Below, one piece after another: positions 1 to 64,000 of a stretch of 64,000 nucleotides of DNA; position 1 is the first letter of the stretch, and each line of letters begins with the position of its first letter. The translations under genes were made by a program, and so were the position numbers. The stretch lies in sequence record NC_049438.1; one strand, given 5' to 3'. The notes beneath the pieces are model-generated. The model did not search any database and was not told the origin of the DNA. It was given only the letters and a program-made list of their open reading frames with translations. This DNA is from Acinetobacter phage vB_ApiM_fHyAci03.

Positions 1-540
1 ATCCATAAAATGCACGGCTACTGTTGCACGTTCAAGCTGTTTTTTAATTTTTTGATTTTCCCAATAGCCTGGATTGCTATAGAGTGTTTCTTCTGAAGTT
101 ATTGGGCGCATTGTAATGCTATCAATAGTGTGGATGCCAAATTCACCGAATGGCAGATTATCATCAAGTGCCTCTTTAACCCGAAGAATAGCTTCATATG
201 CCTTTTCATCACCGTGTTTTTCAATAAACTCGTGACCATTAGGATCGATGCCAAACAATGTAATGAAGACCCACGTAGATGTTTCTATGGCCGCACTAAC
301 ATCATCAAATTCACTTCGCGACCATGTGTGAGTAGTTTTTCGTGGCAAATGTAATGAACTTGCTAACGCGTTGATCAATTCCATAAAATTGACTGCACGA
401 CTACCTTTGAATACTTCATTAGGTTCAAAGATCCGATTTGGGAATTCAGGATTAATTCGATGCTCAATATTAATCATATCAGCGTCGTTTTCATCGCCTT
501 CAATTTTAAGAATATGTGTAGGTGCTGCAATATTTGCCAT
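1..540 (-). CDS. hypothetical protein, truncated by window edge (ATG at ~540 on minus; continues past position 1)
   Basis: Manual reverse translation from CAT at 538-540 gives MANIAAPTHILKIEGDEND... with no internal stops to the window edge; no recognisable motif. Confidence 0.35.
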   Translation of the reverse strand, partial: MANIAAPTHILKIEGDENDADMINIEHRINPEFPNRIFEPNEVFKGSRAVNFMELINALASSLHLPRKTTHTWSRSEFDDVSAAIETSTWVFITLFGIDPNGHEFIEKHGDEKAYEAILRVKEALDDNLPFGEFGIHTIDSITMRPITSEETLYSNPGYWENQKIKKQLERATVAVHFMD

Positions 541-570
541 GTCGATTCTCCAAAGGAATATGTGTTTTAA

Positions 571-888
571 TTATACTATATTATCAGGTGTTTGTAAACT
601 AAAATGTTTAATAAAACCTCGAATTGTATCTCGCATTGCATTTTCACGTTCGCGATTTGAGGCACAAACTTTCAAGTACGCATGGTTCATACTAATAACT
701 TGTGCAGCATCTTCTACCGTGTCATATACACCTAACACTGCAGACTTCCAATATTTTGATTGGCGAGATCCGATTTGAACGTCAATTGAATCATCGGCTT
801 CATCTACCACTTTGTATGCCTTGTCTAGCATAAAATTAGGACTAGAATTATAGGCAATTATAACATATTTTCCGACTAAGCTAGACAT
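571..888 (-). CDS. hypothetical protein (105 aa)
   Basis: ORF track; start overlaps upstream gene stop (876/888); no motif recognised. Confidence 0.4.
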   Translation of the reverse strand: MSSLVGKYVIIAYNSSPNFMLDKAYKVVDEADDSIDVQIGSRQSKYWKSAVLGVYDTVEDAAQVISMNHAYLKVCASNRERENAMRDTIRGFIKHFSLQTPDNIV

Positions 889-1175
889 TTTGATTTCTCC
901 GTACGATATTTTGCAATTTCTTCCGCAACAGCTAAGGCTACATCAGAACGCATAGGTCTAACCTCAAGATACGTCGAATATGAGCCTATAACTATTTCAT
1001 ATTCAAGAAGAACTTCACCGTTTAAAATATAACGAGTTATATTTGGCTTGTTAATTTGTTGCTGAGAATGTACTTCAACATTACAAGGGTATCCTTCAGT
1101 GTTCAAAATGAATTTAATTATTGCATTAGACACACAAAGCTCTTGTTCACATATACGCTCAAAGATGCTTAGCAT
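876..1175 (-). CDS. hypothetical protein (99 aa)
   Basis: ORF track; translationally coupled in minus-strand operon. Confidence 0.4.
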   Translation of the reverse strand: MLSIFERICEQELCVSNAIIKFILNTEGYPCNVEVHSQQQINKPNITRYILNGEVLLEYEIVIGSYSTYLEVRPMRSDVALAVAEEIAKYRTEKSKCLA

Positions 1176-1968
1176 TATACACCTCTTTGTTCCAAATTAC
1201 ACCATCACGAAGTACATGATTTGGCAGCATATAGTCAGAGAACCACCAGTCATTATCATACATCGCTTCAATATAGTTATCAATACACTCCTTGTACATC
1301 CAGGATTTCTTATACTCTTTTATCGACAACAGTTTGCGTCGAATTTTAGAGATTTCGCAATGGTGCTTTGCCATTTTGTTGATAATTCGTACAACATGAT
1401 TTCTTGCTACATGGTAACCATGATTGTGTGCAAAGGTATGAATAGGGTCGTACCAATGCACCTTATTTCTTACGTCAGGGTGAGCGATTTTAGGATCATA
1501 CCACTTGTATTGGTTACTCTCTTTATTGAATTTTTCGAGTTTATGCTGGTTAACATGTTTTAAATCTACGTAGTGCGAACATCCCATCTCATAATCGAAA
1601 TGGTAATCAAATTCGACAGGCTCAAGTTCAAAGAACGTGTCATCATTGAAAAATACATCAGATGTGCAGGCATCATAATTAGACTCATCCCATGATGCAT
1701 TAAAAACTGAATAGTCAATAATACTTGGTGCAGAGACTTCTTCAAAATGAAACCATGATCCATGATCAGATACTGCCTTAATCATAGACTTATCAAGCTT
1801 TAAATTATTCTGTTTTGCAAAATCTATGATTTCATCATAGTCTAGCCCGAATGCAGATCCACAACGCAAATTTAACGTATCACATAATGTTTGTGCTTCG
1901 AAATCAGATTTAACAATTGTTACTAAGTCTTTGTGCTGTTCATAATCTTTTAAAAATACAACAAACAT
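1159..1968 (-). CDS. hypothetical His-rich protein (269 aa)
   Basis: ORF track; many His, e.g. HTFAHNHGYHVARNHV, possible metal binding; no family assigned. Confidence 0.45.
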   Translation of the reverse strand: MFVVFLKDYEQHKDLVTIVKSDFEAQTLCDTLNLRCGSAFGLDYDEIIDFAKQNNLKLDKSMIKAVSDHGSWFHFEEVSAPSIIDYSVFNASWDESNYDACTSDVFFNDDTFFELEPVEFDYHFDYEMGCSHYVDLKHVNQHKLEKFNKESNQYKWYDPKIAHPDVRNKVHWYDPIHTFAHNHGYHVARNHVVRIINKMAKHHCEISKIRRKLLSIKEYKKSWMYKECIDNYIEAMYDNDWWFSDYMLPNHVLRDGVIWNKEVYNAKHL

Positions 1969-1994
1969 CTTAAACCTCCATGGTATAGAGCCTA

Positions 1995-2420
1995 TTATAC
2001 AAAATGATAGTATGCTTGTAAACAGTTATGTATGTCAATTTGTCCAGAAGTCAATTTCATGACATGACGCACCCATTCATTTTGTGTGTAACGCCCAGGG
2101 TAGTCATTCCATTGTGTACAATATTCGATTATCTGATCTGCATGAATTCCACATGTCTGATATCCTATATCGCTTTCAATTGTTGCAATTGCAGTTTCTA
2201 ACGGCAAATGTTTAACTTTATTATATGTTGGAAATGAAATCATACCCCATTTATACATTTCTGATACTGATTTTGGTGTTGTACGAATTCTGCTATCTAC
2301 GCCTTTCATATTTTTACTCACTAGATTAGGCTCATTAGAGCCTAAGTTAAACATTAAGGAATTAACGAAGTTGTGTAACTTCAGCAATTTCTTTCCAGTT
2401 TTGTTCATCAGTTTTAACAA
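1995..2420 (-). CDS. hypothetical protein (141 aa by track; true start may be an internal Met to avoid a 58-nt overlap)
   Basis: ORF track; overlaps 3' end of the AAA ATPase gene. Confidence 0.3.
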   Translation of the reverse strand: MLKLMNKTGKKLLKLHNFVNSLMFNLGSNEPNLVSKNMKGVDSRIRTTPKSVSEMYKWGMISFPTYNKVKHLPLETAIATIESDIGYQTCGIHADQIIEYCTQWNDYPGRYTQNEWVRHVMKLTSGQIDIHNCLQAYYHFV

Positions 2421-3369
2421 AACTTGCTAAATATAATGCTGTACGTAATGATACATTACGAAGTCTTGAAATGTTATCCTTCATCCATTCTAAAATTTGT
2501 TTAGTTTCAGATTCAAGCAATCCAGCTTTGAACATCATATCAGTGTTTAAAATAACATCTTCAACACGGACCATGATTTCTTCGTTGGTGTGAACTCCAA
2601 GATCTAAGTAAACTGAACGAGATACTAAAGCATCAAGATGTGGTGCTAATTTTGATCCACGATCAATTTCACGATCGATATCAGTGTTAGTAATGAAAAC
2701 GATTGTACCTTCAAATTCAAATTCTTGTGGAATTTCTTTTTCTTCAAGATAAGATGATGCAGTCGTCCAACAAACTTTACGAGTTTCGGAAGTATCTAAT
2801 GCAGCTTTCAAAAGGTTAAGAGAATCTTCGGATGAGAAAACATCTACATCGTCTAAAACTAATACACTGTTTGGTCCCGAGCATTCATACAGTTTACAGA
2901 ACATACCAATTGGAGACATTTTACCGTTTACGATTGTATACTCGATTTTACCTTCAGCGTCAGCTTTTTCTAAGTCACGATTTAACGTGTATGTCTTGCC
3001 AATGCCTGGTGCACCTGAGATAATGAGTGAACGAATAGATTTATTAATTAACCCTTTAGTCATAATATCCATAACTGAAAAGCGTTTATTAATTCGTGCT
3101 TTCATTTCTTCAACTGATTCAGCAACATATTGAGCAGCAAGTGGAGATTCAACTTTCATTGTTTTTGGAAGTTGTCCTTCGATTGAGTAATCACCGTGAT
3201 AAACCCAAATTCCACGTTGTTTACCATTAAAATTAATAATGACTTTACCATCGCCAAATTGACTGTCATAATCATTTAGTTCTGCAGGGAACCAAGTATT
3301 GATTAATTCGAACGTACCATGAAATTCATTTCCACGATAAATTCCTTTGTTGATAGTAACTGTAGCCAT
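2362..3369 (-). CDS. AAA+/P-loop ATPase with unassigned ~100-aa N-terminal domain
   Basis: Walker A GAPGIGKT, Walker B VLVLDDVD, sensor-like FITNT; 335 aa. Confidence 0.6.
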   Translation of the reverse strand: MATVTINKGIYRGNEFHGTFELINTWFPAELNDYDSQFGDGKVIINFNGKQRGIWVYHGDYSIEGQLPKTMKVESPLAAQYVAESVEEMKARINKRFSVMDIMTKGLINKSIRSLIISGAPGIGKTYTLNRDLEKADAEGKIEYTIVNGKMSPIGMFCKLYECSGPNSVLVLDDVDVFSSEDSLNLLKAALDTSETRKVCWTTASSYLEEKEIPQEFEFEGTIVFITNTDIDREIDRGSKLAPHLDALVSRSVYLDLGVHTNEEIMVRVEDVILNTDMMFKAGLLESETKQILEWMKDNISRLRNVSLRTALYLASFVKTDEQNWKEIAEVTQLR

Positions 3370-3469
3370 AATATTTTACTCAATGAAGTATTTGATTTGA
3401 TATGTCTATTATACCATAAAGTGTAATAGGCGTAAACATTTATTGAAAAATATTTACGCCTATTTGTTG

Positions 3470-3751
3470 TTATTTTGCAAATAGCGCGATGAGAGCTAGG
3501 CCTAGAACTATCCATCCGAGCAACTCGATGATTGAACTAAGGCGATAGACTGACACATTTTGAGTGTCTTCTCTAGGCCAAGTTGCTTGCAATGCAAAGT
3601 TATTTTCACCACGTAATGTACTCAAAGAGAATTCATGGTCTCCGCTTTTGAGCCATAGTGTATCAACTGAACGAACTTTACGAATAGCGACAATTTTTGC
3701 AAATCGCATTAATGGCACTATTAAAACAGTTTCACCGACTTTATATTTCAT
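3470..3751 (-). CDS. small protein with C-terminal transmembrane anchor (93 aa)
   Basis: ORF track; C-terminal hydrophobic stretch LLGWIVLGLALIALFAK. Confidence 0.35.
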   Translation of the reverse strand: MKYKVGETVLIVPLMRFAKIVAIRKVRSVDTLWLKSGDHEFSLSTLRGENNFALQATWPREDTQNVSVYRLSSIIELLGWIVLGLALIALFAK

Positions 3752-3755
3752 ATTA

Positions 3756-3962
3756 TTACTCCAATGGATATAATTTCAATAAGAAGTCACGAAGTAAAAT
3801 TTGTTCACGAACAGTCAAAACTAAGCCTTCATATTCGTCTACACAATCAATGTACAAATCCTTGTTAGGAAGAACTTCTACAATTGTGTCACAAAATTCA
3901 CCTGTTTCTTTTTCTTCAGGCGTTTGTTCGATGATCCAACGGTTCTCGGCGATTTGTTTCAT
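3756..3962 (-). CDS. hypothetical acidic protein (68 aa)
   Basis: ORF track; start overlaps upstream stop (3959/3962). Confidence 0.3.
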   Translation of the reverse strand: MKQIAENRWIIEQTPEEKETGEFCDTIVEVLPNKDLYIDCVDEYEGLVLTVREQILLRDFLLKLYPLE

Positions 3963-4534
3963 AGTTTCAATCCCATTTTAACTTGATCTTTGTACACATC
4001 AAAAATAAATTTATCCCAAAACTCTTTGTCGACACTAGATCGCATGCCATTCTTGGCAGCTTCGGCTGATAATTTATCAACATCACTGATAAGGTCTTCA
4101 AGAATTGTGGAAACCTCTTTAAACTCAAGTTTGCCTAATTTAATATCCATTAGCAATTCACGATCTTTTAATGGGTATTTAAGGTCACCAGTCTTATAGA
4201 TCTCTTGTAATTGTAATCCACCTCGAATCGCATGATGCATTGCTTTCCAGTCGATGCCGTTATTTAATTCAGCCTGACGTGCACGTTCACCATACTTATC
4301 CCACTCGGTAGCAATTTTCCGCTTGAGTTCTGACATTTTAATAGTGAGTTGGTGCTTTACACCCATGACATTGTAGAATGTTGATCCAGTTTTAGGATCT
4401 GTTTCAATTTTGCAATATTCATTGATAGGTAATGCATCCACAAAATCTGCAACACGATAATCTCTAGTTCTAGAAATATATCGATCTGGGTAGAACGTCA
4501 CATCAGTAATATCAATGTTATGCTGAGTAGGCAA
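3959..4534 (-). CDS. hypothetical protein (191 aa), encoded immediately downstream of the minimal nucleotidyltransferase
   Basis: ORF track; 21-nt spacer to the NTase gene on the same strand; no HEPN Rx4-6H motif evident. Confidence 0.45.
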   Translation of the reverse strand: MPTQHNIDITDVTFYPDRYISRTRDYRVADFVDALPINEYCKIETDPKTGSTFYNVMGVKHQLTIKMSELKRKIATEWDKYGERARQAELNNGIDWKAMHHAIRGGLQLQEIYKTGDLKYPLKDRELLMDIKLGKLEFKEVSTILEDLISDVDKLSAEAAKNGMRSSVDKEFWDKFIFDVYKDQVKMGLKL

Positions 4535-4555
4535 GTCTTTAATAGCATCATGAAC

Positions 4556-4999
4556 TTAGCGAAGTGCCGCCATTCGAGTACCTTTGATGCCATATTTTGC
4601 CGCTTGCTTTTTGACATAGCCTAAATATGCTTTCATGTCGGTAGTATAGAACATTGAACGATTCGCAACAATAAAGTCCCATGGCTCTATGAAATCGTAA
4701 TCGACAATAAACTCTGGTGGTGTATGGAGCATGTCTAATGCAATAGTTTCACCTTTAATTGCAAGTTCAATGAAATATTTCAATGAGTACATTTCCACAT
4801 CAACATCGTCTGCAGTATTTTTGGTGTGGCTGTTGTTTGTGTTCTTATTATAGTGAGACAATGCGTTGCCCATAATGATACTTTTTGCATCAGGGATAAA
4901 GATGCCTTTGATGTCTAAATCGCTTGTTGGCGTAGATGTACCATACAACTTAGATCCAAACACACATTGCATAACTAAACGTTCTTTCATAATATTCAT
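4556..4999 (-). CDS. minimal nucleotidyltransferase (pol-beta superfamily fold)
   Basis: hG[GS] ... DhDh motif: VFGSKLYGTSTPTSDLDIKGIF, third acidic cluster DDVDVE; 147 aa. Confidence 0.6.
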   Translation of the reverse strand: MNIMKERLVMQCVFGSKLYGTSTPTSDLDIKGIFIPDAKSIIMGNALSHYNKNTNNSHTKNTADDVDVEMYSLKYFIELAIKGETIALDMLHTPPEFIVDYDFIEPWDFIVANRSMFYTTDMKAYLGYVKKQAAKYGIKGTRMAALR

Positions 5000-5064
5000 C
5001 TCATTGATCAGATAGTGGTATTATAATATCATAATTCATTAAAGTAAACAATTAAATGCACAAA

Positions 5065-5095
5065 AGGAGAACAATGTCCTCCTTTTATTTTAGAT
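5065..5095. terminator. hairpin aaggag-N9-ctcctt followed by T-run; bidirectional terminator candidate
   Basis: Inverted repeat plus ttatttt, between the 89-aa ORF and the NTase operon promoter; coordinates +-2. Confidence 0.4.
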
Positions 5096-5359
5096 TGATT
5101 CACGTAAATCAGCCATCCAGGCTCCACCGTCATATTCAAGTTCGAATGGCAATGGTGCACTAAAATCCAATTCATTTGTGAAAGTTTTGACAGAAACTTC
5201 AACTGTAGTGCTATCAGGCCAAATGAATTTTGCAACAGGTACTTTGAAAAATGTCTGTGTTTTTATTTCAGCTTTAAACTGAACTCGTTCACCATTTACC
5301 CAATAGTACTTTGTGTGTTTAAGAAGGTTTGAGTTTGACATGTTAGTCCTTAAAGTCAA
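5090..5359 (-). CDS. hypothetical protein (89 aa)
   Basis: ORF track; start overlaps upstream stop (5343/5359). Confidence 0.4.
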   Translation of the reverse strand: MTLRTNMSNSNLLKHTKYYWVNGERVQFKAEIKTQTFFKVPVAKFIWPDSTTVEVSVKTFTNELDFSAPLPFELEYDGGAWMADLRESI

Positions 5360-5804
5360 GTTGTTGACATATTTTTGAATGTTTCGCCTTGAGGTAATTG
5401 AATATCAATGAAGACGATTTATATTCATCAGAAGAACGCTTACGAAGCATGTTATTGATATATGATGCGCCTTCAGCCACGCCAAAGACTCCACCGAGCG
5501 CTATAGCAAATATACCAGCAATAGTCATTGCACCTAAAGGAATTGCTACAATATTTACCCAAATGATATTTGTGTACCACTCAGGTCCTGCAATAACAGC
5601 TAAATGAGTTATTGGCTCAGACAAAATGAATACTGATAGGCCAACCAGTCTGCATACAGCAACTATAAACAATGACACTATGCTGAATAATGATAATTTT
5701 ATCAAAAGCGTTCTAACATATCCGCAAAGATTGTCTGGAACACGCCCGTTTGAACTAGACCAGCGCAAGAATCGATAATGCCATGATGATTTGTTAATTT
5801 CCAT
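5343..5804 (-). CDS. integral membrane protein (about 4 TM helices, 153 aa)
   Basis: Long hydrophobic segments, e.g. LFSIVSLFIVAVCRLVGLSVFIL and IAGIFAIALGGVFGVA. Confidence 0.5.
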   Translation of the reverse strand: MEINKSSWHYRFLRWSSSNGRVPDNLCGYVRTLLIKLSLFSIVSLFIVAVCRLVGLSVFILSEPITHLAVIAGPEWYTNIIWVNIVAIPLGAMTIAGIFAIALGGVFGVAEGASYINNMLRKRSSDEYKSSSLIFNYLKAKHSKICQQLDFKD

Positions 5805-5809
5805 AATAA

Positions 5810-6076
5810 TTACCTCAATTGTGAATCTTTATTACCACGACGATTGTAGTAAGATTGATGATTTGTGTCATGTGATGATTGGCATGTTACACAAAATTGT
5901 ACACCTTTAACAAACAAACGGCGCTTTTCTGGAATCTCGTCTCCGCAATCGTCGCAAAACTTGTTTGATTCTCGTTTTGCTTGAAGTTCAAGTTCCAATC
6001 TAGCCCAGTCAACTGCATCGTCAATTGTTGCTTTATTAGTTTCAAAAACCGGATCGTTAGGACCCCAGCCGTTCAT
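5810..6076 (-). CDS. TraR/DksA-family C4 zinc-finger protein (88 aa)
   Basis: CDDCGDEIPEKRRLFVKGVQFCVTCQ matches the CxxC-x17-CxxC DksA/TraR finger. Confidence 0.6.
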   Translation of the reverse strand: MNGWGPNDPVFETNKATIDDAVDWARLELELQAKRESNKFCDDCGDEIPEKRRLFVKGVQFCVTCQSSHDTNHQSYYNRRGNKDSQLR

Positions 6077-6137
6077 TTTAATTTACTCATATTGGTTGAT
6101 ACAGTGCAATTATATACACTGTATCATGTTATGTAAA

Positions 6138-6416
6138 CTACTTTTTAGCTTTAATTTCAATATTTTTCTCCTTTGCGTATTGTCGCCCGATTACATAGCC
6201 AACATGTGTGCAATCTCTTGAGCATTCAGATTTATTCCATCTGTCTTGTATAAACGTGTAAAAACGTTCGGACTCTTGCTTAGAAGGCGTTTTGAATTGA
6301 GAGTAAACTATCAATGCTCCTTCAACAAATTTATCAAAATCTTTATCTTCTTCAGCGGCAAGACACTGTTGGATACTGCATCCAACTAGCATAGCAAAGA
6401 GTAAAACTGTCTTCAT
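6138..6416 (-). CDS. small lipoprotein (92 aa)
   Basis: Signal peptide with lipobox MKTVLLFAMLVGC; stop/start overlap with next gene. Confidence 0.5.
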   Translation of the reverse strand: MKTVLLFAMLVGCSIQQCLAAEEDKDFDKFVEGALIVYSQFKTPSKQESERFYTFIQDRWNKSECSRDCTHVGYVIGRQYAKEKNIEIKAKK

Positions 6417-6712
6417 TGATACTCTCCTCTATGAGGATTTAGCTGTAGACATGTTTCCATGAATCTACTATCAAAATTATCATTGATCCAGCCTAGTTTT
6501 GTTACATTATTGTTATTCACGGTTGACACATATTCATCTCTAATTTCTTTAAGGATTGCACGATTTGGACAAACTGACGATTTGTATACACGATATGAAA
6601 ACGCCAATGAGTCCACTTCATGCTCATACTTTTTAATTTTTATTGCAGGAATGTAATAAATTCCTGCCCCTAATAAAATTAGAGATGATGCTATTAACAC
6701 CATCTTTTTCAT
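6413..6712 (-). CDS. membrane-anchored/secreted protein (99 aa)
   Basis: N-terminal hydrophobic MKKMVLIASSLILLGAGIYYI; translational coupling (6712 ATGA overlap). Confidence 0.45.
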   Translation of the reverse strand: MKKMVLIASSLILLGAGIYYIPAIKIKKYEHEVDSLAFSYRVYKSSVCPNRAILKEIRDEYVSTVNNNNVTKLGWINDNFDSRFMETCLQLNPHRGEYQ

Positions 6713-7137
6713 TATTCTGTCTCTGGTAAGGCGCCGCCATTTTCAAATTTGTATGTAACATAATCATTAGATGTGTTCCAAACTCTGAAAAATATAGGGC
6801 GTTTGCAATCTAAAAATATATTATCTAGTTGGTCTTTAGAAGAAATATCAACTAGAGCGGGACCTGCAATTGCACCAAGTGTATTAATTCCACAAGTTCT
6901 CATATTGAACATACCATATGGGATAGTAGTTCTAATTCCATTTGATCCTATGAATGAGATACCAAATGAATCGGTTTCTTTATCATAGCTAATCTCAGCG
7001 AAAGGAGGCAAAAGCGGAGTTCTGGACTGGTCAATCCGTGTACCGTATATTGTAAAGATTGATGGTGTCAATTGTTCCCAAGCTGCTGCAAAGGGACTTA
7101 CTAAAAGTAGGCTTAACAACGCAGCTTTTAGTTTCAT
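6712..7137 (-). CDS. secreted protein (141 aa)
   Basis: Signal peptide MKLKAALLSLLLVSPFAAA followed by WEQ. Confidence 0.5.
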   Translation of the reverse strand: MKLKAALLSLLLVSPFAAAWEQLTPSIFTIYGTRIDQSRTPLLPPFAEISYDKETDSFGISFIGSNGIRTTIPYGMFNMRTCGINTLGAIAGPALVDISSKDQLDNIFLDCKRPIFFRVWNTSNDYVTYKFENGGALPETE

Positions 7138-7463
7138 CTATCTAATAGTCCTGTTATATATTTTAGCATTAATTGATTTTTGTAATTTTCGCACATGACT
7201 TTATCTTCAGCATGTTCACATAATGAATCAAGAGATCTAGATTTTCTATTAATTAATGTACCAATAGATGCTCGTCGATCCCGTTCATTTAATCCCATAA
7301 AATACATGCCATCGAGTTGCATTGAAACTATGTCAATACATTCTGCATTAGATGAACATACTAAGCTTGCTGCCTTTGACGTGCGTCTGTCTTCTACTGA
7401 AGCGTTTGTCAAAATAGGTGCAACTAGTGCACCTGTAATAACAATGAGTTTTAATAACTTCAT
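7134..7463 (-). CDS. secreted Cys-containing protein (109 aa)
   Basis: Signal peptide MKLLKLIVITGALVAPILTNA; 4 Cys in the mature part. Confidence 0.5.
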   Translation of the reverse strand: MKLLKLIVITGALVAPILTNASVEDRRTSKAASLVCSSNAECIDIVSMQLDGMYFMGLNERDRRASIGTLINRKSRSLDSLCEHAEDKVMCENYKNQLMLKYITGLLDR

Positions 7464-7984
7464 TATTCAACCTTTAGAACATTGTTATCCTTAAGATAAT
7501 TTGCTTTCTTAAGTACATTCCGAGAATATAATGCTCCTCTTTGATGTTTCCAACCCGCATTATATGATGCTAATGCTCGATTGATATCCCCGTTATGTAC
7601 CTTTAGCCAAGATTGCATCTCGACTCTAGCCCAGTGGGCTGAAACATTAGGATTTTGAAGCTCCTTTGTAATTTGAGCTCGACTTTTTTGTATGCCATTT
7701 TGGGCCATACGTGATTTTACAGTCGTGACCAAATTTTGATATTGGCCAGCTGCATGTTTGCCTGTTCCGCAGTTGATTCCTGCACTAGTCTCTTGCCAAA
7801 TGATGGCAGCCATAATGTATCCAAAATCAACTCGTGAACCGTTAAACTTTAGTGGTTGAGAGCGGCCGTATTTATAGGCCTTTTGCATGTTTTTGATTTG
7901 AACTTCGCTAAAGTTGTATTTGGCGAAGATCGTGGGCGATACCATTAACGTGATTGAAAGTAATAATAACTTTAAGTATTTCAT
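7463..7984 (-). CDS. secreted lysozyme-like / lytic transglycosylase-like protein (173 aa)
   Basis: Signal peptide MKYLKLLLLSITLMVSPTIFA; IWQETSAGINCGTGKHAAGQYQ resembles the SLT/GEWL ES...GAxGLMQ catalytic block. Confidence 0.4.
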   Translation of the reverse strand: MKYLKLLLLSITLMVSPTIFAKYNFSEVQIKNMQKAYKYGRSQPLKFNGSRVDFGYIMAAIIWQETSAGINCGTGKHAAGQYQNLVTTVKSRMAQNGIQKSRAQITKELQNPNVSAHWARVEMQSWLKVHNGDINRALASYNAGWKHQRGALYSRNVLKKANYLKDNNVLKVE

Positions 7985-8103
7985 AGGGGTCTCCTGCTGA
8001 TTTCAGCTTCGTTTCATTTACGCTACGCGCATCCTTCTAATTAGTTGATAAAAATATTTATACCATGATCAACTTTTGACTATTATAACATACAATACAC
8101 AAA

Positions 8104-8132
8104 AAGGACATCAAAAATGTCCTTTATTTTTT
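8104..8132. terminator. rho-independent terminator hairpin aaggacat-caaaa-atgtcctt plus T-run (bidirectional)
   Basis: Perfect 8-bp stem with T-runs on both strands; lies between convergent or tandem gene ends. Confidence 0.5.
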
Positions 8133-8227
8133 GCCCTTTTCTTGCCTTCCATCATCCTAGAATACCAAAACTTATAGAACTCTGGGTCCTTGAGTTTCTC
8201 TTGAAAGACTTTAGATGCTTTGCGATT

Positions 8228-8548
8228 TCATTCTAAAATAAACTCTTTGCTGTTAGTAGCATTGACATAATCAAATCCGCCATGGCCTCCGAGTTTAATA
8301 TTGTACGACTTTTTGTTTAATACCAAATCGGCATTGACTAACTCCTTTTCATGCTCATACATTTCTTCTTGTGAATCGTGAAATTTAAGAATTTGTTTTT
8401 CAAATTTATCTGCACCGTACTTCTTTATGGCATGTTTAAGAGCCGTACCAGAGCCCATATAGCCATCATTTAAATTAGATGTCTTGTGGGCTCCGATATA
8501 AAAATGACCATTAACTTTGTTAGTGATCTTGTATGTGTAATAATACAT
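8228..8548 (-). CDS. GIY-YIG nuclease domain protein (106 aa; catalytic domain only, Seg-like remnant or minimal form)
   Basis: MYYYTYKITNKVNGHFYIGAHKT...GYMGSG is a GIY-YIG motif; no DNA-binding C-terminal domain. Confidence 0.65.
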   Translation of the reverse strand: MYYYTYKITNKVNGHFYIGAHKTSNLNDGYMGSGTALKHAIKKYGADKFEKQILKFHDSQEEMYEHEKELVNADLVLNKKSYNIKLGGHGGFDYVNATNSKEFILE

Positions 8549-8602
8549 CTTTCCACTTTACAAAATACCACGATAGTAATATTTAATAAAGTAGGAATAT
8601 TG

Positions 8603-8863
8603 TTAGTCACCGTATGTGCCATATTTCAAATACGCTTCATGATTTGCATCGCCTTGATCTCGAATTGCTATAGACAATTGTTCAGCAATGTAATCTTCAT
8701 CTGCCTCGTTTTCTGCTTGACAAGTGATCCAATAATCACTAACACATCCGAGCTCGGTGCCAAGTTCTTTAAGCACTTCAATGACTTCATTTGGATCATT
8801 GTACTCAATCAAATAATTATAATGATCTGTAGATTCAGTTACTAAATGGACGGATACAAACAT
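8603..8863 (-). CDS. hypothetical acidic protein (86 aa)
   Basis: ORF track. Confidence 0.4.
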   Translation of the reverse strand: MFVSVHLVTESTDHYNYLIEYNDPNEVIEVLKELGTELGCVSDYWITCQAENEADEDYIAEQLSIAIRDQGDANHEAYLKYGTYGD

Positions 8864-8866
8864 ACT

Positions 8867-9340
8867 TTACTCCAATGTGATAGATTTAACAGATAGAACG
8901 CGATAATGGCAAATGTCAAAGAAGAACATACCTTGAAACGAACTAACATTTTTATGTAGGTTCAGGATACCATACTGAACTTTCATGTCACGTGTATTCA
9001 GAACTTTTGCGAGATATTGACCATCAGGCAGGTTTAACGCCTTTCTAGACATAAGAGTCTCACATTCAAACACTTTGTCAATTTGCGGTTCAGGAATTTC
9101 AAAATCAATATCAAATGACATTTTTACAGACTTCATGTTCCACCGATAAATGGCTTCATCTGTGACCGCATTAACAAATGCAGGATCAAACAAATTTTTA
9201 TCAATAATTTTGATTGGCACTTCTGAATCATCTTCTAATATTGCGGTGAATTCAATAAGGCTCTTACCTGAGTGTTTGTTATACAATTCAGATATTGTGT
9301 ATGAATCAGAAGGAGCGAATTCTTGTGTTATTTTAGCCAT
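8867..9340 (-). CDS. hypothetical protein (about 157 aa from the internal Met with an RBS; the track ORF extends to 9397)
   Basis: ATG at 9340 preceded by GGGAGC; MAKITQEF... Confidence 0.4.
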   Translation of the reverse strand: MAKITQEFAPSDSYTISELYNKHSGKSLIEFTAILEDDSEVPIKIIDKNLFDPAFVNAVTDEAIYRWNMKSVKMSFDIDFEIPEPQIDKVFECETLMSRKALNLPDGQYLAKVLNTRDMKVQYGILNLHKNVSSFQGMFFFDICHYRVLSVKSITLE

Positions 9341-9496
9341 AACAATATGCTCCCGAATAAAAATAATAACGTGCCAAGAATCAATTGTTGCTTGCACAGG
9401 TTCAAATCTTTTCCACGAGTAACAAATACGCCGTGGACAATAAGGATTATTCCAATGTACATACCTAAAATATATGTGAAAGCATCTATTGACATA

Positions 9497-10129
9497 TTAC
9501 ATACCTTTGAGTGCACAGAACTCTACAGCTTCTACAAATTCTTTATCATCTTTAATTGACATATTATTTGCAGCGCATACTGGCAATAATTCTTTGAATC
9601 GTGGATCATTACGATACTCAGTACCTTCATAGTTTTCTACTATTTTAGGGTAAACTGTGTTAAATCGATCTTCTGAATTAAAGTTTGCCTCTTCTTCTGC
9701 TGATAACTCTAGGCCTTGTCCGGGCTCGTCAGCACGTGGAATTTTATGTCGCTGTGCTTCTGGTATAACTGAATAGTTTCTTAAAGAATTAGTTGCACAT
9801 TCTCTGACATTTGCCTGGTATTCGGATAGAACAGTCGAGCCATAGTCAGTTGATGTGTCAATATTCGACAGCATACTGTCATAATTCTTACCGCAATAGT
9901 AGATAGCTTTAAATCCATTTGTGCCATAACGTTCAGCTAAGTCATATTCCCAGTCGAATTCTAAATCGAATCCTTGGATATTGCCATCGACTTTAGACAA
10001 GTCAACGTATGCTTTATTTGTTTGATGTGTAGGAAGTGGCACTGTACCAACATCTGATTCTTTAGATAAACTAGGCTCTGAACATCCTACTAATCCGATA
10101 ATTGATGCTACAATGAATAACTTTTTCAT
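9497..10129 (-). CDS. lipoprotein (210 aa)
   Basis: MKKLFIVASIIGLVGC signal peptide with lipobox. Confidence 0.5.
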   Translation of the reverse strand: MKKLFIVASIIGLVGCSEPSLSKESDVGTVPLPTHQTNKAYVDLSKVDGNIQGFDLEFDWEYDLAERYGTNGFKAIYYCGKNYDSMLSNIDTSTDYGSTVLSEYQANVRECATNSLRNYSVIPEAQRHKIPRADEPGQGLELSAEEEANFNSEDRFNTVYPKIVENYEGTEYRNDPRFKELLPVCAANNMSIKDDKEFVEAVEFCALKGM

Positions 10130-10205
10130 GGTTATCTCTTTTGTGTATTTGATAGTTTAATTATACCAAACTTAATTGTAGATGTAAATAGTTTTGACAA
10201 AAAAA

Positions 10206-10230
10206 TAGGACTCAATTGAGTCCTATTTTG
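10206..10230. terminator. terminator hairpin taggactc-aatt-gagtccta plus T-run, followed by a second hairpin cctgatg-N7-catcagg
   Basis: Perfect 8-bp stem and ttttg; precedes the 3' end of tRNA-Trp. Confidence 0.5.
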
Positions 10231-10279
10231 CCTGATGGTAAGTTCATCAGGTCTTACAAGCCCTTAAAGGAACTTAATC

Positions 10280-10354
10280 TGGCAGGCCGTCTTCGATTTG
10301 AACGAAGATTAACGGAGTTGGAGTCCGTCGTGGTACCAATTACACTAACGACCT
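10280..10354 (-). tRNA. tRNA-Trp (anticodon CCA), CCA end encoded
   Basis: Manual cloverleaf: acceptor aggtcgt/acggcct (one G-U), D-loop with GG, anticodon stem acgga/tccgt, loop ctCCAac, T-arm cttcg-ttcaaat-cgaag, discriminator G, CCA; the plus-strand ORF 10216..10452 overlaps it and is spurious. Confidence 0.8.
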
Positions 10355-10443
10355 GTGGCGGAAAGCAATGTAGTCGAAACATAACCGAATTAACGGTCCA
10401 CTCGCTTAGCAGGCGGTGCCAATCACCTTATTGGTTTACTTTC

Positions 10444-10719
10444 CTACATTAAACATAATGATGTGACAAGCCATTGATTTTGGCGTCGCATATTATCAGT
10501 GAGGCGGCGAGAACGTTCTTCATCTTCTTTGCGACGTTTTTCCCGCTCAGCCTCTTGTCTTGCAATTCTTTTACGTGTCTCTTCTTCAATTGATCGTTCA
10601 CTATGGCCGCTATATCGTGGAAATCCAGTGCTATACGAAGGTGAATCAAAACCTGTTCCATTACGCATTGCCATTTCATTCATGCGTCTTGAGAAATCAA
10701 CATATTGAGAAACGCTCAT
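10444..10719 (-). CDS. Arg/Glu-rich small basic protein (91 aa) embedded between tRNA genes
   Basis: ORF track; strong RBS GGAGGAAAT before the ATG; RKRIARQEAEREKRRKEDEERSRR charged tract. Confidence 0.45.
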   Translation of the reverse strand: MSVSQYVDFSRRMNEMAMRNGTGFDSPSYSTGFPRYSGHSERSIEEETRKRIARQEAEREKRRKEDEERSRRLTDNMRRQNQWLVTSLCLM

Positions 10720-10736
10720 ATTTCCTCCAAGGAATA

Positions 10737-10812
10737 TGGTGGAGTGTGATGGAATTGCACCATCCTAATCCTGCTCTTCAGGCAAGCGCTAATCTATCTC
10801 AGCTAACACTCC
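10737..10812 (-). tRNA. tRNA-Phe (anticodon GAA), CCA encoded
   Basis: Acceptor ggagtgt/acactcc, D-arm gctgagatagattagc, anticodon loop ctGAAga, T-arm gatgg-tgcaatt-ccatc, ACCA. Confidence 0.8.
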
Positions 10813-10821
10813 AAAAGTAAA

Positions 10822-10898
10822 TGGTCTCCGTAAAATGATTTGAACATTTGACCCTTCGCTCCCAAAGCGAATGCTCTACCAGGCTGAGCTATACGGAG
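10822..10898 (-). tRNA. tRNA-Pro (anticodon UGG), CCA encoded
   Basis: Acceptor ctccgta/tacggag, D-arm gctc-agcctggta-gagc, anticodon stem ttcgc/gcgaa, loop ttTGGga, T-arm aaatg-ttcaaat-cattt. Confidence 0.8.
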
Positions 10899-10903
10899 TT
10901 AAA

Positions 10904-10994
10904 TGGCGGAAGGTGAGAGGATCGAACTCTCAAGGCTTTTACACTCGACTGTTTTCAAGACAGTTCCCATCGCCGGCCGTTGGGTTGACCTTCC
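10904..10994 (-). tRNA. tRNA-Ser (anticodon UGA), type II with long variable arm, CCA encoded
   Basis: 91 nt; acceptor ggaaggt/accttcc, anticodon stem actgt/acagt, loop ctTGAaa, variable stem-loop, T-arm with ttcgatc. Confidence 0.75.
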
Positions 10995-11097
10995 AGTATT
11001 TCAACGTCGCACTTAAGGTAGCGTATCACCCTTTTAAACATTGACGACCTAAGAACGTTTACACCGACAAGGCGACTTAGGGCCCTTTACGTCAATT

Positions 11098-11176
11098 TGG
11101 CTCCCCATCTGGGTAACGATCCCAGCTAACCACGGATTAACAGTCCGGCCCATGCACCATGCTCGGGTTCTGAGGA
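11098..11176 (-). ncRNA. tRNA-like element (79 nt) with anticodon-arm GUU (Asn-like) and CCA end but non-canonical T-loop and 6/7 acceptor pairing
   Basis: Acceptor tcctcag/atgggga, D-stem cccg/tggg with 11-nt loop, anticodon stem cgga/tccg, loop ctGTTaa, T-arm ctggg-atcgtta-cccag, GCCA; coordinates +-2. Confidence 0.35.
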
Positions 11177-11183
11177 ATAAAGT

Positions 11184-11268
11184 TGGAACCGCAAGGAGGA
11201 ATCGAACCTCTCACTTCCTTCCCACTTTTTAAGTATCTGCTTAGAAGGCAGATGTGGGGACATGCGGC
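11184..11268 (-). ncRNA. tRNA-like element (about 85 nt) with canonical T-arm and CCA but no clear D-arm
   Basis: T-arm agagg-ttcgatt-cctcc, 3' ttgcggt-t-cca, 5' gccgcat pairs 6/7; internal hairpin tctgc-cttctaa-gcaga (UCU-like loop); could be a type II tRNA or a stable tRNA-like RNA. Confidence 0.3.
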
Positions 11269-11282
11269 TTAAATTCTTAAAG

Positions 11283-11353
11283 TTCTGGCACGAGGAATCG
11301 AACCTCGGTGACTGGAGTACAAAACCAGCATAATACCACTATATGATGCCAGA
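11283..11353 (-). tRNA. tRNA-Thr (anticodon UGU), CCA not encoded
   Basis: Acceptor tctggca/tgccaga perfect, D-arm atat-agtggta-ttat, anticodon stem ctggt/tccag (one U-U), loop ttTGTac, T-arm cgagg-ttcgatt-cctcg, discriminator A then ctt (no CCA); alternative reading as Gln(UUG) is less consistent. Confidence 0.6.
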
Positions 11354-11374
11354 ACTTTAAAAACTTGATAATGT

Positions 11375-11382
11375 TATTTATA
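11375..11382 (-). promoter_or_regulatory. T4-type late promoter box TATAAATA upstream of tRNA cluster 1
   Basis: Plus strand reads tatttata; about 22 nt upstream of the tRNA-Thr 5' end on the minus strand. Confidence 0.4.
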
Positions 11383-11666
11383 TAACCATAAAGGCACCGT
11401 CATGACCACTCATCAAGAACACAGTGAGTTAAAACTTTTTGTGATGAGATTAATAAGGTTTGATCGAAAACATTTGAACTCTGCTAAATAAAAACTTTGA
11501 TCTTTAAGATTTTAGCTTTGAACTTTAGCCTTGGGATAATGTACAGGATTCGCGCTCGGAAACCTATATCATTATCAAAGTTCTATAACCTTAGAAGTTA
11601 GCCGGATTTAGGAATACCGGCTCGAACCCTCTACAGTTTTTGATCATGACGATTAAAATTTACCTA

Positions 11667-12233
11667 TCAGTCGATAACGATTGTAGGATTTGTTTCAGTT
11701 AAAATTGCATCGAATTCAAGATCGAAGAAATCAATTGTAGATTTGAGCTCATCAATTTGTTCTTGAATTTCCATAATTGTAGGTTTTTCTCGTTTTTCCA
11801 TTAATTGCTTGAGCTCATCATCATGTGCGGCTTTAGACAATTTAACTTCATAATCACGTTCGATGTTAGCAAATGTAGCACGAGCACTAGCTAGCTCTTT
11901 AACTAAACGTGTATACAAAGCTTTAAGTCGAGGTAAAATATGTGTACGATACGTTAATGCATCGTTGATAGACATTTGTTCTTTGCCTACGGTTACCATC
12001 GTTTCAAAATTTGCTTTATTGACCTTTTTGCGAAGATCGAATTCTGCATCAAGTTTGTCTTTAATCGATTGAATGTTTTTGCGAGATTTGTCAACAAATT
12101 CAGCAGTTTTGATTCCAGTGCTAATCTCTACACCATTACGGAATACACCACAGAATGTCATTTCACGAAGATTTTCGTCGAAAGACACTTTGTTGCGTTT
12201 AAGTGTTACTAATGCACGAGCGATGGTAGTCAT
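11667..12233 (-). CDS. hypothetical coiled-coil protein (188 aa)
   Basis: ORF track; heptad-rich middle region. Confidence 0.45.
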   Translation of the reverse strand: MTTIARALVTLKRNKVSFDENLREMTFCGVFRNGVEISTGIKTAEFVDKSRKNIQSIKDKLDAEFDLRKKVNKANFETMVTVGKEQMSINDALTYRTHILPRLKALYTRLVKELASARATFANIERDYEVKLSKAAHDDELKQLMEKREKPTIMEIQEQIDELKSTIDFFDLEFDAILTETNPTIVID

Positions 12234-12309
12234 TCAAATTTCCTCTAATCAAAATAATCTTTAATTTATGTAGTTAATTATATAACATAAATCATTAAAA
12301 AGCTTTGCT

Positions 12310-12546
12310 TTACGAATAAGTTTGTGTTGGTTCATAAAATAAACGTTCTTTCAACATTCTATCGAGCTTTGCAATTGCGGCAGATCGATTAAGGTACTGT
12401 GAACGTTTATTTGCACTTTCAGCAATTAAACCAGTCGGTAAATGAGTAACACGTACTGCATTAAAGGGGCGATTGACCCATCGACGTGCACCACTTGTTC
12501 TATACTCATCAATTCTCAATTCACTGGGTTTGAATGAATAATCCAT
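12310..12546 (-). CDS. class I release factor / ArfB-like GGQ-domain homolog with GGQ motif replaced (78 aa)
   Basis: ELRIDEYRTSGARRWVNRPFNAVRVTHLPTGLIAESANKRSQYLNRSAAIAKL aligns with RF1 [53 protein letters not shown]; the GGQ position reads ARRW. Confidence 0.65.
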   Translation of the reverse strand: MDYSFKPSELRIDEYRTSGARRWVNRPFNAVRVTHLPTGLIAESANKRSQYLNRSAAIAKLDRMLKERLFYEPTQTYS

Positions 12547-12559
12547 ATCAATATTCTCA

Positions 12560-12802
12560 TTACTTCAATTTAATTTTGGCTTCAAATACGTAGCGATAAT
12601 TGTTATCACATAATATTTCAGCTCGTTCATATGTTGTGGCCATTCGCAATACTGCTCCAGTATATGAAACGATTGCAAAAACACAATCAGTTGAATCCGG
12701 TGATGCGATATCACCAACTTTAAAACGAAGTTTTCTATAAGTATATTTATCATCATACTTACATAAGAATTTGGCTAAACTTAACGAGAATGTGAATCTC
12801 AT
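12560..12802 (-). CDS. hypothetical protein (80 aa)
   Basis: ORF track. Confidence 0.4.
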   Translation of the reverse strand: MRFTFSLSLAKFLCKYDDKYTYRKLRFKVGDIASPDSTDCVFAIVSYTGAVLRMATTYERAEILCDNNYRYVFEAKIKLK

Positions 12803-12907
12803 AACTTTACCGTCTTCGTTAAAAATTCCATAGATGCTTCGTTGAGAAGTTTTATCTATGCAGTTTCGACAGATCTAATGTTTCATATTTATCCTCATTA
12901 AATTAAA

Positions 12908-12985
12908 TGGTACATGACCTCGGACTCGAACCGAGAGGCTCTTGTTTCTAAGACAAGAAGGTATACCAATTCCCGTCAGTCATGC
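12908..12985 (-). tRNA. tRNA with anticodon UAG (Leu, reads CUN) but short variable arm; CCA encoded
   Basis: Acceptor gcatgac/gtcatgt (G1-U72), anticodon stem cttgt/acaag (extendable to 7 bp), loop ctTAGaa, variable agcct, T-arm ctcgg-ttcgagt-ccgag, discriminator A (Leu identity), CCA. Confidence 0.55.
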
Positions 12986-12986
12986 A

Positions 12987-13062
12987 TGGTGGATACTGGG
13001 AGTGCTCGCACCTCCAATCAACTACGTTGTCCGCTGCTTTACTATTTAAGCTAACAGTACCC
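12987..13062 (-). ncRNA. tRNA-like element (76 nt): perfect 7-bp acceptor stem plus ACCA but no recognisable anticodon arm or T-loop
   Basis: 5' gggtact / 3' agtatcc-a-cca, D-like stem gctt/aagc; internal region gcgagca instead of TTCRA; 1 nt from tRNA-Leu. Confidence 0.3.
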
Positions 13063-13064
13063 AA

Positions 13065-13140
13065 TGGAGACGTCGACTGGACTTGAACCAGCATCGTCAC
13101 GGATTTGCAATCCGTCGTATAACCATTCTACCACAACGTC
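13065..13140 (-). tRNA. tRNA-Cys (anticodon GCA), CCA encoded
   Basis: Acceptor gacgttg/cgacgtc (one U-G), anticodon stem acgga/tccgt, loop ttGCAaa, T-arm gctgg-ttcaagt-ccagt, discriminator U73 (Cys identity), CCA. Confidence 0.8.
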
Positions 13141-13147
13141 TTAAACT

Positions 13148-13222
13148 TGGTGGGCCCAGGGAATTTCGAAATCCCAACCTTCAGATTATGAGTCTGCTGC
13201 TCTACCATTGAGCTACACGAGT
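13148..13222 (-). ncRNA. tRNA-like with canonical D-arm, anticodon arm (CAU: Met/Ile2-like) and T-arm but a non-complementary acceptor stem; possible pseudo-tRNA
   Basis: ta-gctc-aatggta-gagc-a, gcaga-ctCATaa-tctga, gggat-ttcgaaa-ttccc, then tgggccc-a-cca which does not pair with 5' actcgtg. Confidence 0.4.
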
Positions 13223-13230
13223 ATAAAAGT

Positions 13231-13288
13231 AACTTTTTAATATCAGCATCTATTAATTGATATTAAAAAGTTACCTCAATTAAGAGGT
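13231..13288. other. two stem-loops: perfect 14-bp AT-rich inverted repeat aactttttaatatc/gatattaaaaagtt with 14-nt loop, then acctc-aattaa-gaggt
   Basis: Read directly; between the ORF 13307..13582 stop and the 5' end of tRNA cluster 2; processing or termination signal candidate. Confidence 0.4.
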
Positions 13289-13306
13289 AACCCGAGGTAA
13301 TTCAAA

Positions 13307-13555
13307 TTATTGAACCAAACCTAATTGAGCAGCTTCTTCATAATCCGATTGTTCGATAGCATCTAAGATCGTATCAAATGATTCATCAACAATAGTTTGA
13401 ATGACTTGTCCATTTCGAGCTTCAAATGTTACAGCTACTAAGCCGTTTTCATATTGTAAGAGGCCAATGATTTTAGCAGCATCAAGAACAAAACGGCTAA
13501 CATTTGTGTTTTGTTCAACAGCGCGAGATACAGTAAGAGCAATGCGAGTAGCCAT
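13307..13555 (-). CDS. hypothetical small protein (82 aa from ATG 13555; the track ORF starts at an upstream TTG 13582)
   Basis: ORF track; MATRIALTVSRAVE... no motif. Confidence 0.4.
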   Translation of the reverse strand: MATRIALTVSRAVEQNTNVSRFVLDAAKIIGLLQYENGLVAVTFEARNGQVIQTIVDESFDTILDAIEQSDYEEAAQLGLVQ

Positions 13556-13588
13556 GATGTTTTCCTTTAAGGTTGAGTACAAAAATAT

Positions 13589-13804
13589 TTATTCAGCAGT
13601 TTTTGAACGTTTTTCAATAATTGCTGAGATTAATGCAAAAATCATTGAGATTGAAATAAATTTTAAAGATGTTAATCCTAAAGCTTTAATTTCAGCATTA
13701 GTCATGAATATACCGAATACTGCAGTAGTCAATGCAATTACCATGCCAACGAAAAAGATCCAATAGGCAGAAGTTTCAAAAAATTCAATAACTTTAGCAT
13801 TCAT
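13589..13804 (-). CDS. small two-TM membrane protein (71 aa)
   Basis: WIFFVGMVIALTTAVFGIFM and ISISMIFALISAII hydrophobic segments. Confidence 0.4.
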   Translation of the reverse strand: MNAKVIEFFETSAYWIFFVGMVIALTTAVFGIFMTNAEIKALGLTSLKFISISMIFALISAIIEKRSKTAE

Positions 13805-13890
13805 GATAATTTACTCAATGATTTATTTGATAAAACTATAATAACACAATTAATTTGCAATGTAAACTGCTTTATGAAATAATTTTCAAA

Positions 13891-14346
13891 TTATGCAGTC
13901 CACTCTAAATCAAGATCTTGTACATATTCACTTGCAGCAATAATCGGGTTGCTAATGAAATCTGCCTTTGGTAACTCACGTTGTCCAATATCATATGATA
14001 ATGTAACATGTGGTTGATAGTCAGGAAAATCATAAGTTGCACCTAATGCCATTGCATATTTAAAGCGCTCATGAAGATAATCTGAATCAATGAGTATAAC
14101 AAGAGCTCGTTCACCTGTTTTAGTGTCAAAAACCTTTAACTTACCGGTGACACCAATTTGTTCGCCTATCAACTGTGGCTGATAAGGAATTTTCACCCGA
14201 GAATATGCAATTGTGCAATGCAATTTGTCTCGCGGGACAGGCTTGTAGAGATCCAATGATTTTTGGATCTCTTGTAACAAGTCTAATGTTTCATCAGCGA
14301 AATTGATTGCGGCATAAGTACCTTTGCCAACTTCACTTAGTTTCAT
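13891..14346 (-). CDS. 57B: 2H phosphoesterase (LigT-like) family protein; positional equivalent of T4 57B
   Basis: Two H-x-T/S-x motifs (HCTIAYS, HVTLSY); 151 aa (T4 57B is 152 aa) directly downstream of 57A. Confidence 0.55.
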   Translation of the reverse strand: MKLSEVGKGTYAAINFADETLDLLQEIQKSLDLYKPVPRDKLHCTIAYSRVKIPYQPQLIGEQIGVTGKLKVFDTKTGERALVILIDSDYLHERFKYAMALGATYDFPDYQPHVTLSYDIGQRELPKADFISNPIIAASEYVQDLDLEWTA

Positions 14347-14585
14347 TATTCAGCCTCTGGTTCAGCTTTGGCTTCTTCATCACCAACAGCAAGACCAGCT
14401 ACAGCTTGAACGATTGTATCTAATTCAAGGTTGCCGGTTTCATCCGGTTGCAAACCTAAAATTTGTGCAATAGATTGAAGTGTTTGAGATAATTGTTGAT
14501 TGTGCTGATGAAGCGCCTGATTAGCTTCGATAGCATCTAACAATTTTGCTTTAGTTTCAAGTAATGTTTGGTTAACGTCTGTCAT
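14346..14585 (-). CDS. 57A: gp57A-like tail fiber assembly chaperone (79 aa, coiled coil, acidic C-terminus)
   Basis: Same length as T4 gp57A (79 aa), coiled-coil and acidic tail, position between 57B and gene 1. Confidence 0.55.
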   Translation of the reverse strand: MTDVNQTLLETKAKLLDAIEANQALHQHNQQLSQTLQSIAQILGLQPDETGNLELDTIVQAVAGLAVGDEEAKAEPEAE

Positions 14586-15309
14586 TTTGTAATACCTCTG
14601 TGTGAAATAAATTCGAAATTTTCTGTTTAAATTCCTCTAATGTTCCATCATTATGGATGACTGGATCACCTGGTTGCCGTTGAAGTCCTGCTTCAGTAAT
14701 GTGATTGTCTGCATTAGTGTTAGTATTTATACTATCACGCTCTACAAAAATTAATCGTGCGTTGATGAAACGCATAAAATCAATTTCATGTTGTTGACGA
14801 ATGTCTGTGACAATAAAAATCTTCGCGCCATTTGCAAATTCGGTGATGTACTGATTCATCATTAAACGAAGCCAGAAATATTTGTCATAGTGTTCACAAA
14901 CAAGATCTGTGCCTAAAATTTGCATAAGTCTGCGAACTGTCCACGGCTCTATATTTCTATTGATGCTATTAAAAACACTCAAATAACTTTCGAAACCAGA
15001 GGTCAAGTTTTCACGAAGACCGTATTGCTCAATGAGAATTTTAATACATTTTCGAAGCCAATCATTTACATCAGAATTTGACAAAATCAACGGGGATTCT
15101 CTATCGTATGGAGAGTCGCCATTAAAATCAGCAAATGATAAGCTTAACCCAGACTTTGTTGAAAGATTCAATTCAGAATAGGTTTCAAATAATACCTTTT
15201 TGATGGGCAGAGCAAGTGCATATTTGACCGCACCTAGCTCTTCTACCATGTAATCAGCCATAGTGTCTTTGCCACTACGTTTCTTACCTACAATAGAAAC
15301 AATTGTCAT
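14572..15309 (-). CDS. 1: deoxynucleoside monophosphate kinase (T4 gp1)
   Basis: N-terminal P-loop IVGKKRSGKDT as in T4 gp1 (SGVKRSGKDT); 245 aa against 241. Confidence 0.8.
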   Translation of the reverse strand: MTIVSIVGKKRSGKDTMADYMVEELGAVKYALALPIKKVLFETYSELNLSTKSGLSLSFADFNGDSPYDRESPLILSNSDVNDWLRKCIKILIEQYGLRENLTSGFESYLSVFNSINRNIEPWTVRRLMQILGTDLVCEHYDKYFWLRLMMNQYITEFANGAKIFIVTDIRQQHEIDFMRFINARLIFVERDSINTNTNADNHITEAGLQRQPGDPVIHNDGTLEEFKQKISNLFHTEVLQNDRR

Positions 15310-15875
15310 AAGATTTCTCGTTTGCCGTTCATTAACATATCCGAAATACTTTTCCGTGTTTCTATTATAACACCATTTTTTTCTACAGTGAAGTAGCTAT
15401 ATTGAAAGGTTACGTTAGCAAAAATAGCCGGGTCTGATTCTTCTGTGTAATTGAATTCAAGGTCACCAATAACTTGTGGCCACGCGTCATGATAGTGAAT
15501 TGACATAAGTGGTGTCGTTTTATCATTAGATAATATGTGCAGTGTTATAAATTCTGGCAAGACACCAGGATTAGCACCATTATTGTCATGAGTTAGATAG
15601 TTATTGATTGATAGCATCCATGTATAAATGTCTGTCCATGCATCTAGATTTTCATCGATTAGCACGCGGCATACCAATGGCTCAAATTCAAATGTTGAAC
15701 CTGGGCGGTTAGCACGCCCGAGGCCTTTATTGCCTAGTGCCATATTGACTGTTGGTATACTGATACCTGGGATTAATGCAGATTGGACATTGAGTTTGAA
15801 AGCATCGGTGATTTTAGCATCAGGGATGTCCAATACAAAGTTAGTTATGTTAGTTTGGTTAAATTGTAGTGTCAT
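15306..15875 (-). CDS. 3: tail completion / sheath stabiliser protein gp3
   Basis: Position and size (189 aa) between genes 1 and 2 as in T4. Confidence 0.6.
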   Translation of the reverse strand: MTLQFNQTNITNFVLDIPDAKITDAFKLNVQSALIPGISIPTVNMALGNKGLGRANRPGSTFEFEPLVCRVLIDENLDAWTDIYTWMLSINNYLTHDNNGANPGVLPEFITLHILSNDKTTPLMSIHYHDAWPQVIGDLEFNYTEESDPAIFANVTFQYSYFTVEKNGVIIETRKSISDMLMNGKREIL

Positions 15876-15920
15876 AATGTGCCTTGTTTAAAATTTGATC
15901 ACTTAGCTTGTTAAGCCCTG

Positions 15921-16034
15921 TGCTTTACAAAATTTTGATGTTATAATGGTTCTACCGGTTCACCGCTCTAATTATATCTATTCGGTCGGAGAAGATAGAG
16001 TTTCAGATGATATAGATGTATCTGATATATCTGC
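15921..16034 (-). repeat. copy 1 of a ~110-bp repeat, inverted relative to copy 2 at 54941..55050
   Basis: Reverse complement matches copy 2: gatatatcagatacatcta, then 55 identical nt atcttctccgaccgaatagatataattagagcggtgaaccggtagaaccattata, then catcaaaatttt and taaagca; about 88% identity overall. Confidence 0.65.
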
Positions 16035-16054
16035 ATTGAAAATATAGAATATTG

Positions 16055-16078
16055 TGCTGCGCACAATGATGCGCAGCA
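16055..16078 (-). terminator. hairpin tgctgcgca-caatga-tgcgcagca immediately downstream of the gp2 stop
   Basis: 9-bp GC-rich stem; weak T-run on the minus strand. Confidence 0.4.
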
Positions 16079-16084
16079 TCTAAT

Positions 16085-16924
16085 TTATTTCTTCCATACT
16101 TTTGAGGCTGCAAAACGTTTACCTTGTGATACAAATTGTTGAAGTGGCATTAACACGACATTACCCCAATCAGCAGGTTTAATTTCAACGAATCTGCCTT
16201 TTACATGAGCAGGCAAATATGCTTTAATCATTACATCAGCGCCATTGAAGCCTTTAACTTTTGACCAATCAATTTTAAGCACAGTATTATTTGTGATAGT
16301 TTTTGTAGATGAATAACTTTTTAATAACTCTTCTAAAAATTGTTGTCGTGCTTTAGGTGGAATATAATGCAAGTTAAGGCCATGAAATAAAGTTGTGCCT
16401 GCAACTTTGGAACGGGACGTTCCTAAAAATATGATAAGTGGATATTTATCCCAAAATGGTAACTTATCTTTATGTTTAGCATCATATATGAAAGCATAAA
16501 GTTTACCCGGCTGTGGCTTGACCACAGAGTGTCCTCGGACACCTTTAGCAAGAGTTTCTTTAAACCATTTCTCAGATTTATTGTTTACTGCTGCACCTTC
16601 ATTACGAATTTTTTCTCGCATCGATTGTCTAAAGCTATTAATCAAAATTGCTTCACGTTCTTTAGGTGTCAACTTATTTTTAGGTTTGTTCTTAGCCACT
16701 TCAGCTGCATAAGCGAGCTTGATTTTATCTCTATAACGTGTCATGCTTCTAGTAAAAGTCGCATATGGGATTCCACGTTCTTCGGCAAATGCTTTACCTT
16801 GTACGCCTTTAGCTTTGGCCTTGTACCAATCAACACCAATATTAACCCATGCTAGTTCTTGGCGTGTGATTTTAGGCTGAAGATTTTTTGGCACTTCGGC
16901 TTCATCTAATTGAAAAATACTCAT
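16085..16924 (-). CDS. 2: DNA end protector protein gp2
   Basis: 279 aa (T4 274), basic; between gp3 and gp4 as in T4. Confidence 0.6.
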
Positions 16925-16932
16925 AATAACTC

Positions 16933-17388
16933 CTAAATTTTCATCCCAAGTTTCCTGAGTCCTTCTTCCGTCAGTACTCTGAATTTTACATTTCGTTTTT
17001 CAGCTAGCGCTTGTGCTGCTTTCCACTTATCTAAGTTCACTTGCCATGTGTAGCATTCATTTTCATATCTACGTTTTGCACCGGCGGTCAATTTTGCAGG
17101 AGGCTTTGGAGGCATAGTTTCTTTCTTTGGCTTAATTTCAATGAAGAATTCTTGCCCTTCATGTGTTTTGAACCAAATGTCCATAAAGTAACGACGTTTA
17201 CGTCCATCTGCATGAGAAAAATATTGGATGACCACCTCTTCACTTGACCAGTACTTTACACGAGGATCAGTATCTAACCAGTTGAAGTACCACTTCTCCC
17301 ATGACGACCTATATGTTACTTTGTCAACATGCCCTTTGTACTTTGACTTATTTTTGACGATGTACTTACCGCTGTATGCCACATTCAT
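16933..17388 (-). CDS. 4: head completion protein gp4
   Basis: 151 aa (T4 150), divergent from gene 53 as in T4. Confidence 0.6.
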
Positions 17389-17396
17389 ACCTCCAT

Positions 17397-17404
17397 TTAT
17401 AAAT
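17397..17404 (+). promoter_or_regulatory. late promoter TATAAATA for gene 53
   Basis: Exact consensus about 26 nt upstream of the ATG at 17430. Confidence 0.6.
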
Positions 17405-17429
17405 ACTTTTATTAAAATTTTATTTATAA

Positions 17430-18035
17430 ATGGAGATCGTTGTGATTAATTCTTACTTTGATCCAGTTCCTTATGCTGCAAAAACAGTTAACATCAATGC
17501 TCCAGAAAGATTGATGACTAACATATTCAAAAATTATACTGCGTTTTTTAAAAATGTTGCATCAAAATACAATCTTATAACATATTATATCCAAGGTGCA
17601 CCAAGACCTGAAGCATTGTCATATGAGCTCTATAACAACACACAATTTTATTGGGCTCTAACAATGGCAAATGATTGCTATGATCCTTATCATGATTGGA
17701 TCAAATCACAAGAAGCATGTTATGAATCAGTTGCACAAATATACGATCGACCTGAAGAAGTAATAGTTTACCATATTGATGCCAGAGGCGAACGATATTA
17801 CAATCTTATTCAATACGATGACGAGCCTGGCGTTTGGTACGACAAGGGCGATAAAAACAGAAAATATCCGCAATTTAAAGGTGCTTTAGCAGCGGTCAAT
17901 GCATATGAAGATGCATTAATGGAAAATGAAAAGAAGCGTGAAATTAAAATTATTTCACCTACTGATATTGACAACTTTGTTGCAGATTTGATTAAAGAAA
18001 TGGAGAAGAGCTTAAATGAGACTACAATCAGATGA
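17430..18035 (+). CDS. 53: baseplate wedge protein gp53
   Basis: Aligns along its length to T4 gp53 (FDPIEYAAKTVN, YDKGDKxRKYPQ, GALAAV). Confidence 0.8.
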   Translation: MEIVVINSYFDPVPYAAKTVNINAPERLMTNIFKNYTAFFKNVASKYNLITYYIQGAPRPEALSYELYNNTQFYWALTMANDCYDPYHDWIKSQEACYESVAQIYDRPEEVIVYHIDARGERYYNLIQYDDEPGVWYDKGDKNRKYPQFKGALAAVNAYEDALMENEKKREIKIISPTDIDNFVADLIKEMEKSLNETTIR

Positions 18036-19800
18036 TGTTAAATGGTGGGTAGGAGTCGTTGAAGATCGTCTTGACCCATTGCAACAAGGACGTGTCAGAG
18101 TACGTGTTGTAGGCGTTCATCCATTTTCAAGGATTCAAGGCGAGTTTTCAGGGTTGCCGGTCGAAGATTTACCTTGGATGAGTGTACTTTTGCCTGTAAC
18201 TACTCCAGCAGTAGCAGGTGTATCTGGTGCGGTCACTGGACTCTTGCCTGGTTCTGGAGTATTTGGTATTTGGCTTGACAAATATAAAACAAACGGGCTT
18301 GTTCTAGGTTCATATTCAGGTAATCAAGTTAATATTCCAAATTCTGAAGAGGGATTCAGTGATCCATCAGGTCAATACCCTGATTATGCTGGGCCTGATA
18401 GTTCTGCGCTTAATGCCGGTGGTGCCTATGGGGATGCTGCAGGCGCCAATGCTAGTCAAAATGCCAACTCATCTACAGGTTTATGGCCTGGAGGAGCAGA
18501 TATTTCTGGGCCAGACGATTCGCCAAATTTTACTATCGAGAAAATGCTTAGAGGCGATGAAGGTGTTAAGAATACCGTGTATTGGGATCATTTAGGCTAC
18601 CCTACTGTAGGAATTGGTCACTTGATTTTATATCGTAAAACACGTGATATGGGGCTTATCCTTAAAAAGTTATCTAGTGACCTTGGACACTCGGTTGGTG
18701 CCACTATTTCACAAGCCGATATCTCTAAATTGTTTGTTTCTGATTTAGGCAAAACACAAGCTGAAATCAAAAAGAATCGTATTACAGGTCCAGTCTATGC
18801 TAAATGCAACCGTTCTAGACAAATGGCACTAGAAAATATGGCCTTCCAAATGGGAACTGGTGGTCTGGCCAAGTTTAAAAAGTCTTTAGCATTAATGGCA
18901 GAAGAAAAATGGGATGAGGCTGCAAAACAGCTTAAAAATTCTTTATGGGCTAGACAAACTCCGGGTAGAGCTAATCGTGTTTGTATGGTGATTAAGAACG
19001 GTAATCTAGGAGCTTATGGTGTTATACCTAGAAAACCACAACCGAATAGTAAATCTTTATCTGTTGTTCAGCCACTAAGCATGGGTTTTATGGATAACAA
19101 TTTTGACCCATATGACAAGTCAGATACAGAAATTTATCCTAATTATGACACTACTGAGACTAAGGATGGCATTGATGAAGATCTTAGTGTACCGTATGTT
19201 AGAGAACCGTCAGCCACATTATTTGTAGAGCCAAATAGCTCATATCAAGGAAATTATCCTTATGTGCAGGCTCTAACTACTGAAGGCGGTCATTCACAAG
19301 AATTTGACAACACTCCTGGACAAGAGCGTTATCGTATTCGTCATCCATCAGGCTCCTATGTCGAGGTGGCTCCAGATGGAAGAAAGACTGACAAATGCAC
19401 TGGTGATTTGTACCATTTAACTGATGGAGACAGAAATGAATTAACTTCTGGCGAACGCAGAGTTAATGTCGGCGGCAACGAGACATATATTAATTTTGCT
19501 GATGTGGTACGCCAAATTGAAGGATCAAACAGCACTAAAATCGCAGCTGATAATACTATCGAAGTAGCAGGCAATGAGACAAGAAAAATAACTGGCGATG
19601 GCACTATAGAAGTTTCTGGCAATTTAAAAATCATAGTTGCAGCAGATGCTTCTATTGAAGTTGGCGGCAATGCAAATCTTAAAGTGTCAGGGAATCTAAC
19701 TTCTAATATTAGTGGAAATTATAATATGACTGTCGGTGGCACATATACTATCAATTCAGGTACAGTTAATTGGAATGCACCACGTTACAATATGGTATAA
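18016..19800 (+). CDS. 5: baseplate hub and cell-puncturing protein gp5 with T4-lysozyme-like domain and C-terminal beta-helix
   Basis: Lysozyme block EKMLRGDEGVKNTVYWDHLGYPTVGIGHL ... NRVCMVIKNGN parallels T4 lysozyme; VGGNxT/VSGN octapeptide-like repeats at the C-terminus; 594 aa (T4 575). Confidence 0.9.
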   Translation: MRLQSDDVKWWVGVVEDRLDPLQQGRVRVRVVGVHPFSRIQGEFSGLPVEDLPWMSVLLPVTTPAVAGVSGAVTGLLPGSGVFGIWLDKYKTNGLVLGSYSGNQVNIPNSEEGFSDPSGQYPDYAGPDSSALNAGGAYGDAAGANASQNANSSTGLWPGGADISGPDDSPNFTIEKMLRGDEGVKNTVYWDHLGYPTVGIGHLILYRKTRDMGLILKKLSSDLGHSVGATISQADISKLFVSDLGKTQAEIKKNRITGPVYAKCNRSRQMALENMAFQMGTGGLAKFKKSLALMAEEKWDEAAKQLKNSLWARQTPGRANRVCMVIKNGNLGAYGVIPRKPQPNSKSLSVVQPLSMGFMDNNFDPYDKSDTEIYPNYDTTETKDGIDEDLSVPYVREPSATLFVEPNSSYQGNYPYVQALTTEGGHSQEFDNTPGQERYRIRHPSGSYVEVAPDGRKTDKCTGDLYHLTDGDRNELTSGERRVNVGGNETYINFADVVRQIEGSNSTKIAADNTIEVAGNETRKITGDGTIEVSGNLKIIVAADASIEVGGNANLKVSGNLTSNISGNYNMTVGGTYTINSGTVNWNAPRYNMV

Positions 19801-19803
19801 CTT

Positions 19804-20262
19804 ATGGCAAAGATAGTTCCAGCAAGTACTAAATTATCTACAATTATGGAAGGTGATAACGTTAGTTTCACCTTCTCAGCCGAATTGGCTGCAACAGAAA
19901 AATTGGTTAGTTTAAAAATTATACAACACGACTTCCCGTCGTATATTTCTATTAATGGCGCAACATTTTCAGGAAGATTTACAAATTTATTCAAACTTCC
20001 GCTGAATTCATTAAAATATCGTAAAGGTCTAGAATATGGACAAGCAACAACTTTCGCTGAGTTACCGCCTAAAGGAACTGCTGACATATATTCGTTTACC
20101 GCTCCTAATGTTATGTTGAAAGATTTTAATTTAACAGTTCAATTAACATACACTGAAGAGGCAAACCCTACAACTGAATTAAATATAACTAATAGTTATA
20201 TTCAGCCCGTACAAGGAAATTGGGACACATTTAAACATCAATTTTTAGACTATGTGAGATAA
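19804..20262 (+). CDS. hypothetical protein in the gp5.1 position (152 aa)
   Basis: Position between 5 and 5.4. Confidence 0.4.
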   Translation: MAKIVPASTKLSTIMEGDNVSFTFSAELAATEKLVSLKIIQHDFPSYISINGATFSGRFTNLFKLPLNSLKYRKGLEYGQATTFAELPPKGTADIYSFTAPNVMLKDFNLTVQLTYTEEANPTTELNITNSYIQPVQGNWDTFKHQFLDYVR

Positions 20263-20263
20263 T

Positions 20264-20539
20264 ATGGCATCTTTATCATTTGACAAGGCCATGACTACTG
20301 GTCACGGGCCATATCCACCTACACAAATAAATTCATCACAATCTAAATTCTTTGTAGAAAATAAAGCTGCATTAGTAACAGGCGATCTTGCCAATAATCA
20401 TGGGCATAGTCCTGTTGGTGCATGTATAGCATCTTCAACAAAATTTTTCATTGGTGGTAAGGCTGCAGTTCAGATAGGTGATCCACTTACAGATGGGGAT
20501 ACCGTTGCACAAGGCAGTTCAAAATTTTTCATAAATTAA
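20264..20539 (+). CDS. 5.4: PAAR-repeat spike tip protein gp5.4
   Basis: 91 aa, Gly/His-rich with repeated KFF(I/V) strands, immediately after gene 5. Confidence 0.6.
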   Translation: MASLSFDKAMTTGHGPYPPTQINSSQSKFFVENKAALVTGDLANNHGHSPVGACIASSTKFFIGGKAAVQIGDPLTDGDTVAQGSSKFFIN

Positions 20540-20548
20540 GAGGCATCT

Positions 20549-22498
20549 ATGGCAGATTTACCAAATTATACTCATGGGCAACTTCAACGAACAGTTAATG
20601 CTATTCCAGATGTTTTTGTTGGTGCCACATTCCAAGAAATAAAAAATTCTTTAATTAACTGGCTCGCTGGTCAAAAAGAATTCAAAGACTATGATTTTAG
20701 CGGGTCACGCATTAATGTATTATTAGATTTATTAGCATACAATACATTGTATATTCAACAATTCTCTAATACTGCAATATATGAATCATTTTTAAGAACC
20801 GCTAATTTAAGAAGTTCTATTGTTCAAGCCGCCCAAGATAATTCATACTTACCTAGTGGCATGACCGCTGCTGAAAATACCATTCAGCTACGTGTTTCTA
20901 ACCCGACTAAACCAAATAAAATTACAATTCCACGCGGAACAAAATTTCTTGCTTATGCACGCGAAACTTCGGCTGATCCATACCCATTTGTTGTTACAGA
21001 AGATGTAGTAGCAGTTAAGGATTATCAAAATGAGTATTGGCCTATTGTTCGATTAGCACAAGGGCGAATTGTTAGAACTGAATTATTATTTAACAGAAAT
21101 GAACCGATTATCATACGAGACGAATTCATTGATCGCAATCATATTCAAGTCTTTGTAGATGGAGCAAGATGGACTAACTGGACTCATAAATCTATGGTCA
21201 ATGCTGGTTCAACATCTACGATTTATTATGTTCGTGAGACAATCGATGGCTTCACTGAAATTTATTTTGGTGAAGGTGAATTATCAGTTTCAACAACCAA
21301 TGGTGCTTTAGAAGCAAATTATATCGGTGGGCTTAAGCCTACACAAAATGCATCAATTGCCATTGAATACATTCGTACTGATGGTGCAAAAGCAAATGGT
21401 GCAAAAGACTTCACATACGCCGATACTTTGCAATATATCACAATTGATGAAGTGATTGAAAACTTCAATAACGACCCAGATTATGTAGGTGCTGATGGCG
21501 GCGGTGATCCTGAAGATAAAGAGCGTATTCGTGAGATGGCCGCGGTTAAGCGTGAAGCTCAAATGCGATGTGTTACTGCATCAGATTATGACTCATTTGT
21601 GTCTGAAAGATTTGGTTCTATTGTTCAAGCTGTTCAAACATTTACTGATTCAGATAAACCCGGCTATGCCTTTATTGCAATTAAACCAAAATCTGGATTG
21701 TACTTGACAGCTGTTCAACGCGAAGATATCCAAACTTATTTGAAAGAATATAATTTAGCGCCTATTACGCCTTCAGTCATTTCACCTAACTACTTGTTTA
21801 TAAAGCACAATATTCGTGTTACATATGCCATTAACAAGTTGCAAGAATCTGAGCAATGGCTTGAATCACAAATTCTTGATCAAATCGATAGATACTATAT
21901 CGAAGACGTCGAATTGTTTAACAAATCCTTTGCTAAATCTAAAATGTTAACCTTTATCGACAATGCCGATCATTCTATTGTGGGTTCATCAGCTTCAATT
22001 CAACTGGTTCGTGAAATTCAAAACTTTTATGTTACACCAGAATCTGGGATTAAATACTATAACACTGTTAAACCTAGATCAATTGAATCTAATGAATTCC
22101 CATTTCTCCCTGGAAATGATTCAGATGCATATAATGTTAAAATTGTTTCTACTGATGCAGATGCAAATAATAAAGGCAGTATTTTAGTAGGCCCGTTTGT
22201 GCCTGGTGATATTCCTTCTCATATTGCGCCGTATACTAATGACGATTTTACACGTGAAGTTATCGGAGCACAACGAGTTTATTACAAAATAGGTGAAGCC
22301 AATTACACAACAGATTATGTGTATTGGAATATGGGAGCGTTAGATGTAACATCTGATAAGTTTGAGGTACAACAAATTGAACTTTATTCAGATCCAACTA
22401 CGGATAATATTTTCACACGTGATGGATCATTGATTGTATTTGAAAATGACTTACGCCCACAATACACAAAAATTACATTAGAGGCAATCACACAATGA
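20549..22498 (+). CDS. 6: baseplate wedge protein gp6
   Basis: 649 aa (T4 660), synteny. Confidence 0.7.
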   Translation: MADLPNYTHGQLQRTVNAIPDVFVGATFQEIKNSLINWLAGQKEFKDYDFSGSRINVLLDLLAYNTLYIQQFSNTAIYESFLRTANLRSSIVQAAQDNSYLPSGMTAAENTIQLRVSNPTKPNKITIPRGTKFLAYARETSADPYPFVVTEDVVAVKDYQNEYWPIVRLAQGRIVRTELLFNRNEPIIIRDEFIDRNHIQVFVDGARWTNWTHKSMVNAGSTSTIYYVRETIDGFTEIYFGEGELSVSTTNGALEANYIGGLKPTQNASIAIEYIRTDGAKANGAKDFTYADTLQYITIDEVIENFNNDPDYVGADGGGDPEDKERIREMAAVKREAQMRCVTASDYDSFVSERFGSIVQAVQTFTDSDKPGYAFIAIKPKSGLYLTAVQREDIQTYLKEYNLAPITPSVISPNYLFIKHNIRVTYAINKLQESEQWLESQILDQIDRYYIEDVELFNKSFAKSKMLTFIDNADHSIVGSSASIQLVREIQNFYVTPESGIKYYNTVKPRSIESNEFPFLPGNDSDAYNVKIVSTDADANNKGSILVGPFVPGDIPSHIAPYTNDDFTREVIGAQRVYYKIGEANYTTDYVYWNMGALDVTSDKFEVQQIELYSDPTTDNIFTRDGSLIVFENDLRPQYTKITLEAITQ

Positions 22499-25400
22499 CA
22501 GTAAAAGCGCCTATTATTACAAGTTTAACCATAGCTAAGCTTTCTGCTAATGCTGTACAATTGACTTGGGACGATGTAGGTGAGAACTTTTATTACTTAG
22601 TAGAGCTAGCTGAAATTAGAGAGGATGATCAACCACGTTGGACTCCTCTCGGCTACACTGCAGACAATAGATGGTTCTCATCAGAATTAACAGCTTCATC
22701 ATTTTATAAAATTCGTGTTGCAGTAGCATCAGAAGGCTTCGAGCAATCTGATTGGGTAGAAACTGAACAATTCCAGACATTTGAGCAAAACGCGTATACG
22801 TTTGAATTGATGAATGAGTTAACACTCAACAAAAAATTCATTGATGAAAAATTCATCAAAGGCAACAACTCATATGTTAATTTTAGCACAGACGTTATTC
22901 ATGCTGCGTTGACTAATGAAACATTTACATATTCTGATGCATACACTGACATCTCACAGATTCGCCCTTTCATTATAAAGGAAAATGAATACCATGAGAT
23001 TCAAGGCGACATAACTTCAATTTGTCGTGACTTGGATCGTATGTACTTGATGGAAGATGAAGGTGTATTATACTTATTCGAACGGTGGCAAAATCTTGTT
23101 AAGGTTTCAAATGATAAAGGGCAAAACTGGCAAGCCGTAGGCTTGATGAATGACCGTGTAGGTTGGCCTTTGTCTAAAACCGTTTTCTATCAAAATTCAA
23201 CAACTAACTTTGTGTTAGGATGGGATTACCTATTCTACGGCAGAAAATCTACTGATACACGTTGGTCATCCGACACGGTTAGATTTTCCAATGATGACAT
23301 CACCTTTGCTAAAATTGGTGACACACTTAACTTAGGATTTGATGTCAATATTTTTGGTAATTATGCAATGCTTCCTGGGGATGTGGCTAAAATTGCTGAA
23401 GCCATTACATGCAATGAAGATTATATCTACATTGTCGCTCGTGATAAAGTTAGATTCATTAAAGCAAAAAATCCACCAGTTGATAATACTCCTGGGTCTC
23501 CTACTGAAGGTCAAAAAATATTTGAAACTGCGTTCCATAACATTACTGGCAATAACAAAGCAGTTACATGGAAAATGGACTCAGTTGGAGGACAAGTATT
23601 TGCTTTAGTCATTGGGGAAGTGGCTAATTACGGTGATGATCCACGCAAGGTGCCTATTCTCGATTCAGAGTCTAAAGGAGTCTGGATGCTTAAAGACCAT
23701 GATGCTGGTACATGGGTGCGTGTATTTGGTAACACAGAAGAAGAGCGTCGCCGCATTGAAGTTGGCTATACAAACATGTCATGTGATGAAAAGGAAATAT
23801 TCATTTCATCTAGCAACTATAAAGTCATTGAATCTGACATTGTGGATGACCCAGACACAGTTGCTAAATATCCAGATCAAGTTAATGCTGCCGTAAAAAA
23901 TCTTTATGAACCACAATGGATTCATGATAAACATTTAATGATGATGACATTTAGGGCTAATGGTGAAGACGGCTGGGACAAATGGGCTCCTGGACGCATG
24001 CGTTATTATGCTGAGCCATATTTTAGCAAATGTACTAATTCTGGCACAAGATGTTGGGTAAACAACTCTAACAAAGTTGTGATGGTTTATTCTGATGTAC
24101 AGCATGAGTACGCTATTGATCCATATCCTGTTACATCGCCTAGTAGATATATGGAAGAAGTTTGGAATACTGGTGATTGTACAGTGATTTTCCCTAATAT
24201 TGAATTTAACAACTTCACTCAGTACTCTAATGGGATAATTTTCTTCAAACAGTCAGGCGAGTTGATTGGATACTTTGAATTTAACTATCGTGTTAAAGAT
24301 AACGTTCGTGTAGTATGGAAGCCATCAAATACTTTCCTTAAAGCATTTATGCAGAACCAGACTAGAGAAGATCCATGGACTCCTGATGATGGAGGCGGCT
24401 ACAATAACCCTGACTTAAGGCCATTCTTAACTAGAATGATTCCAGATAGCTATTTGTTAGAGAATTCAACATTTGAAAAGTTCTGCGAATATTACATTCA
24501 ATATATTTCAGATGGTTATGGAACACCTTATAATAATTTGGTTAACCTAATTCGCGACAAATATCCTAAAGAGAAACATTCGTGGGAGTACATGTGGTCA
24601 GAAATTTATAAACGTAACATTTATTTGAATAGAGATAAGCGCGATCTTGTAGCTAGATTCTTTGAGACACGCAAAAATGATTTCTACTCTACTAAAGGTA
24701 TCGAGGCGTCATATAAATTCTTATTCAAAGTGCTCTATAATGAGGACGTTGAGATCGATATTGAATCACTCAATGGACTTGAATATGACATCATTGTGGA
24801 ATCAGACAACATCACTGAAGATTTAGCTGGTAGAACAGTTTACACTGCAACTGGGCGTTCAAACGTTACGTATATTGAGCGTCATTATACTAAAGGTAAA
24901 CTCCAGTGGAAATTGACAATCCATAATTTGCTTGGACGGTTTATTGCCGGACAAGAGATCAAATCGGAACGAACTAATTTTGAAGGCATGATTGTACAAG
25001 GTGTACGTGGCAAAGACATGACATCTAACACTATTGAATATATCAATAGAGGACGTGCATATTATGTTATGAAAATTAAATCCGCATTGCCATCGTCTCG
25101 ATATCGTGATGACGTGTTACGATTTGTCCATCCGGTGGGTTTTGGCTTCATTGGTATTACATTGATCACAATGTTTATTAATTCAGGATTAAGTATGAAA
25201 CATACTGAAACGATAATAAATAGATTAAAAGTGTATAGATGGGATTCTGGTATTCCAACAATGTGGCCAGACAGAATTGCTAAATTAGGGCCTAATGGCA
25301 AGATTGATAGAGACCCTGTTACAGGTGAACCTATCTATTTAGATCATCCTAATAAAGGCAAAGAATATGAATTGTCCGATGCAGAAAAAACACAATATCT

Positions 25401-25587
25401 TAAAGATAATCCGGGTACATTCTATGGATTTAATGCATTAGAATTGCGTCGTCCTATGAGTCCACTATTTGATCAATCTGCAGTAACATTCGCTAGATTC
25501 AGGAATCTTGTAGATGAGCGCCTTAAAGACGATATTGGAAATCCTCGAGATCCATCGAACCCAACACAGGTACAAATAAATGAATGA
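22495..25587 (+). CDS. 7: baseplate wedge protein gp7
   Basis: 1030 aa (T4 1032), synteny. Confidence 0.7.
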   Translation: MTVKAPIITSLTIAKLSANAVQLTWDDVGENFYYLVELAEIREDDQPRWTPLGYTADNRWFSSELTASSFYKIRVAVASEGFEQSDWVETEQFQTFEQNAYTFELMNELTLNKKFIDEKFIKGNNSYVNFSTDVIHAALTNETFTYSDAYTDISQIRPFIIKENEYHEIQGDITSICRDLDRMYLMEDEGVLYLFERWQNLVKVSNDKGQNWQAVGLMNDRVGWPLSKTVFYQNSTTNFVLGWDYLFYGRKSTDTRWSSDTVRFSNDDITFAKIGDTLNLGFDVNIFGNYAMLPGDVAKIAEAITCNEDYIYIVARDKVRFIKAKNPPVDNTPGSPTEGQKIFETAFHNITGNNKAVTWKMDSVGGQVFALVIGEVANYGDDPRKVPILDSESKGVWMLKDHDAGTWVRVFGNTEEERRRIEVGYTNMSCDEKEIFISSSNYKVIESDIVDDPDTVAKYPDQVNAAVKNLYEPQWIHDKHLMMMTFRANGEDGWDKWAPGRMRYYAEPYFSKCTNSGTRCWVNNSNKVVMVYSDVQHEYAIDPYPVTSPSRYMEEVWNTGDCTVIFPNIEFNNFTQYSNGIIFFKQSGELIGYFEFNYRVKDNVRVVWKPSNTFLKAFMQNQTREDPWTPDDGGGYNNPDLRPFLTRMIPDSYLLENSTFEKFCEYYIQYISDGYGTPYNNLVNLIRDKYPKEKHSWEYMWSEIYKRNIYLNRDKRDLVARFFETRKNDFYSTKGIEASYKFLFKVLYNEDVEIDIESLNGLEYDIIVESDNITEDLAGRTVYTATGRSNVTYIERHYTKGKLQWKLTIHNLLGRFIAGQEIKSERTNFEGMIVQGVRGKDMTSNTIEYINRGRAYYVMKIKSALPSSRYRDDVLRFVHPVGFGFIGITLITMFINSGLSMKHTETIINRLKVYRWDSGIPTMWPDRIAKLGPNGKIDRDPVTGEPIYLDHPNKGKEYELSDAEKTQYLKDNPGTFYGFNALELRRPMSPLFDQSAVTFARFRNLVDERLKDDIGNPRDPSNPTQVQINE

Positions 25588-26584
25588 TAGTTCAATGGTA
25601 TATCGTGCGATAATCACATCAAAATTTCGCACTGAAAAAATGCTAAATTTTTATAAGTCTATTGGAGACGGCCCAAATGATAACACTATCTACTTGACAT
25701 TCGGGCGAGATACTCCATGGTCGCCATCAGAAAATGAACCCGGCTTCGCGCCACCGTATCCTGTAGATAATCCTGCAGGCGTTACTGATGTATGGACAAA
25801 TATTCTCGGTGCGGTAAAGGTACAACAATCATATCTTGATGCAGTTGTACCTCGTAAAGATTGGGGTGACAGACGTTACCCTAACCCTTTAACATTTCAC
25901 ATCGGCGATATTGTTGTAACAAATACTATGCCAAACAACAGAGCACCATCTGCCGAAGGTTGGATGGTCTACAAAGTAGTCGATGTGCCTGAAGATGGTA
26001 CATGTTCTATTAGCTCGATAACTGAGAAAATGGAATGTTTAAAACTTGGTGGCAAATGGACGCCTGGTGTTGAAAGTTTCTTCCCACCTACAGGCCGTGG
26101 AGATACTGAAGGCATGGTAGATACTGGCGATGGATACAAATGGGAATATTTGTACGAAATTCCACCTGATGTGTCTATCAATAGATGTACGAATGAATAT
26201 ATTGTTGTGCCATGGCCAGATGAAATTGCAGCAGACCCTAAACGCTGGGGATACCAAAATAATTTGACTTGGCAACAAGATGATTACGGGCTGCTTTTTA
26301 GAATTAAAGCTGTTATTATGAGATTTAAAGCATATCTTGATTCGGTCTACTTCCCTGAAGCATCCGTTCTTGGTAACAAAGGGTTCAGACAAATCTCAAT
26401 GATTATGAATCCATTAGAAGCTAAATCTGATCCAACACAACCTAACAAGAAAGCCATTGCAAATTATTATGGCAAAAATGGGTTAAATAGGCACTCTGGT
26501 GAAATGGTCTATATCGAAAATCGACAGCCGATTATTAGAGCACTCGATCAGACGGAGGAAGTTTCCATATTTTTCGAATTCTAA
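25580..26584 (+). CDS. 8: baseplate wedge protein gp8
   Basis: 334 aa (T4 334), synteny. Confidence 0.7.
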   Translation: MNDSSMVYRAIITSKFRTEKMLNFYKSIGDGPNDNTIYLTFGRDTPWSPSENEPGFAPPYPVDNPAGVTDVWTNILGAVKVQQSYLDAVVPRKDWGDRRYPNPLTFHIGDIVVTNTMPNNRAPSAEGWMVYKVVDVPEDGTCSISSITEKMECLKLGGKWTPGVESFFPPTGRGDTEGMVDTGDGYKWEYLYEIPPDVSINRCTNEYIVVPWPDEIAADPKRWGYQNNLTWQQDDYGLLFRIKAVIMRFKAYLDSVYFPEASVLGNKGFRQISMIMNPLEAKSDPTQPNKKAIANYYGKNGLNRHSGEMVYIENRQPIIRALDQTEEVSIFFEF

Positions 26585-26612
26585 CAACAGGGACCTTTAG
26601 GTCCCAATGTTG
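26585..26612 (+). terminator. hairpin caaca-gggacc-ttta-ggtccc-tgttg after gene 8 (no strong T-run; attenuator or processing site)
   Basis: Inverted repeat read directly; coordinates +-2. Confidence 0.35.
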
Positions 26613-26620
26613 TATAAATA
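26613..26620 (+). promoter_or_regulatory. late promoter TATAAATA for gene 9
   Basis: Exact consensus 23 nt upstream of the ATG at 26644. Confidence 0.55.
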
Positions 26621-26643
26621 TTAAAATTATAAGAGGATTACGT

Positions 26644-27510
26644 ATGTTCATACAACAACCAAAGATGGAAATCGATGTCGGCGAAATTGGCAATGCATCT
26701 ACTGGTGATATTCTTTTTGATGGCGGTGAGAAAATCAATAGCAATTTCACTGCAATTTATAATCAGTTTGGTGATCAACGGATGTATAATGCTAATACTC
26801 AAGTAGGCAACCAAACGATACATGCTACTGGCTATTATCAAAAAGTTTCAGGCATAGACCTCCGTTCAGCAGTAACTTTAGGTTCCATGTGGGATATTGA
26901 TACTAATCCTACAGGTGGAGCTAACCCAATTTTGCCTAAAGGCAAACCCGGCGAATGCGTAAAATTCATCAACTCGAATGGTAGTTGCTCAGTCAATCAG
27001 CCTATTGATATTCAAGTTATTGATGGTTCGTTTGTAGGCATTCAAGGTGGATTGAAAATTACTCAGCCGTATTGCATGGTCGATTGTTGGTGTATAGCAG
27101 TTAATAACAATATTGCTATTTGGAACTATTCTATTAAATCAATGTTTGGTTCATTCGAGACTCCAGTAGAAGTCACAAAATCTGTACCTGCAAACACGCC
27201 TACGGAGATTCCTATTGCGCACTTTAGTGAATATAACTCATTGAAACTACTTATTACCGCTCAAACTCAAAATGGTGAGATTTCTCGCCAATCAGAAGTA
27301 AATATCCTAATTGACAGATATTTAAAAAATGTCCATCACACAGAGTTTGGTGTTATCCGAATCGGTAACAAATCTGAAGAAGATGAGATTGTAGATATTA
27401 AATACAATATATCTAGTGCTGGTGTACTAACATGCACAGTATCTACAAAGATTAATAATATGAGAGTTGCAATCAAAAGTATAGCTACACAAAGACTTGG
27501 ATCAGCATAA
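26644..27510 (+). CDS. 9: baseplate wedge / long tail fiber socket protein gp9
   Basis: 288 aa (T4 288), synteny. Confidence 0.7.
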   Translation: MFIQQPKMEIDVGEIGNASTGDILFDGGEKINSNFTAIYNQFGDQRMYNANTQVGNQTIHATGYYQKVSGIDLRSAVTLGSMWDIDTNPTGGANPILPKGKPGECVKFINSNGSCSVNQPIDIQVIDGSFVGIQGGLKITQPYCMVDCWCIAVNNNIAIWNYSIKSMFGSFETPVEVTKSVPANTPTEIPIAHFSEYNSLKLLITAQTQNGEISRQSEVNILIDRYLKNVHHTEFGVIRIGNKSEEDEIVDIKYNISSAGVLTCTVSTKINNMRVAIKSIATQRLGSA

Positions 27511-29327
27511 TGAAAGAATTAGTAAATATTGGACAAATGGTTGATGATGGCACAGGAGATTATCTTCGTGAAGGTGGCATCAAGATCAATAACAACTTTA
27601 CCGAGACCTATGATGAATTAGGCGATGGGAAGAATTTGCATCCTGCTGGTGCTTGGCAGACTATTGAAGCACATAAACTCACAAATGGCACACTGAATGC
27701 TGTATTCGGGAAGTCATATGCAGTTGATACGGGAACATCTAAAGCAACAATAAAATTACCTAAAGGCACTCCAGCCGATTACAATAAAGTTATTAGAATT
27801 CGAGATACATTTTCTACCTGGCAGGCCAATGCAGTTACAATTGAGCCTGCTAGTGGAGACACATTAAAAGGTGGTGGAACACGTGTCTTTAGTACAAACC
27901 TTACTGACTTAGAATTAGTTTATTGTCGTCCTAATCGCTGGGAATATCTACCAAACAAATTACTTAATAAAATTTCAAATGGCGATATTGCTACAGTAAT
28001 GAAAAAGGAATATTTGTGTACTGAAGGGCAAACAGATTTTCTTAATATTTTTGACAATAATGACTATAACTTAGTCAACACACATGTCTATTTACGTGGC
28101 AACTTGCTTTATTACGGCAAAGATTTTTCTGATGATTCCGATTATGGTAGCCCTGGAGCAACGGCTGGCGAACTAGTTCCATTAGATGGCAAAAGTATCA
28201 GATTACGTACACCTGCTCAAAAAGGCGATTCATTAATGGTAGTAACTTACCTAGATGGCATCGCACAATTCAGATCAACGTATAACCGTTTGGATTGTAC
28301 TATTCTTGATGCTAAATTAACCAATGAAGTTACCGCACCAGGTGCACGTTTAGTTGCAGATCTTGAAACATTGGATTCAATAACTGTTGAACAGCTCGGA
28401 TACGTCTTCAATAGCAATAGTGGTTTAATTAATACCAATACACTGGAAGTGTATGTCAATGGTGTTATTTTGAATATGGCAGGGCGTGCAGGCTTACCGA
28501 TGATGTATTGTGAAGGCGCTGATGCCAATAATTTGACTGATTGTCAATTAATGGGTGGTAATTGGGTTACTTCACACAATGACTACACAATTACTACAAA
28601 TGATAACGGAGCGGTAACAAGCATAGAATTTGGGCGAAAATTTGAACATGGTGACATCGTAACTATTAAATGGTTCAACAATGACATTGGCACAACAATG
28701 GAAATTGATGAAATCACAGATGTAACAGATGACATGTATATCCAACGTGGTCCTGAATACAATATTTCAGGTGCAGTTCGTGTAACAGATTATACAAACC
28801 CAGTTTTACCGAATGTAGAACCAGAAGCTCAGAAATTTGTACGTGTACAAGTGCCGGGCGACATGTTTGATTTGCTATATCCCGTTGGCACCATCTATGA
28901 AAATGCTATCAACAAATCTAATCCTGTAACATATATGGGCTTTGGTGTTTGGACAAGATGGGGCGAAAAACGAGTACTTGTTGGCTGGACTGAAGACAAC
29001 CAAGATACACAGTTTGGTTTAAATAATAATGACCTTGACATTAATGGGCAGCCAACACATACTGCAGGTGGTACAGGCGGAAATCGAACAATTACTATTA
29101 CAAATGATAATATGCCGTCAACAGTTACTGATAAAGAGGTTCTTGTTGCTGATGTAGATGGGCCTGTTGTAATTGGCGGATGTCAATTTGATCCTGATGA
29201 TTCCGGGCCGGCATATTATAAATATCGCCAAGAAAAAGTTACAACTAATGTTACTCATATTCCACCTAAACCTATTGAAACACTAGATCCATACATCACA
29301 GTGTATCGTTGGATGAGGATTGCATAA
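27510..29327 (+). CDS. 10: baseplate wedge protein gp10
   Basis: 605 aa (T4 602), synteny. Confidence 0.7.
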   Translation: MKELVNIGQMVDDGTGDYLREGGIKINNNFTETYDELGDGKNLHPAGAWQTIEAHKLTNGTLNAVFGKSYAVDTGTSKATIKLPKGTPADYNKVIRIRDTFSTWQANAVTIEPASGDTLKGGGTRVFSTNLTDLELVYCRPNRWEYLPNKLLNKISNGDIATVMKKEYLCTEGQTDFLNIFDNNDYNLVNTHVYLRGNLLYYGKDFSDDSDYGSPGATAGELVPLDGKSIRLRTPAQKGDSLMVVTYLDGIAQFRSTYNRLDCTILDAKLTNEVTAPGARLVADLETLDSITVEQLGYVFNSNSGLINTNTLEVYVNGVILNMAGRAGLPMMYCEGADANNLTDCQLMGGNWVTSHNDYTITTNDNGAVTSIEFGRKFEHGDIVTIKWFNNDIGTTMEIDEITDVTDDMYIQRGPEYNISGAVRVTDYTNPVLPNVEPEAQKFVRVQVPGDMFDLLYPVGTIYENAINKSNPVTYMGFGVWTRWGEKRVLVGWTEDNQDTQFGLNNNDLDINGQPTHTAGGTGGNRTITITNDNMPSTVTDKEVLVADVDGPVVIGGCQFDPDDSGPAYYKYRQEKVTTNVTHIPPKPIETLDPYITVYRWMRIA

Positions 29328-29986
29328 TGGTAAGTAAAAATTTATCTCTAACATATAACACATCTAGAGATGCTACTCAGCATGAATTTGATGTTCAGAA
29401 AGGTAGTATTATTGTTGGTAACACTCAGCCTTATGGGTCTCCGACAATTAGAAGCACCGCTAAAGGCGTAAAATATCCAAATGTACAAGCGGCCATTGAT
29501 GACATGGCTGCAATGTATGAGTTGCCGCTTAACACAGTTATCGCCAATGATGATGGTATAGAACCAGGCGGCAAACCGCAACAAGATGAATTCAAATTTT
29601 CTGGTATTGTAGCGTATCCTGGAAAAACAAAGGACCAACCAATCCAGTTTAATTTCTTAGGCTTTGTTGTTACAGCATTAGTTGGGGAGACAGGTGAAAT
29701 GGTTGCAGCTAAAGTTTTACGAGAGTTGCAAATTGCAATGAATAACAATTTTGTAATTAATCGTGTCAACTTTGGTGCATCAAATGATATTTTGCAAATA
29801 GTATATAATGACTGTCAACCTCACAACATCGGTGAATTTGTAGAATGTGGTATTAGAATATCGCAAACTATTACCTCTCCAGCACGTCCAGGATATGGAG
29901 TCTGGAGTCGTTTAGGTACGCAAACTATTGCTTTAGATAATGCCGGCGGTAACACAGTTCTTTATTATTTTAAGAGAGTAAGCTAA
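29309..29986 (+). CDS. 11: baseplate wedge protein gp11
   Basis: 225 aa (T4 219), synteny. Confidence 0.7.
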   Translation: MDEDCIMVSKNLSLTYNTSRDATQHEFDVQKGSIIVGNTQPYGSPTIRSTAKGVKYPNVQAAIDDMAAMYELPLNTVIANDDGIEPGGKPQQDEFKFSGIVAYPGKTKDQPIQFNFLGFVVTALVGETGEMVAAKVLRELQIAMNNNFVINRVNFGASNDILQIVYNDCQPHNIGEFVECGIRISQTITSPARPGYGVWSRLGTQTIALDNAGGNTVLYYFKRVS

Positions 29987-31512
29987 TGGAGACACCACTT
30001 AATAATACATACAAACACATTGCAGATGCAGCACAATATATCTCATTCAATCCAACAGATACAAGTTTTCCTGCAACTGTAGTAGATGTTCAAGCTGCAT
30101 TGGCTCTTACTTCTCCTACTACATACGCCACTGCCACTACCGCAGGTGTCGTCAAAATTGCTACCAAAGATGAAGTTTTAGCAGGGGTTGATAACACAAA
30201 AATGGTGACACCATTCACTCTAAATGAGAGAATGAAATATCCTGATGCCACTACAACAGTTAAAGGGCTTGTAACTTTAGCTACTAATGCAGAGGCTCAA
30301 GCCGGAGCCATAACTTCAAATAAAGCTATCAATCCAGCAAGTTTGAAATACACACTTGATTGGTGGTGGGACAATAAATTAGCATCTGAATCTGCACAAG
30401 GTGTTATTAAATTATCTACACAACAAGCTGCACAAGCCGGAGTAGATGATTCTACCGCAATGACACCATTAAAGGTCAAACAAGCCATTGCAGCTGCCAC
30501 AGCACAAATTCCGCAACCTGTACAAGCTACTGAGACTGCACCGGGTATAGTTCAACTTGCAACAATTGGACAAGCACAACAAGGCACTTTAAGAGATGGA
30601 TATGCAATCTCGCCATATACTCTTCAACGTATTACAGGAAGTCTTACAACACGAGGATTAGTCCAAGCTGCAACTTTAGCACAAGCTAACACAGGGGCGG
30701 ATGACACCTTATACATTTCTGCTAAAGGATTCAAAACATATAATGCTACCACTACAAATTATGGTACAGTTAAATTAACCGATACACCTGGGACCACCGG
30801 TGCTGGTGTCGTGTTAAGTTCTAATGCTAAAGTATTAAGCACTGTATCTACCGGTACACAAACTGTCACAGGCATTGTTAATTTTACTGAAACACTTCAA
30901 CTTCAAGGACAACCAGTAGCCAATCAAAAATTTGTTAAAGATTCTATTCCGATTGGCGTCATGATGGAATGGTTCGGTGATTCAGCGCCTCCTGGAGGTA
31001 TGTGGGCGTTATGCGACGGTGGAGCCGAATCAAAGGCTGCACGCCCAGAGCTTTTTGCGGTTATTGGCTATAAATTCGGCGGTTCTGGTGATACATTCTA
31101 TCGCCCAGATATGAGAGGTCTTTATGCTCGTGGTGCTGGGCGTGGTAAAGACATCATTGCAAACACCGGATATGATGAGTTCAATAAACCTCTATTAGGT
31201 AATGGTGTAGATGGCGGTGTTGTTGGACAAGTTCAAAAGCAACAAATTCGTGAACATAAACACATTGTTTCTTGGGGCGAAAATCGTAGAGAGACGCCTA
31301 ACTTCCCATTTGGTGGCACACAGTTAAGTAAATATTGGGGGACCGCTGGTAAGGAAGATCATGATAATGGTTGGATGTTCTCTAACGATGGAACAGAATT
31401 TGAACCTGCATCAGTGCGGACCGAATATTCTACTGTCAACCCTAAAGAGTTAATTGGAACAGAGACACGCCCATGGAGCATGTCAGTAAACTATATTATT
31501 AAGGTGGCTTAA
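29986..31512 (+). CDS. 12: short tail fiber protein gp12
   Basis: 508 aa (T4 527); Ala/Thr-rich repeats and C-terminal receptor-binding/collar domain (GVMMEWFGDSAPPGGMWALCDGG). Confidence 0.75.
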   Translation: METPLNNTYKHIADAAQYISFNPTDTSFPATVVDVQAALALTSPTTYATATTAGVVKIATKDEVLAGVDNTKMVTPFTLNERMKYPDATTTVKGLVTLATNAEAQAGAITSNKAINPASLKYTLDWWWDNKLASESAQGVIKLSTQQAAQAGVDDSTAMTPLKVKQAIAAATAQIPQPVQATETAPGIVQLATIGQAQQGTLRDGYAISPYTLQRITGSLTTRGLVQAATLAQANTGADDTLYISAKGFKTYNATTTNYGTVKLTDTPGTTGAGVVLSSNAKVLSTVSTGTQTVTGIVNFTETLQLQGQPVANQKFVKDSIPIGVMMEWFGDSAPPGGMWALCDGGAESKAARPELFAVIGYKFGGSGDTFYRPDMRGLYARGAGRGKDIIANTGYDEFNKPLLGNGVDGGVVGQVQKQQIREHKHIVSWGENRRETPNFPFGGTQLSKYWGTAGKEDHDNGWMFSNDGTEFEPASVRTEYSTVNPKELIGTETRPWSMSVNYIIKVA

Positions 31513-33377
31513 TGACTACAAAACTTAAACTTCCATATGTTGATGGAATTCCAGAAGACGGGCAACGCCGTCTTTCTTGGATCAGAGATGGCGAACTCCT
31601 TGAAGGTGCCAAAAGTAGATACGGGAGTGAAGGCAACCTGAATCTTATGCAAAAACAACTCCAAGAAAATATTGTTGTTATTGCAAATGAAATTGATAAC
31701 GCTAATGTGTCTAATGCTATTATTGAAGATGAATTAGAAAAAATCAAAGAAATTTTAGCAGATGTAGGCAATACTTCGCTCATCGAACAGGTTAACGAAA
31801 ATAAAAATAACATTGATGATTTAAAGGATTCTTTAGACGAGTATTCTAAAGGTGTAGAACAATCTGTTACTGATCTCAAATCTTTAGTGGGATCACCTAT
31901 TCAATTTGTAGATGGAAATCTAACGGCATTTGAAAACTTGCACTTTATCAAATCAGTAATAGGTAATGAAAAAGATTTTGATGTTAATGGTGATTCAGCG
32001 CCAAATACTCCTGAAAGTGGCTTAATAGCTAAAATAAATAGCGCTATTACTCAAACTATTGAAAATAAAGGTAAAATTGTCAATATTGAAGCTGAATTAG
32101 CTGAAGCAAACCTTTCAGGATTAGAGTCTAAAGTATCAAATATTCGTTCAGAACTAGGTGGGACACCTAACGGCAAAACGATATATTCTAGGCTTAACGC
32201 TATAGAAGATAACGAAGTCGAAGTAGATTCACGAATTGATAAAATTAACGAATCTATTGGCCCAGAAAGTGTTACTAAACGAATAGATTCAGTAAACGTT
32301 GAAATTTCTGATATCAAAACCGAAATTAGTGGTACTAATGGCATCAAAGCCTCAATATCTAAATTGGATGATACAGTATTCACAAAGGACACAGGACTTG
32401 TATCACGTGTGGCTTCTGTTGAAAATACTTCTAACGCGTTGAATTCAACTGTAAATGATCCGGAATCCGGACTGGTCAAAGCGATAGAAAATATATCATC
32501 AACAATAGGTTTGAGTGATTCTTCACCTAATACAATTTTAGGGCGCATTAATACACTTGAGCTCAACACTGGCAATACTGCCACAACTGTTCAAGATATG
32601 CAAGTAACACTAGGCGATGGTTCGTCTGGATTAGTAGCTGATGTTAATGCATCGTCAAAATCGCTTTATGGTAATGCCGAAGCTGAAGACCCAGTAGATA
32701 AAGCAGGCGTAGTGGCTGCAACAAAAACAGTTTACAACGGTTTGAACACCACTAATGCTGCTGTTAAAGGGCTTTATGATAGATTGAAATATTCCGGATT
32801 GACGTTCTCTAGTTTATCTGATGCAACATATACTGATAATGCCGAACAAATTTCATCAATACTGAATATGTCTTTAGCTAAATCAGTGAAGGTAAATGCA
32901 GGCGTAGCTCTAATATCACAACAAAATGATTTTCAGGATGCGATCAAATCTGATGTTGTTTTAATTAATATTGGCACGTATGATTATGCATTCAATACAG
33001 TTCTTGGTACAATAGCTGATGCAGTAGATGATTTTTCTGGTAGTGCAACATTCTATAGCGAATTGTATTCATTATTGTCTAAAGTTTCTACAGCTACGTC
33101 AAAATCTAGAGTTTTTGTAACAAATGGATATCGCACCACCCAATTCACGAATGGTGTAAAGTATCCTAATAAAAATACTGAAGGGAAGACACTCGAAGAT
33201 TATTCTAAAGCTATTTTAGATGTGGCCTCTATATTCGGAATTCCTGTTATAGATACTAATAACGAATTAGGAATTCATGTAAAGAATTCTGGATTATTTT
33301 TGAACACAACCGGATTTACGGTAGACGGTTCAAAACGATTTGTCAATTTAGTAACAGGCTTCATAAATTCTAAATAA
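31512..33377 (+). CDS. wac: fibritin (whisker) wac with coiled-coil body and a ~190-aa C-terminal globular domain in place of the T4 foldon
   Basis: N-terminus LPYVDGIPEDGQRRLSWIRDGELLEGAKSRYGSEGN matches T4 wac; long Ser/Asn-rich coiled-coil segments; C-terminus lacks [21 protein letters not shown]. Confidence 0.75.
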   Translation: MTTKLKLPYVDGIPEDGQRRLSWIRDGELLEGAKSRYGSEGNLNLMQKQLQENIVVIANEIDNANVSNAIIEDELEKIKEILADVGNTSLIEQVNENKNNIDDLKDSLDEYSKGVEQSVTDLKSLVGSPIQFVDGNLTAFENLHFIKSVIGNEKDFDVNGDSAPNTPESGLIAKINSAITQTIENKGKIVNIEAELAEANLSGLESKVSNIRSELGGTPNGKTIYSRLNAIEDNEVEVDSRIDKINESIGPESVTKRIDSVNVEISDIKTEISGTNGIKASISKLDDTVFTKDTGLVSRVASVENTSNALNSTVNDPESGLVKAIENISSTIGLSDSSPNTILGRINTLELNTGNTATTVQDMQVTLGDGSSGLVADVNASSKSLYGNAEAEDPVDKAGVVAATKTVYNGLNTTNAAVKGLYDRLKYSGLTFSSLSDATYTDNAEQISSILNMSLAKSVKVNAGVALISQQNDFQDAIKSDVVLINIGTYDYAFNTVLGTIADAVDDFSGSATFYSELYSLLSKVSTATSKSRVFVTNGYRTTQFTNGVKYPNKNTEGKTLEDYSKAILDVASIFGIPVIDTNNELGIHVKNSGLFLNTTGFTVDGSKRFVNLVTGFINSK

Positions 33378-33381
33378 TTAA

Positions 33382-33400
33382 AGGCCTTCGGGCCTTTTGA
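33382..33400 (+). terminator. terminator hairpin aggcc-ttcg-ggcct plus tttt after wac
   Basis: GC stem with UUCG tetraloop and T-run; coordinates +-2. Confidence 0.5.
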
Positions 33401-33408
33401 GGTATAAA

Positions 33409-34326
33409 ATGTTTACAGAACCTAAAACACCGAAACAATTAAAAGATCATATTTTGATGCGACTTGGTGCACCAATCATAAAAATTGAAGTCACTGAACA
33501 ACAAATTATGCAGTGTATTCAACGTGCATTAGAATTATATGGCGAATATCATTACAATGGCTTAAATAAAACATTTATGTGGATTTATGTCGGTGATGAT
33601 GAAACATATAAAAATGGAGTCTTTGACTTAAGTAAAGAAAATATTTTTGCAGTGACACAAATTCTTCGGGGAAATACTGGTGCATTATTAACAATGGATG
33701 GATCAGCAACATACCCATGGGTGTCTGATTTTATTCTTGGGCTAGCCGGTGTAAATGGCTGCTCTACTGCTCAGTCATTTGGTCCTAATGCATATGGCGC
33801 TAATCTTAGTTATTATACTTCGGTTATGCAATATTGGACACAATTACAAAATATGTTAAATCCCGTACCAGATTATTGGTTTAACGATGACACTGGACAG
33901 CTTAAACTTTCAGGCAATTTTAAGAAAGGTGATTACTTATTTTTAGAAGTTTGGGTTAAATCATTTGTTGATACTAGTCATTCAGTTGGAACATACGCAG
34001 GATATGGATATGCTCAAGCTGAACAAGACCAGTGGTCATTATCTGACACATATAATAACGCCAATCGTCGAGTAGAAGGATATAGAGCTGGTGAAAATAA
34101 CGGCACTAAACAAGGTGCATTCAACAATCGCTGGGTAAAGGATTATGCTACTGCATTAGTTAAAGAGCTCAATGGTCAAATTTTGGCTAAGCATCAAGGG
34201 ATGCAATTAGCCGGTGGTACCACAGTAGATGGATTGCGCCTTATCGAAGAATCACGAATAGAAAAAGAACGCTTACGTGAAGAATTAGATTTATTAGCAG
34301 CTCCACCTGGAATTTTAATGGGGTAA
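33409..34326 (+). CDS. 13: neck protein gp13
   Basis: From the internal ATG: [28 protein letters not shown] aligns to the T4 gp13 N-terminus; conserved blocks [29 protein letters not shown]; the track ORF starts upstream at a TTG. Confidence 0.8.
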
Positions 34327-34329
34327 GAT

Positions 34330-35094
34330 ATGACTACATTCGATAGTAGCTTGTTTGCTAAGCTAGAAGACGGTACAGGATATGATAAAACTAATGTCTC
34401 TGAAGTACTTAACCCATATGTAAATTTCTATCATCATGAAAATACACAAACTCTCCAAGACGTACTTGTTGCAGAAAGCATTCAAATGCGAGGAGTAGAG
34501 TGTTACTATTTGCCATCAGAATTTGTCAATAAGGATGAATTATTTGGCGAGGACCCATCACGAAAATTCAATAAAGCTTGGAAGTTTGCAGCATATCTTG
34601 ACTCGTTTGAAGGATATTCTGGTGGCAACTCATTCTTTAGTAAATTTGGTATGACGGTAAATGACGAAGTTACGATAACAATAAATCCAAATTTATTCAA
34701 ACATCAAGTTAATGGTCAAGAACCAAAGGAAGGAGATTTATTTTATTTTGCTATGGATAAATCGCTCTTTGAGATAACTTGGGTTGAGCCATATAATCCA
34801 TTTTATCAAGTTGGTTCTAATGCTATGCGAAGAATCACTGCACAGAAATTTGTGTATTCAGGTGAAGAGATTAAGCCAGTTCTTCAGTACAATGAAGGCA
34901 TCAATATTCCTGAATTTAGTGAGCTCGATCTTGATCCTGTTCATGCATTAAATGATTTGCATGATATTAAAACTACTCAATATGTTGAAACTGATGCTAT
35001 CAATGACGAAGGCAAAGAAATAATCGAGCCATATGTTGTAGTAAACAATAAAGGTATCATGGGTGGCGGATCTCCATTTGATGACTTCGTGTAA
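34330..35094 (+). CDS. 14: neck protein gp14
   Basis: 254 aa (T4 256), synteny. Confidence 0.7.
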
Positions 35095-35124
35095 GCATAA
35101 ATACAAATAAAAAGGAGAAGAATT

Positions 35125-35949
35125 TTGTTTGGGTACTGGTACAATTCTTCAATTAGAAGATATTGCGTTTTGATGGGAGATTTATTCTCCCACGTCCAAG
35201 TGATGAGAAAACGTGATAATGGCAAAATTGAACTTATTAAAGTTCCTATCTCATTTTCATCTAAAGAAAGATTTATTGAGAAATTAGACACAGTTACATC
35301 GGTCAATAATGATGGCCCTGTGGCAAAAGTAGAGACTATTCTCCCAAGAATGTGCCTAAATTTAGTTGACATAATTTACAATGGGCAATATAAAACTGCA
35401 CTAACTAATAGAAATGTCAAATCTCCTGCTGGTGGCACCGATATGGTATCGCAATACAATCCAGTGCCAGTAAAATTTTTATTCGAGCTCGGTGTCTACA
35501 CTCGCCATCAAGATGATATGTTTCAAATAATTGAACAGATTTGGCCGTATTTTCAGCCACATTTCTCTACCAAAATGAGAGAACTATTTGGCAATGATAT
35601 TGAATTCGAGCGAAATATTCGTGTAGTTTTACAATCGTTGTCATTTGACAATCAAATTGAAACTGATAAAACTACGCGTAGAAGATTGCAAACTGATTTT
35701 ATTTTTGAAGTCAATGGATGGTTATATCCTCCGGTTGCAGAAATAAAAGGTGAAATTAGAACAATTTATCTCGATCTGTATGCTAATGAAAAGACTCTTG
35801 ACCATGAAGGTGTATTTGAATCGGTGGACACTCAAGTTCGCCCTGTCGATGCGACTATTGATAACTGGAGCGGTACATCAGAGCAAAGTATTTCAGCAGG
35901 AATCCCTATTCCTAAAGCTCCAGAAGAGCCACATTTAAGGAGAAACTAA
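35125..35949 (+). CDS. 15: tail sheath stabiliser / terminator protein gp15
   Basis: 274 aa (T4 272), synteny. Confidence 0.7.
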
Positions 35950-36427
35950 TGGATATTATGCAGCAAATCTTAGATTGTACTGATTTGCCTGGCATGGAAG
36001 GAGAGGAATTGGTAGTTTATCAGCCTCTCGTTCTTGAAGAGGTACAAAGTAATCCAACAAATAGGACACCAGATTTAGAATCTGACTATGCAATTGTCAG
36101 AAAAAACTTGCACTTCCAACAGCAAATGTTAATGGATGCAGCTAAAATATTTTTAGAAACTGCAAAAAATGCAGATAGCCCTAGACACATGGAAGTTTTC
36201 TCGACTTTAATGGGTCAAATGACTAGCACAAATAAAGAGATTCTAAAAGTACATAAAGAGATGAAAGACATCACCAATGAATCAGTAACGGCTGCTAAAC
36301 CCAAAGAAACTGGTTCTGTTAACATTGAAACCGCACAGGTTTTTGTAGGTGGCCCTGCAGAAATTATGGAACGTTATGGCGATGCTTTCGAAACTAAAAC
36401 CCGCAACTTAGAAGTGGTAGACGAACA

Positions 36428-36431
<4 letters not shown>
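35949..36431 (+). CDS. 16: terminase small subunit gp16
   Basis: [31 protein letters not shown] is identical to the T4 gp16 block; 160 aa (T4 164). Confidence 0.9.
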
Positions 36432-38675
<2,244 letters not shown>

Positions 38676-38702
38676 TTGAAAAATAAATAAACAGGAGTCA
38701 AA

Positions 38703-40679
38703 ATGGCTTTACTATCACCTGGTATTGAATTAAAAGAAAATACCACACAAAGTACAGTAGTACAAAATGCCACTGGACGTGCAGCTATGGCTGGTAAGTT
38801 CCAATGGGGTCCTGCATATCAAGTAATTCAAGTAACAAATGAAGTAGAATTAGTAAACCTTTTTGGTCAGCCTAATAACATTACTTCAGAATACTTTATG
38901 TCGGCGGCAAATTTCCTTCAATATGGTAATGACTTACGATTAGTTCGCGTTGTTAATGAAGACGCTGCTAAAAACTCGAGCCCTATTGCAGGCAACGTTA
39001 AATTCACTATTTCTTCTGCAGGTAATAACTATAAAGTTGGCGATAAGATACTAATCAAATACACGTCATCTGAAATCGAATCTAATGCCCGTGTAACATC
39101 AGTTGATGCTGATGGCAAAATCAAAGGCATCTTTATTCCCACTGATAAGATTATTGCATACGCAAAATCAATTGGGCAATATCCTGCTCTAAGTGATGCT
39201 TGGACTGCTGAAGTTGTATCGTCAACTGGTATCCAAGGTGCAATCAATCTAGGATCAATTGAAACTGATTCTGGCATCATTTTGACTGATCCTAATAATG
39301 CATCTGCCAAAATGACTTCTACTAAATTCCAAGAATCGTTAGCAAAATATGGTATGCCTGGTGTTGTTGCGCTTTATCCAGGTGAAACAGGCGACCAACT
39401 AGAAGTAGAAATTGTTTCTAAGGCTGATTATGATAAAGGCTCGCCAGTTTTAAATATCTATCCTTCAGGTGGCACAAGAGCATCTGTAGCTAAAGGTGTA
39501 TTCGGATACGGGCCTCAAACCGATGATCAATATGCGTTTATTGTGCGTCGCAATGGTGAAGTTGTAGAATCATACATCCTTTCTACTAAGGAAGGTGAAA
39601 AAGACATGTACGGTAGCAACATTTTCCTTGATGACTATTTTGCTCGCGGTTCAAGTAACTATATTTTTGCTACATCAACTGGCTTCCCTAAAGGCTTCTC
39701 AGGTATTATTCGCCTTAATGGAGGTTTATCTGCTAATGAAGCTGTAACTGCAGGCGATTTAATGCTTGGTTGGGACAAATTTGCTGATGCAGAAGCATTA
39801 CATGTCAATTTGTTAATTGCCGGATCATGCGCAGGCGAAGATGCGGAAGTTGCTTCTACCGTTCAGAAACATGTAGTTTCTATCGCTGATGAACGTAAAG
39901 ACTGCCTAGTTTTAATTTCACCACCACGTGAGACAATTGTAAATATTGGCTTACCGAATGCAGTTGATAACCTAATTGCGTGGCGTCAAGGTACCGGTGC
40001 TTATGACACTGCAAACATGAACATCAGTTCAACATATGCATTTATTGATGGCAACTACAAATATCAATATGACAAATACAATGATGTTAACCGCTGGGTG
40101 CCATTAGCTGGTGATATCGCTGGATTATGTGCTCGTACTGATGATATTTCTCAACCTTGGATGTCTCCAGCAGGCTATCAACGTGGTCAATTGTTAAATG
40201 TTGTCAAGTTGGCTATCGAACCTCGTAAAGCACAACGCGACCGTATGTATCAAGATGCAATCAATCCAGTTATTGGTGCAAATGGCGGAGACGGATTCGT
40301 GTTGTTTGGTGACAAAACTGCAACAAAAGTTCCTTCACCATTTGACCGTGTAAACGTGCGTAGATTGTTCAATATGCTTAAAAAGAATATTGGGGATTCA
40401 TCTAAGTTCCGCTTATTTGAAATAAACGATGCATTCACACGTAGTTCATTCCGTATGGAAACTTCTCAATATCTTTCAGGCATTCGATCTTTAGGCGGTG
40501 TATATGATTTCCGAGTAGTTTGTAATGAGACTAATAACACACCGGCGGTTATTGATCGAAATGAATTTGTTGCAACATTCTACATCAAACCGGCCCGCAG
40601 CATCAACTTTATTCAATTGAACTTTGTTGCTACTGCAACATCTGCAGATTTTGATGAATTGATTGGCAAACAACAATAA
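38703..40679 (+). CDS. 18: tail sheath protein gp18
   Basis: 658 aa (T4 659), synteny. Confidence 0.85.
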   Translation: MALLSPGIELKENTTQSTVVQNATGRAAMAGKFQWGPAYQVIQVTNEVELVNLFGQPNNITSEYFMSAANFLQYGNDLRLVRVVNEDAAKNSSPIAGNVKFTISSAGNNYKVGDKILIKYTSSEIESNARVTSVDADGKIKGIFIPTDKIIAYAKSIGQYPALSDAWTAEVVSSTGIQGAINLGSIETDSGIILTDPNNASAKMTSTKFQESLAKYGMPGVVALYPGETGDQLEVEIVSKADYDKGSPVLNIYPSGGTRASVAKGVFGYGPQTDDQYAFIVRRNGEVVESYILSTKEGEKDMYGSNIFLDDYFARGSSNYIFATSTGFPKGFSGIIRLNGGLSANEAVTAGDLMLGWDKFADAEALHVNLLIAGSCAGEDAEVASTVQKHVVSIADERKDCLVLISPPRETIVNIGLPNAVDNLIAWRQGTGAYDTANMNISSTYAFIDGNYKYQYDKYNDVNRWVPLAGDIAGLCARTDDISQPWMSPAGYQRGQLLNVVKLAIEPRKAQRDRMYQDAINPVIGANGGDGFVLFGDKTATKVPSPFDRVNVRRLFNMLKKNIGDSSKFRLFEINDAFTRSSFRMETSQYLSGIRSLGGVYDFRVVCNETNNTPAVIDRNEFVATFYIKPARSINFIQLNFVATATSADFDELIGKQQ

Positions 40680-40683
40680 TAAA

Positions 40684-40705
40684 CGGGCCTTCGGGCCCTC
40701 AATTT
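40684..40705 (+). terminator. hairpin gggcc-ttcg-ggccc after gene 18 (weak T-run)
   Basis: GC stem with UUCG loop. Confidence 0.4.
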
Positions 40706-40716
40706 AAGGAAATATA

Positions 40717-41208
40717 ATGGAACTTACAGATTTACTCAGAGCATTTGAATCTGGTGACTTTGCACGTCCTAACTTGTTTGAAGTTGAAATTCCTTTCTTA
40801 GGCAAGAATTTTAGTTTTAAATGTAAAGCAGCTGCTATGCCACCAGCTAACGTCGATAAAATTGCAGTCGGCTTCCAAAACAGAAAGTTGCATGTAGCCG
40901 GCGACAGAACATTTGATGACTGGACGGTAACAATTTACTCAGATGACAAACATCAAACTCGCCAAGACATTTTAGATTGGCAAAATCTATGTCATGGGCA
41001 AGGTGCAGAAATTAGTGGTGCAACCCCAGCCGATTATAAAAAGACTGCAATCATTCGCCAGTTTGGACGAGACGGCAAAACGATCACTAAAGAGTATACA
41101 ATTTATGGTCTATGGCCAACTCTTGTAGGTGAAGTGCAATTAGACTGGGACCAAAACTCGGAAGTAGAAACATTTGAAACTACGTTTGCATTAGATTATT
41201 GGCTATAA
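40717..41208 (+). CDS. 19: tail tube protein gp19
   Basis: 163 aa (T4 163), synteny. Confidence 0.8.
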   Translation: MELTDLLRAFESGDFARPNLFEVEIPFLGKNFSFKCKAAAMPPANVDKIAVGFQNRKLHVAGDRTFDDWTVTIYSDDKHQTRQDILDWQNLCHGQGAEISGATPADYKKTAIIRQFGRDGKTITKEYTIYGLWPTLVGEVQLDWDQNSEVETFETTFALDYWL

Positions 41209-41223
41209 GTGAAATCCGATTGG

Positions 41224-41231
41224 TATAAATA
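41224..41231 (+). promoter_or_regulatory. late promoter TATAAATA for gene 20, embedded in a small inverted repeat ccgattg...caatcgg
   Basis: Exact consensus about 37 nt upstream of the ATG at 41269. Confidence 0.5.
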
Positions 41232-41268
41232 AACTTATATCAATCGGAACCACTCTGTAGGAGGATTT

Positions 41269-42822
41269 ATGCAAGATGTGAACGATTTGAAAATGTTCGC
41301 TTTTTGGCAAAAAGTTGATACCGCAGAATACGATCAAATTATTAACAATAAAGCAGAGTCAATTACTGCTCCAAAATTTGACGATGGTGCTACAGAAATT
41401 GAATCTACCGATGCAGCATACAACGGTGTATTTAGACAACTTTATGGTAATCAAGACCCTAACGTTACATCAACAAAAGAATTAATCAATACTTATCGAA
41501 GTATGCTTAATAATTATGAAGTTGATAATGCGGTTCAAGAAATTGTCTCTGATGCAGTAGTGTATGAAGATGGGTATGATGTTGTATCATTGGACTTAGA
41601 CCAAACAAAATTTTCAGAAAATATTAGAGAGAAAATTTTAGAAGAATTTAACGAAGTTCTCAACATGTTAAAATTCCAACGAAAAGGATCTGATCATTTC
41701 AGGCGTTGGTATGTTGATTCTCGTATATTTTTCCATAAAATCATTAATCCATCTCGTCCTAAAGATGGAATTATTGAACTTAGACGCCTTGACCCTAGAC
41801 AAGTGCAATTTATTCGTGAAATCGAAACTGTTACTGAAAAAGGTGTTAAAGTTGTCAAAGGATATCGTGAATACTTTATCTATGACACACAAAATGATTC
41901 GTATAACTGTGGCGGCCAACATTTTGCAGCAGGGACAAAGGTTAAGATTCCTTACTCTGCAATGGTGTATGCCCATTCAGGATTAACAGATTGTTGCGGC
42001 AAAAATATCATCGGGTATTTGCACAGAGCTGTAAAGCCAGCAAACCAGCTTAAATTGCTTGAAGACGCAATGATGATATATCGTCTTACTCGTGCACCGG
42101 ATCGTCGAGTTTTTTATATCGATACCGGTAATATGCCAGCACGTAAAGCTGCCCAGTATATGCAACACATTATGAATTCTCACCGAAATAGAATTTCATA
42201 TGACGCTTCAACCGGTAAAATTAAAAATCAAGCAAATATGATGGCCTTGACAGAAGATTATTGGTTGCAACGTCGTGATGGTAAAGCTGTAACAGAAGTT
42301 GATACTCTTCCTGGAATGTCTGGGATGAATGAAATGGATGATGTCCTCTATTTCAGAAAGGCATTATACATGGCTTTACGTGTTCCTCTGTCAAGAATTC
42401 CAGATGAACAATCACAAAATGTGTTTGATATGAGCACAGCTATTTCTCGTGACGAGCTTAGATTTGATAAGTTCATAATGGAATTACAACACAAATTTGA
42501 AGAAGTTTTCCTTAATCCTCTCAAAAGCAACTTATTGCTTAAGAGAATCATCGACGAGGATGAGTGGGAGAATGAAATAAATAATATCAAAGTCGTATTC
42601 CACAAAAATTCCTATTTCACTGAAATGAAAGAAATGGAAATTATGGAACGCCGAGTCAATGCGCTGAATTTGGTTGAACCTTATGTTGGAAAATATATTT
42701 CTAATCAAACTGCAATGAAACAATTCTTGCATATGTCAGATGAAGAAATTGCAGCAGAGCGTAAGATTATTGACGAAGAGCTTAAAGATAAAGTATATAA
42801 CCCACCAGAAGAGGAACTATAA
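41269..42822 (+). CDS. 20: portal vertex protein gp20
   Basis: 517 aa (T4 524), synteny. Confidence 0.85.
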
Positions 42823-43022
42823 TGGATGATATTATCAAAGCCATTGCTTCCAACGACCTAGTAAAATTTAAGCGTTGCTTTAATGAAGCTATGGCAGCAA
42901 AAGTTGGAAACGTTTTGGCAGAAGAAAAATTAAAAATTGCCAAATCAGTCATGATTGAAGGCGAAGATAAAGTCGTTGATGATGAAGATGATGACAATGA
43001 CGACGATGAGGACGAAGAGTAA
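42822..43022 (+). CDS. 67: prohead core protein gp67 (66 aa, poly-acidic C-terminus)
   Basis: [14 protein letters not shown] tail, position after gene 20. Confidence 0.55.
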
Positions 43023-43450
43023 TGTTGATTATTGTTGAAAACGAATTAGTTTTTGATAATGTTTCAAATCTTTTACCTGAGGCCCAAGAACGTTTAAATG
43101 GATTTTCAACAATTTTTGAAAAGGATGAAATTGTAAAGATTGTTGAAAATTTAGCAAAAACTGAGCCTGAACTTGCTGTAGCTATTGGTTCTCTCGTTGA
43201 AGATGTTCCTTTAAATGAATTCATGGTCAAACATGTAAGTGCTAAAGGTGAACTAACAAAAACTAAAGATCGTAAAACGCGCGAGCGTAATGCATATCAA
43301 ACAACAGGTTTATCAAAATCTGAACGCCGTCGTATTGCACGCAAGGCAGTCAAAACGAAAAAGGCTAATCCTTCTGAACAAATTCGTACACAAAAGAAAA
43401 TCAAAAGAGCTCGAGCTAAACGCAAGAGCATGTATGGACTTAAACCATGA
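43022..43450 (+). CDS. 68: prohead core protein gp68
   Basis: 142 aa (T4 141), basic C-terminus, synteny. Confidence 0.55.
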
Positions 43451-44094
43451 GCAATGAACCTCAATTGTTAATTGAGCATTGGGGACAGGCATCAGAAATT
43501 AATGATGTTTCAGCTTTTCAACTGGATGAATCAACAGGTAAAGGATTACCTCCTGGACTTTATATTGAAGGAATTTTCCTTCAAGCGAATGTTGTTAATC
43601 GCAACAAACGTTACTACCCAAAGGCTGTTTTAGAAAAAGCCGTTGATAAGTATATTAAAGAACAGGTCAGTACAAATCAAGCATTAGGTGAATTAAATCA
43701 TCCACCTCGTGCTAATGTTGACCCAATGCAAGCCGCTATTATTATCGAAGATATGTGGTGGTCAGGCAATAATGTTATGGGCAGAGCAAGAATTATTGAA
43801 GGCGATCAAGGAGCCGGCGATAAATTAGCTGCCTTGATACGTTCTGGGTGGAAGCCTGGAGTGTCTAGTCGTGGTCTTGGAAGTGTCAAAGATTCTGGGC
43901 GTGGATATAATATAGTCCAAGATGGATTCAGATTGACAGTTGGCGTCGATGTTGTTTGGGGCCCAAGTGCACCAGATGCATGGGTAAAACCTTTAGAGAT
44001 CACAGAAAGCGTAAATGAAGATGCAAATGTAGCACAACCTCAGAACGCTGATTCAGCATTCAAGACGCTTATTAACAACTTGAGTGCATTATAA
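43447..44094 (+). CDS. 21: prohead core scaffold protease gp21
   Basis: 215 aa (T4 212), synteny. Confidence 0.8.
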
Positions 44095-44097
44095 ATA
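44090..44097 (+). promoter_or_regulatory. late promoter TATAAATA for gene 22
   Basis: Exact consensus about 27 nt upstream of the ATG at 44124. Confidence 0.55.
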
Positions 44098-44123
44098 AAA
44101 TTATATTAAAACAGGAAATCAAA

Positions 44124-44957
44124 ATGCTGAAAGAACAATTACTTAAGGAAGCTCAAGAAATTGAAGTTTCCGTAGAATTAGACGGTATTTTTGAATCAGT
44201 AGAACTTTCTGAAGAAATGCAACAGAATTTTAAAACTGTATTCGAAGCTGCTGTTAAGAAAAATGCCGCAACTTTAGCTGAAGCGCATATTACACAAATC
44301 GCCGAAAAGGCTGATGAACGTGTTAATGAAGCAGTCGAAGAGCGTTCTAAGGCTATCGAAGCTAAACTTGTTGAATGTGCTGATAAATTATTTGAGCATA
44401 CTGCAAAAGAATGGCTTGCTGAAAATAAAGTCCAAGTTGAACGTGGTATCAAGGCAGATTTATTCGAATCAATGTTTGAAGGTCTCAAAGCTTTGGTTGT
44501 AGAACATAATGTTGTTTTACCTGAAGAATCAGTTGATGTTGTAACTGAAATGGAAGAAGAACTCCAAGAACATAAAGAAGAAAATTCAAAATTGTTCAGT
44601 GCCTTAACTGAAGCTCAAGATGAATTAAAAACTTTGAAACGCGAAATTGCCGTAAATGAAGCAACAAGTGAACTTACTGAAAGCCAAAAAGAAAAAGTTC
44701 ATGGCTTAATTGAAGGCCTTGAATACGGCGATGCATTTGAAGCCAAACTACAAGCTATTGTTGAAATGGCAACTACCTCTAAGCAACCCGCTACAATTGT
44801 TGAAAGCACAAGCGACACCAATGAAGCCGAAATAAATAATACTAATAGCGAAGCAGATGGATTAAACTACATTGTGGAAGAGCATAAAGAGCCTGAAACA
44901 TCTCCAGTACCAAATGCAAAAATCAACTCATATGTAGCAGCTGCAAAACGCTTCTAA
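44124..44957 (+). CDS. 22: prohead core scaffold protein gp22
   Basis: 277 aa (T4 269), Glu/Ala-rich coiled coil, synteny. Confidence 0.7.
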   Translation: MLKEQLLKEAQEIEVSVELDGIFESVELSEEMQQNFKTVFEAAVKKNAATLAEAHITQIAEKADERVNEAVEERSKAIEAKLVECADKLFEHTAKEWLAENKVQVERGIKADLFESMFEGLKALVVEHNVVLPEESVDVVTEMEEELQEHKEENSKLFSALTEAQDELKTLKREIAVNEATSELTESQKEKVHGLIEGLEYGDAFEAKLQAIVEMATTSKQPATIVESTSDTNEAEINNTNSEADGLNYIVEEHKEPETSPVPNAKINSYVAAAKRF

Positions 44958-44986
44958 TAAAAAATTATTCATAAAGGTAATAAAAC

Positions 44987-46567
44987 ATGTCTCAATTCAA
45001 ACAAAAAACTAAAGAACAATTAATGGAAACTTGGGGTGATTTGCTCACTGCTGAAGGTTTACCAAAAATTGATGAAAGCCGCCATGTAGTAATGGCTAAA
45101 ATCTTCGAAAACCAAGAAGCGGATTTTGCTACTGGCACTGAATACCGTGATCCTGAAATTGTTAAAGCATTTAGTGGTTTCTTAACCGAAGCAGAAATTG
45201 GTGGTGACCATGGTTATGATGCAACAAATATTGCAGCAGGTCAAACTTCTGGTGCTGTAACTCAAATCGGTCCTGCGATTATGGGTATGGTACGCCGTGC
45301 AATTCCTAACTTGATTGCTTTTGATATTTGTGGTGTACAACCTTTAAATGGTCCTACGGGTCAAATCTTCTCGTTACGTTCAGTGTATGGTAAAGATCCT
45401 CTAGCAGCTGGTGCTAAAGAAGCTTTCCACCCAATGCTATCTCCTGACACAATGCATTCAGGTCAAGGTGCTGCTGAAGCATTTGAAAATGTTAAAGCTG
45501 GTGACACATTAGCAATTGGTGATATTAAACGTCATGACTTTGCTGACACAGGTCGTGTATATATCCAAGCAATTAAAGCAGTAACAGTTGATGCTGATGC
45601 TACTGATGCAGAAAAACTTGATGTAGAAATCAAAAAATTAATGGCCTCAGGTTCAGTTGCTGAAATTGGCGCTGGTATGGCTACATCAGTTGCAGAATTG
45701 CAAGAAGGTTTCAATGGTTCACAAAATAACCCTTGGAACGAAATGGGATTCCGTATCGACAAACAATCAGTTGAAGTTAAATCTCGTCAATTGAAAGCAC
45801 AATACTCAATTGAACTTGCGCAAGATTTAAAAGCTGTACATGGTATGGATGCTGATGCCGAATTAGCAGGTATTCTTGCAACAGAAATTATGCTTGAAAT
45901 CAACCGTGAAATTGTTGATTGGATCAACTTCTCAGCTCAAATCGGTAAAACTGGCTTCACACAAACAAATGGCTCTAAAGCAGGTGTATTTGACTTCCAA
46001 GATCCGATCGATGTAAAAGGTGCACGTTGGGCTGGTGAAGCGTATAAAGCGCTTTTAATCCAAATCGATAAAGAAGCTTCAGAAATTGCTCGTCAAACTG
46101 GACGTGGTATCGGTAACTTCATCATCGCATCTCGTAACGTAGTTATGGCACTTGCACAAGTTGATGAACGTGTCAGCCCTGCTGCTCAAGGTCTTGCTTC
46201 TGGTATGAACTACGACACTACTAAAGCAACATTTGCTGGTGTACTTGGTGGTCGTTACAAAGTGTATATCGATCAATATGCACGTGAAGATTATTTCACA
46301 GTTGGTTTCAAAGGTTCAAGCGAACTTGATGCTGGTATTTACTACAGCCCATACGTTCCATTGACTCCATTACGTGGTTCTGATCCTAAGAATTTCCAAC
46401 CAGTGATGGGCTTCAAAACTCGTTATGCAGTTGGTATCAACCCATTCGCAGATACAGTTGCACAAGCTCCAGCTGGTAACAAGCGTATTAGCAATGGTAT
46501 GCCAACCATCGAAAATTCAGCTGGTAAAAACGGTTACTTCCGTAAAGTCTATGTTAAGGGAATCTAA
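44987..46567 (+). CDS. 23: major capsid protein gp23
   Basis: About 75% identical to T4 gp23 by manual alignment (FLTEAEIGGDHGY, IAAGQTSGAVTQIGPA, NPWNEMGFRIDKQ, RGSDPKNFQPVMGFKTRY). Confidence 0.95.
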   Translation: MSQFKQKTKEQLMETWGDLLTAEGLPKIDESRHVVMAKIFENQEADFATGTEYRDPEIVKAFSGFLTEAEIGGDHGYDATNIAAGQTSGAVTQIGPAIMGMVRRAIPNLIAFDICGVQPLNGPTGQIFSLRSVYGKDPLAAGAKEAFHPMLSPDTMHSGQGAAEAFENVKAGDTLAIGDIKRHDFADTGRVYIQAIKAVTVDADATDAEKLDVEIKKLMASGSVAEIGAGMATSVAELQEGFNGSQNNPWNEMGFRIDKQSVEVKSRQLKAQYSIELAQDLKAVHGMDADAELAGILATEIMLEINREIVDWINFSAQIGKTGFTQTNGSKAGVFDFQDPIDVKGARWAGEAYKALLIQIDKEASEIARQTGRGIGNFIIASRNVVMALAQVDERVSPAAQGLASGMNYDTTKATFAGVLGGRYKVYIDQYAREDYFTVGFKGSSELDAGIYYSPYVPLTPLRGSDPKNFQPVMGFKTRYAVGINPFADTVAQAPAGNKRISNGMPTIENSAGKNGYFRKVYVKGI

Positions 46568-46578
46568 TTCCTTTCCAT

Positions 46579-46612
46579 TCTTTGAAAAAGTAAAGGGACT
46601 CATTTGAGTCCC
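46579..46612. terminator. bidirectional terminator agggactca-ttt-gagtccct flanked by T/A runs, between gene 23 (+) and the nuclease-like ORF (-)
   Basis: Perfect 9-bp stem, tttttt downstream on the plus strand, A-run upstream. Confidence 0.6.
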
Positions 46613-48030
46613 TTTTTTGTTTTGTATAATATGTTACCACAGTCCCATATTCTCCGTAAACCGTTTGCATAGCAATTTTCAGATTCAGATAGTTCTTCAT
46701 CAAATATTTCTAACTTGTCTTTAAGGACATGCTTCATGTAACCTGAACGATGTTTGAGTTCTCCATCAACAATATAAAAATATCCAGGCTTTGTTACTCC
46801 GACTTTCTCCATTCCCATTTGTTCATATACATTTCCGAAACTCCAGCGTCGATTTGCATATGAAATCAAATTCATTCCTTTAAGAAGTTTTGATGCACCG
46901 CCAACTACACAGGTATATTTTTTAGAACATAGTCTCAATAGTTCCATGTCATATCCTTTATTAAATCGTGGCTTGCCAAACGTTGCAACTTGAACAAGTT
47001 CGCCGTTATAGAACAGACCTTTAGCTGATGCCGCACCACATTTGCCTTGTAGATGGTTCTCTTCACAAAATTCATGCGCTATTGAAACAGAGATATCTCT
47101 AATGTCACATTTTCGAGCATAGATTGATTTTGATTTGCCCAATTTGTGTGAAATGACTGATTTCCAAATTTCACGTTTGATTGGATTTCGCCATTCATTT
47201 TCAAAAATGTGCAATAAGTGGATACCTTGCTTTTCACATTCTTCGGTTTTTGAAATGTGAGAATTTCTAATGTGTTTATCGTCAGCAGAATCTCCTGAAC
47301 TATGCCAGAAAATACCATTGTACTCTATTGCGAGCTTATGCGAAGGAATATACAGATCTAATTCTCTTGGAGGTATTATGTCTCTTCTATTAATATCCAC
47401 TGTAGCGCCTAGGCTTGTTATAAATTCATATAGTTCATCTTCTGCAATTGATCTACTTTTGGTACGAACACCATGATCAAGAGAAATCCTATACATGAAT
47501 GTATAATGGCACCCAATAATTTTAACCAAATCATCAAACCCATGTGTCTCATACATTTTAGTGAATTGGGCTTTATCATATACCCAATCTGGTATATGAT
47601 CTCTGCTTGGTTTTCTCGCCTTTATGGATTTGATGCCTTCTTTGGTGGTCCCGACATCACCATAACGTTCTCTGCGAGTATCCCAAACCTTTTGATGATA
47701 GTCATTTCGTCCTTTGAGAGCTGAAGAGATTTTCTTTGTCCTTGCCTCAACATCAGTGTTGCTTACTTTCTTTTGCTTGACTTCAGGATCGTTAGCCGAA
47801 CATTTTCTACTACAATACAATGATCCAATGGGTGCTGGATTAGAGCATACTTTACATTTAGGCAGTTCTGTTAGACCTAGCATTGCTAGTTTCATAACCG
47901 TGCTATCATCAAGACTGGCGTCGTACGCTGAACGATCAAACTTATCTGGATTATTCTGCACTAATTTCCGCCAGTTTGGGTTTAGTTTGCCCTTTGCATT
48001 CTTAAAAAAATCTATGTCTATCATCATCAT
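46600..48030 (-). CDS. zinc-ribbon plus PD-(D/E)XK/Vsr-like nuclease-domain protein (476 aa) inserted between genes 23 and 24 on the opposite strand; candidate free-standing homing endonuclease
   Basis: N-terminal CKVCSN...CSRKCS Cys4; LDLYIPSHKLAIEYNGIFWHS resembles the D...(A/V)IExDGxxxH nuclease core; flanked by bidirectional terminators; no counterpart at this position in T4. Confidence 0.5.
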   Translation of the reverse strand: MMMIDIDFFKNAKGKLNPNWRKLVQNNPDKFDRSAYDASLDDSTVMKLAMLGLTELPKCKVCSNPAPIGSLYCSRKCSANDPEVKQKKVSNTDVEARTKKISSALKGRNDYHQKVWDTRRERYGDVGTTKEGIKSIKARKPSRDHIPDWVYDKAQFTKMYETHGFDDLVKIIGCHYTFMYRISLDHGVRTKSRSIAEDELYEFITSLGATVDINRRDIIPPRELDLYIPSHKLAIEYNGIFWHSSGDSADDKHIRNSHISKTEECEKQGIHLLHIFENEWRNPIKREIWKSVISHKLGKSKSIYARKCDIRDISVSIAHEFCEENHLQGKCGAASAKGLFYNGELVQVATFGKPRFNKGYDMELLRLCSKKYTCVVGGASKLLKGMNLISYANRRWSFGNVYEQMGMEKVGVTKPGYFYIVDGELKHRSGYMKHVLKDKLEIFDEELSESENCYANGLRRIWDCGNILYKTKKGLK

Positions 48031-48072
48031 CCACTCAATAGAAGTGTATAGGTATAATTATATATCATCGCA

Positions 48073-48080
48073 TATAAATA
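48073..48080 (+). promoter_or_regulatory. late promoter TATAAATA for gene 24
   Basis: Exact consensus about 32 nt upstream of the ATG at 48112. Confidence 0.55.
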
Positions 48081-48111
48081 GTAAATATACGCGTATAAAA
48101 GGAACCAATTT

Positions 48112-49383
48112 ATGAATCAAAAACATATTGATAAACTTATGATTGAATCTGTTCAATCTTCTGATAGCTTAATTGACAAGCCAGCATTATTAGGACTAAC
48201 ACGAGCTACAACAAATTTAGTCTATCATGACTTAGTTGCAACTCAATACACTGATAAGCCTATCGCTGCTCTATTTGGTGTAAAGTACCTTAATCCAAAT
48301 AAAGAATTAACATTCGTTACTGGCGCAACCTATGGCGGTGCTTACGGAGAAAAAGAACGTGCATCTATGGTAGAAGCAACCATTGGTATGACTCCATTAA
48401 AAGGCACCGAATTTAAGCACAATAATATTGTATACAAAGTACTAGTTGACGATCCATTTGCAGGCATTACTGAAACAGAATTAGATGACATTATCGCAGA
48501 AGCAATCATTCTATCAACGATTAGACTCGCATCTGAAGCGGCAGAAACATCAAAATTTGAAGCAGAAGATTCATCAATTTCTGATTCTCGGTTTGAGATC
48601 AATCGTTGGCAGGCTAATGTCAAGTCTCGTAAGTTAAAAACTGAATTGTCAGTTGAGCTTGCACAAGATTTAGAAGCCGCAGGTTTTGATACTGCCGAGT
48701 TGTTAGAAGATCTATTAGCTACACAAATGGCAGAAGAAATTAACAAAGACATCATGCAGTCGTTGATTACTGTTTCACGTAGATTCAAAATTGATGGTGC
48801 AGAAAATGCTATCCTAGATTTATCTGCAGTAGGAAGTTCAGTCGATCAAGCTCGTAATTTATATCGCTATGTATGTGAAATGAATGCGAATATTCAAAAA
48901 ACTACTGCATATAGCGCTACATTTGTACTTGCTTCTGCTCGTGTTGCGGCTCTATTATGTTCGTCTGGATGGGTTAAAGCAAATGCAGATGAAACACCAG
49001 ATGCATCGATGGGTGTCCTTAAAAATGGTCTTGCACTATATTCAGATAACAACAGTCCAGTAGATTATATTATTGTTGGTGTAAAATCATCATTTGGCGA
49101 ACAAGAAAATGTTGGGTCATTATTTTACGCTCCATATGTTGAAGGACGTCCCGAAGGCTCTGATCCGACCGACCATGTCGGTGCATACAAGGTCATTAAT
49201 GATCCGAATAGTTTGCAACCAAAAATCATGTTACTTATTCGATATGCGTTATCTGTGAACCCTTATACGGTCGGACTCACTGATGCACAGGCAAAAGTTG
49301 TTGATTCTACAAATTTAGATAACTTCGCGGGTCAAAGTGATATGTCGATCATACTCGGTGTCAAATTGCCAAAATTAAAGTAA
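48112..49383 (+). CDS. 24: head vertex protein gp24
   Basis: 423 aa (T4 427); gp23 paralogue signatures (SVELAQDL, NPY). Confidence 0.85.
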   Translation: MNQKHIDKLMIESVQSSDSLIDKPALLGLTRATTNLVYHDLVATQYTDKPIAALFGVKYLNPNKELTFVTGATYGGAYGEKERASMVEATIGMTPLKGTEFKHNNIVYKVLVDDPFAGITETELDDIIAEAIILSTIRLASEAAETSKFEAEDSSISDSRFEINRWQANVKSRKLKTELSVELAQDLEAAGFDTAELLEDLLATQMAEEINKDIMQSLITVSRRFKIDGAENAILDLSAVGSSVDQARNLYRYVCEMNANIQKTTAYSATFVLASARVAALLCSSGWVKANADETPDASMGVLKNGLALYSDNNSPVDYIIVGVKSSFGEQENVGSLFYAPYVEGRPEGSDPTDHVGAYKVINDPNSLQPKIMLLIRYALSVNPYTVGLTDAQAKVVDSTNLDNFAGQSDMSIILGVKLPKLK

Positions 49384-49411
49384 CATTTCTACTGAGATAA
49401 ATTACACACAA

Positions 49412-49440
49412 AAAGGGAGCCAAATGGCTCCCTTTTTGTT
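49412..49440. terminator. bidirectional terminator gggagcc-aaat-ggctccc with flanking A/T runs between gene 24 (+) and hoc (-)
   Basis: Perfect 7-bp GC stem plus tttttg. Confidence 0.6.
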
Positions 49441-50526
49441 TTAATATATGATTCCGGCATCCAATGCAGAACGATGAACAATACGTCCATGTCTAGATTC
49501 TTGGACATCCACTTCCGGGAAATCTTTAATCATTTTAGCTAAAGTTAACAAATGATAGTAGTATGGATTATCTTCCGGAGGTTGTTTCCAATCACCACCA
49601 GTTTTTGTAATCTTTTCAATTTCATCCATTACCCACCAACCAGCCCAAATATATGCAGAATTACGATGTGGAAGAGGATGGACATATTGTCGTTTATCTT
49701 CAGGTATAACGATTTCTTTTTCTGCAACATTAACCGATGTACTTTTCTTAACAGTGAACGGCAAATAATTTGCATGTGTTGCAGTTAATGTACATTCATG
49801 GTTAACTGTACCAACGCTTGAAGCCGTTACATTAATTTTTGCTGTTGTCTCTCCAGTATTCCAAGCGTAAGCATAAGTAACACCAGCTGGGCCGCCTGAG
49901 GCAATAGCATCAACAGAATAAACATCACCAACTTTAACATCAGAACTATCCGCCAACACGTTAAAATTGACACCAGTCATTGCAGTTTTATTAACTGTGA
50001 TTGTTAATTCATTCGAATCAATAATCTTATCAGTATAATCAGTTGCTTTGACTGTGATCTTACATGTAAGCTTTACTGGTCCAGGAGCAGTTGGTGTTTT
50101 AGTTGTAGTTGCAGTAGTCGAACCATCCGACCAAAGATATGTTATTGTTGCGCCAGCTGGTTGACCTGCAACAGTTGCTGTTGCTGTATAAGATTCACCA
50201 AAATTAATAGTAGGTTTCGATGTAGCAATAGAACCGGTAGTAGTCTGGGTAATTTTAGTTACAGTTAAGTTCGTTGTTGCCGTTTTAACATCATCGGCTT
50301 CGCCTTCGACTTTAGTTGTCGATGTAACTTTAATTACATTTGTGCCTACCTTTGTAGTTACATAGTCTAACGTATTAGTTGTTGAAGTTTGAGCAACTCC
50401 ATCGACTTCCCATTTATATTCAACAGTCGAACCTTCTGGCGCACCAGTAACAGTTGCAGTAAACTTTTGAGTTTTCCCTTTTTCGACAGAAGGGTTAACT
50501 GGGGATATTTGTAATGTTGTTGCCAT
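49441..50526 (-). CDS. hoc: Hoc-like outer capsid decoration protein with three Ig-like repeats
   Basis: Repeated Thr-rich Ig-like modules (TVTGAPEGSTVEYKWEVDG, TVAGQPAGATITYLWSDGS, ASGGPAGVTYAYAWNTGE) plus Trp-rich C-terminal capsid-binding region; position after gene 24. Confidence 0.7.
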   Translation of the reverse strand: MATTLQISPVNPSVEKGKTQKFTATVTGAPEGSTVEYKWEVDGVAQTSTTNTLDYVTTKVGTNVIKVTSTTKVEGEADDVKTATTNLTVTKITQTTTGSIATSKPTINFGESYTATATVAGQPAGATITYLWSDGSTTATTTKTPTAPGPVKLTCKITVKATDYTDKIIDSNELTITVNKTAMTGVNFNVLADSSDVKVGDVYSVDAIASGGPAGVTYAYAWNTGETTAKINVTASSVGTVNHECTLTATHANYLPFTVKKSTSVNVAEKEIVIPEDKRQYVHPLPHRNSAYIWAGWWVMDEIEKITKTGGDWKQPPEDNPYYYHLLTLAKMIKDFPEVDVQESRHGRIVHRSALDAGIIY

Positions 50527-50535
50527 TAGTTGTCC

Positions 50536-51246
50536 TTAGCTTAAAGTCACAAAACTTGAATTTCGTGTTTCACGAATACGGACAGAGCCGTCACGATTGA
50601 TGTAATAAATTAAACTTTTCAGTACATCTAATCCATGGTAATGCGGGAAAGCATTTGGGTTAGATTTCCAGTCAGGATTTTGTGTGATCCATTCATAGAT
50701 CCACCATGGTAGTGTGTAATATCCTGGCGCAGGACCAATGAGTTCAAATGCAGGTTTAAAATTATCCGGCAAAACTGATTTTGGCGATTCAATATCTTGA
50801 GGCACAATTTCCGCTGAAAGCTTAATTTCTTGTACAGGTGTTATAGGTTTAATAACAACATCGGCTACAACTTTTTCACCAAGCTCACCAGTTTCAGTTC
50901 GAACATCGATAATTTTAAAATCTTCAACCACAGGTGAATCAATTAACAATTTTTGTGCTTGTTCTTTGACTTCATCAAAAACTAGTTTGCCATCTGAGCT
51001 ATCAGCCGCAGTGATCAAATCATTGATTGTCAAGCCTTCATTTTCTTCAGGCAGTGGCTCATTAGCCAATTCAGCGAGTCCGGCTTTAATATCAGCTACA
51101 ATTGAATCAAACGATTTTGTCTTTTTAATTCTGATGCCAAACGTTGCTGCGTATTCTGCTAACTTCTCTTTGGCAAGACGCTTGTCTTCAACTGAAATTT
51201 GCTCTAACTCTTTTATATAATCATGATCTAACATGTATTTCTCCAA
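50536..51246 (-). CDS. inh: acidic protein in the position of T4 inh (prohead protease inhibitor)
   Basis: 236 aa (T4 Inh 226), between hoc and uvsW as in T4; sequence similarity not verified. Confidence 0.45.
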   Translation of the reverse strand: MEKYMLDHDYIKELEQISVEDKRLAKEKLAEYAATFGIRIKKTKSFDSIVADIKAGLAELANEPLPEENEGLTINDLITAADSSDGKLVFDEVKEQAQKLLIDSPVVEDFKIIDVRTETGELGEKVVADVVIKPITPVQEIKLSAEIVPQDIESPKSVLPDNFKPAFELIGPAPGYYTLPWWIYEWITQNPDWKSNPNAFPHYHGLDVLKSLIYYINRDGSVRIRETRNSSFVTLS

Positions 51247-51264
51247 TATGGGATTAATTTATTT

Positions 51265-51286
51265 TATTTATACTTGCGTATAAATA
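51265..51286. promoter_or_regulatory. divergent late promoters: minus-strand TATAAATA (plus tatttata 51265-51272) for inh and plus-strand TATAAATA (51279-51286) for uvsW
   Basis: Both exact consensus octamers, 20 and 30 nt from their respective ATGs. Confidence 0.5.
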
Positions 51287-51315
51287 TCTTTATACTAAAG
51301 CTTAGGTAAAGAATC

Positions 51316-52830
51316 ATGAGTGACATCAACGTAATGTTTTACGATTATAGCCACATCAAGATCAGTACCCAGCAGTCGATATTCAGAGAACTAAGAGATT
51401 ACTTCTCATTTTATGTGGATGGATATCAGTTTTCGCCTAAATATGTTTATGGTACTTGGGATGGAAGATTAAAGATGCTTGGAACTGATGGCTTGCTACC
51501 ATTTGGCCTTTTAGGACAAGTAGTAAAATTTGCGCAGAATAATATGCTATCAATTGCTATCCATCCAGATGTTTCAGCTAAAACTGAAATGACACGTGAC
51601 GCCTTCAATGATTGGATTAGTTCTAAGACGTATTATTCTGGCTCAGAAGAAATCTTCCCATATTGGTATCAACTCAATGCAGTATATGAAGCCATTGTTA
51701 ACAAGCGCAGAATTTTGAATTTGCCTACATCAGCCGGTAAATCGTTAATTCAAGCCTTATTGTCAAAATATGTCATAGAAACATCAGATCGTTCAGTTTT
51801 AATTTTAGTGCCAACAACTTCTCTTGTAACTCAGATGAAAGATGATTTTGTTGATTATCGATTGTTTGAAGAAGATGAGATTGCAGAAGTTCGTTCAGGC
51901 AAGCGCCAAAAGCATGAACGAATTGTTATTTCTACATGGCAATCAGCTATCAAAAAGCCAAAGGAATGGTTCAATCAATTCAATATGTTATTGTGTGATG
52001 AAATGCATTTAGCCATTGGCAAATCTATTTCAGAAATCATTAACAAATTAAACTACTGTGAATTCAAAATAGGCTTGTCTGGATCACTACGTGATGGCAA
52101 AGCCAATTTAATGCAGTATATTGGATTGTTTGGTGAAATCTATAGCCCAGTTAGCACAAAGGACTTAATGAATGATGGACAAGTTTCACAACTTCGAATT
52201 AACGCGTTATTCTTGAAATACCCAGAAACAGTTTCAAATGCAATGGCTAAACATGACTATGCAACAGAAGTTAAGTTCATTACAAACTTAGCCAAACGAA
52301 CACAATGGATTTCAAATCTATCATTACGACTTGCAAATAGATCAGAAAATGTTTTTGTCATGTTTAAAAATATTGAGCACGGTAAAGCGATTTATGACAG
52401 CATAAAATCTAGTGGTCATGAACATGTGTATTATGTTTCAGGTGAAGTTAGTTCAGATGAACGAACACATTTGAAGAAAATGGCTGAAGAACACACAGGT
52501 GTAATCATCATTGCTTCATACGGAGTTTTCTCTACAGGTATTTCCGTTAGAAATCTACATCATGTCATTTTAGCTCACGGAGTAAAATCAAAGGTTATAG
52601 TCCTGCAGACAATCGGGCGTGTTTTGCGAAAACATTCTAGCAAAAAGGTTGCACAGATTTGGGATCTAATTGATGATATGTCTATTACTGTCGAACGAGA
52701 CGGAGCAAAACAACGTAAAAATGTTAATTATTTGTTGAAACACGGTATAGACCGTGTTGAACGGTATGCTGCAGAGCAATTTGACTATATTATGAAGGAC
52801 GTTTACTTTTTAGAGAATAACCGCTCATGA
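51316..52830 (+). CDS. uvsW: UvsW RNA-DNA / branch-migration helicase (SF2)
   Basis: 504 aa; Walker A NLPTSAGKS, DEAH-like LCDEMH, motif III-like stretch and QTIGRVLR motif VI; position as in T4. Confidence 0.8.
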   Translation: MSDINVMFYDYSHIKISTQQSIFRELRDYFSFYVDGYQFSPKYVYGTWDGRLKMLGTDGLLPFGLLGQVVKFAQNNMLSIAIHPDVSAKTEMTRDAFNDWISSKTYYSGSEEIFPYWYQLNAVYEAIVNKRRILNLPTSAGKSLIQALLSKYVIETSDRSVLILVPTTSLVTQMKDDFVDYRLFEEDEIAEVRSGKRQKHERIVISTWQSAIKKPKEWFNQFNMLLCDEMHLAIGKSISEIINKLNYCEFKIGLSGSLRDGKANLMQYIGLFGEIYSPVSTKDLMNDGQVSQLRINALFLKYPETVSNAMAKHDYATEVKFITNLAKRTQWISNLSLRLANRSENVFVMFKNIEHGKAIYDSIKSSGHEHVYYVSGEVSSDERTHLKKMAEEHTGVIIIASYGVFSTGISVRNLHHVILAHGVKSKVIVLQTIGRVLRKHSSKKVAQIWDLIDDMSITVERDGAKQRKNVNYLLKHGIDRVERYAAEQFDYIMKDVYFLENNRS

Positions 52831-53621
52831 ATTACAAAAGAATATACGATGAACTTATTAATAATGCGCTAAATCGTGCTAGTGTCAAATCTAAAGCTGC
52901 TCCTGGAGAATTAGAAACGCATCACATCGTGCCTAAATGCATTGGCGGCACTAATGATACTACGAATTTAGTTAATCTTACCACCAGAGAGCATATTATC
53001 GCGCATCTTTTGCTTGCTAAAATTCATGGCGGGAAATTAGTACGAGCCGCCATGGCAATGCATATGGGGCGCCCTTTATATAAATCGTCACGAGGCTTGG
53101 CAGCAATACGAAGTGAGTTTTCAAAACAACGAAAGGAACAAATGAAGGGAAATACATTTGGCTCTTATGTTTGGACACCTGAACGCAAAAATATACACAA
53201 ACAAGCGATGAGCTTGGTAGGGTATACTGATGCTAAACGTAAAGCTCTAGAGAAAGCGTGGGCTAAAAATACCGGGTCCAAGCAAACACCTGAAAGTAAT
53301 TTTAAGCGTTCAAATAGTATGAAATTATTAGGGTTTGTCCCGGTTAAAGCAGGAGACTTTAAGACTTGTTCTAATGCTGGCAAAGCCAATAAAGGTGTCA
53401 AGAAATCATTTAGGTCTGAGTCACATAGTGAAAATTGGAAACGGTCATTTAAACAAAGGTACCCTATTTGGGAGTATGAAGACCAGATACGAGAAATATG
53501 GTACGCCCATGATAAACCTAAAGTAGCAACTTTAAGAAAGATCGCTACGGCTAAAGGCATACCAGAAGGACACCTCGGTAAAATGTGTGCTAACTTTTTT
53601 AAACAAGATGGGACCAAATAG
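52827..53621 (+). CDS. HNH homing endonuclease (free-standing, Mob/I-HmuI-like)
   Basis: ELETHHIVPKCIGGTNDTTNLVNLTTREHIIAH is an HNH motif; 264 aa; ATGA overlap with the uvsW stop. Confidence 0.75.
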   Translation: MNYKRIYDELINNALNRASVKSKAAPGELETHHIVPKCIGGTNDTTNLVNLTTREHIIAHLLLAKIHGGKLVRAAMAMHMGRPLYKSSRGLAAIRSEFSKQRKEQMKGNTFGSYVWTPERKNIHKQAMSLVGYTDAKRKALEKAWAKNTGSKQTPESNFKRSNSMKLLGFVPVKAGDFKTCSNAGKANKGVKKSFRSESHSENWKRSFKQRYPIWEYEDQIREIWYAHDKPKVATLRKIATAKGIPEGHLGKMCANFFKQDGTK

Positions 53622-53632
53622 GTCCCTTTGTG
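53611..53632 (+). other. hairpin gggacc-aaata-ggtccc overlapping the HNH gene stop codon
   Basis: Perfect 6-bp stem; the stop codon tag lies in the loop. Confidence 0.4.
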
Positions 53633-53635
53633 CTA

Positions 53636-53905
53636 TCAATAATTTTCGTCACAGTCTTCACACATTTTGCGATCAGCTATTTCATTGTAGACACGAATTT
53701 CAACTCGTCGCCAATGATCACACTCTTCACAACAAAACACACGAGTTTCTAAGTTGTCAATAAAGATGACTGAATGCTTTAGATTCGGATCTAAATTCAT
53801 TTCGATCAAATTTTTCTCTAGCGCATTACCCCAAGTTTCTTCTAAACCGTCTAGGCGTTCTGCTAGCCCATCCATTTGGATATCGTCTGGTTGCTCAAAT
53901 TTCAT
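53636..53905 (-). CDS. small zinc-ribbon protein (89 aa)
   Basis: CCEECDHW...CEDCDENY, two CxxC pairs. Confidence 0.4.
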   Translation of the reverse strand: MKFEQPDDIQMDGLAERLDGLEETWGNALEKNLIEMNLDPNLKHSVIFIDNLETRVFCCEECDHWRRVEIRVYNEIADRKMCEDCDENY

Positions 53906-54167
53906 AAGGCTTACTCCAAAATGTTAAAAATCTATTGCGCATTTCATCATCGCATAAGTTGAAAATAATCAAACAAATCGAATCATGGTCTTCTTCATCA
54001 AAAAACTTGACTAGGCCTGTCATAGATTTTTTAGATCCATCAGAAAATGCTAAACATTTTCCATCTTTATTGCGCAGTATTATTTCTTGGCACCAGTTAT
54101 GCACCTCAAGTTTAAATATTTTGCCATTAGCGTTTATTGTTACAATAGATGTAGGTAAAGTAACCAT
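53895..54167 (-). CDS. hypothetical protein (90 aa)
   Basis: ORF track; translational coupling. Confidence 0.35.
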   Translation of the reverse strand: MVTLPTSIVTINANGKIFKLEVHNWCQEIILRNKDGKCLAFSDGSKKSMTGLVKFFDEEDHDSICLIIFNLCDDEMRNRFLTFWSKPYEI

Positions 54168-54484
54168 TATTTGTACTCCTTTTCATCTACATAAAATTCG
54201 ATGAATTTGTCGACATCCTTGGATGTTGCGTATGCTGTTACAACCCCACGTTCAAAGTCAAAACTTTTAACTAATAAACGTTCATGCCATGGATCAACTG
54301 CCCAACCAAATGGATATTTACGATACGGACAAACATAATGGACATTACATTCTTCAACGCCATTGAACATTAAACCAGGAGATCCAACAAATTGAACTAC
54401 CCATCGTTCAGATGTGTTACGTACAGTAGGCGTATCGCATGTTAATTTAGTAGTTTCAGCGCGAAATGAATTAACTTTGCCCAT
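54167..54484 (-). CDS. hypothetical protein (105 aa)
   Basis: ORF track. Confidence 0.4.
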   Translation of the reverse strand: MGKVNSFRAETTKLTCDTPTVRNTSERWVVQFVGSPGLMFNGVEECNVHYVCPYRKYPFGWAVDPWHERLLVKSFDFERGVVTAYATSKDVDKFIEFYVDEKEYK

Positions 54485-54559
54485 GATATTTTACTCATAT
54501 CGTTTAATATGTATGCATTATATACCACAAAAGGACCATAGTAAATAGTCCTTTGTAGA

Positions 54560-54727
54560 TTATTTTAGCTTTTTATCAGTGTACTTGCAACAAGGTACAA
54601 AATGAGAAATATAAACTCCTTGTTCATGACATGGACATCCACATTTTTTAATAATCTCATTCTGCTGTGCTGTTAGCACAGGTTTCCCAATTTTAAGAAT
54701 TTTGTTTAGTACTTTTACTAATTTCAT
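54560..54727 (-). CDS. small Cys-rich protein (55 aa; below the track cutoff)
   Basis: Manual translation MKLVKVLNKILKIGKPVLTAQQNEIIKKCGCPCHEQGVYISHFVPCCKYTDKKLK; ATGA overlap with the upstream ORF. Confidence 0.3.
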   Translation of the reverse strand: MKLVKVLNKILKIGKPVLTAQQNEIIKKCGCPCHEQGVYISHFVPCCKYTDKKLK

Positions 54728-54891
54728 AACAATAACTCTGTTTCTAATAGCATGTCACCATTAGATTCTAGAACTGGCAAATCTTGAATGTGCTGCAAGC
54801 AGTGTCCAGGATGGACAGGTCCTTGATCAGTCTCAACTACCAATGCTTCATCAATCGGCATCTTACATACCGAACATATACGTGTTTCCAT
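54724..54891 (-). CDS. small zinc-ribbon-like protein (55 aa; below the track cutoff) under a late promoter
   Basis: Manual translation METRICSVCKMPIDEALVVETDQGPVHPGHCLQHIQDLPVLESNGDMLLETELLL; RBS GGAG and late promoter upstream. Confidence 0.35.
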   Translation of the reverse strand: METRICSVCKMPIDEALVVETDQGPVHPGHCLQHIQDLPVLESNGDMLLETELLL

Positions 54892-54917
54892 TATTATTCT
54901 CCAAATGTGTATAGATG

Positions 54918-54925
54918 TATTTATA
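54918..54925 (-). promoter_or_regulatory. late promoter TATAAATA (minus strand) driving the small-ORF operon 54891 down to 53636
   Basis: Plus strand tatttata; 27 nt upstream of the ATG at 54891. Confidence 0.5.
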
Positions 54926-54940
54926 GATCTTTGAACAGCT

Positions 54941-55050
54941 GATATATCAGATACATCTAAACCATCAGTCCCCTATCTTCTCCGACCGAATAGATATAAT
55001 TAGAGCGGTGAACCGGTAGAACCATTATACCATCAAAATTTTATAAAGCA
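54941..55050 (+). repeat. copy 2 of the ~110-bp repeat (inverted relative to copy 1 at 15921..16034)
   Basis: See copy 1; the core atcttctccgaccgaatagatataattagagcggtgaaccggtagaaccattata is identical. Confidence 0.65.
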
Positions 55051-55096
55051 AATGTGTGCTTATACATAAGGCGTTCAACAGATCAAATTTTGATCA

Positions 55097-55495
55097 TCAC
55101 TGATGTCTAGCGCCACTAAGTTGTAGCTTTAGTTGTTCAAGTGTATCCGGGTTATCTAAGATGCTAAACATAACAGTTACAATAATAGCATTATTATCAT
55201 ATTGTGCTTGCACTGTCACGCCTAGCCTAACAATTCTTGGCTCATATGCACGAATAGCTGATGTTATGCTTTTTTCTACTGTACTAACTGTAAGTGGAGA
55301 CATGTTTTCAAATAAAGCATCGCCAATTTCACAGCCGAATTCTGGGTCAAATGGACGAGAGCCTTTAGGTGTTGTAATAATTCCTAAAAGAGAATTTTTA
55401 ACTGCACGTGCGCCAACAGATGCAGCTACATCCTTATTCCATGCACGTGCCATTTCAGGTGATATGTCTGTATACATATCATTAATATTTTGCAT
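55097..55495 (-). CDS. 25: baseplate wedge protein gp25 (lysozyme-like fold)
   Basis: 132 aa, aligns to T4 gp25 (KNSLLGIITTxKGSRPFDPEFGC, LFENM, YEPRI, DNPD). Confidence 0.8.
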   Translation of the reverse strand: MQNINDMYTDISPEMARAWNKDVAASVGARAVKNSLLGIITTPKGSRPFDPEFGCEIGDALFENMSPLTVSTVEKSITSAIRAYEPRIVRLGVTVQAQYDNNAIIVTVMFSILDNPDTLEQLKLQLSGARHQ

Positions 55496-56139
55496 TATAG
55501 CACCTCAACAAATTCTTTAAAGCCTTTTATAATATGTACATGAGACTTGCCACACTTAGGACATTTGATTGGCACAACCAGCACAGGTTGTGGAGCTAAT
55601 AAAAATGATTTGATATAATTAATATCATCTTCAGTTATTGCATTGTATAGATCTTCTAATTCAAGCTCATTTAAATCTTCTACATAAATTCGTTCATCAC
55701 CTACATAAATCGATTCTATAGATTTTGCAATCATTAATGGCACATTGTCGTCATCCCAGAGTTCAGGCCATCTAAATGCCACTTTAAACTTTTTGAATGG
55801 ATACAATGTCTCGAGATTACTATTGCCGTAATCTATCTGTGCTTTAGAGACATCTAACTCTACATCATGTACATGCCCGCATTCACATGTATATTCTTGT
55901 GTGACCTTTCCAAAATGTTCGCTATTTGCGATTAAATTGATTAGAACTAATTCGGCATCATGTTTCGGTAAATTCATGAGCCCGGTACACTTCTCAATGA
56001 TTGACGAGTATACCTTCTTCATATTATCGGAGATTGTCGAATCTTTAGAAATTATAAGGCTTGTATAATCTCTCAATGAATATGATTTACATTCTACAAC
56101 GCTAGAGCCTAACTTAACATTGAATTTCTTTTCAAACAT
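55495..56139 (-). CDS. 26: baseplate hub subunit gp26
   Basis: 214 aa (T4 208), contains CPKCGKSH zinc motif; position upstream of 25. Confidence 0.6.
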   Translation of the reverse strand: MFEKKFNVKLGSSVVECKSYSLRDYTSLIISKDSTISDNMKKVYSSIIEKCTGLMNLPKHDAELVLINLIANSEHFGKVTQEYTCECGHVHDVELDVSKAQIDYGNSNLETLYPFKKFKVAFRWPELWDDDNVPLMIAKSIESIYVGDERIYVEDLNELELEDLYNAITEDDINYIKSFLLAPQPVLVVPIKCPKCGKSHVHIIKGFKEFVEVL

Positions 56140-56172
56140 AATTTAGTAGCCTACTAAAAGTTTTATTAAGAG

Positions 56173-56184
56173 TATTTATAAATA
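56173..56184. promoter_or_regulatory. palindromic divergent late promoter TATTTATAAATA serving gene 26 (minus) and gene 51 (plus)
   Basis: Contains TATAAATA on both strands; 23 nt from the gene 51 ATG and about 35 nt from the gene 26 ATG. Confidence 0.6.
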
Positions 56185-56206
56185 TTTTTAATAAAAGGAG
56201 GCTTAT

Positions 56207-56962
56207 ATGGCTAATATTATAAGATGTAGACTTCCTGACGGTATTCATCGGTTTAAGCCCTTTACAGTAGCTGACTATAGAGATTTCTTACTTATCAGAA
56301 ATGATATGATTTCTAAAACTGATTCAGAGCAAGAAGAACTTGTTAGCGAATTGGCAGCAGATTATTTTAATGAATACCCTAAGACATGGCAACAATATTT
56401 GTTCTTAAACGTTTTCACTGGATCTGTAGGTAAAACAAAGGTGCCAATTGTGTTTCAATGTCCTACTTGTGGCAAATCTCAAAAGCGTTTGTTTAATATT
56501 GCTCAGGATGATTTAGTTGCTCCAAAAATACAACTAAATGATGAAACAGAACTGTCATTCAAATTTCCTGATGAGATTTACACTGATTCTGCACTATTGG
56601 CCCTAGACAACATTGAAAGTGTATCACACAAAGGGGCTGAATACCTTTGGCAAGATTTAGATAAAGAAACACAAGACAATATAATCGAGATGCTGGACTT
56701 TGAGAAGTTTGAGATGCTTGTTAAAAAATTAAAGCCTATTCATTTTGAAATGAATATAAGCTGCTGTGAAAAGCATACAATTGTATTTGAAGACTTAGCA
56801 TCTATTTTCAAATTGTTAATTAATCCAGACGAAGTATTTCCATTTTATGAAATTAACAACATTCTGATTAAAAATAACTATGATTGGAATTCTATCATGG
56901 CGATGCTTCCAGCTGAACGCAGTATAGCACTGTCAATGATAGAAAGGGATAGCAAAAGATGA
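56207..56962 (+). CDS. 51: baseplate hub assembly catalyst gp51
   Basis: 251 aa (T4 249), synteny. Confidence 0.6.
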   Translation: MANIIRCRLPDGIHRFKPFTVADYRDFLLIRNDMISKTDSEQEELVSELAADYFNEYPKTWQQYLFLNVFTGSVGKTKVPIVFQCPTCGKSQKRLFNIAQDDLVAPKIQLNDETELSFKFPDEIYTDSALLALDNIESVSHKGAEYLWQDLDKETQDNIIEMLDFEKFEMLVKKLKPIHFEMNISCCEKHTIVFEDLASIFKLLINPDEVFPFYEINNILIKNNYDWNSIMAMLPAERSIALSMIERDSKR

Positions 56963-58542
56963 CACAACAAAGACCAGGGTATCCTAACGTCAGTATCAAG
57001 CTATATGAAGATTATGACGCATGGAAAGAAAATAGATTTATTGAACTTGCAGCAACATTTACTACACTTACTCTTCGTGATAGCTTGTATGGCACAAATG
57101 AAGGCATTCTTCAATTTTATGATTCAAAAAATTTACACGCCAAATTAAATGGCGAACAAATAATTCAAATATCACTTTCGAATGCAAACTCCAAGGATGT
57201 AATTACACGCATCTATGGATGTAATGACACATCAGTTTCAGTTGATGAAAAGGGCGATAATATTCTTGCATTCAACCTCCGTCCTTTACACACGGTAGAA
57301 AATGTTAAATTCAGCCGTGCATTCTTTGCTAATGCAACAGAATCTATTGAAACTATGATAAAGTCAATCTACAACAATAAAGCACAGCTTGCGCCTAAAG
57401 TTAAAGGATTGAATGTTTATGTTCCTCGTGTAGCATGGGTAAACACAATTGAAGATTATTTTGAATATGTTAGAGAAGTTGGCTTATCTGTTGAATCAGA
57501 AACACATGCATTCGTTTGGGAAGATTTTACCGGCATCAATATTTCGGATTACAAATTCATGATTGATCAGAAACCAAGAGTAATGGTAGTTGGTGATCCC
57601 GCACAAATTGGATCATATATCTCCAATATGAAAGAGCAATTGGCATATGACTTTACTTGGCTCGCTAAAACAAATCGAAATGTACGAAACCCATTAGAGA
57701 ATGTGACAGTGTATAGCCATTCATTCAACGACAAAGAAATTCAAAGAATTTCAATAGGCGAAGGCACTAACTCTGTTGTCGTATCTAGATCTGGCGGCTA
57801 TTCTGAAATGACATATCGCAATGGATACGAAGAAGCATTTAGATTGCTTACTATGGCTCAATATGATGGTTATGCCACATGTAAAGTTATTGGTGACTTT
57901 ACGCTGACACCATTGCAGAAAGTGATTTTCGGTGACAAAAAGGGACAATTCAAAACTGAATTTTATATTGATGAAGTAATTCATGTCATCACAAACAATT
58001 CATCTGAAACTCATTTATACTTGTTCACAAATGGTAAAGATCTTGTGCCAGTAAACATCGAAAAAATTAAAAATGAGATTGAGACCATTACACCACCATC
58101 AGATACAGTTCAACCTGAAGCATCAGCCGACAGGAAAGGTGCACAATGGGATCTTGATAAGTTATCAGAAGTAGTTTTGAAGAATGCACAAGGAAGAAAA
58201 TCTACGGGTGAATGTGCATTGTATGTTCGTAAAGCGTTACAAGCAGCGCAATTACAAAGTTTCTTCGCTGGTGGACTGGGTAATGCAAATGAAATGCCAT
58301 CACGTCTAACACAGATGGGATGGATCGCAGTAGGCCAAAACGTTAAAAATGTCAAGAAAGGCGACATTGCAGTGTTCCAACGAACTAATACACGCCTTGG
58401 ACAGAAATATGGTCATATTTGTATTTTTACCGGATCACAGTGGGTATCAGACTTTATCCAATCTAGTGTACAACCTAACAGAAATGATAATTTAACCTAT
58501 ACAGTATATAGAGCCCGTTATGGGTATAGTGCAGGAGCATAA
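56959..58542 (+). CDS. 27: baseplate hub protein gp27 fused to a C-terminal CHAP/NlpC-P60-like cysteine peptidase domain
   Basis: 527 aa against 391 in T4; the extra ~135 aa contain GECALYVRKAL (Cys) and, about 60 aa on, GDIAVF...YGHICIFTG (His) in the CHAP order. Confidence 0.7.
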   Translation: MTQQRPGYPNVSIKLYEDYDAWKENRFIELAATFTTLTLRDSLYGTNEGILQFYDSKNLHAKLNGEQIIQISLSNANSKDVITRIYGCNDTSVSVDEKGDNILAFNLRPLHTVENVKFSRAFFANATESIETMIKSIYNNKAQLAPKVKGLNVYVPRVAWVNTIEDYFEYVREVGLSVESETHAFVWEDFTGINISDYKFMIDQKPRVMVVGDPAQIGSYISNMKEQLAYDFTWLAKTNRNVRNPLENVTVYSHSFNDKEIQRISIGEGTNSVVVSRSGGYSEMTYRNGYEEAFRLLTMAQYDGYATCKVIGDFTLTPLQKVIFGDKKGQFKTEFYIDEVIHVITNNSSETHLYLFTNGKDLVPVNIEKIKNEIETITPPSDTVQPEASADRKGAQWDLDKLSEVVLKNAQGRKSTGECALYVRKALQAAQLQSFFAGGLGNANEMPSRLTQMGWIAVGQNVKNVKKGDIAVFQRTNTRLGQKYGHICIFTGSQWVSDFIQSSVQPNRNDNLTYTVYRARYGYSAGA

Positions 58543-59092
58543 AATGGGAAATGTAAAATTAGAATTAGAGCCAAAGTCTAAAGTGATTGAAGTTAATGGC
58601 AAAACTATCAAAGTCCCAAAACTTGGACTTAAACATAGACTATTGATGAAAGAAGGTATTAGCCATGAAGATGCAATGAAGGTGCTCCTAAACTATATTC
58701 AACCTAATTTATCATTAGCTGAAAGAGATTTATTGACACTTCACTTATTAGAATATAATGGTAGAATTCGTTCGCAAGTTAAAGCTGGTGAATTCTTGTA
58801 TGACATAAACAACGCATACATATGTCAACAATTAAAATTTAATTATGAAGATTATGAATTTAAATTCAGATCTCCGACAATGGAACTTATGAAAGGCCCA
58901 TTAGACATTCTTTTGAAAGAGTGTTGTGTAAGTGTCAAGAAATCAGGTGAAAAAATTCCTGTACCGGATTTCATGGATATGCCAGCATTTGTCTACAGAT
59001 GGGCAGATATGATAACAAATACTGTTGCCATTGATGGTCCATTTGGGCAAATCAGAGGCTTGTATAAAGTAGTGGAGTTATTCAGTGAATAA
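58520..59092 (+). CDS. 28: baseplate distal hub protein gp28
   Basis: 190 aa (T4 177), synteny. Confidence 0.6.
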   Translation: MGIVQEHKMGNVKLELEPKSKVIEVNGKTIKVPKLGLKHRLLMKEGISHEDAMKVLLNYIQPNLSLAERDLLTLHLLEYNGRIRSQVKAGEFLYDINNAYICQQLKFNYEDYEFKFRSPTMELMKGPLDILLKECCVSVKKSGEKIPVPDFMDMPAFVYRWADMITNTVAIDGPFGQIRGLYKVVELFSE

Positions 59093-60809
59093 TACATTTT
59101 CATCATCTAAACCTGCATCTGAGCAAACTACACTTAGACGCCCTCCAAAGCCAATAGCCGAAGAAGCTCCAGCAAATGATGAAGTTTTTGATGCAGGCCC
59201 AGAAGGAGCAAAAGAAGAAACATTAAGTAGTATCGATACTAATACGCAGGAACAAGTTGGCATACAACGACAACAACTTGGCGCAGCCAATCTTTCGCTA
59301 GGCATACAAGACCTTCAAAATCAAAAGCTAGAAGAAATATCTGCTTCTACATCTGAGATCTCGTCTAAGCTTAGTGCGCTAAGCGATAAACTAAAGCAAA
59401 AGTATGAAGCCGCTGCACCAGTAAGTGAAGCACCTATTCAAAATGCCGATTCAACATCAGAGATTCTTGCCAATAAACTTAATGCTAAAGATTCTTCTGC
59501 GCAGGCGCCTGAGCCGGTAAAAATAGTTCCCGATGAGAAGAAACCATCTGAAGATTTATTATCTAAACCTTCAGAGGTTAAAGGTGCGCCAGACAATACA
59601 GCATCAATGATAGTTGGTGCTGTAAAGGGAGTCCAAGGTGCTATAACTGCTGGATTCAAAAGGACCACTAGCATCGCAGATAAAATTTCTGGGATGTTGC
59701 TAAAGTATACAGTTACCCAAGCTGTTCAAGCAGCTAAACTCGCATTAGCCGTATTTGCTATTATTTTTGCAATTGACATGTTGAAAATTGCATGGCAGGT
59801 TTGGGGTGACAAAATCATGGCAAAGTTTGAAGAATGGAGCCAAACGTTCGGAAAATGGTGGGACAATTTTAAACAATGGTCATCATATTTCTCTGACATG
59901 AAAAATTCATTCGAAGGCATGAAAGGCGACTTAATGGGCATCCGAAATGCATGGGAATCTGGTGATTGGCCGGCACTTGCATCTGCAATAGGAACTGCAT
60001 TTATAGATGGCATCAAAACACTTAGTGGTATGTTAGATCGTGTAATTACAAAACTTGTTGCTACGCTATTAGACAAATTAGGCTTTAGTAAAGCAGCCAA
60101 GGCAATAGAAGCTGAAGGTCTTCAAAACTATCAAAACATGACTAACAATAGATTGTCCCCAGAAAATCAAAGGAAACTTGCAGAAGAGCAAATTAGGCGT
60201 GAAGAGAAAGATGGGCTTACTCCTACTCAACGAGGCAAAACATCATTCTTACCGGATTCATGGCGTAAGAATCTTGGCTTAATTTCTGCCGATGAATATA
60301 ACCAAATCCAAGCAGAGAAAAAGGACCAAAACGCAAGAAGAGGCTTAAGTCACGAAGATAATGTTAAAGCAGTAGCTGCTACAAATGAAGCACGCGAAGC
60401 TATAGCTCGCTTCAAAAATATTGCGGATAATGTTAATCCTAATAACCCTGCACAAGTCGCAGAAGCAGATAAATACAAAAAGGAAGCACAACAATACATC
60501 AATAGTCCTGGCCTGGCATTGGTTCCAACAGTAAAAGCTGAATTACAGAATCAATTAGATAGCTATAAGCCTAAGAACAATGTAAAGGCATCTGTTCAGC
60601 CGGACAAGTCAACACCATCTAAAGATACACAATTAGTGCAAAATATTAAAGTTGCAGAAGCAAATAAAGTTTCTAGATCTGCTGCACAAGCTTCAACAAC
60701 TGCAAATATTAATACTAATATTGTTAAAACTAATAAGAGTTATAACGTGCAAAGTCCTATAACTGGAACTCGTGCGCCAGGTGTATTTAAGGCTACTTCA
60801 GTTAATTAA
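59085..60809 (+). CDS. 29: baseplate hub / tail length determinator gp29
   Basis: 574 aa (T4 590), synteny. Confidence 0.65.
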   Translation: MNNTFSSSKPASEQTTLRRPPKPIAEEAPANDEVFDAGPEGAKEETLSSIDTNTQEQVGIQRQQLGAANLSLGIQDLQNQKLEEISASTSEISSKLSALSDKLKQKYEAAAPVSEAPIQNADSTSEILANKLNAKDSSAQAPEPVKIVPDEKKPSEDLLSKPSEVKGAPDNTASMIVGAVKGVQGAITAGFKRTTSIADKISGMLLKYTVTQAVQAAKLALAVFAIIFAIDMLKIAWQVWGDKIMAKFEEWSQTFGKWWDNFKQWSSYFSDMKNSFEGMKGDLMGIRNAWESGDWPALASAIGTAFIDGIKTLSGMLDRVITKLVATLLDKLGFSKAAKAIEAEGLQNYQNMTNNRLSPENQRKLAEEQIRREEKDGLTPTQRGKTSFLPDSWRKNLGLISADEYNQIQAEKKDQNARRGLSHEDNVKAVAATNEAREAIARFKNIADNVNPNNPAQVAEADKYKKEAQQYINSPGLALVPTVKAELQNQLDSYKPKNNVKASVQPDKSTPSKDTQLVQNIKVAEANKVSRSAAQASTTANINTNIVKTNKSYNVQSPITGTRAPGVFKATSVN

Positions 60810-60818
60810 GGAATTAAA

Positions 60819-61910
60819 ATGAATTTTAAAGAACTAGACGATGATTTCTTAGCAAAGGCTGGCTCAATTATATCTGCTGGCCAGAGCCAAAAATCCAAAG
60901 AAACGCAAGTAAAAACCTTGACCGCTCAGTATCCTGCTGAGCGTGCTTCAGGATACGATAGTACCGGAGATTCAAGAGAATTTGACCAACTCTATCAAAA
61001 TGGCTTGCTTTTTACTGCATATGAATATTCATCTAGAACAACACCTAACTTACGTGATATGCGTACTACTATGCAAAAATCATACAAGTTATTAAATGCT
61101 ATAGATAAAATCACGTCAGCAGTCAAAAGTGTCAAAGGCGGTTTAACGTCAGCACAAAAAGATATGACAAAAAAGCCAGTTGCCAATATATTGCTGCCTA
61201 GATCAAAGAGTGATTCAGATGTAACAAGTCATAAGTTTAATGACGTAGGTGAATCATTATTAACTCGTGGCAACAACACCATTACAGGTGTCCTAAGTAA
61301 TATGGCATCTACTGCAGTGTTTGGCGCAATAGAATCTGTGACACAGGGTGTTATGGCTGACCATGGTGAACAAATTTATAACACTGCTCGTTCTATGTAC
61401 GCTGGCGCTGATAATAGAACTAAAATTTATACATGGGAATTTACACCAAGAACACCAGATGATTTAAATCAAATCTTAAAAATTTATGAGATTTTCAATT
61501 TCTTTTCATATGGCGTCACTGGTAACTCACAATTTGCCAAAGATGTTAAAAAGCACATTGATGATTGGTATAAAAATACTATTATTAATAAAGTAAATGA
61601 AGAAGTTGGCGCAAAAACCCAGAAAACATTTATGGAATCTGTCACATCATTTTTGTCAAATGTCATTACAGTTTCTAACCCTACTGTATGGTTCATCCAG
61701 AACTTTGGCACACAATCAAAATATGATGGGTTGGCTGACATTTTTGGGCCTGCTCAAATTCAAAGTATTCGTTTCGATAAAGCGCCTGATGGAAATTTTA
61801 ACGGTCTTGCAATTGCTCCAAATATGCCATCAACATTTGTTCTTGAAGTAACATTTAGAGAAATTTTGACGCAAAATAGAGCATCTATTTATGGAGAAGA
61901 TGTACTATGA
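60819..61910 (+). CDS. 48: baseplate tail tube cap gp48
   Basis: 363 aa (T4 364), synteny. Confidence 0.65.
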   Translation: MNFKELDDDFLAKAGSIISAGQSQKSKETQVKTLTAQYPAERASGYDSTGDSREFDQLYQNGLLFTAYEYSSRTTPNLRDMRTTMQKSYKLLNAIDKITSAVKSVKGGLTSAQKDMTKKPVANILLPRSKSDSDVTSHKFNDVGESLLTRGNNTITGVLSNMASTAVFGAIESVTQGVMADHGEQIYNTARSMYAGADNRTKIYTWEFTPRTPDDLNQILKIYEIFNFFSYGVTGNSQFAKDVKKHIDDWYKNTIINKVNEEVGAKTQKTFMESVTSFLSNVITVSNPTVWFIQNFGTQSKYDGLADIFGPAQIQSIRFDKAPDGNFNGLAIAPNMPSTFVLEVTFREILTQNRASIYGEDVL

Positions 61911-62785
61911 AGAATACTGCTATTGCGTTAACATTAGATGAATTTAATAGCCAAATCGCTAATAAAGATTTTCAACGCACAAATATGTTCTCTATGCATT
62001 TTGCGACTAGACCTTCTTCAAAATCACAAGAGTACATTGGGCAACTATCACGCAAAATTGATGATAGCATTGCTTCAACATTAGATGCCTTAGGAGTAAC
62101 TAATGAAAATATCCAAAATGCAATTTCAACTATAGTTACAATTGGAACTCAAAAAGTAGTTAGAAAGGCTGGTGTAACAAAGGTCTTGATGGGTGCAATG
62201 ACAAATAGGGTGGTGCAATCATTACTCGGTGAACTCAAAGTCGGCACCTATCTTTTAGAATATTTTGATTTAGCCTTTCCAACATCAGGATTGTTAGTAC
62301 AATCATGTAAAATTCCGGATAACCATCTTAACTATGAGATGGACCGACAACATAATGCACCTAGTGTAAAAATTACGGGACGTGATTATGAGCCTCTTGT
62401 AATTACATTTAGAATGGATGCCGAATCAGCTAATTATCGTGCAATGATGGATTGGGTAAATGCAGTAGAAGATCCTATTACTGGGCTCCGAGGCTTGCCT
62501 ATTGATGTTGAGGCAGACATTCAAATCAATTTGCATGGACGTAATGGTTATCCACACACCGCATATATATTCTCTGGATGTATCCCTATGGTAGTCGGTG
62601 GTCCGCAGTTGTCATATGAAGACAATAACCAAATTACCACATTTGACGTTACATATGCATATCGTTCGGTCCAAGTAGGTGCAGTAGGATTAAACGAGGC
62701 AAAAGAGTGGATGGAAAATTCTGCTATTGGCATAGGAAAAGGCCAATTTGACCCTACTATGAATTTTACTTCAAGATTGTCATAA
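61907..62785 (+). CDS. 54: baseplate tail tube initiator gp54
   Basis: 292 aa (T4 320), synteny. Confidence 0.65.
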   Translation: MKNTAIALTLDEFNSQIANKDFQRTNMFSMHFATRPSSKSQEYIGQLSRKIDDSIASTLDALGVTNENIQNAISTIVTIGTQKVVRKAGVTKVLMGAMTNRVVQSLLGELKVGTYLLEYFDLAFPTSGLLVQSCKIPDNHLNYEMDRQHNAPSVKITGRDYEPLVITFRMDAESANYRAMMDWVNAVEDPITGLRGLPIDVEADIQINLHGRNGYPHTAYIFSGCIPMVVGGPQLSYEDNNQITTFDVTYAYRSVQVGAVGLNEAKEWMENSAIGIGKGQFDPTMNFTSRLS

Positions 62786-62808
62786 ATAAAATCATTAGGA
62801 GAATACTT

Positions 62809-64000
62809 ATGTTAGAAACATTAACAGAAGCACAATTAAATGAAGTGCTTGAAACTGAAGGCAATAATTATGATGTGGTAGATTTGATGCCTAAAGCCAA
62901 AACACCGCAAATGTTTTTGCTAAAAGGTGATGGCATTGACAATTTAGTTGTTCGTTTAATGGCACAAAAGGAAGGCGGTGATACACTACGCAATCTTATG
63001 CCTAATGATAAAAATGTTGTAGTGTTTATCATGACACTAAATGATAAAGGTAACTTAGCTGAACTTAAAGGCGGTCTTGGCGCTAATCCACTTAAAGCAC
63101 TTACTACAATTTTTGATACTGTTTATAGCGCAATCAAGCCATCTGTGGTAGAAACTGTTATGTTCAGATTCCCTGCAAAGAAAATGGCAGGTCAAGAACG
63201 CGGTATACGACGTGTATTGGAACGCCTTATTCAGGTACGCGGTAAAAATCGTTTTGTAGTTTTATCTGAAATGGCAAGCTTCTCTGCCAAATATTCATAC
63301 GTAGTTGCGCATAAACGAAATTTAGAATTGACCGACATCCCTGGTGCATCAATTGACACTGAGCGTTATAAGAAAGTTGATACTAAGGTCGGTGAAGTGT
63401 ATATTGACAATGAAACAGGTAAAGACGTATCAAAGGCAGAAGCTATTGCACAGGCTGTTTCTACTGCAGCTAGTAAATTAACTACACAATCAGTTATCGC
63501 AAAGTCTAAAATCAGCCGCCGTGAAGCAATGGCAGCGATGTATTCATCAAGTGAATTTAGTGGCAAACCTGACGCACGTCGCCAAAAATATGATGATAGC
63601 CATGCAGTTGTGCCGGCAACAGGCAATAAAACTCTCATTCAACAAAACATTAACAATATTGATCTAAAGAGCATTGGTCAAACGCTGATGGAGTACGAGC
63701 ATGCAACATGGGAAGATGAAACAAAATCAAGAATTGCTATTACTCCAATAAGAAATATTGTTGTTCCGATGATCAATGATGTATTCGGTCACAGATCTAC
63801 GAGCAAAGAAGGCAAAGCAATGGCTTCTAATATCATTAGAGGCATTGGTACCATCATTGCTGATGCTAACCCTAAAGATTTGCAGTCAATGATGGTAAAA
63901 ATTTCAGAATTCATCTCGACTACAAGTTTTGGTGAACTTGACAAAACTGGGAGAATTAACTTCACTAGAGGTATAATTTTTGGATTGTTAAATGGACCAA
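62809..64000 (+). CDS. alt: Alt-like ADP-ribosyltransferase (packaged), N-terminal about 397 aa; continues beyond the window
   Basis: Manual alignment to T4 Alt (MAGQERGIRRVLERLIQVRGKNRFVVLSEM against MAGQARQIQVIADRLIRSRSGGRYVLLKEL; VGEVYIDNETGKDVSKAEAIA against VGDVYINKDTGAQVTKNEAIA); open to the window end. Confidence 0.7.
   Translation, partial: MLETLTEAQLNEVLETEGNNYDVVDLMPKAKTPQMFLLKGDGIDNLVVRLMAQKEGGDTLRNLMPNDKNVVVFIMTLNDKGNLAELKGGLGANPLKALTTIFDTVYSAIKPSVVETVMFRFPAKKMAGQERGIRRVLERLIQVRGKNRFVVLSEMASFSAKYSYVVAHKRNLELTDIPGASIDTERYKKVDTKVGEVYIDNETGKDVSKAEAIAQAVSTAASKLTTQSVIAKSKISRREAMAAMYSSSEFSGKPDARRQKYDDSHAVVPATGNKTLIQQNINNIDLKSIGQTLMEYEHATWEDETKSRIAITPIRNIVVPMINDVFGHRSTSKEGKAMASNIIRGIGTIIADANPKDLQSMMVKISEFISTTSFGELDKTGRINFTRGIIFGLLNGP

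Follow-up and report, generated by a model that had tools for sequence, protein, structure and literature searches.

A stand-alone release factor domain 3 with a tryptophan-ending loop in place of GGQ in T4-like Acinetobacter phages

Release factor domains with and without catalysis

The catalytic domains of release factors (RFs) are among the most conserved modules in biology, and their GGQ motif is treated as universal. In release factors, the tip of this domain (domain 3) adjoins A2602 and the CCA end of the P-site tRNA. Besides RF1 and RF2, the family includes PrfH (RF-H), an RtcB-linked RF paralogue for damaged ribosomes that is deployed in biological conflicts. A 2019 survey of bacterial-type RF domains covered RF1, RF2, ArfB, PrfH, ICT1, C12orf65 and MRPS35, phages being unmentioned (PMC6514570). 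According to passages of PMC6742477, RF catalysis requires a backbone conformation that depends on the glycines together with the positioning of the glutamine, and work cited in these passages reports that a change of GGQ into GAQ is sufficient to inactivate RF1 and RF2, the factor then staying locked on the ribosome. Delivery of domain 3 into the peptidyl-transferase centre (PTC) relies, in both factors, on the codon-recognition domain, the switch loop and H69 (PMC6742477). ArfB (YaeJ), which retains GGQ, depends on a linker and a basic C-terminal tail to bind the ribosome and to be active, and its isolated GGQ domain (delta101-140) was found in the soluble fraction only (PMC3950681). Finally, inactive RF-type proteins are on record for which a non-catalytic role on the ribosome has been proposed or shown; the catalytically dead domains of baeRF-1, Dom34 and MRPS35 have been proposed to act as non-catalytic A-site binders (PMC6514570).

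In the full-text literature that we searched, no study of a phage RF domain devoid of GGQ was found. The family considered here is nevertheless already named in GenBank and PHROGs, as RF-1 domain protein, release factor 1/2 or putative peptidyl-tRNA hydrolase. The initial sequence-only reading of this locus, which knew of no such function in the T4 family, agrees with the literature searched. The existing names of the gene take no account of the missing GGQ. In short, the gene family is catalogued and inactive RF paralogues have precedents; the anomaly itself is real and conserved.

A lone domain 3 with a replaced loop

The gene was found in a stretch of 64,000 nucleotides (the window) from Acinetobacter phage vB_ApiM_fHyAci03 (NC_049438.1), a T4-like phage of the genus Lazarusvirus (Straboviridae, Twarogvirinae). 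The 3 kb around it are 96.6-98.6% identical to KARL-1, DLP3, Lazarus and about 35 other isolates. In the list of open reading frames (ORFs), it occupies positions 12310-12546 of the minus strand, with an ATG start and a stop codon (12310-12312) that is included in these coordinates, and it encodes a protein of 78 aa (MDYSFKPSELRIDEYRTSGARRWVNRPFNAVRVTHLPTGLIAESANKRSQYLNRSAAIAKLDRMLKERLFYEPTQTYS).

This protein belongs to the RF-1 domain superfamily. Pfam RF-1 (PF00472) was matched at 45.8 bits for a gathering cut-off of 35 (E = 6.9e-12), residues 4-67 aligning with profile positions 6-71 of 116, a span that is structural domain 3 minus the strands returning to the codon-recognition domain. It was the sole match of the Pfam scan at E ≤ 1, which returned neither Pth1 or Pth2 nor PF03462. 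PHROG 20323 ('RF-1 domain peptide chain release factor') was matched with E = 3.3e-20, and phmmer against PDB sequences gave Escherichia coli RF2 as the best match (E = 3e-13) and RF1 at about 1e-11. AlphaFold2, run with an alignment of 34 sequences, gave a model (pLDDT 80) with strands at residues 10-15, 30-35 and 40-44 and a helix at residues 50-71; compared with the PDB by Foldseek, it matched domain 3 of ribosome-bound RF2 and RF1 (TMq 0.72-0.78, probability 1.00). The protein ends seven residues past the domain helix (...EPTQTYS) with a C-terminus (...KERLFYEPTQTYS) that is not basic; the net charge of the whole protein is about +6. Profile, PHROG, PDB and fold matches thus all agree with the first description of the protein as a stand-alone homologue of the RF catalytic domain.

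Among the described families, RF1 and RF2 are the closest. Their domain 3 shares with the phage protein the same fold, 40-46% identity over about 65 residues and near-identical flanks (LRID.YRTSGA, VN, VR[VI]THxPTG and RSQxxN[KR]). However, the phage protein has neither GGQ, nor domain 1, nor the codon-recognition superdomain (PCRF domain with PxT or SPF motif); devoid of domains 1, 2 and 4, it is left with no stop-codon reading, no switch loop and no RF3 contact. In line with this, NCBIfam models for prfA, prfB, prfH and ArfB scored 50, 48, 38 and 17 bits for cut-offs of 423, 370, 166.65 and 100, respectively, which places the protein far under the prfA and prfB equivalog cut-offs. ArfB and ICT1 resemble it as small proteins organized around the RF catalytic domain without stop-codon recognition, but differ by the GGQ, the linker and the tail that the phage protein lacks, and by the alpha-i insertion helix, which is not predicted between its strands in the AlphaFold2 model. 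Since the ArfB model matched residues 40-70 only (16.8 bits, E = 0.004) versus an E of about 1e-13 for prfA and prfB, and since the tail is absent, the protein was rejected as an ArfB relative. From the alignment to both RFs and ArfB that had been proposed from the letters, the RF1/RF2 domain 3 part can be kept while the ArfB part is weak. PrfH is moderately similar in sequence and fold (38.2 bits; 9mor_A was matched) but has GGQ, a second domain and RtcB, whereas the phage protein is single-domain and GGQ-less; RtcB was not found among the adjacent genes, nor does the annotation of the orthologous 12 kb of phage Lazarus contain it. In functional terms, the nearest counterparts are MRPS35, which has a bacterial-type domain, and Dom34/Pelota and the bacterial aeRF-1-like families, which are of the archaeo-eukaryotic type; they too have lost the catalytic glutamine and kept an RNA-binding core. 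MRPS35 nevertheless differs by its flanking helical domains and its derivation from ICT1, Dom34 and baeRF-1 by an unrelated, RNase H-like fold, and none of the three is phage-encoded or reported with a conserved Trp loop.

The alignment to RF2 sets SGA-RRWVN opposite SGAGGQHVN, its only gap being one residue of the GGQ loop, which confirms the replacement of GGQ by RRW and the one-residue deletion that had been noticed at the outset. The overall pattern shared with RF2/RF1 reads LRID(E/V)YRTSGA-RRWVNR...AVR(V/I)TH(L/I)PTG...RSQ(Y/H)xN(R/K). Four residues, G-G-Q-H, are therefore replaced by x-x-W, here R21-R22-W23 (codons CGT CGA TGG, positions 12478-12486, minus strand) as seen in the sequence, the HMMER alignment to RF2 and the family alignment, and W23 takes the place of the His found right after GGQ. 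Outside the loop, the core is kept. The most conserved RF-1 core strand, V31-R-V-T-H35 (12442-12456, minus strand), corresponds to near-invariant alignment columns, and the RSQxxN motif, R48-S-Q-Y-L-N53 (12388-12405, minus strand), marks the N-terminal end of the long helix (alpha7 in RFs), with R48 and S49 invariant and N53 nearly invariant in the family alignment.

Because both glycines and the glutamine are gone and the loop is shortened, hydrolase activity of the 78-aa protein is very unlikely. The loss of hydrolysis announced by the sequence-only reading was in this respect soundly deduced, all the more as work cited in passages of PMC6742477 describes GGQ to GAQ as already inactivating. 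Many GenBank labels imply, on the contrary, that the protein would still be a peptidyl-tRNA hydrolase, operating with an alternative catalytic loop. This would suit a protein in which the RF-1 core is kept and the loop is conserved and not random, but not one that combines a shorter loop without glycines or glutamine with no means of ribosome recruitment and no similarity to Pth1 or Pth2 in the Pfam scan, and we regard it as very improbable. As the missing GGQ makes the implied activity unlikely, the labels 'release factor' and 'peptidyl-tRNA hydrolase' are probably wrong in functional terms, a mislabelling that would span dozens of Acinetobacter baumannii phages considered as therapeutic candidates.

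Conservation of the gene and recurrence of the loop

The gene is under purifying selection within Lazarusvirus. The same protein sequence, with 100% identity, is present in 24 independent phage records. Compared with phage Lazarus, the 237 nt contain nine differences, each of them synonymous and at a third codon position. Across eight Lazarusvirus genes, 16 of the 18 variable sites are synonymous, the two replacements being S18G and E72A/V, for a synonymous expectation of ~22% with random single-base changes (crude binomial P about 3e-9). Beyond the genus, intact orthologues of 64-79 aa are found in Hadassahvirus (AbTZA1), Zedzedvirus (ZZ1), Acajnonavirus (Acj9), Ac42 and the AB1I1 group. The fold search returned, in addition, a phage 133 protein of 76 aa, which is not counted in the GGQ-less orthologue set. 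The comparison with AbTZA1 shows the 78-aa protein to be the most divergent product of the syntenic block, with 53% identity versus 73-85% for four neighbouring ORFs, 77% for the 188-aa ORF and 60% for 57B/Acb1. Tight constraint within the genus is thus associated with rapid change between genera, a behaviour compatible with an arms-race protein.

These data bear on two trivial explanations of the missing motif. A frameshift or sequencing artefact, the risk that the sequence-only reading had itself raised, was rejected: GGQ is encoded in neither of the other frames and the 24 records are identical, so the reading stands. A dead remnant of a release-factor gene that was captured from the host would be short, deprived of its catalytic motif and rapidly divergent between genera, all of which apply here. 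Nevertheless, synonymous changes dominate among the eight Lazarusvirus genes, ORFs are intact in five genus-level lineages with both the core motifs and the replacement loop conserved, and the start codon lies 13 nt past the stop of the upstream ORF. The synonymous bias and the intact orthologues led us to reject a decaying pseudogene, and the remnant explanation can be considered as effectively refuted.

The replacement itself recurs. GGQ is absent from all the Acinetobacter T4-like orthologues examined (AbTZA1, AB1I1T, ZZ1, Ac42 and Acj9), and the loops found in Acinetobacter orthologues read GARRW, GASNW, KHSNW, QQSNW, GASQW, PTSSW, SQGHY, KQTTW and KPT--C. More broadly, Trp-ending loops of relatives take the forms SNW, SAW, SQW, SSW and GHW, and they occur in Acinetobacter, Pseudomonas and marine phages, which are unrelated phage groups. 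The Pseudomonas Septimatrevirus members TehO (164 aa, loop GASAW) and LPPA15 (121 aa, loop GSAW) carry an extra C-terminal domain. Another relative (P0196, loop ESAW) is located between a lambda-P-like gene and NinG on a marine lambdoid contig, a further one (P0028) belongs to the replication module of an 80-kb phage contig, and the S-x-W loop is also present in three longer multi-domain proteins (P0189, P0088 and P0131).

The loop was quantified with 34 distinct GGQ-less RF-domain sequences, which were not pre-selected for Trp, versus 253 canonical ones. A Trp stands exactly eight residues before VR[VI]TH in half of the former (17/34), and the same -8 slot is a His in 238 of the 253 canonical sequences. 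Tyr or Phe fills this slot in five further GGQ-less sequences. The Trp-type loop has a length of 15 in all 15 measurable sequences versus 16 in canonical factors. This fixed length and the conserved aromatic residue argue for a constrained loop and point to its re-purposing instead of its degeneration. The remaining half of the GGQ-less relatives have no Trp and display shorter, variable loops, so Trp is not essential to the role of the broader GGQ-less group. GGQ is kept in some stand-alone phage RF domains. The likely history is a repeated capture of domain 3 followed by the loss of catalysis, with one successful Trp-loop lineage.

Relatives were collected by several routes. A word-index homologue search with the single sequence gave two matches, and an exhaustive search of representatives yielded five proteins at E ≤ 1e-10, the remaining list being mostly canonical release-factor fragments. 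The latter also dominated the profile search with the Trp family, and GGQ-less members were picked by motif scripts. An apparent eight-repeat match (P0045) was rejected as a relative due to its low-complexity sequence.

Taken together, the best-supported description is that of a selectively maintained RF domain 3 with a conserved Trp loop, present in several phage groups and almost certainly non-catalytic. We are highly confident that the 78-aa protein is a functional derivative of this kind, cleanly excised from an RF1/RF2-type factor, in which G-G-Q-H has given way to a three-residue loop ending with Trp.

Genomic setting and candidate targets

The 80-aa ORF located upstream (12560-12802, minus strand; PHROG 29342, unknown function) is probably co-transcribed with the RF-like gene given their 13-nt spacing, and is syntenic in AbTZA1, AB1I1T, L006 and Acj9. 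Downstream, a 188-aa ORF (11667-12233, minus strand) is found in synteny next to the gene in most Acinetobacter T4-like phages; its PHROG 1491 label, 'tail fiber protein', is probably a misnomer. Neither neighbour had an informative Pfam or PDB match. This three-ORF group is bracketed by tRNA genes of the same (minus) strand detected with ARAGORN and Rfam: Leu-UAG (12908-12985) and Cys-GCA (13065-13140) upstream, and a Thr, Ser, Pro, Trp cluster (10280-11353) downstream, inside which Rfam gave an extra tRNA match (10740-10812). The T4-type genes 57B, 57A, 1, 3 and 2 follow further upstream, 57B (Acb1) being at 1.35 kb from the RF-like gene. These surroundings form the classical T4 tRNA and accessory region.

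All the orthologues of Acinetobacter T4-like phages are found in the tRNA/accessory region with variable immediate neighbours, and the placement between tRNAs reflects T4-type synteny. The location between two tRNA clusters, reported from the start, is accurate for the gene itself, which has tRNAs on both sides, but is not general in the wider family. A tRNA cluster as the defining context of this family was rejected, as non-T4 relatives reside in lambdoid nin-type or replication modules. An obligatory link to the CUA-anticodon (suppressor-like) tRNA seen near the gene in relatives was rejected as well; the window has lost this tRNA and the stretches from ZZ1 and Ac42 do not contain it, while the RF-like gene is retained.

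This context bears on a first candidate target. The protein could be a tRNA-directed factor that would bind the acceptor/CCA end of free phage or host tRNAs and provide protection, chaperoning or an aid to maturation within the phage tRNA module. Its gene is indeed inside the tRNA region, on the tRNA strand, in all the Acinetobacter T4-like phages examined, and the RF domain adjoins the CCA end of the P-site tRNA (PMC6742477). Moreover, a distant GGQ-less relative with two tandem domains (P0191) is encoded directly after a gene for an HD_4 (RelA/SpoT-type) hydrolase. HD_4-type enzymes can reverse the toxin modification of tRNA CCA ends. However, no annotated or called tRNA adjoins the Trp-loop relatives of Pseudomonas siphoviruses and of the marine lambdoid and 80-kb contigs, position alone is a weak argument in a T4 tRNA region that is a general hotspot for accessory genes, and we know of no release-factor domain that binds free tRNA. 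A tRNA-directed role is accordingly improbable in our opinion.

The neighbourhoods also include counter-defence genes. In the window, 57B belongs to the Acb1 anti-CBASS nuclease family (PF23474, on orthologues). The tandem protein P0191 is near NADAR, a Phd antitoxin and an Acb2/Tad1-family gene, and a GGQ-less mini-protein (P0025) comes directly after another Acb2/Tad1-family gene. This association, drawn from three loci with no statistical control, is more suggestive than the placement between tRNAs, but accessory genes cluster in phages anyway. PADLOC, which contains models of defence and not of anti-defence, gave no match at E ≤ 0.1.

The sequence-only reading had expected docking of the protein into the A site and the PTC. 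This was not supported, since the steering elements of RF1/RF2 and the tail of ArfB are absent (PMC6742477, PMC3950681). In a weaker form, we tentatively favour the idea, short of holding it for probable, that the protein binds the A-site/PTC region of the large subunit or the 3' end of the P-site tRNA and is a non-hydrolytic accessory factor. Binding would take the place of hydrolysis, and the conserved Trp would provide anchoring or stacking where the catalytic loop used to be; an aromatic residue at the tip is compatible with a tighter, non-catalytic grip on RNA. The factor would then modulate or shield the host translation apparatus, and might block release, rescue or toxin factors during a defence response that targets translation. 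An RNA target is proposed because the RNA-facing core (VRVTH.PTG and RSQxxN[RK]) is kept and the net charge is about +6. Passages of PMC6742477 offer a precedent with full-length RFs that remain locked on the ribosome once their GGQ is inactivated.

Several features nevertheless plead against ribosome binding. The 78-aa protein is devoid of the codon-recognition domain, the switch loop and the basic C-terminal tail. In helix alpha7 of RF2, Lys282 and Lys289 are near the tRNA acceptor arm (PMC6742477), and a residue count along the RF2 alignment puts Leu52 and Ala59 at their places in the phage protein. Besides, a general plug of the PTC would inhibit phage translation too, so the protein would have to be specific for a ribosome state or for a partner. 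Both the proposed target, ribosome or tRNA, and a role in counter-defence are speculative.

The partner could alternatively be a protein. As a decoy that mimics domain 3, the phage product would titrate or inhibit a protein that recognizes this domain, the ribosome being left untouched; its partner might be PrmC, which methylates GGQ, or some host defence or toxin component able to sense or target release factors. The clean isolation of domain 3, with its surface core kept and the catalytic loop alone changed, is in accordance with mimicry, as are the fast evolution between genera, typical of decoys and inhibitors, and the accessory or anti-defence neighbourhoods. PDB 2b3t, the RF1-PrmC complex, is among the fold matches and shows domain 3 to be a surface for protein recognition. 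The isolated GGQ domain of ArfB, which does not bind the ribosome, also favours a non-ribosomal partner (PMC3950681). Nonetheless, PrmC recognizes the GGQ loop itself, precisely the part that is replaced, no candidate partner is conserved beside the gene across families in the loci examined, and no PADLOC system targets release factors. More generally, we are not aware of any defence system that does so, and a decoy appears unlikely.

Returning to the ribosome and the tRNA end, the Trp-loop, GGQ-less domain 3 proteins might form a hitherto unrecognised class of phage proteins that bind the translation apparatus, made early in infection as catalytically dead plugs of the PTC or the CCA end. Such plugs could keep host defence effectors or rescue factors away from the PTC or from peptidyl-tRNA on the ribosome or, alternatively, could selectively silence host termination or rescue. 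This extension is doubtful. If true, the catalytic domain of release factors would have been turned into an inhibitor or a shield that is spread over T4-like Acinetobacter phages, Pseudomonas siphoviruses and marine lambdoid phages.

To conclude, a phage lineage retains an RF domain under strong purifying selection after its GGQ-His was swapped for a conserved loop. This suggests that the fold was re-purposed, the most plausible role during infection being a non-catalytic binding, with the ribosome, tRNA or a protein that recognizes RFs as its target. If true, the protein would represent a new type of phage tool to manipulate or protect translation and would offer a compact natural probe of the peptidyl-transferase centre.

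CUA-anticodon tRNA genes beside the release-factor domain

Of the eight related loci, five carry a tRNA with a CUA anticodon at a distance of 0.6-4 kb from the gene for the GGQ-less release-factor domain (L001, 2094-2168; L004, 2062-2133; L005, 5216-5290; L006, 3169-3241; L008, 4222-4294). This tRNA is called 'Pyl' or 'Sup' in these relatives and is amber-suppressor-like. The association of a suppressor-like tRNA with a dead release-factor domain is suggestive, and an obligatory pairing of the two genes is ruled out, since no CUA tRNA was found in the window or in the stretches of the Acinetobacter T4-like phages ZZ1 and Ac42 and of the related locus L007.

The window nevertheless retains what appears to be the trace of a loss. 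A partial tRNA with a CAT anticodon is present on the minus strand at 13159-13216 (Rfam, 39 bits, model positions 7-64); only its 3' two-thirds remain and the 5' acceptor strand is gone, as judged from the Rfam match and from comparison with L005 (5216-5374). Since relatives carry at the same spot the CUA-anticodon tRNA followed by a tRNA-Met(CAT), a deletion appears to have removed the CUA tRNA from the window phage and truncated the adjoining tRNA. Two further matches were found on the minus strand: an additional tRNA at 10740-10812, unreported by ARAGORN (Rfam, 49 bits), and a tRNA-like sequence with a long variable arm at 11187-11269, which is possibly a degenerate tRNA (weak, sub-threshold Rfam match of 31.7 bits).

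Pseudomonas siphovirus versions and a spurious relative

The Trp-loop domain, in which a loop ending in a conserved tryptophan replaces the GGQ-His segment, also occurs in the Pseudomonas phages TehO (L009, 14-508) and LPPA15 (L010, 2998-3363). Unlike the Acinetobacter versions, both proteins carry a basic and aromatic C-terminal extension with the common motif GYWRVS...KAHxFxRRLN; this extension could be a second binding module. The representative library contains repeat artefacts that are liable to match short queries, as exemplified by P0045, an 861-aa 'protein' with eight matched stretches (E-value of 2e-12), which was rejected as a release-factor relative because it is a low-complexity repeat (SSQPITISNTG...).

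Gene neighbourhoods and possible anti-defence functions

On the minus strand of the window, the 188-aa ORF at 11667-12233 (PHROG 1491) is named 'tail fiber protein' in RefSeq, which is probably a misannotation. It is located in the early/tRNA region, its Pfam matches are all weak and of the coiled-coil type, and distant relatives occur among Salmonella 7-11-like phages. The 57B homologue (13891-14346, minus strand) is named 'RNA ligase' or '2',3'-cyclic phosphodiesterase' in relatives. Because its orthologues carry Acb1 (PF23474), the anti-CBASS nuclease family, an anti-defence gene lies 1.35 kb upstream of the release-factor-domain ORF.

On the metagenomic phage contig L021, the distant relative P0191 (8001-8390; 129 aa) consists of two tandem GGQ-less domains. 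The gene arrangement around it recurs on many contigs, and the index of the collection lists P0191 in 51 blocks. Among the neighbours examined (6271-11427), its gene immediately follows that of HD_4, a RelA/SpoT-type hydrolase, and NADAR, a Phd-type antitoxin and an Acb2/Tad1-family gene are found nearby, so that this neighbourhood looks like an anti-defence island.

Follow-up and report, generated by a model that had tools for sequence, protein, structure and literature searches.

Inverted promoter-bearing repeats around the structural module of an Acinetobacter T4-like phage belong to a five-copy family of candidate replication origins

Background

The primary origin of phage T7, in which the phi1.1A/1.1B promoters are followed by an A+T-rich region, and the comparable ColE1 RNA II share a common logic: a promoter, an easily melted region and a transcript that acts as primer. 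The R-loop origins oriF (ori(uvsY)) and oriG (ori(34)) of phage T4 are elements of about 100 bp that combine a MotA-dependent middle promoter with an A+T-rich DNA unwinding element (DUE), the particular sequence of which is not essential (PMC3016281). T4 origins have no shared motif and need no specific sequence, oriE contains iterons, and the use of R-loops by origins beyond oriF and oriG is described as unknown in the same review (PMC3016281). The MotA box of T4 middle promoters has the consensus (a/t)(a/t)(a/t)TGCTTtA and is separated from the -10 element by 12+/-1 nt (PMC2988021). It is centred near -30 and is paired with a sigma-70 -10 element. Repeated promoters of another kind, the PeSLs (promoter-early stem-loops) of phages RB49 and phi1, are present in about 50 copies, in hyperplastic regions, directly before ORFans with a Shine-Dalgarno sequence and an ATG (PMC2839356, Arbiol et al. 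2010). A PeSL unites a strong sigma-70 promoter, having both -35 and -10 elements, with a stem-loop terminator inside or beside it. Here we describe promoter-bearing repeats in a 64,000-nucleotide stretch (the window) of Acinetobacter phage vB_ApiM_fHyAci03 (NC_049438.1), an Acinetobacter baumannii T4-like myophage of the genus Lazarusvirus, and compare them with these systems.

Results

A first-pass annotation of the window had described a near-identical inverted repeat at the outer borders of the 39-kb structural block, and the repeat, its orientation and its placement are borne out. An inverted-repeat search returns arms at 15921–15998 and 54973–55050 (78 nt, 97% complementary) and a second segment at 16006–16045 and 54927–54966 (40 nt, 80%); by BLAST, copy 1 (15921–16034) matches copy 2 (55050–54938) at 91.2% over 114 nt, and there are just these two copies within the window. 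The perfect core that the annotation had put at 55 nt is present and measures 57 nt (15942–15998/55029–54973), and its 19-nt shared block, TAGATGTATCTGATATATC, was found at 16013–16031/54959–54941. The copies also share an exact 12-nt block, AAAATTTTGATG, and, further upstream, the exact 11-mer AAAATTTGATC (15890–15900/55091–55081). The similarity of the two arms far exceeds chance: the runner-up inverted repeats in the window reach at most 41 nt at 71–80%, and the pattern TGCTTTA-N11-16-TATAAT, expected 0.04 times, is found at copies 1 and 2 only. As had been noted, both copies are intergenic, copy 1 lying between gp3 and gp2 and copy 2 between gp25 and a 55-aa ORF.

The pair is not unique. 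Complete relatives carry five copies each (a–e), of which the window arms are members c (copy 1) and d (copy 2); in phage DLP2, BLAST places them at 17.0, 48.0, 80.3, 118.6 and 149.2 kb, and about 50 genomes, drawn from two genera, keep these positions. The window arms thus belong to a five-copy cassette family of Acinetobacter T4-like phages. Many dispersed copies had been named as grounds for regarding the repeat as a generic regulatory motif, and the count, two in the window and five per relative genome, goes part of the way in that direction; both junction copies are retained in relatives (gp3/gp2 in 50 records, gp25/uvsY.-2 in 55). Each cassette spans about 130–200 bp. An A/T box lies furthest upstream, and after it come a MotA-box-like sequence that forms part of a palindrome and an extended -10 promoter. 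The first 50 nt or so of the transcript are conserved, non-coding and without structure; beyond them the DNA is A+T-rich, exceptionally unstable and contains short tandem units. Copies b, d and e lead into an operon, copy e lying at the rnh|gene 34 junction in the (-) direction, and one family copy is located where the polymerase gene is split, between 43A and 43B. Copies a and c are orphans that run antisense to neighbouring genes into an intrinsic terminator. Since these orphans, terminators included, are conserved in two genera while making no mRNA, a non-coding function is favoured. The copies evolve in concert, homogenised by gene conversion.

Each window arm opens with TGCTTTA-N14-TATAAT, the -10 element being of the TGn extended type (TGnTATAAT), which supports the earlier suggestion of a MotA-box-like (TGCTTA) middle promoter. 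The accompanying remark that the arms are not simply a shared promoter needs revision: they do share a promoter, and it is the conservation of the transcribed part, together with copy 1 being an orphan, that is out of the ordinary. TGCTTTA and TGnTATAAT are found in copies a–d and align with T4 PuvsY and P34i, whereas copy e has a sigma-70 -35 element (TTTACA-N17) in place of the MotA-like box. A palindrome, TAAAGCAC..GTGCTTTA, lies upstream at the cassette and overlaps the promoter. Dependence on MotA is uncertain because the gap between box and -10 element is 14 nt in the Acinetobacter cassettes, as against 12+/-1 in T4, and because other canonical MotA boxes are few in the genome. The -10 element itself matches the consensus and has no -35 element at 16–18 nt, so a sigma-70 scan misses the cassette promoter; the same -10 element with its GGTTCTA start region recurs at other early promoters of these phages.

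Copy 1 lies on the + strand, antisense to gp3 (tail completion protein; 15306–15875, - strand) and flanked on the other side by gp2 (DNA end protector; 16085–16924, - strand). Its A/T box AAAATTTGATC (15890–15900) also has counterparts upstream of the DLP2 copies. Together with an AAGC upstream, the box TGCTTTA (15921–15927) makes up an imperfect palindrome, of which it forms the right half; it is followed by the extended -10 element TGTTATAAT (15939–15947) and the initial transcribed core GGTTCTACCGGTTCACCGCTCTAATTATATCTATTCGGTCGGAGAAGATAG (15948–15998). The A+T-rich, helically unstable stretch at 15999–16053, a candidate DUE, has 40-bp windows in the 95th–99th percentile of instability and contains 9-nt tandem units at 16015–16033 (TRF: period 9 x 2.1 copies; period 9 x 4.2 in DLP2). 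A terminator scan and folding place a G+C hairpin with a T-run at 16054–16090; on the + strand it has 10 pairs and the tail CTAATTTATT, and the scan also gives a match on the - strand. The hairpin is predicted to end the orphan + strand transcript, which would head for the 3' end of gp2 in antisense, and it probably also ends gp2 transcription on the - strand.

Copy 2 lies on the - strand directly downstream of the baseplate wedge gene gp25 (55097–55495, - strand; Pfam GPW_gp25), a synteny marker. Its A/T box (55081–55091) is followed by TGCTTTA (55044–55050) inside the palindrome TATAAGCA..TGCTTTATA, the extended -10 element TGGTATAAT (55024–55032) and a core (54973–55023) identical to that of copy 1. 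The unstable A+T-rich leader (54892–54972), at percentiles 96–99 for instability at +70..+100, holds the shared 19-mer, a late promoter recognised from its sequence (TATAAATA; 54918–54925, - strand) and the Shine-Dalgarno sequence of the first downstream gene. That gene is the 55-aa ORF (54724–54891, - strand; Pfam DUF2685, E = 1.3e-22), an orthologue of T4 UvsY.-2 with 64% identity and a synteny marker for oriF/PuvsY. We infer that copy 2 doubles as the predicted promoter of the uvsY.-2 operon. The uvsW gene (51316–52830; Pfam UvsW_N) adjoins the region.

The transcribed core is invariant among the five paralogues and in both genera; in the two genera, the first 24 or so nucleotides of the transcript stay the same even as the spacer of the promoter differs. 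A small protein-coding gene was rejected: the sole shared ORF, whose ATG lies within TATAATG, stops differently in copies 1 and 2 and is frameshifted by a 1-nt deletion in copy d of AbTZA1. A structured non-coding RNA, such as a riboswitch or a put/nut-like element, was likewise ruled against. The core has no consensus fold (RNAalifold -0.73 kcal/mol, 3 pairs) and no covariation, and the cassette transcript has no Rfam match at the gathering threshold or at E<=1, save a chance snoRNA at E = 0.41; folding of single sequences gives z-scores of -2.1, a value due to the terminator, and -0.2. The ACCGGT dyad singled out earlier gains no support for a role. Together, the lack of a conserved fold and of an Rfam match fits an RNA that acts by hybridising rather than by folding.

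These features bear on the possibility that the cassette is a shared strong early or middle promoter whose 5' leader acts at the RNA level, binding a phage or host factor (a nuclease, a translational repressor or Rho), the orphans a and c making small RNAs of about 130–150 nt that serve as antisense RNAs or factor decoys. The orphans do form complete predicted units with a promoter, about 100–140 nt and an intrinsic terminator, the leader contains GGAG, and the invariance of the transcript start despite the changing spacer speaks for such a function. In ZZ1 and AB1I1M-1 the invariant segment is swapped for an unrelated, C-rich sequence, which as an unstructured start resembles a Rho-binding site; the replacement itself counts against a leader function. 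The missing secondary structure, covariation and Rfam family, the position of the copy 1 RNA clear of the gp3 ribosome-binding site and the want of a candidate binding protein make this reading unlikely. We consider it improbable that the repeats serve at module borders as targets of a protein that recognises a specific DNA sequence, such as a replication initiator, a factor of the nucleoid or of late transcription, or a homing endonuclease. The invariant 24-nt segment, the repeated AGATGTAT/TATCTRAT units downstream and the precedent of the oriE iterons speak for such sites, but neither the sequence nor the number of the tandem units is constant across copies and strains, no cognate protein is a candidate, and the homing-endonuclease genes that relatives carry near copy c lie between gp2 and gp4, away from the element. 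The proposed footprint of homing-endonuclease activity gains no support.

By nearest-neighbour stability, all seven copies examined contain a 40–70-bp stretch within the least stable 1–5% of genome windows (the top 1–4% in most copies), located at +50..+150. Copies a–d, copy 1 being measured on its DLP2 orthologue, are less stable than all 36 of 36 control promoter-like sites. The sequence and repeat number of the stretch differ between strains. The cassettes accordingly carry the unstable A+T-rich stretch downstream of a promoter that is asked of an origin. A+T-rich leaders are common in intergenic DNA, an observation that counts against the origin reading.

The annotation had also proposed that recombination between the arms could invert the structural module. 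No such inversion is found among deposited relatives, in which gp3|copy|gp2 is contiguous in 50 records and gp25|copy|uvsY.-2 in 55, with fixed module orientation, these genomes being consensus assemblies in which minority isomers could be missed. The idea is borne out more generally in DLP2, for which a 31-kb inversion of the replication module has been described (Peters et al. 2023, PMC10051250): its crossover maps within a 46-nt block common to the inverted copies a and b, a pair of the same family, though not the c/d pair of the window. Family copies can serve as crossover sites. The DLP2 genome is a short-read assembly in which the 31-kb inversion could be a path error, and the parts of that article reached by a term search make no mention of repeats flanking it. 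A Gin/Hin/Cin-type invertible segment was rejected, as the c–d orientation is fixed in 50–55 genomes and there is no invertase, resolvase or integrase among the 248 annotated DLP2 genes. A programmed switch flipping the 39-kb module between two genome isomers is in keeping with the 57–114 bp over which the inverted arms are nearly identical, in a phage highly active in homologous recombination, and with a paralogous pair tied to a real or assembled inversion. Such a switch is nevertheless most improbable, given the uniform orientation of both junctions, the lack of an annotated recombinase of the invertase or resolvase type in the whole DLP2 genome, and the fact that a flip would part gp2/gp4 from gp3/gp1.

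Discussion

Among repeated elements, the cassettes invite comparison with PeSLs. Both are promoter-bearing intergenic cassettes of T4-type phages with a palindrome at the promoter, both are substrates for recombination and rearrangement, and the copy between 43A and 43B recalls the PeSL-like sequences at that locus in Aeromonas phages (PMC2839356). The cassettes might then have been spread and homogenised by recombination, with modular shuffling as their main effect and the orphans as functionless by-products; gene conversion among the copies, the palindrome overlapping the promoter and the DLP2 crossover agree with this. The cassettes differ from PeSLs, however, in number (five against about 50 per genome), in their fixed positions at module borders of the conserved core, outside hyperplastic regions, in a MotA-type rather than a -35-type promoter, and in a long conserved non-coding transcribed part that does not end in a Shine-Dalgarno sequence and start codon; no mini-circles are known for them, in contrast to PeSLs. 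Membership in the PeSL class by copy number and ORFan context was rejected on five fixed sites, leaders of at least 100 nt and two geneless copies. Conservation of the orphan site at gp3|gp2 across T4, RB69 and the Acinetobacter phages favours selection over accident, and we regard a shuffling-only role as quite unlikely.

The closest counterparts are T4 oriF and oriG. The cassettes align with them in promoter type (TGCTT(t/c)A box, TGn, TATAAT) and are comparable in size, at about 100–200 bp. Unstable A+T-rich DNA follows within about 100–150 bp, and late genes can be transcribed in antisense from a cassette, which is also the case at oriG and oriE. The T4 RefSeq record gives gene 25 and uvsY as the neighbours of oriF, which is directed (-), and copy 2 occupies the position and strand of oriF/PuvsY (gp25, element, UvsY.-2 orthologue), with uvsW adjacent. 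This match to a proven T4 origin is confined to copy 2: copy 1 is not at T4 oriE, which lies inside gene 5 in the opposite direction, copy a is not at oriA (gene 56), and copy e is beside gene 34, which holds oriG, and not inside it. The accessory genes expected of an R-loop origin are all found, uvsW in the window and motA, asiA and rnh in the annotation of the close relative DLP2. The cassettes depart from T4 oriF and oriG in their box to -10 gap, in the two orphan units closed by terminators, and in a near-identical core of 50–110 nt shared by all five and kept by concerted evolution, where T4 origins share little or no sequence. T7 and ColE1 use different polymerases and sequences at a single site per replicon, and ColE1 RNA II is highly structured, unlike the cassette RNA.

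From these comparisons we put at about an even chance that the cassettes are transcription-primed origins of the oriF/oriG type, doubling as promoters and recombination substrates. Host RNA polymerase, joined at middle times by the phage proteins MotA and AsiA, would initiate at the cassette promoter. Its transcript would stay paired with the unwinding element downstream, forming an R-loop, and UvsW, encoded beside copy 2, would later clear the R-loops. Copies 1 and 2 both face inward and would send their forks into the late structural module. The cassette RNA is not G-rich, and its C-rich form in ZZ1 and AB1I1M-1 counts against the model, as C-rich RNA does not favour R-loops. T4 origins, moreover, need no specific sequence, so an origin function does not account for the invariance of +1..+24, which may instead be due to gene conversion or to some other factor.

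In favour of the origin reading, an antisense promoter of the MotA type is present at gp3|gp2 in T4 and RB69 too, and in each phage it matches the phage's own PuvsY start region; that of T4 aligns in register with the oriG transcript (score 27; the best of 500 shuffles reached 24). A wider and rather doubtful proposal is that T4-like phages have a conserved, matched pair of inward origins feeding the structural module, expanded to a five-copy family in Acinetobacter phages. Origins at gp3|gp2 and gp25|uvsY would load forks, and hence late-transcription clamps, from both sides, and the Acinetobacter phages would have evolved a sequence-defined origin family; with the same promoter in every copy, modules could flip by recombination while expression is kept, as in DLP2. 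As a corollary, T4 would have an unrecognised oriG-like element at about 75,988–76,050, antisense to gene 2.

Conclusions

Where A. baumannii phages are used in therapy, it matters that the repeats account for the published 31-kb inversion and are expected recombination sites between co-infecting phages in cocktails. They also coincide with assembly breaks (the start of the KARL-1 record, the end of the PhaR5 record and an N-gap in AB-Navy-v2), and the 114-bp inverted terminal repeats that have been reported for the assembly of ZZ1 may have the same cause. If the cassettes are origins, these phages would possess a set of five recognisable by sequence, as against the lack of a shared motif among T4 origins, with one cassette as the orthologue of oriF and two that have no part in coding. 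The rules of origin number, spacing, orientation and R-loop formation would then become directly testable.

Inverted repeat and cassette family

The source phage is an Acinetobacter baumannii T4-like myophage, and the window is 98–99% identical to Lazarusvirus genomes, among them MD-2021a, vB_AbaSI_3 and DLP2. The first-pass annotation had proposed an inverted repeat pair bracketing a 39-kb structural module. An inverted-repeat search of the window confirmed the repeat itself, with main arms of 78 nt at 97% (15921-15998 and 54973-55050) and a second block of 40 nt at 80% (16006-16045 and 54927-54966), which BLAST merges into 114 nt at 91%. The two copies have in common exact blocks of 57 nt (15942-15998), 19 nt (16013-16031) and 12 nt and, about 30 nt farther upstream, the exact 11-mer AAAATTTGATC; no other inverted repeat within the window was above 41 nt at 71–80%. 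Copy 1 lies between gp3 (15306-15875, - strand) and gp2 (16085-16924, - strand) and, since the element reads on the + strand, is antisense to both genes; copy 2, which reads on the - strand, is flanked by gp25 (55097-55495) and a 55-aa ORF (54724-54891). A second, short inverted pair (17393-17426 and 56177-56210; 27–34 nt, 71–89%), located at gp4|gp53 and gp26|gp51, brackets nearly the same block, and both of its members are divergent late-promoter regions with TATAAATA on both strands.

A 205-nt query around copy 1 found about five sites per genome in 50 related phage genomes, and the pair is part of a family. The five copies were mapped on the complete genome of the relative DLP2: copy a beside srd (16984-17099, + strand), copy b between 43A and 43B of the split polymerase (48074-48015, - strand), copy c at gp3|gp2 (80271-80485, + strand; copy 1 of the window), copy d after gp25 (118668-118556, - strand; copy 2 of the window) and copy e between rnh and gene 34 (149268-149157, - strand). 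That the core came from a host or a metagenome was rejected, as neither the 185,579 prokaryotic genomes searched nor the JGI metagenomes contain an exact match; in IMG/VR it matched two Acinetobacter phage contigs only. A link to homing endonucleases, also suggested initially, did not hold up, as the endonuclease genes of relatives near copy c sit between gp2 and gp4, away from the element. In the literature searched, we found no description of a multi-copy family of this kind, conserved in sequence and including orphan members.

Two other features of the window were recorded. A 264-aa ORF with a putative HNH-like motif (52827-53621, + strand) separates uvsW from the small-ORF operon. In DLP2 the end of uvsW (117239) is followed at 117254 by the start of the next gene, with none in between, so that the ORF probably represents the insertion of a free-standing homing endonuclease. 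A cluster of five tRNAs was found by Rfam on the - strand at 10283-13216 (10283-10354, 10825-10898, 11283-11353, 13068-13140 and 13159-13216), the last a partial match to its model.

Anatomy of the cassette

Alignment of the copies gives, from 5' to 3', an A/T box, a palindrome TAAAGCAC..GTGCTTTA with the MotA-box-like TGCTTTA as its right half, an extended -10 TG(G/T)TATAAT, the sequence GGTTCTA, with which early promoters of these phages generally start, a core CCGGTTCACCGCTCTAATTATATCT..TTCGGTCGGA, a variable part with two small G+C hairpins in copies a and b, and an A+T-rich stretch that contains tandem units of 9 nt. The MotA-box-like promoter element suggested in the first reading is present, 14 nt before the extended -10, and in copy e a sigma-70 -35 (TTTACA, 17-nt spacer) replaces it. 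The 9-nt units of copy c number 2.1 in the window (TRF; 16015-16033) and 4.2 in DLP2 (30394-30431 of its segment). Copy c of AB-Navy-v2 carries an 18-nt duplication (locus 1160-1215), and the A+T-rich units of 9 or 18 nt form a short tandem repeat of variable copy number.

Copies b, d and e have genes downstream, after at least 100 nt. Copies a and c lead into an intrinsic terminator, located at 16054-16079 with a T-run for copy c of the window and formed by AAAGGAGCC..GGCTCCTTT in the phages Minot and AM101, and are therefore orphan units of about 130–150 nt. As a structural description, a five-copy, homogenised, promoter-led non-coding cassette is secure. That the copies resemble the promoter-early stem-loop (PeSL) cassettes of T4-type phages (PMC2839356) and lack a function of their own appears unlikely to us.

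Nature of the transcript

A small ORF in the core was rejected, as its start codon lies inside the -10, its end differs between copies and it is frameshifted in AbTZA1. A structured RNA was likewise rejected: single-sequence folds of both window transcripts were unremarkable except for the terminator, the RNAalifold consensus of 10 diverse copies reached -0.73 kcal/mol, and searches of Rfam at gathering and E-value thresholds gave no match for the cassette RNA. The segment +1..+24 is invariant, which could be due to gene conversion or to an RNA- or DNA-binding factor. With the invariance on one side and the fold and Rfam results on the other, a function at the RNA level, as a leader or sRNA, seems to us rather unlikely; that the cassettes are protein-binding sites we hold to be improbable.

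In two less closely related Acinetobacter phages, ZZ1 at gp3|gp2 (locus 1833-1930, + strand) and AB1I1M-1 after gp25 (locus 666-720), C-rich, G-poor runs, CCCCTATCCCCTACCCCCTA and CCCCCTACCCTTCC respectively, replace the post-start segment; in appearance they recall a Rho-binding site or else a telomere-like repeat.

A matched promoter pair in T4-like phages

At gp3|gp2 of T4 (NC_000866.4, locus 75,954-76,059) there is a MotA-box promoter, ATGCTTTA-N13-TATAAT, on the + strand, with TATAAT at 75,988, antisense to genes 2 and 3. Its first ~20 nt resemble the start region of PuvsY, the promoter of the R-loop origin oriF, and positions +6..+40 are in register with the transcript of oriG (from P34i), the alignment scoring 27 where the best of 500 shuffles reached 24. 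The list of T4 middle promoters consulted has no entry for it. RB69 has the same inverted pair: its gp3|gp2 antisense promoter (locus 760-860, +) and PuvsY (locus ~1000-1110, -), the latter within the 3' end of gene 25, carry TATAATGGTTTTAGGTC(T)CTTCC / GTATAATGGTTTTAGGTC(T)CTTCC. At gp3|gp2 of ZZ1, an orphan antisense unit on the + strand is laid out in the same way. Judged from these gp3|gp2 and PuvsY matches, the window repeat appears to be a long, well-kept local form of a pair of inverted promoters that T4-like phages have on either side of the structural module; in T4, one of the two arms, oriF, is a proven origin. We found no description of the matched gp3|gp2 and gp25|uvsY pair in T4 and RB69 in the literature searched.

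Likeness to the T4 origins

In T4, the origin transcript forms a persistent R-loop at an A+T-rich DNA unwinding element (DUE) and primes leading-strand synthesis, and the DUE sequence itself is not critical (PMC3016281). In the T4 RefSeq record, gene 25 and uvsY flank oriF, which is annotated in the (-) direction. Copy 2 occupies the same place (gp25, element, UvsY.-2 orthologue) on the same strand with uvsW adjoining, the product of the 55-aa ORF after it being 64% identical to T4 UvsY.-2, and the ZZ1 annotation accords with this position. In the DLP2 and AM101 annotation, uvsY and uvsY.-1 are absent from the gp25-uvsW interval in this phage group, the UvsY.-2 orthologue coming directly after the cassette. 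Copy e adjoins gene 34 on the (-) strand; T4 oriG lies 2.1 kb within gene 34, also (-). The cassette promoters align with PuvsY and P34i, and the DLP2 annotation includes motA and asiA.

Downstream of the start, a stretch of 40–70 bp at +50..+150 ranks among the least stable 1–5% of 40-bp windows genome-wide in all seven copies examined, and in the top 1–4% for instability in most. The 36 control promoter-like sites all have more stable downstream sequence than this stretch of copies a-d. Between strains the stretch drifts in sequence and in repeat number, as would be expected if meltability alone matters. The matched promoter pair of T4 and RB69 described above is a further tie to origins of this type, beside position, promoter and unwinding element.

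From this anatomy and synteny and by analogy with T4, we infer that the cassettes have about an even chance of being transcription-primed replication origins. Several observations weigh against such a role. The gap from box to -10 is 14 nt, compared with 12±1 in T4, and the census of canonical MotA boxes yielded too few sites to derive the phage's own spacing rule; the scarcity of other such boxes in the genome also counts against it. The +1..+24 segment is invariant, yet the sequence-independent T4 model does not require this; the RNA is not G-rich, and is C-rich in ZZ1 and AB1I1M-1; and copies a and c show no gene-level synteny with T4 oriA and oriE. Origins made of a promoter plus a DUE, and repeated promoter cassettes as recombination substrates, are already known kinds.

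Concerted evolution and genome orientation

All Lazarusvirus paralogues carry CTCTAATTATAT and all Hadassahvirus paralogues CTCTAAATTTA, the promoter spacers are also genus-specific, and copy a of Kimel bears the copy b marker. By these sequence markers, the cassette copies evolve in concert. Inversion of the structural module through copies c and d, as first envisaged, finds no counterpart in the records: gp3|c|gp2 is contiguous in 50 and gp25|d|uvsY.-2 in 55, with no isomer. That the cassettes are a programmed inversion switch is highly improbable, even with the rearrangement seen at copies a and b. At srd|a|next gene, DLP2 has a junction of its own, some 49 other genomes diverging just beyond the element, and this junction matches the 31-kb inversion that has been published for its replication module (PMC10051250); no description linking the family to this inversion was found in the literature searched. 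Four-way alignment with AM101 (DLP2 regions 16984-17150 and 48015-48100) maps the reciprocal switch within a 46-nt block GCTGCTGCGCAGCCGGCGCTGTGCGCCGAAATTAGATG common to copies a and b. Both sides keep a full promoter cassette after the flip, so that the operon would still be driven by an equivalent promoter, and in post-flip DLP2 the orphan and operon-promoter roles are swapped between copies a and b. DLP2 is a short-read assembly and the flip may be an assembly path error, though the longest shared blocks without interruption are shorter than typical large k-mers.

Record boundaries also fall in the cassettes. An extra copy in KARL-1 was ruled out as a sign of mobility, as the record begins inside a copy, and so was a sixth copy in AB-Navy-v2, a duplication spanning a 100-N scaffold gap (locus 1001-1100) between the duplicated cassette sequences. 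The end of the PhaR5 record also falls within a copy, and the 114-bp inverted terminal repeats reported for the assembly in the ZZ1 paper might be elements of this kind. In practice, such repeat-linked assembly breaks call for caution over genome orientation in these therapeutic phages.
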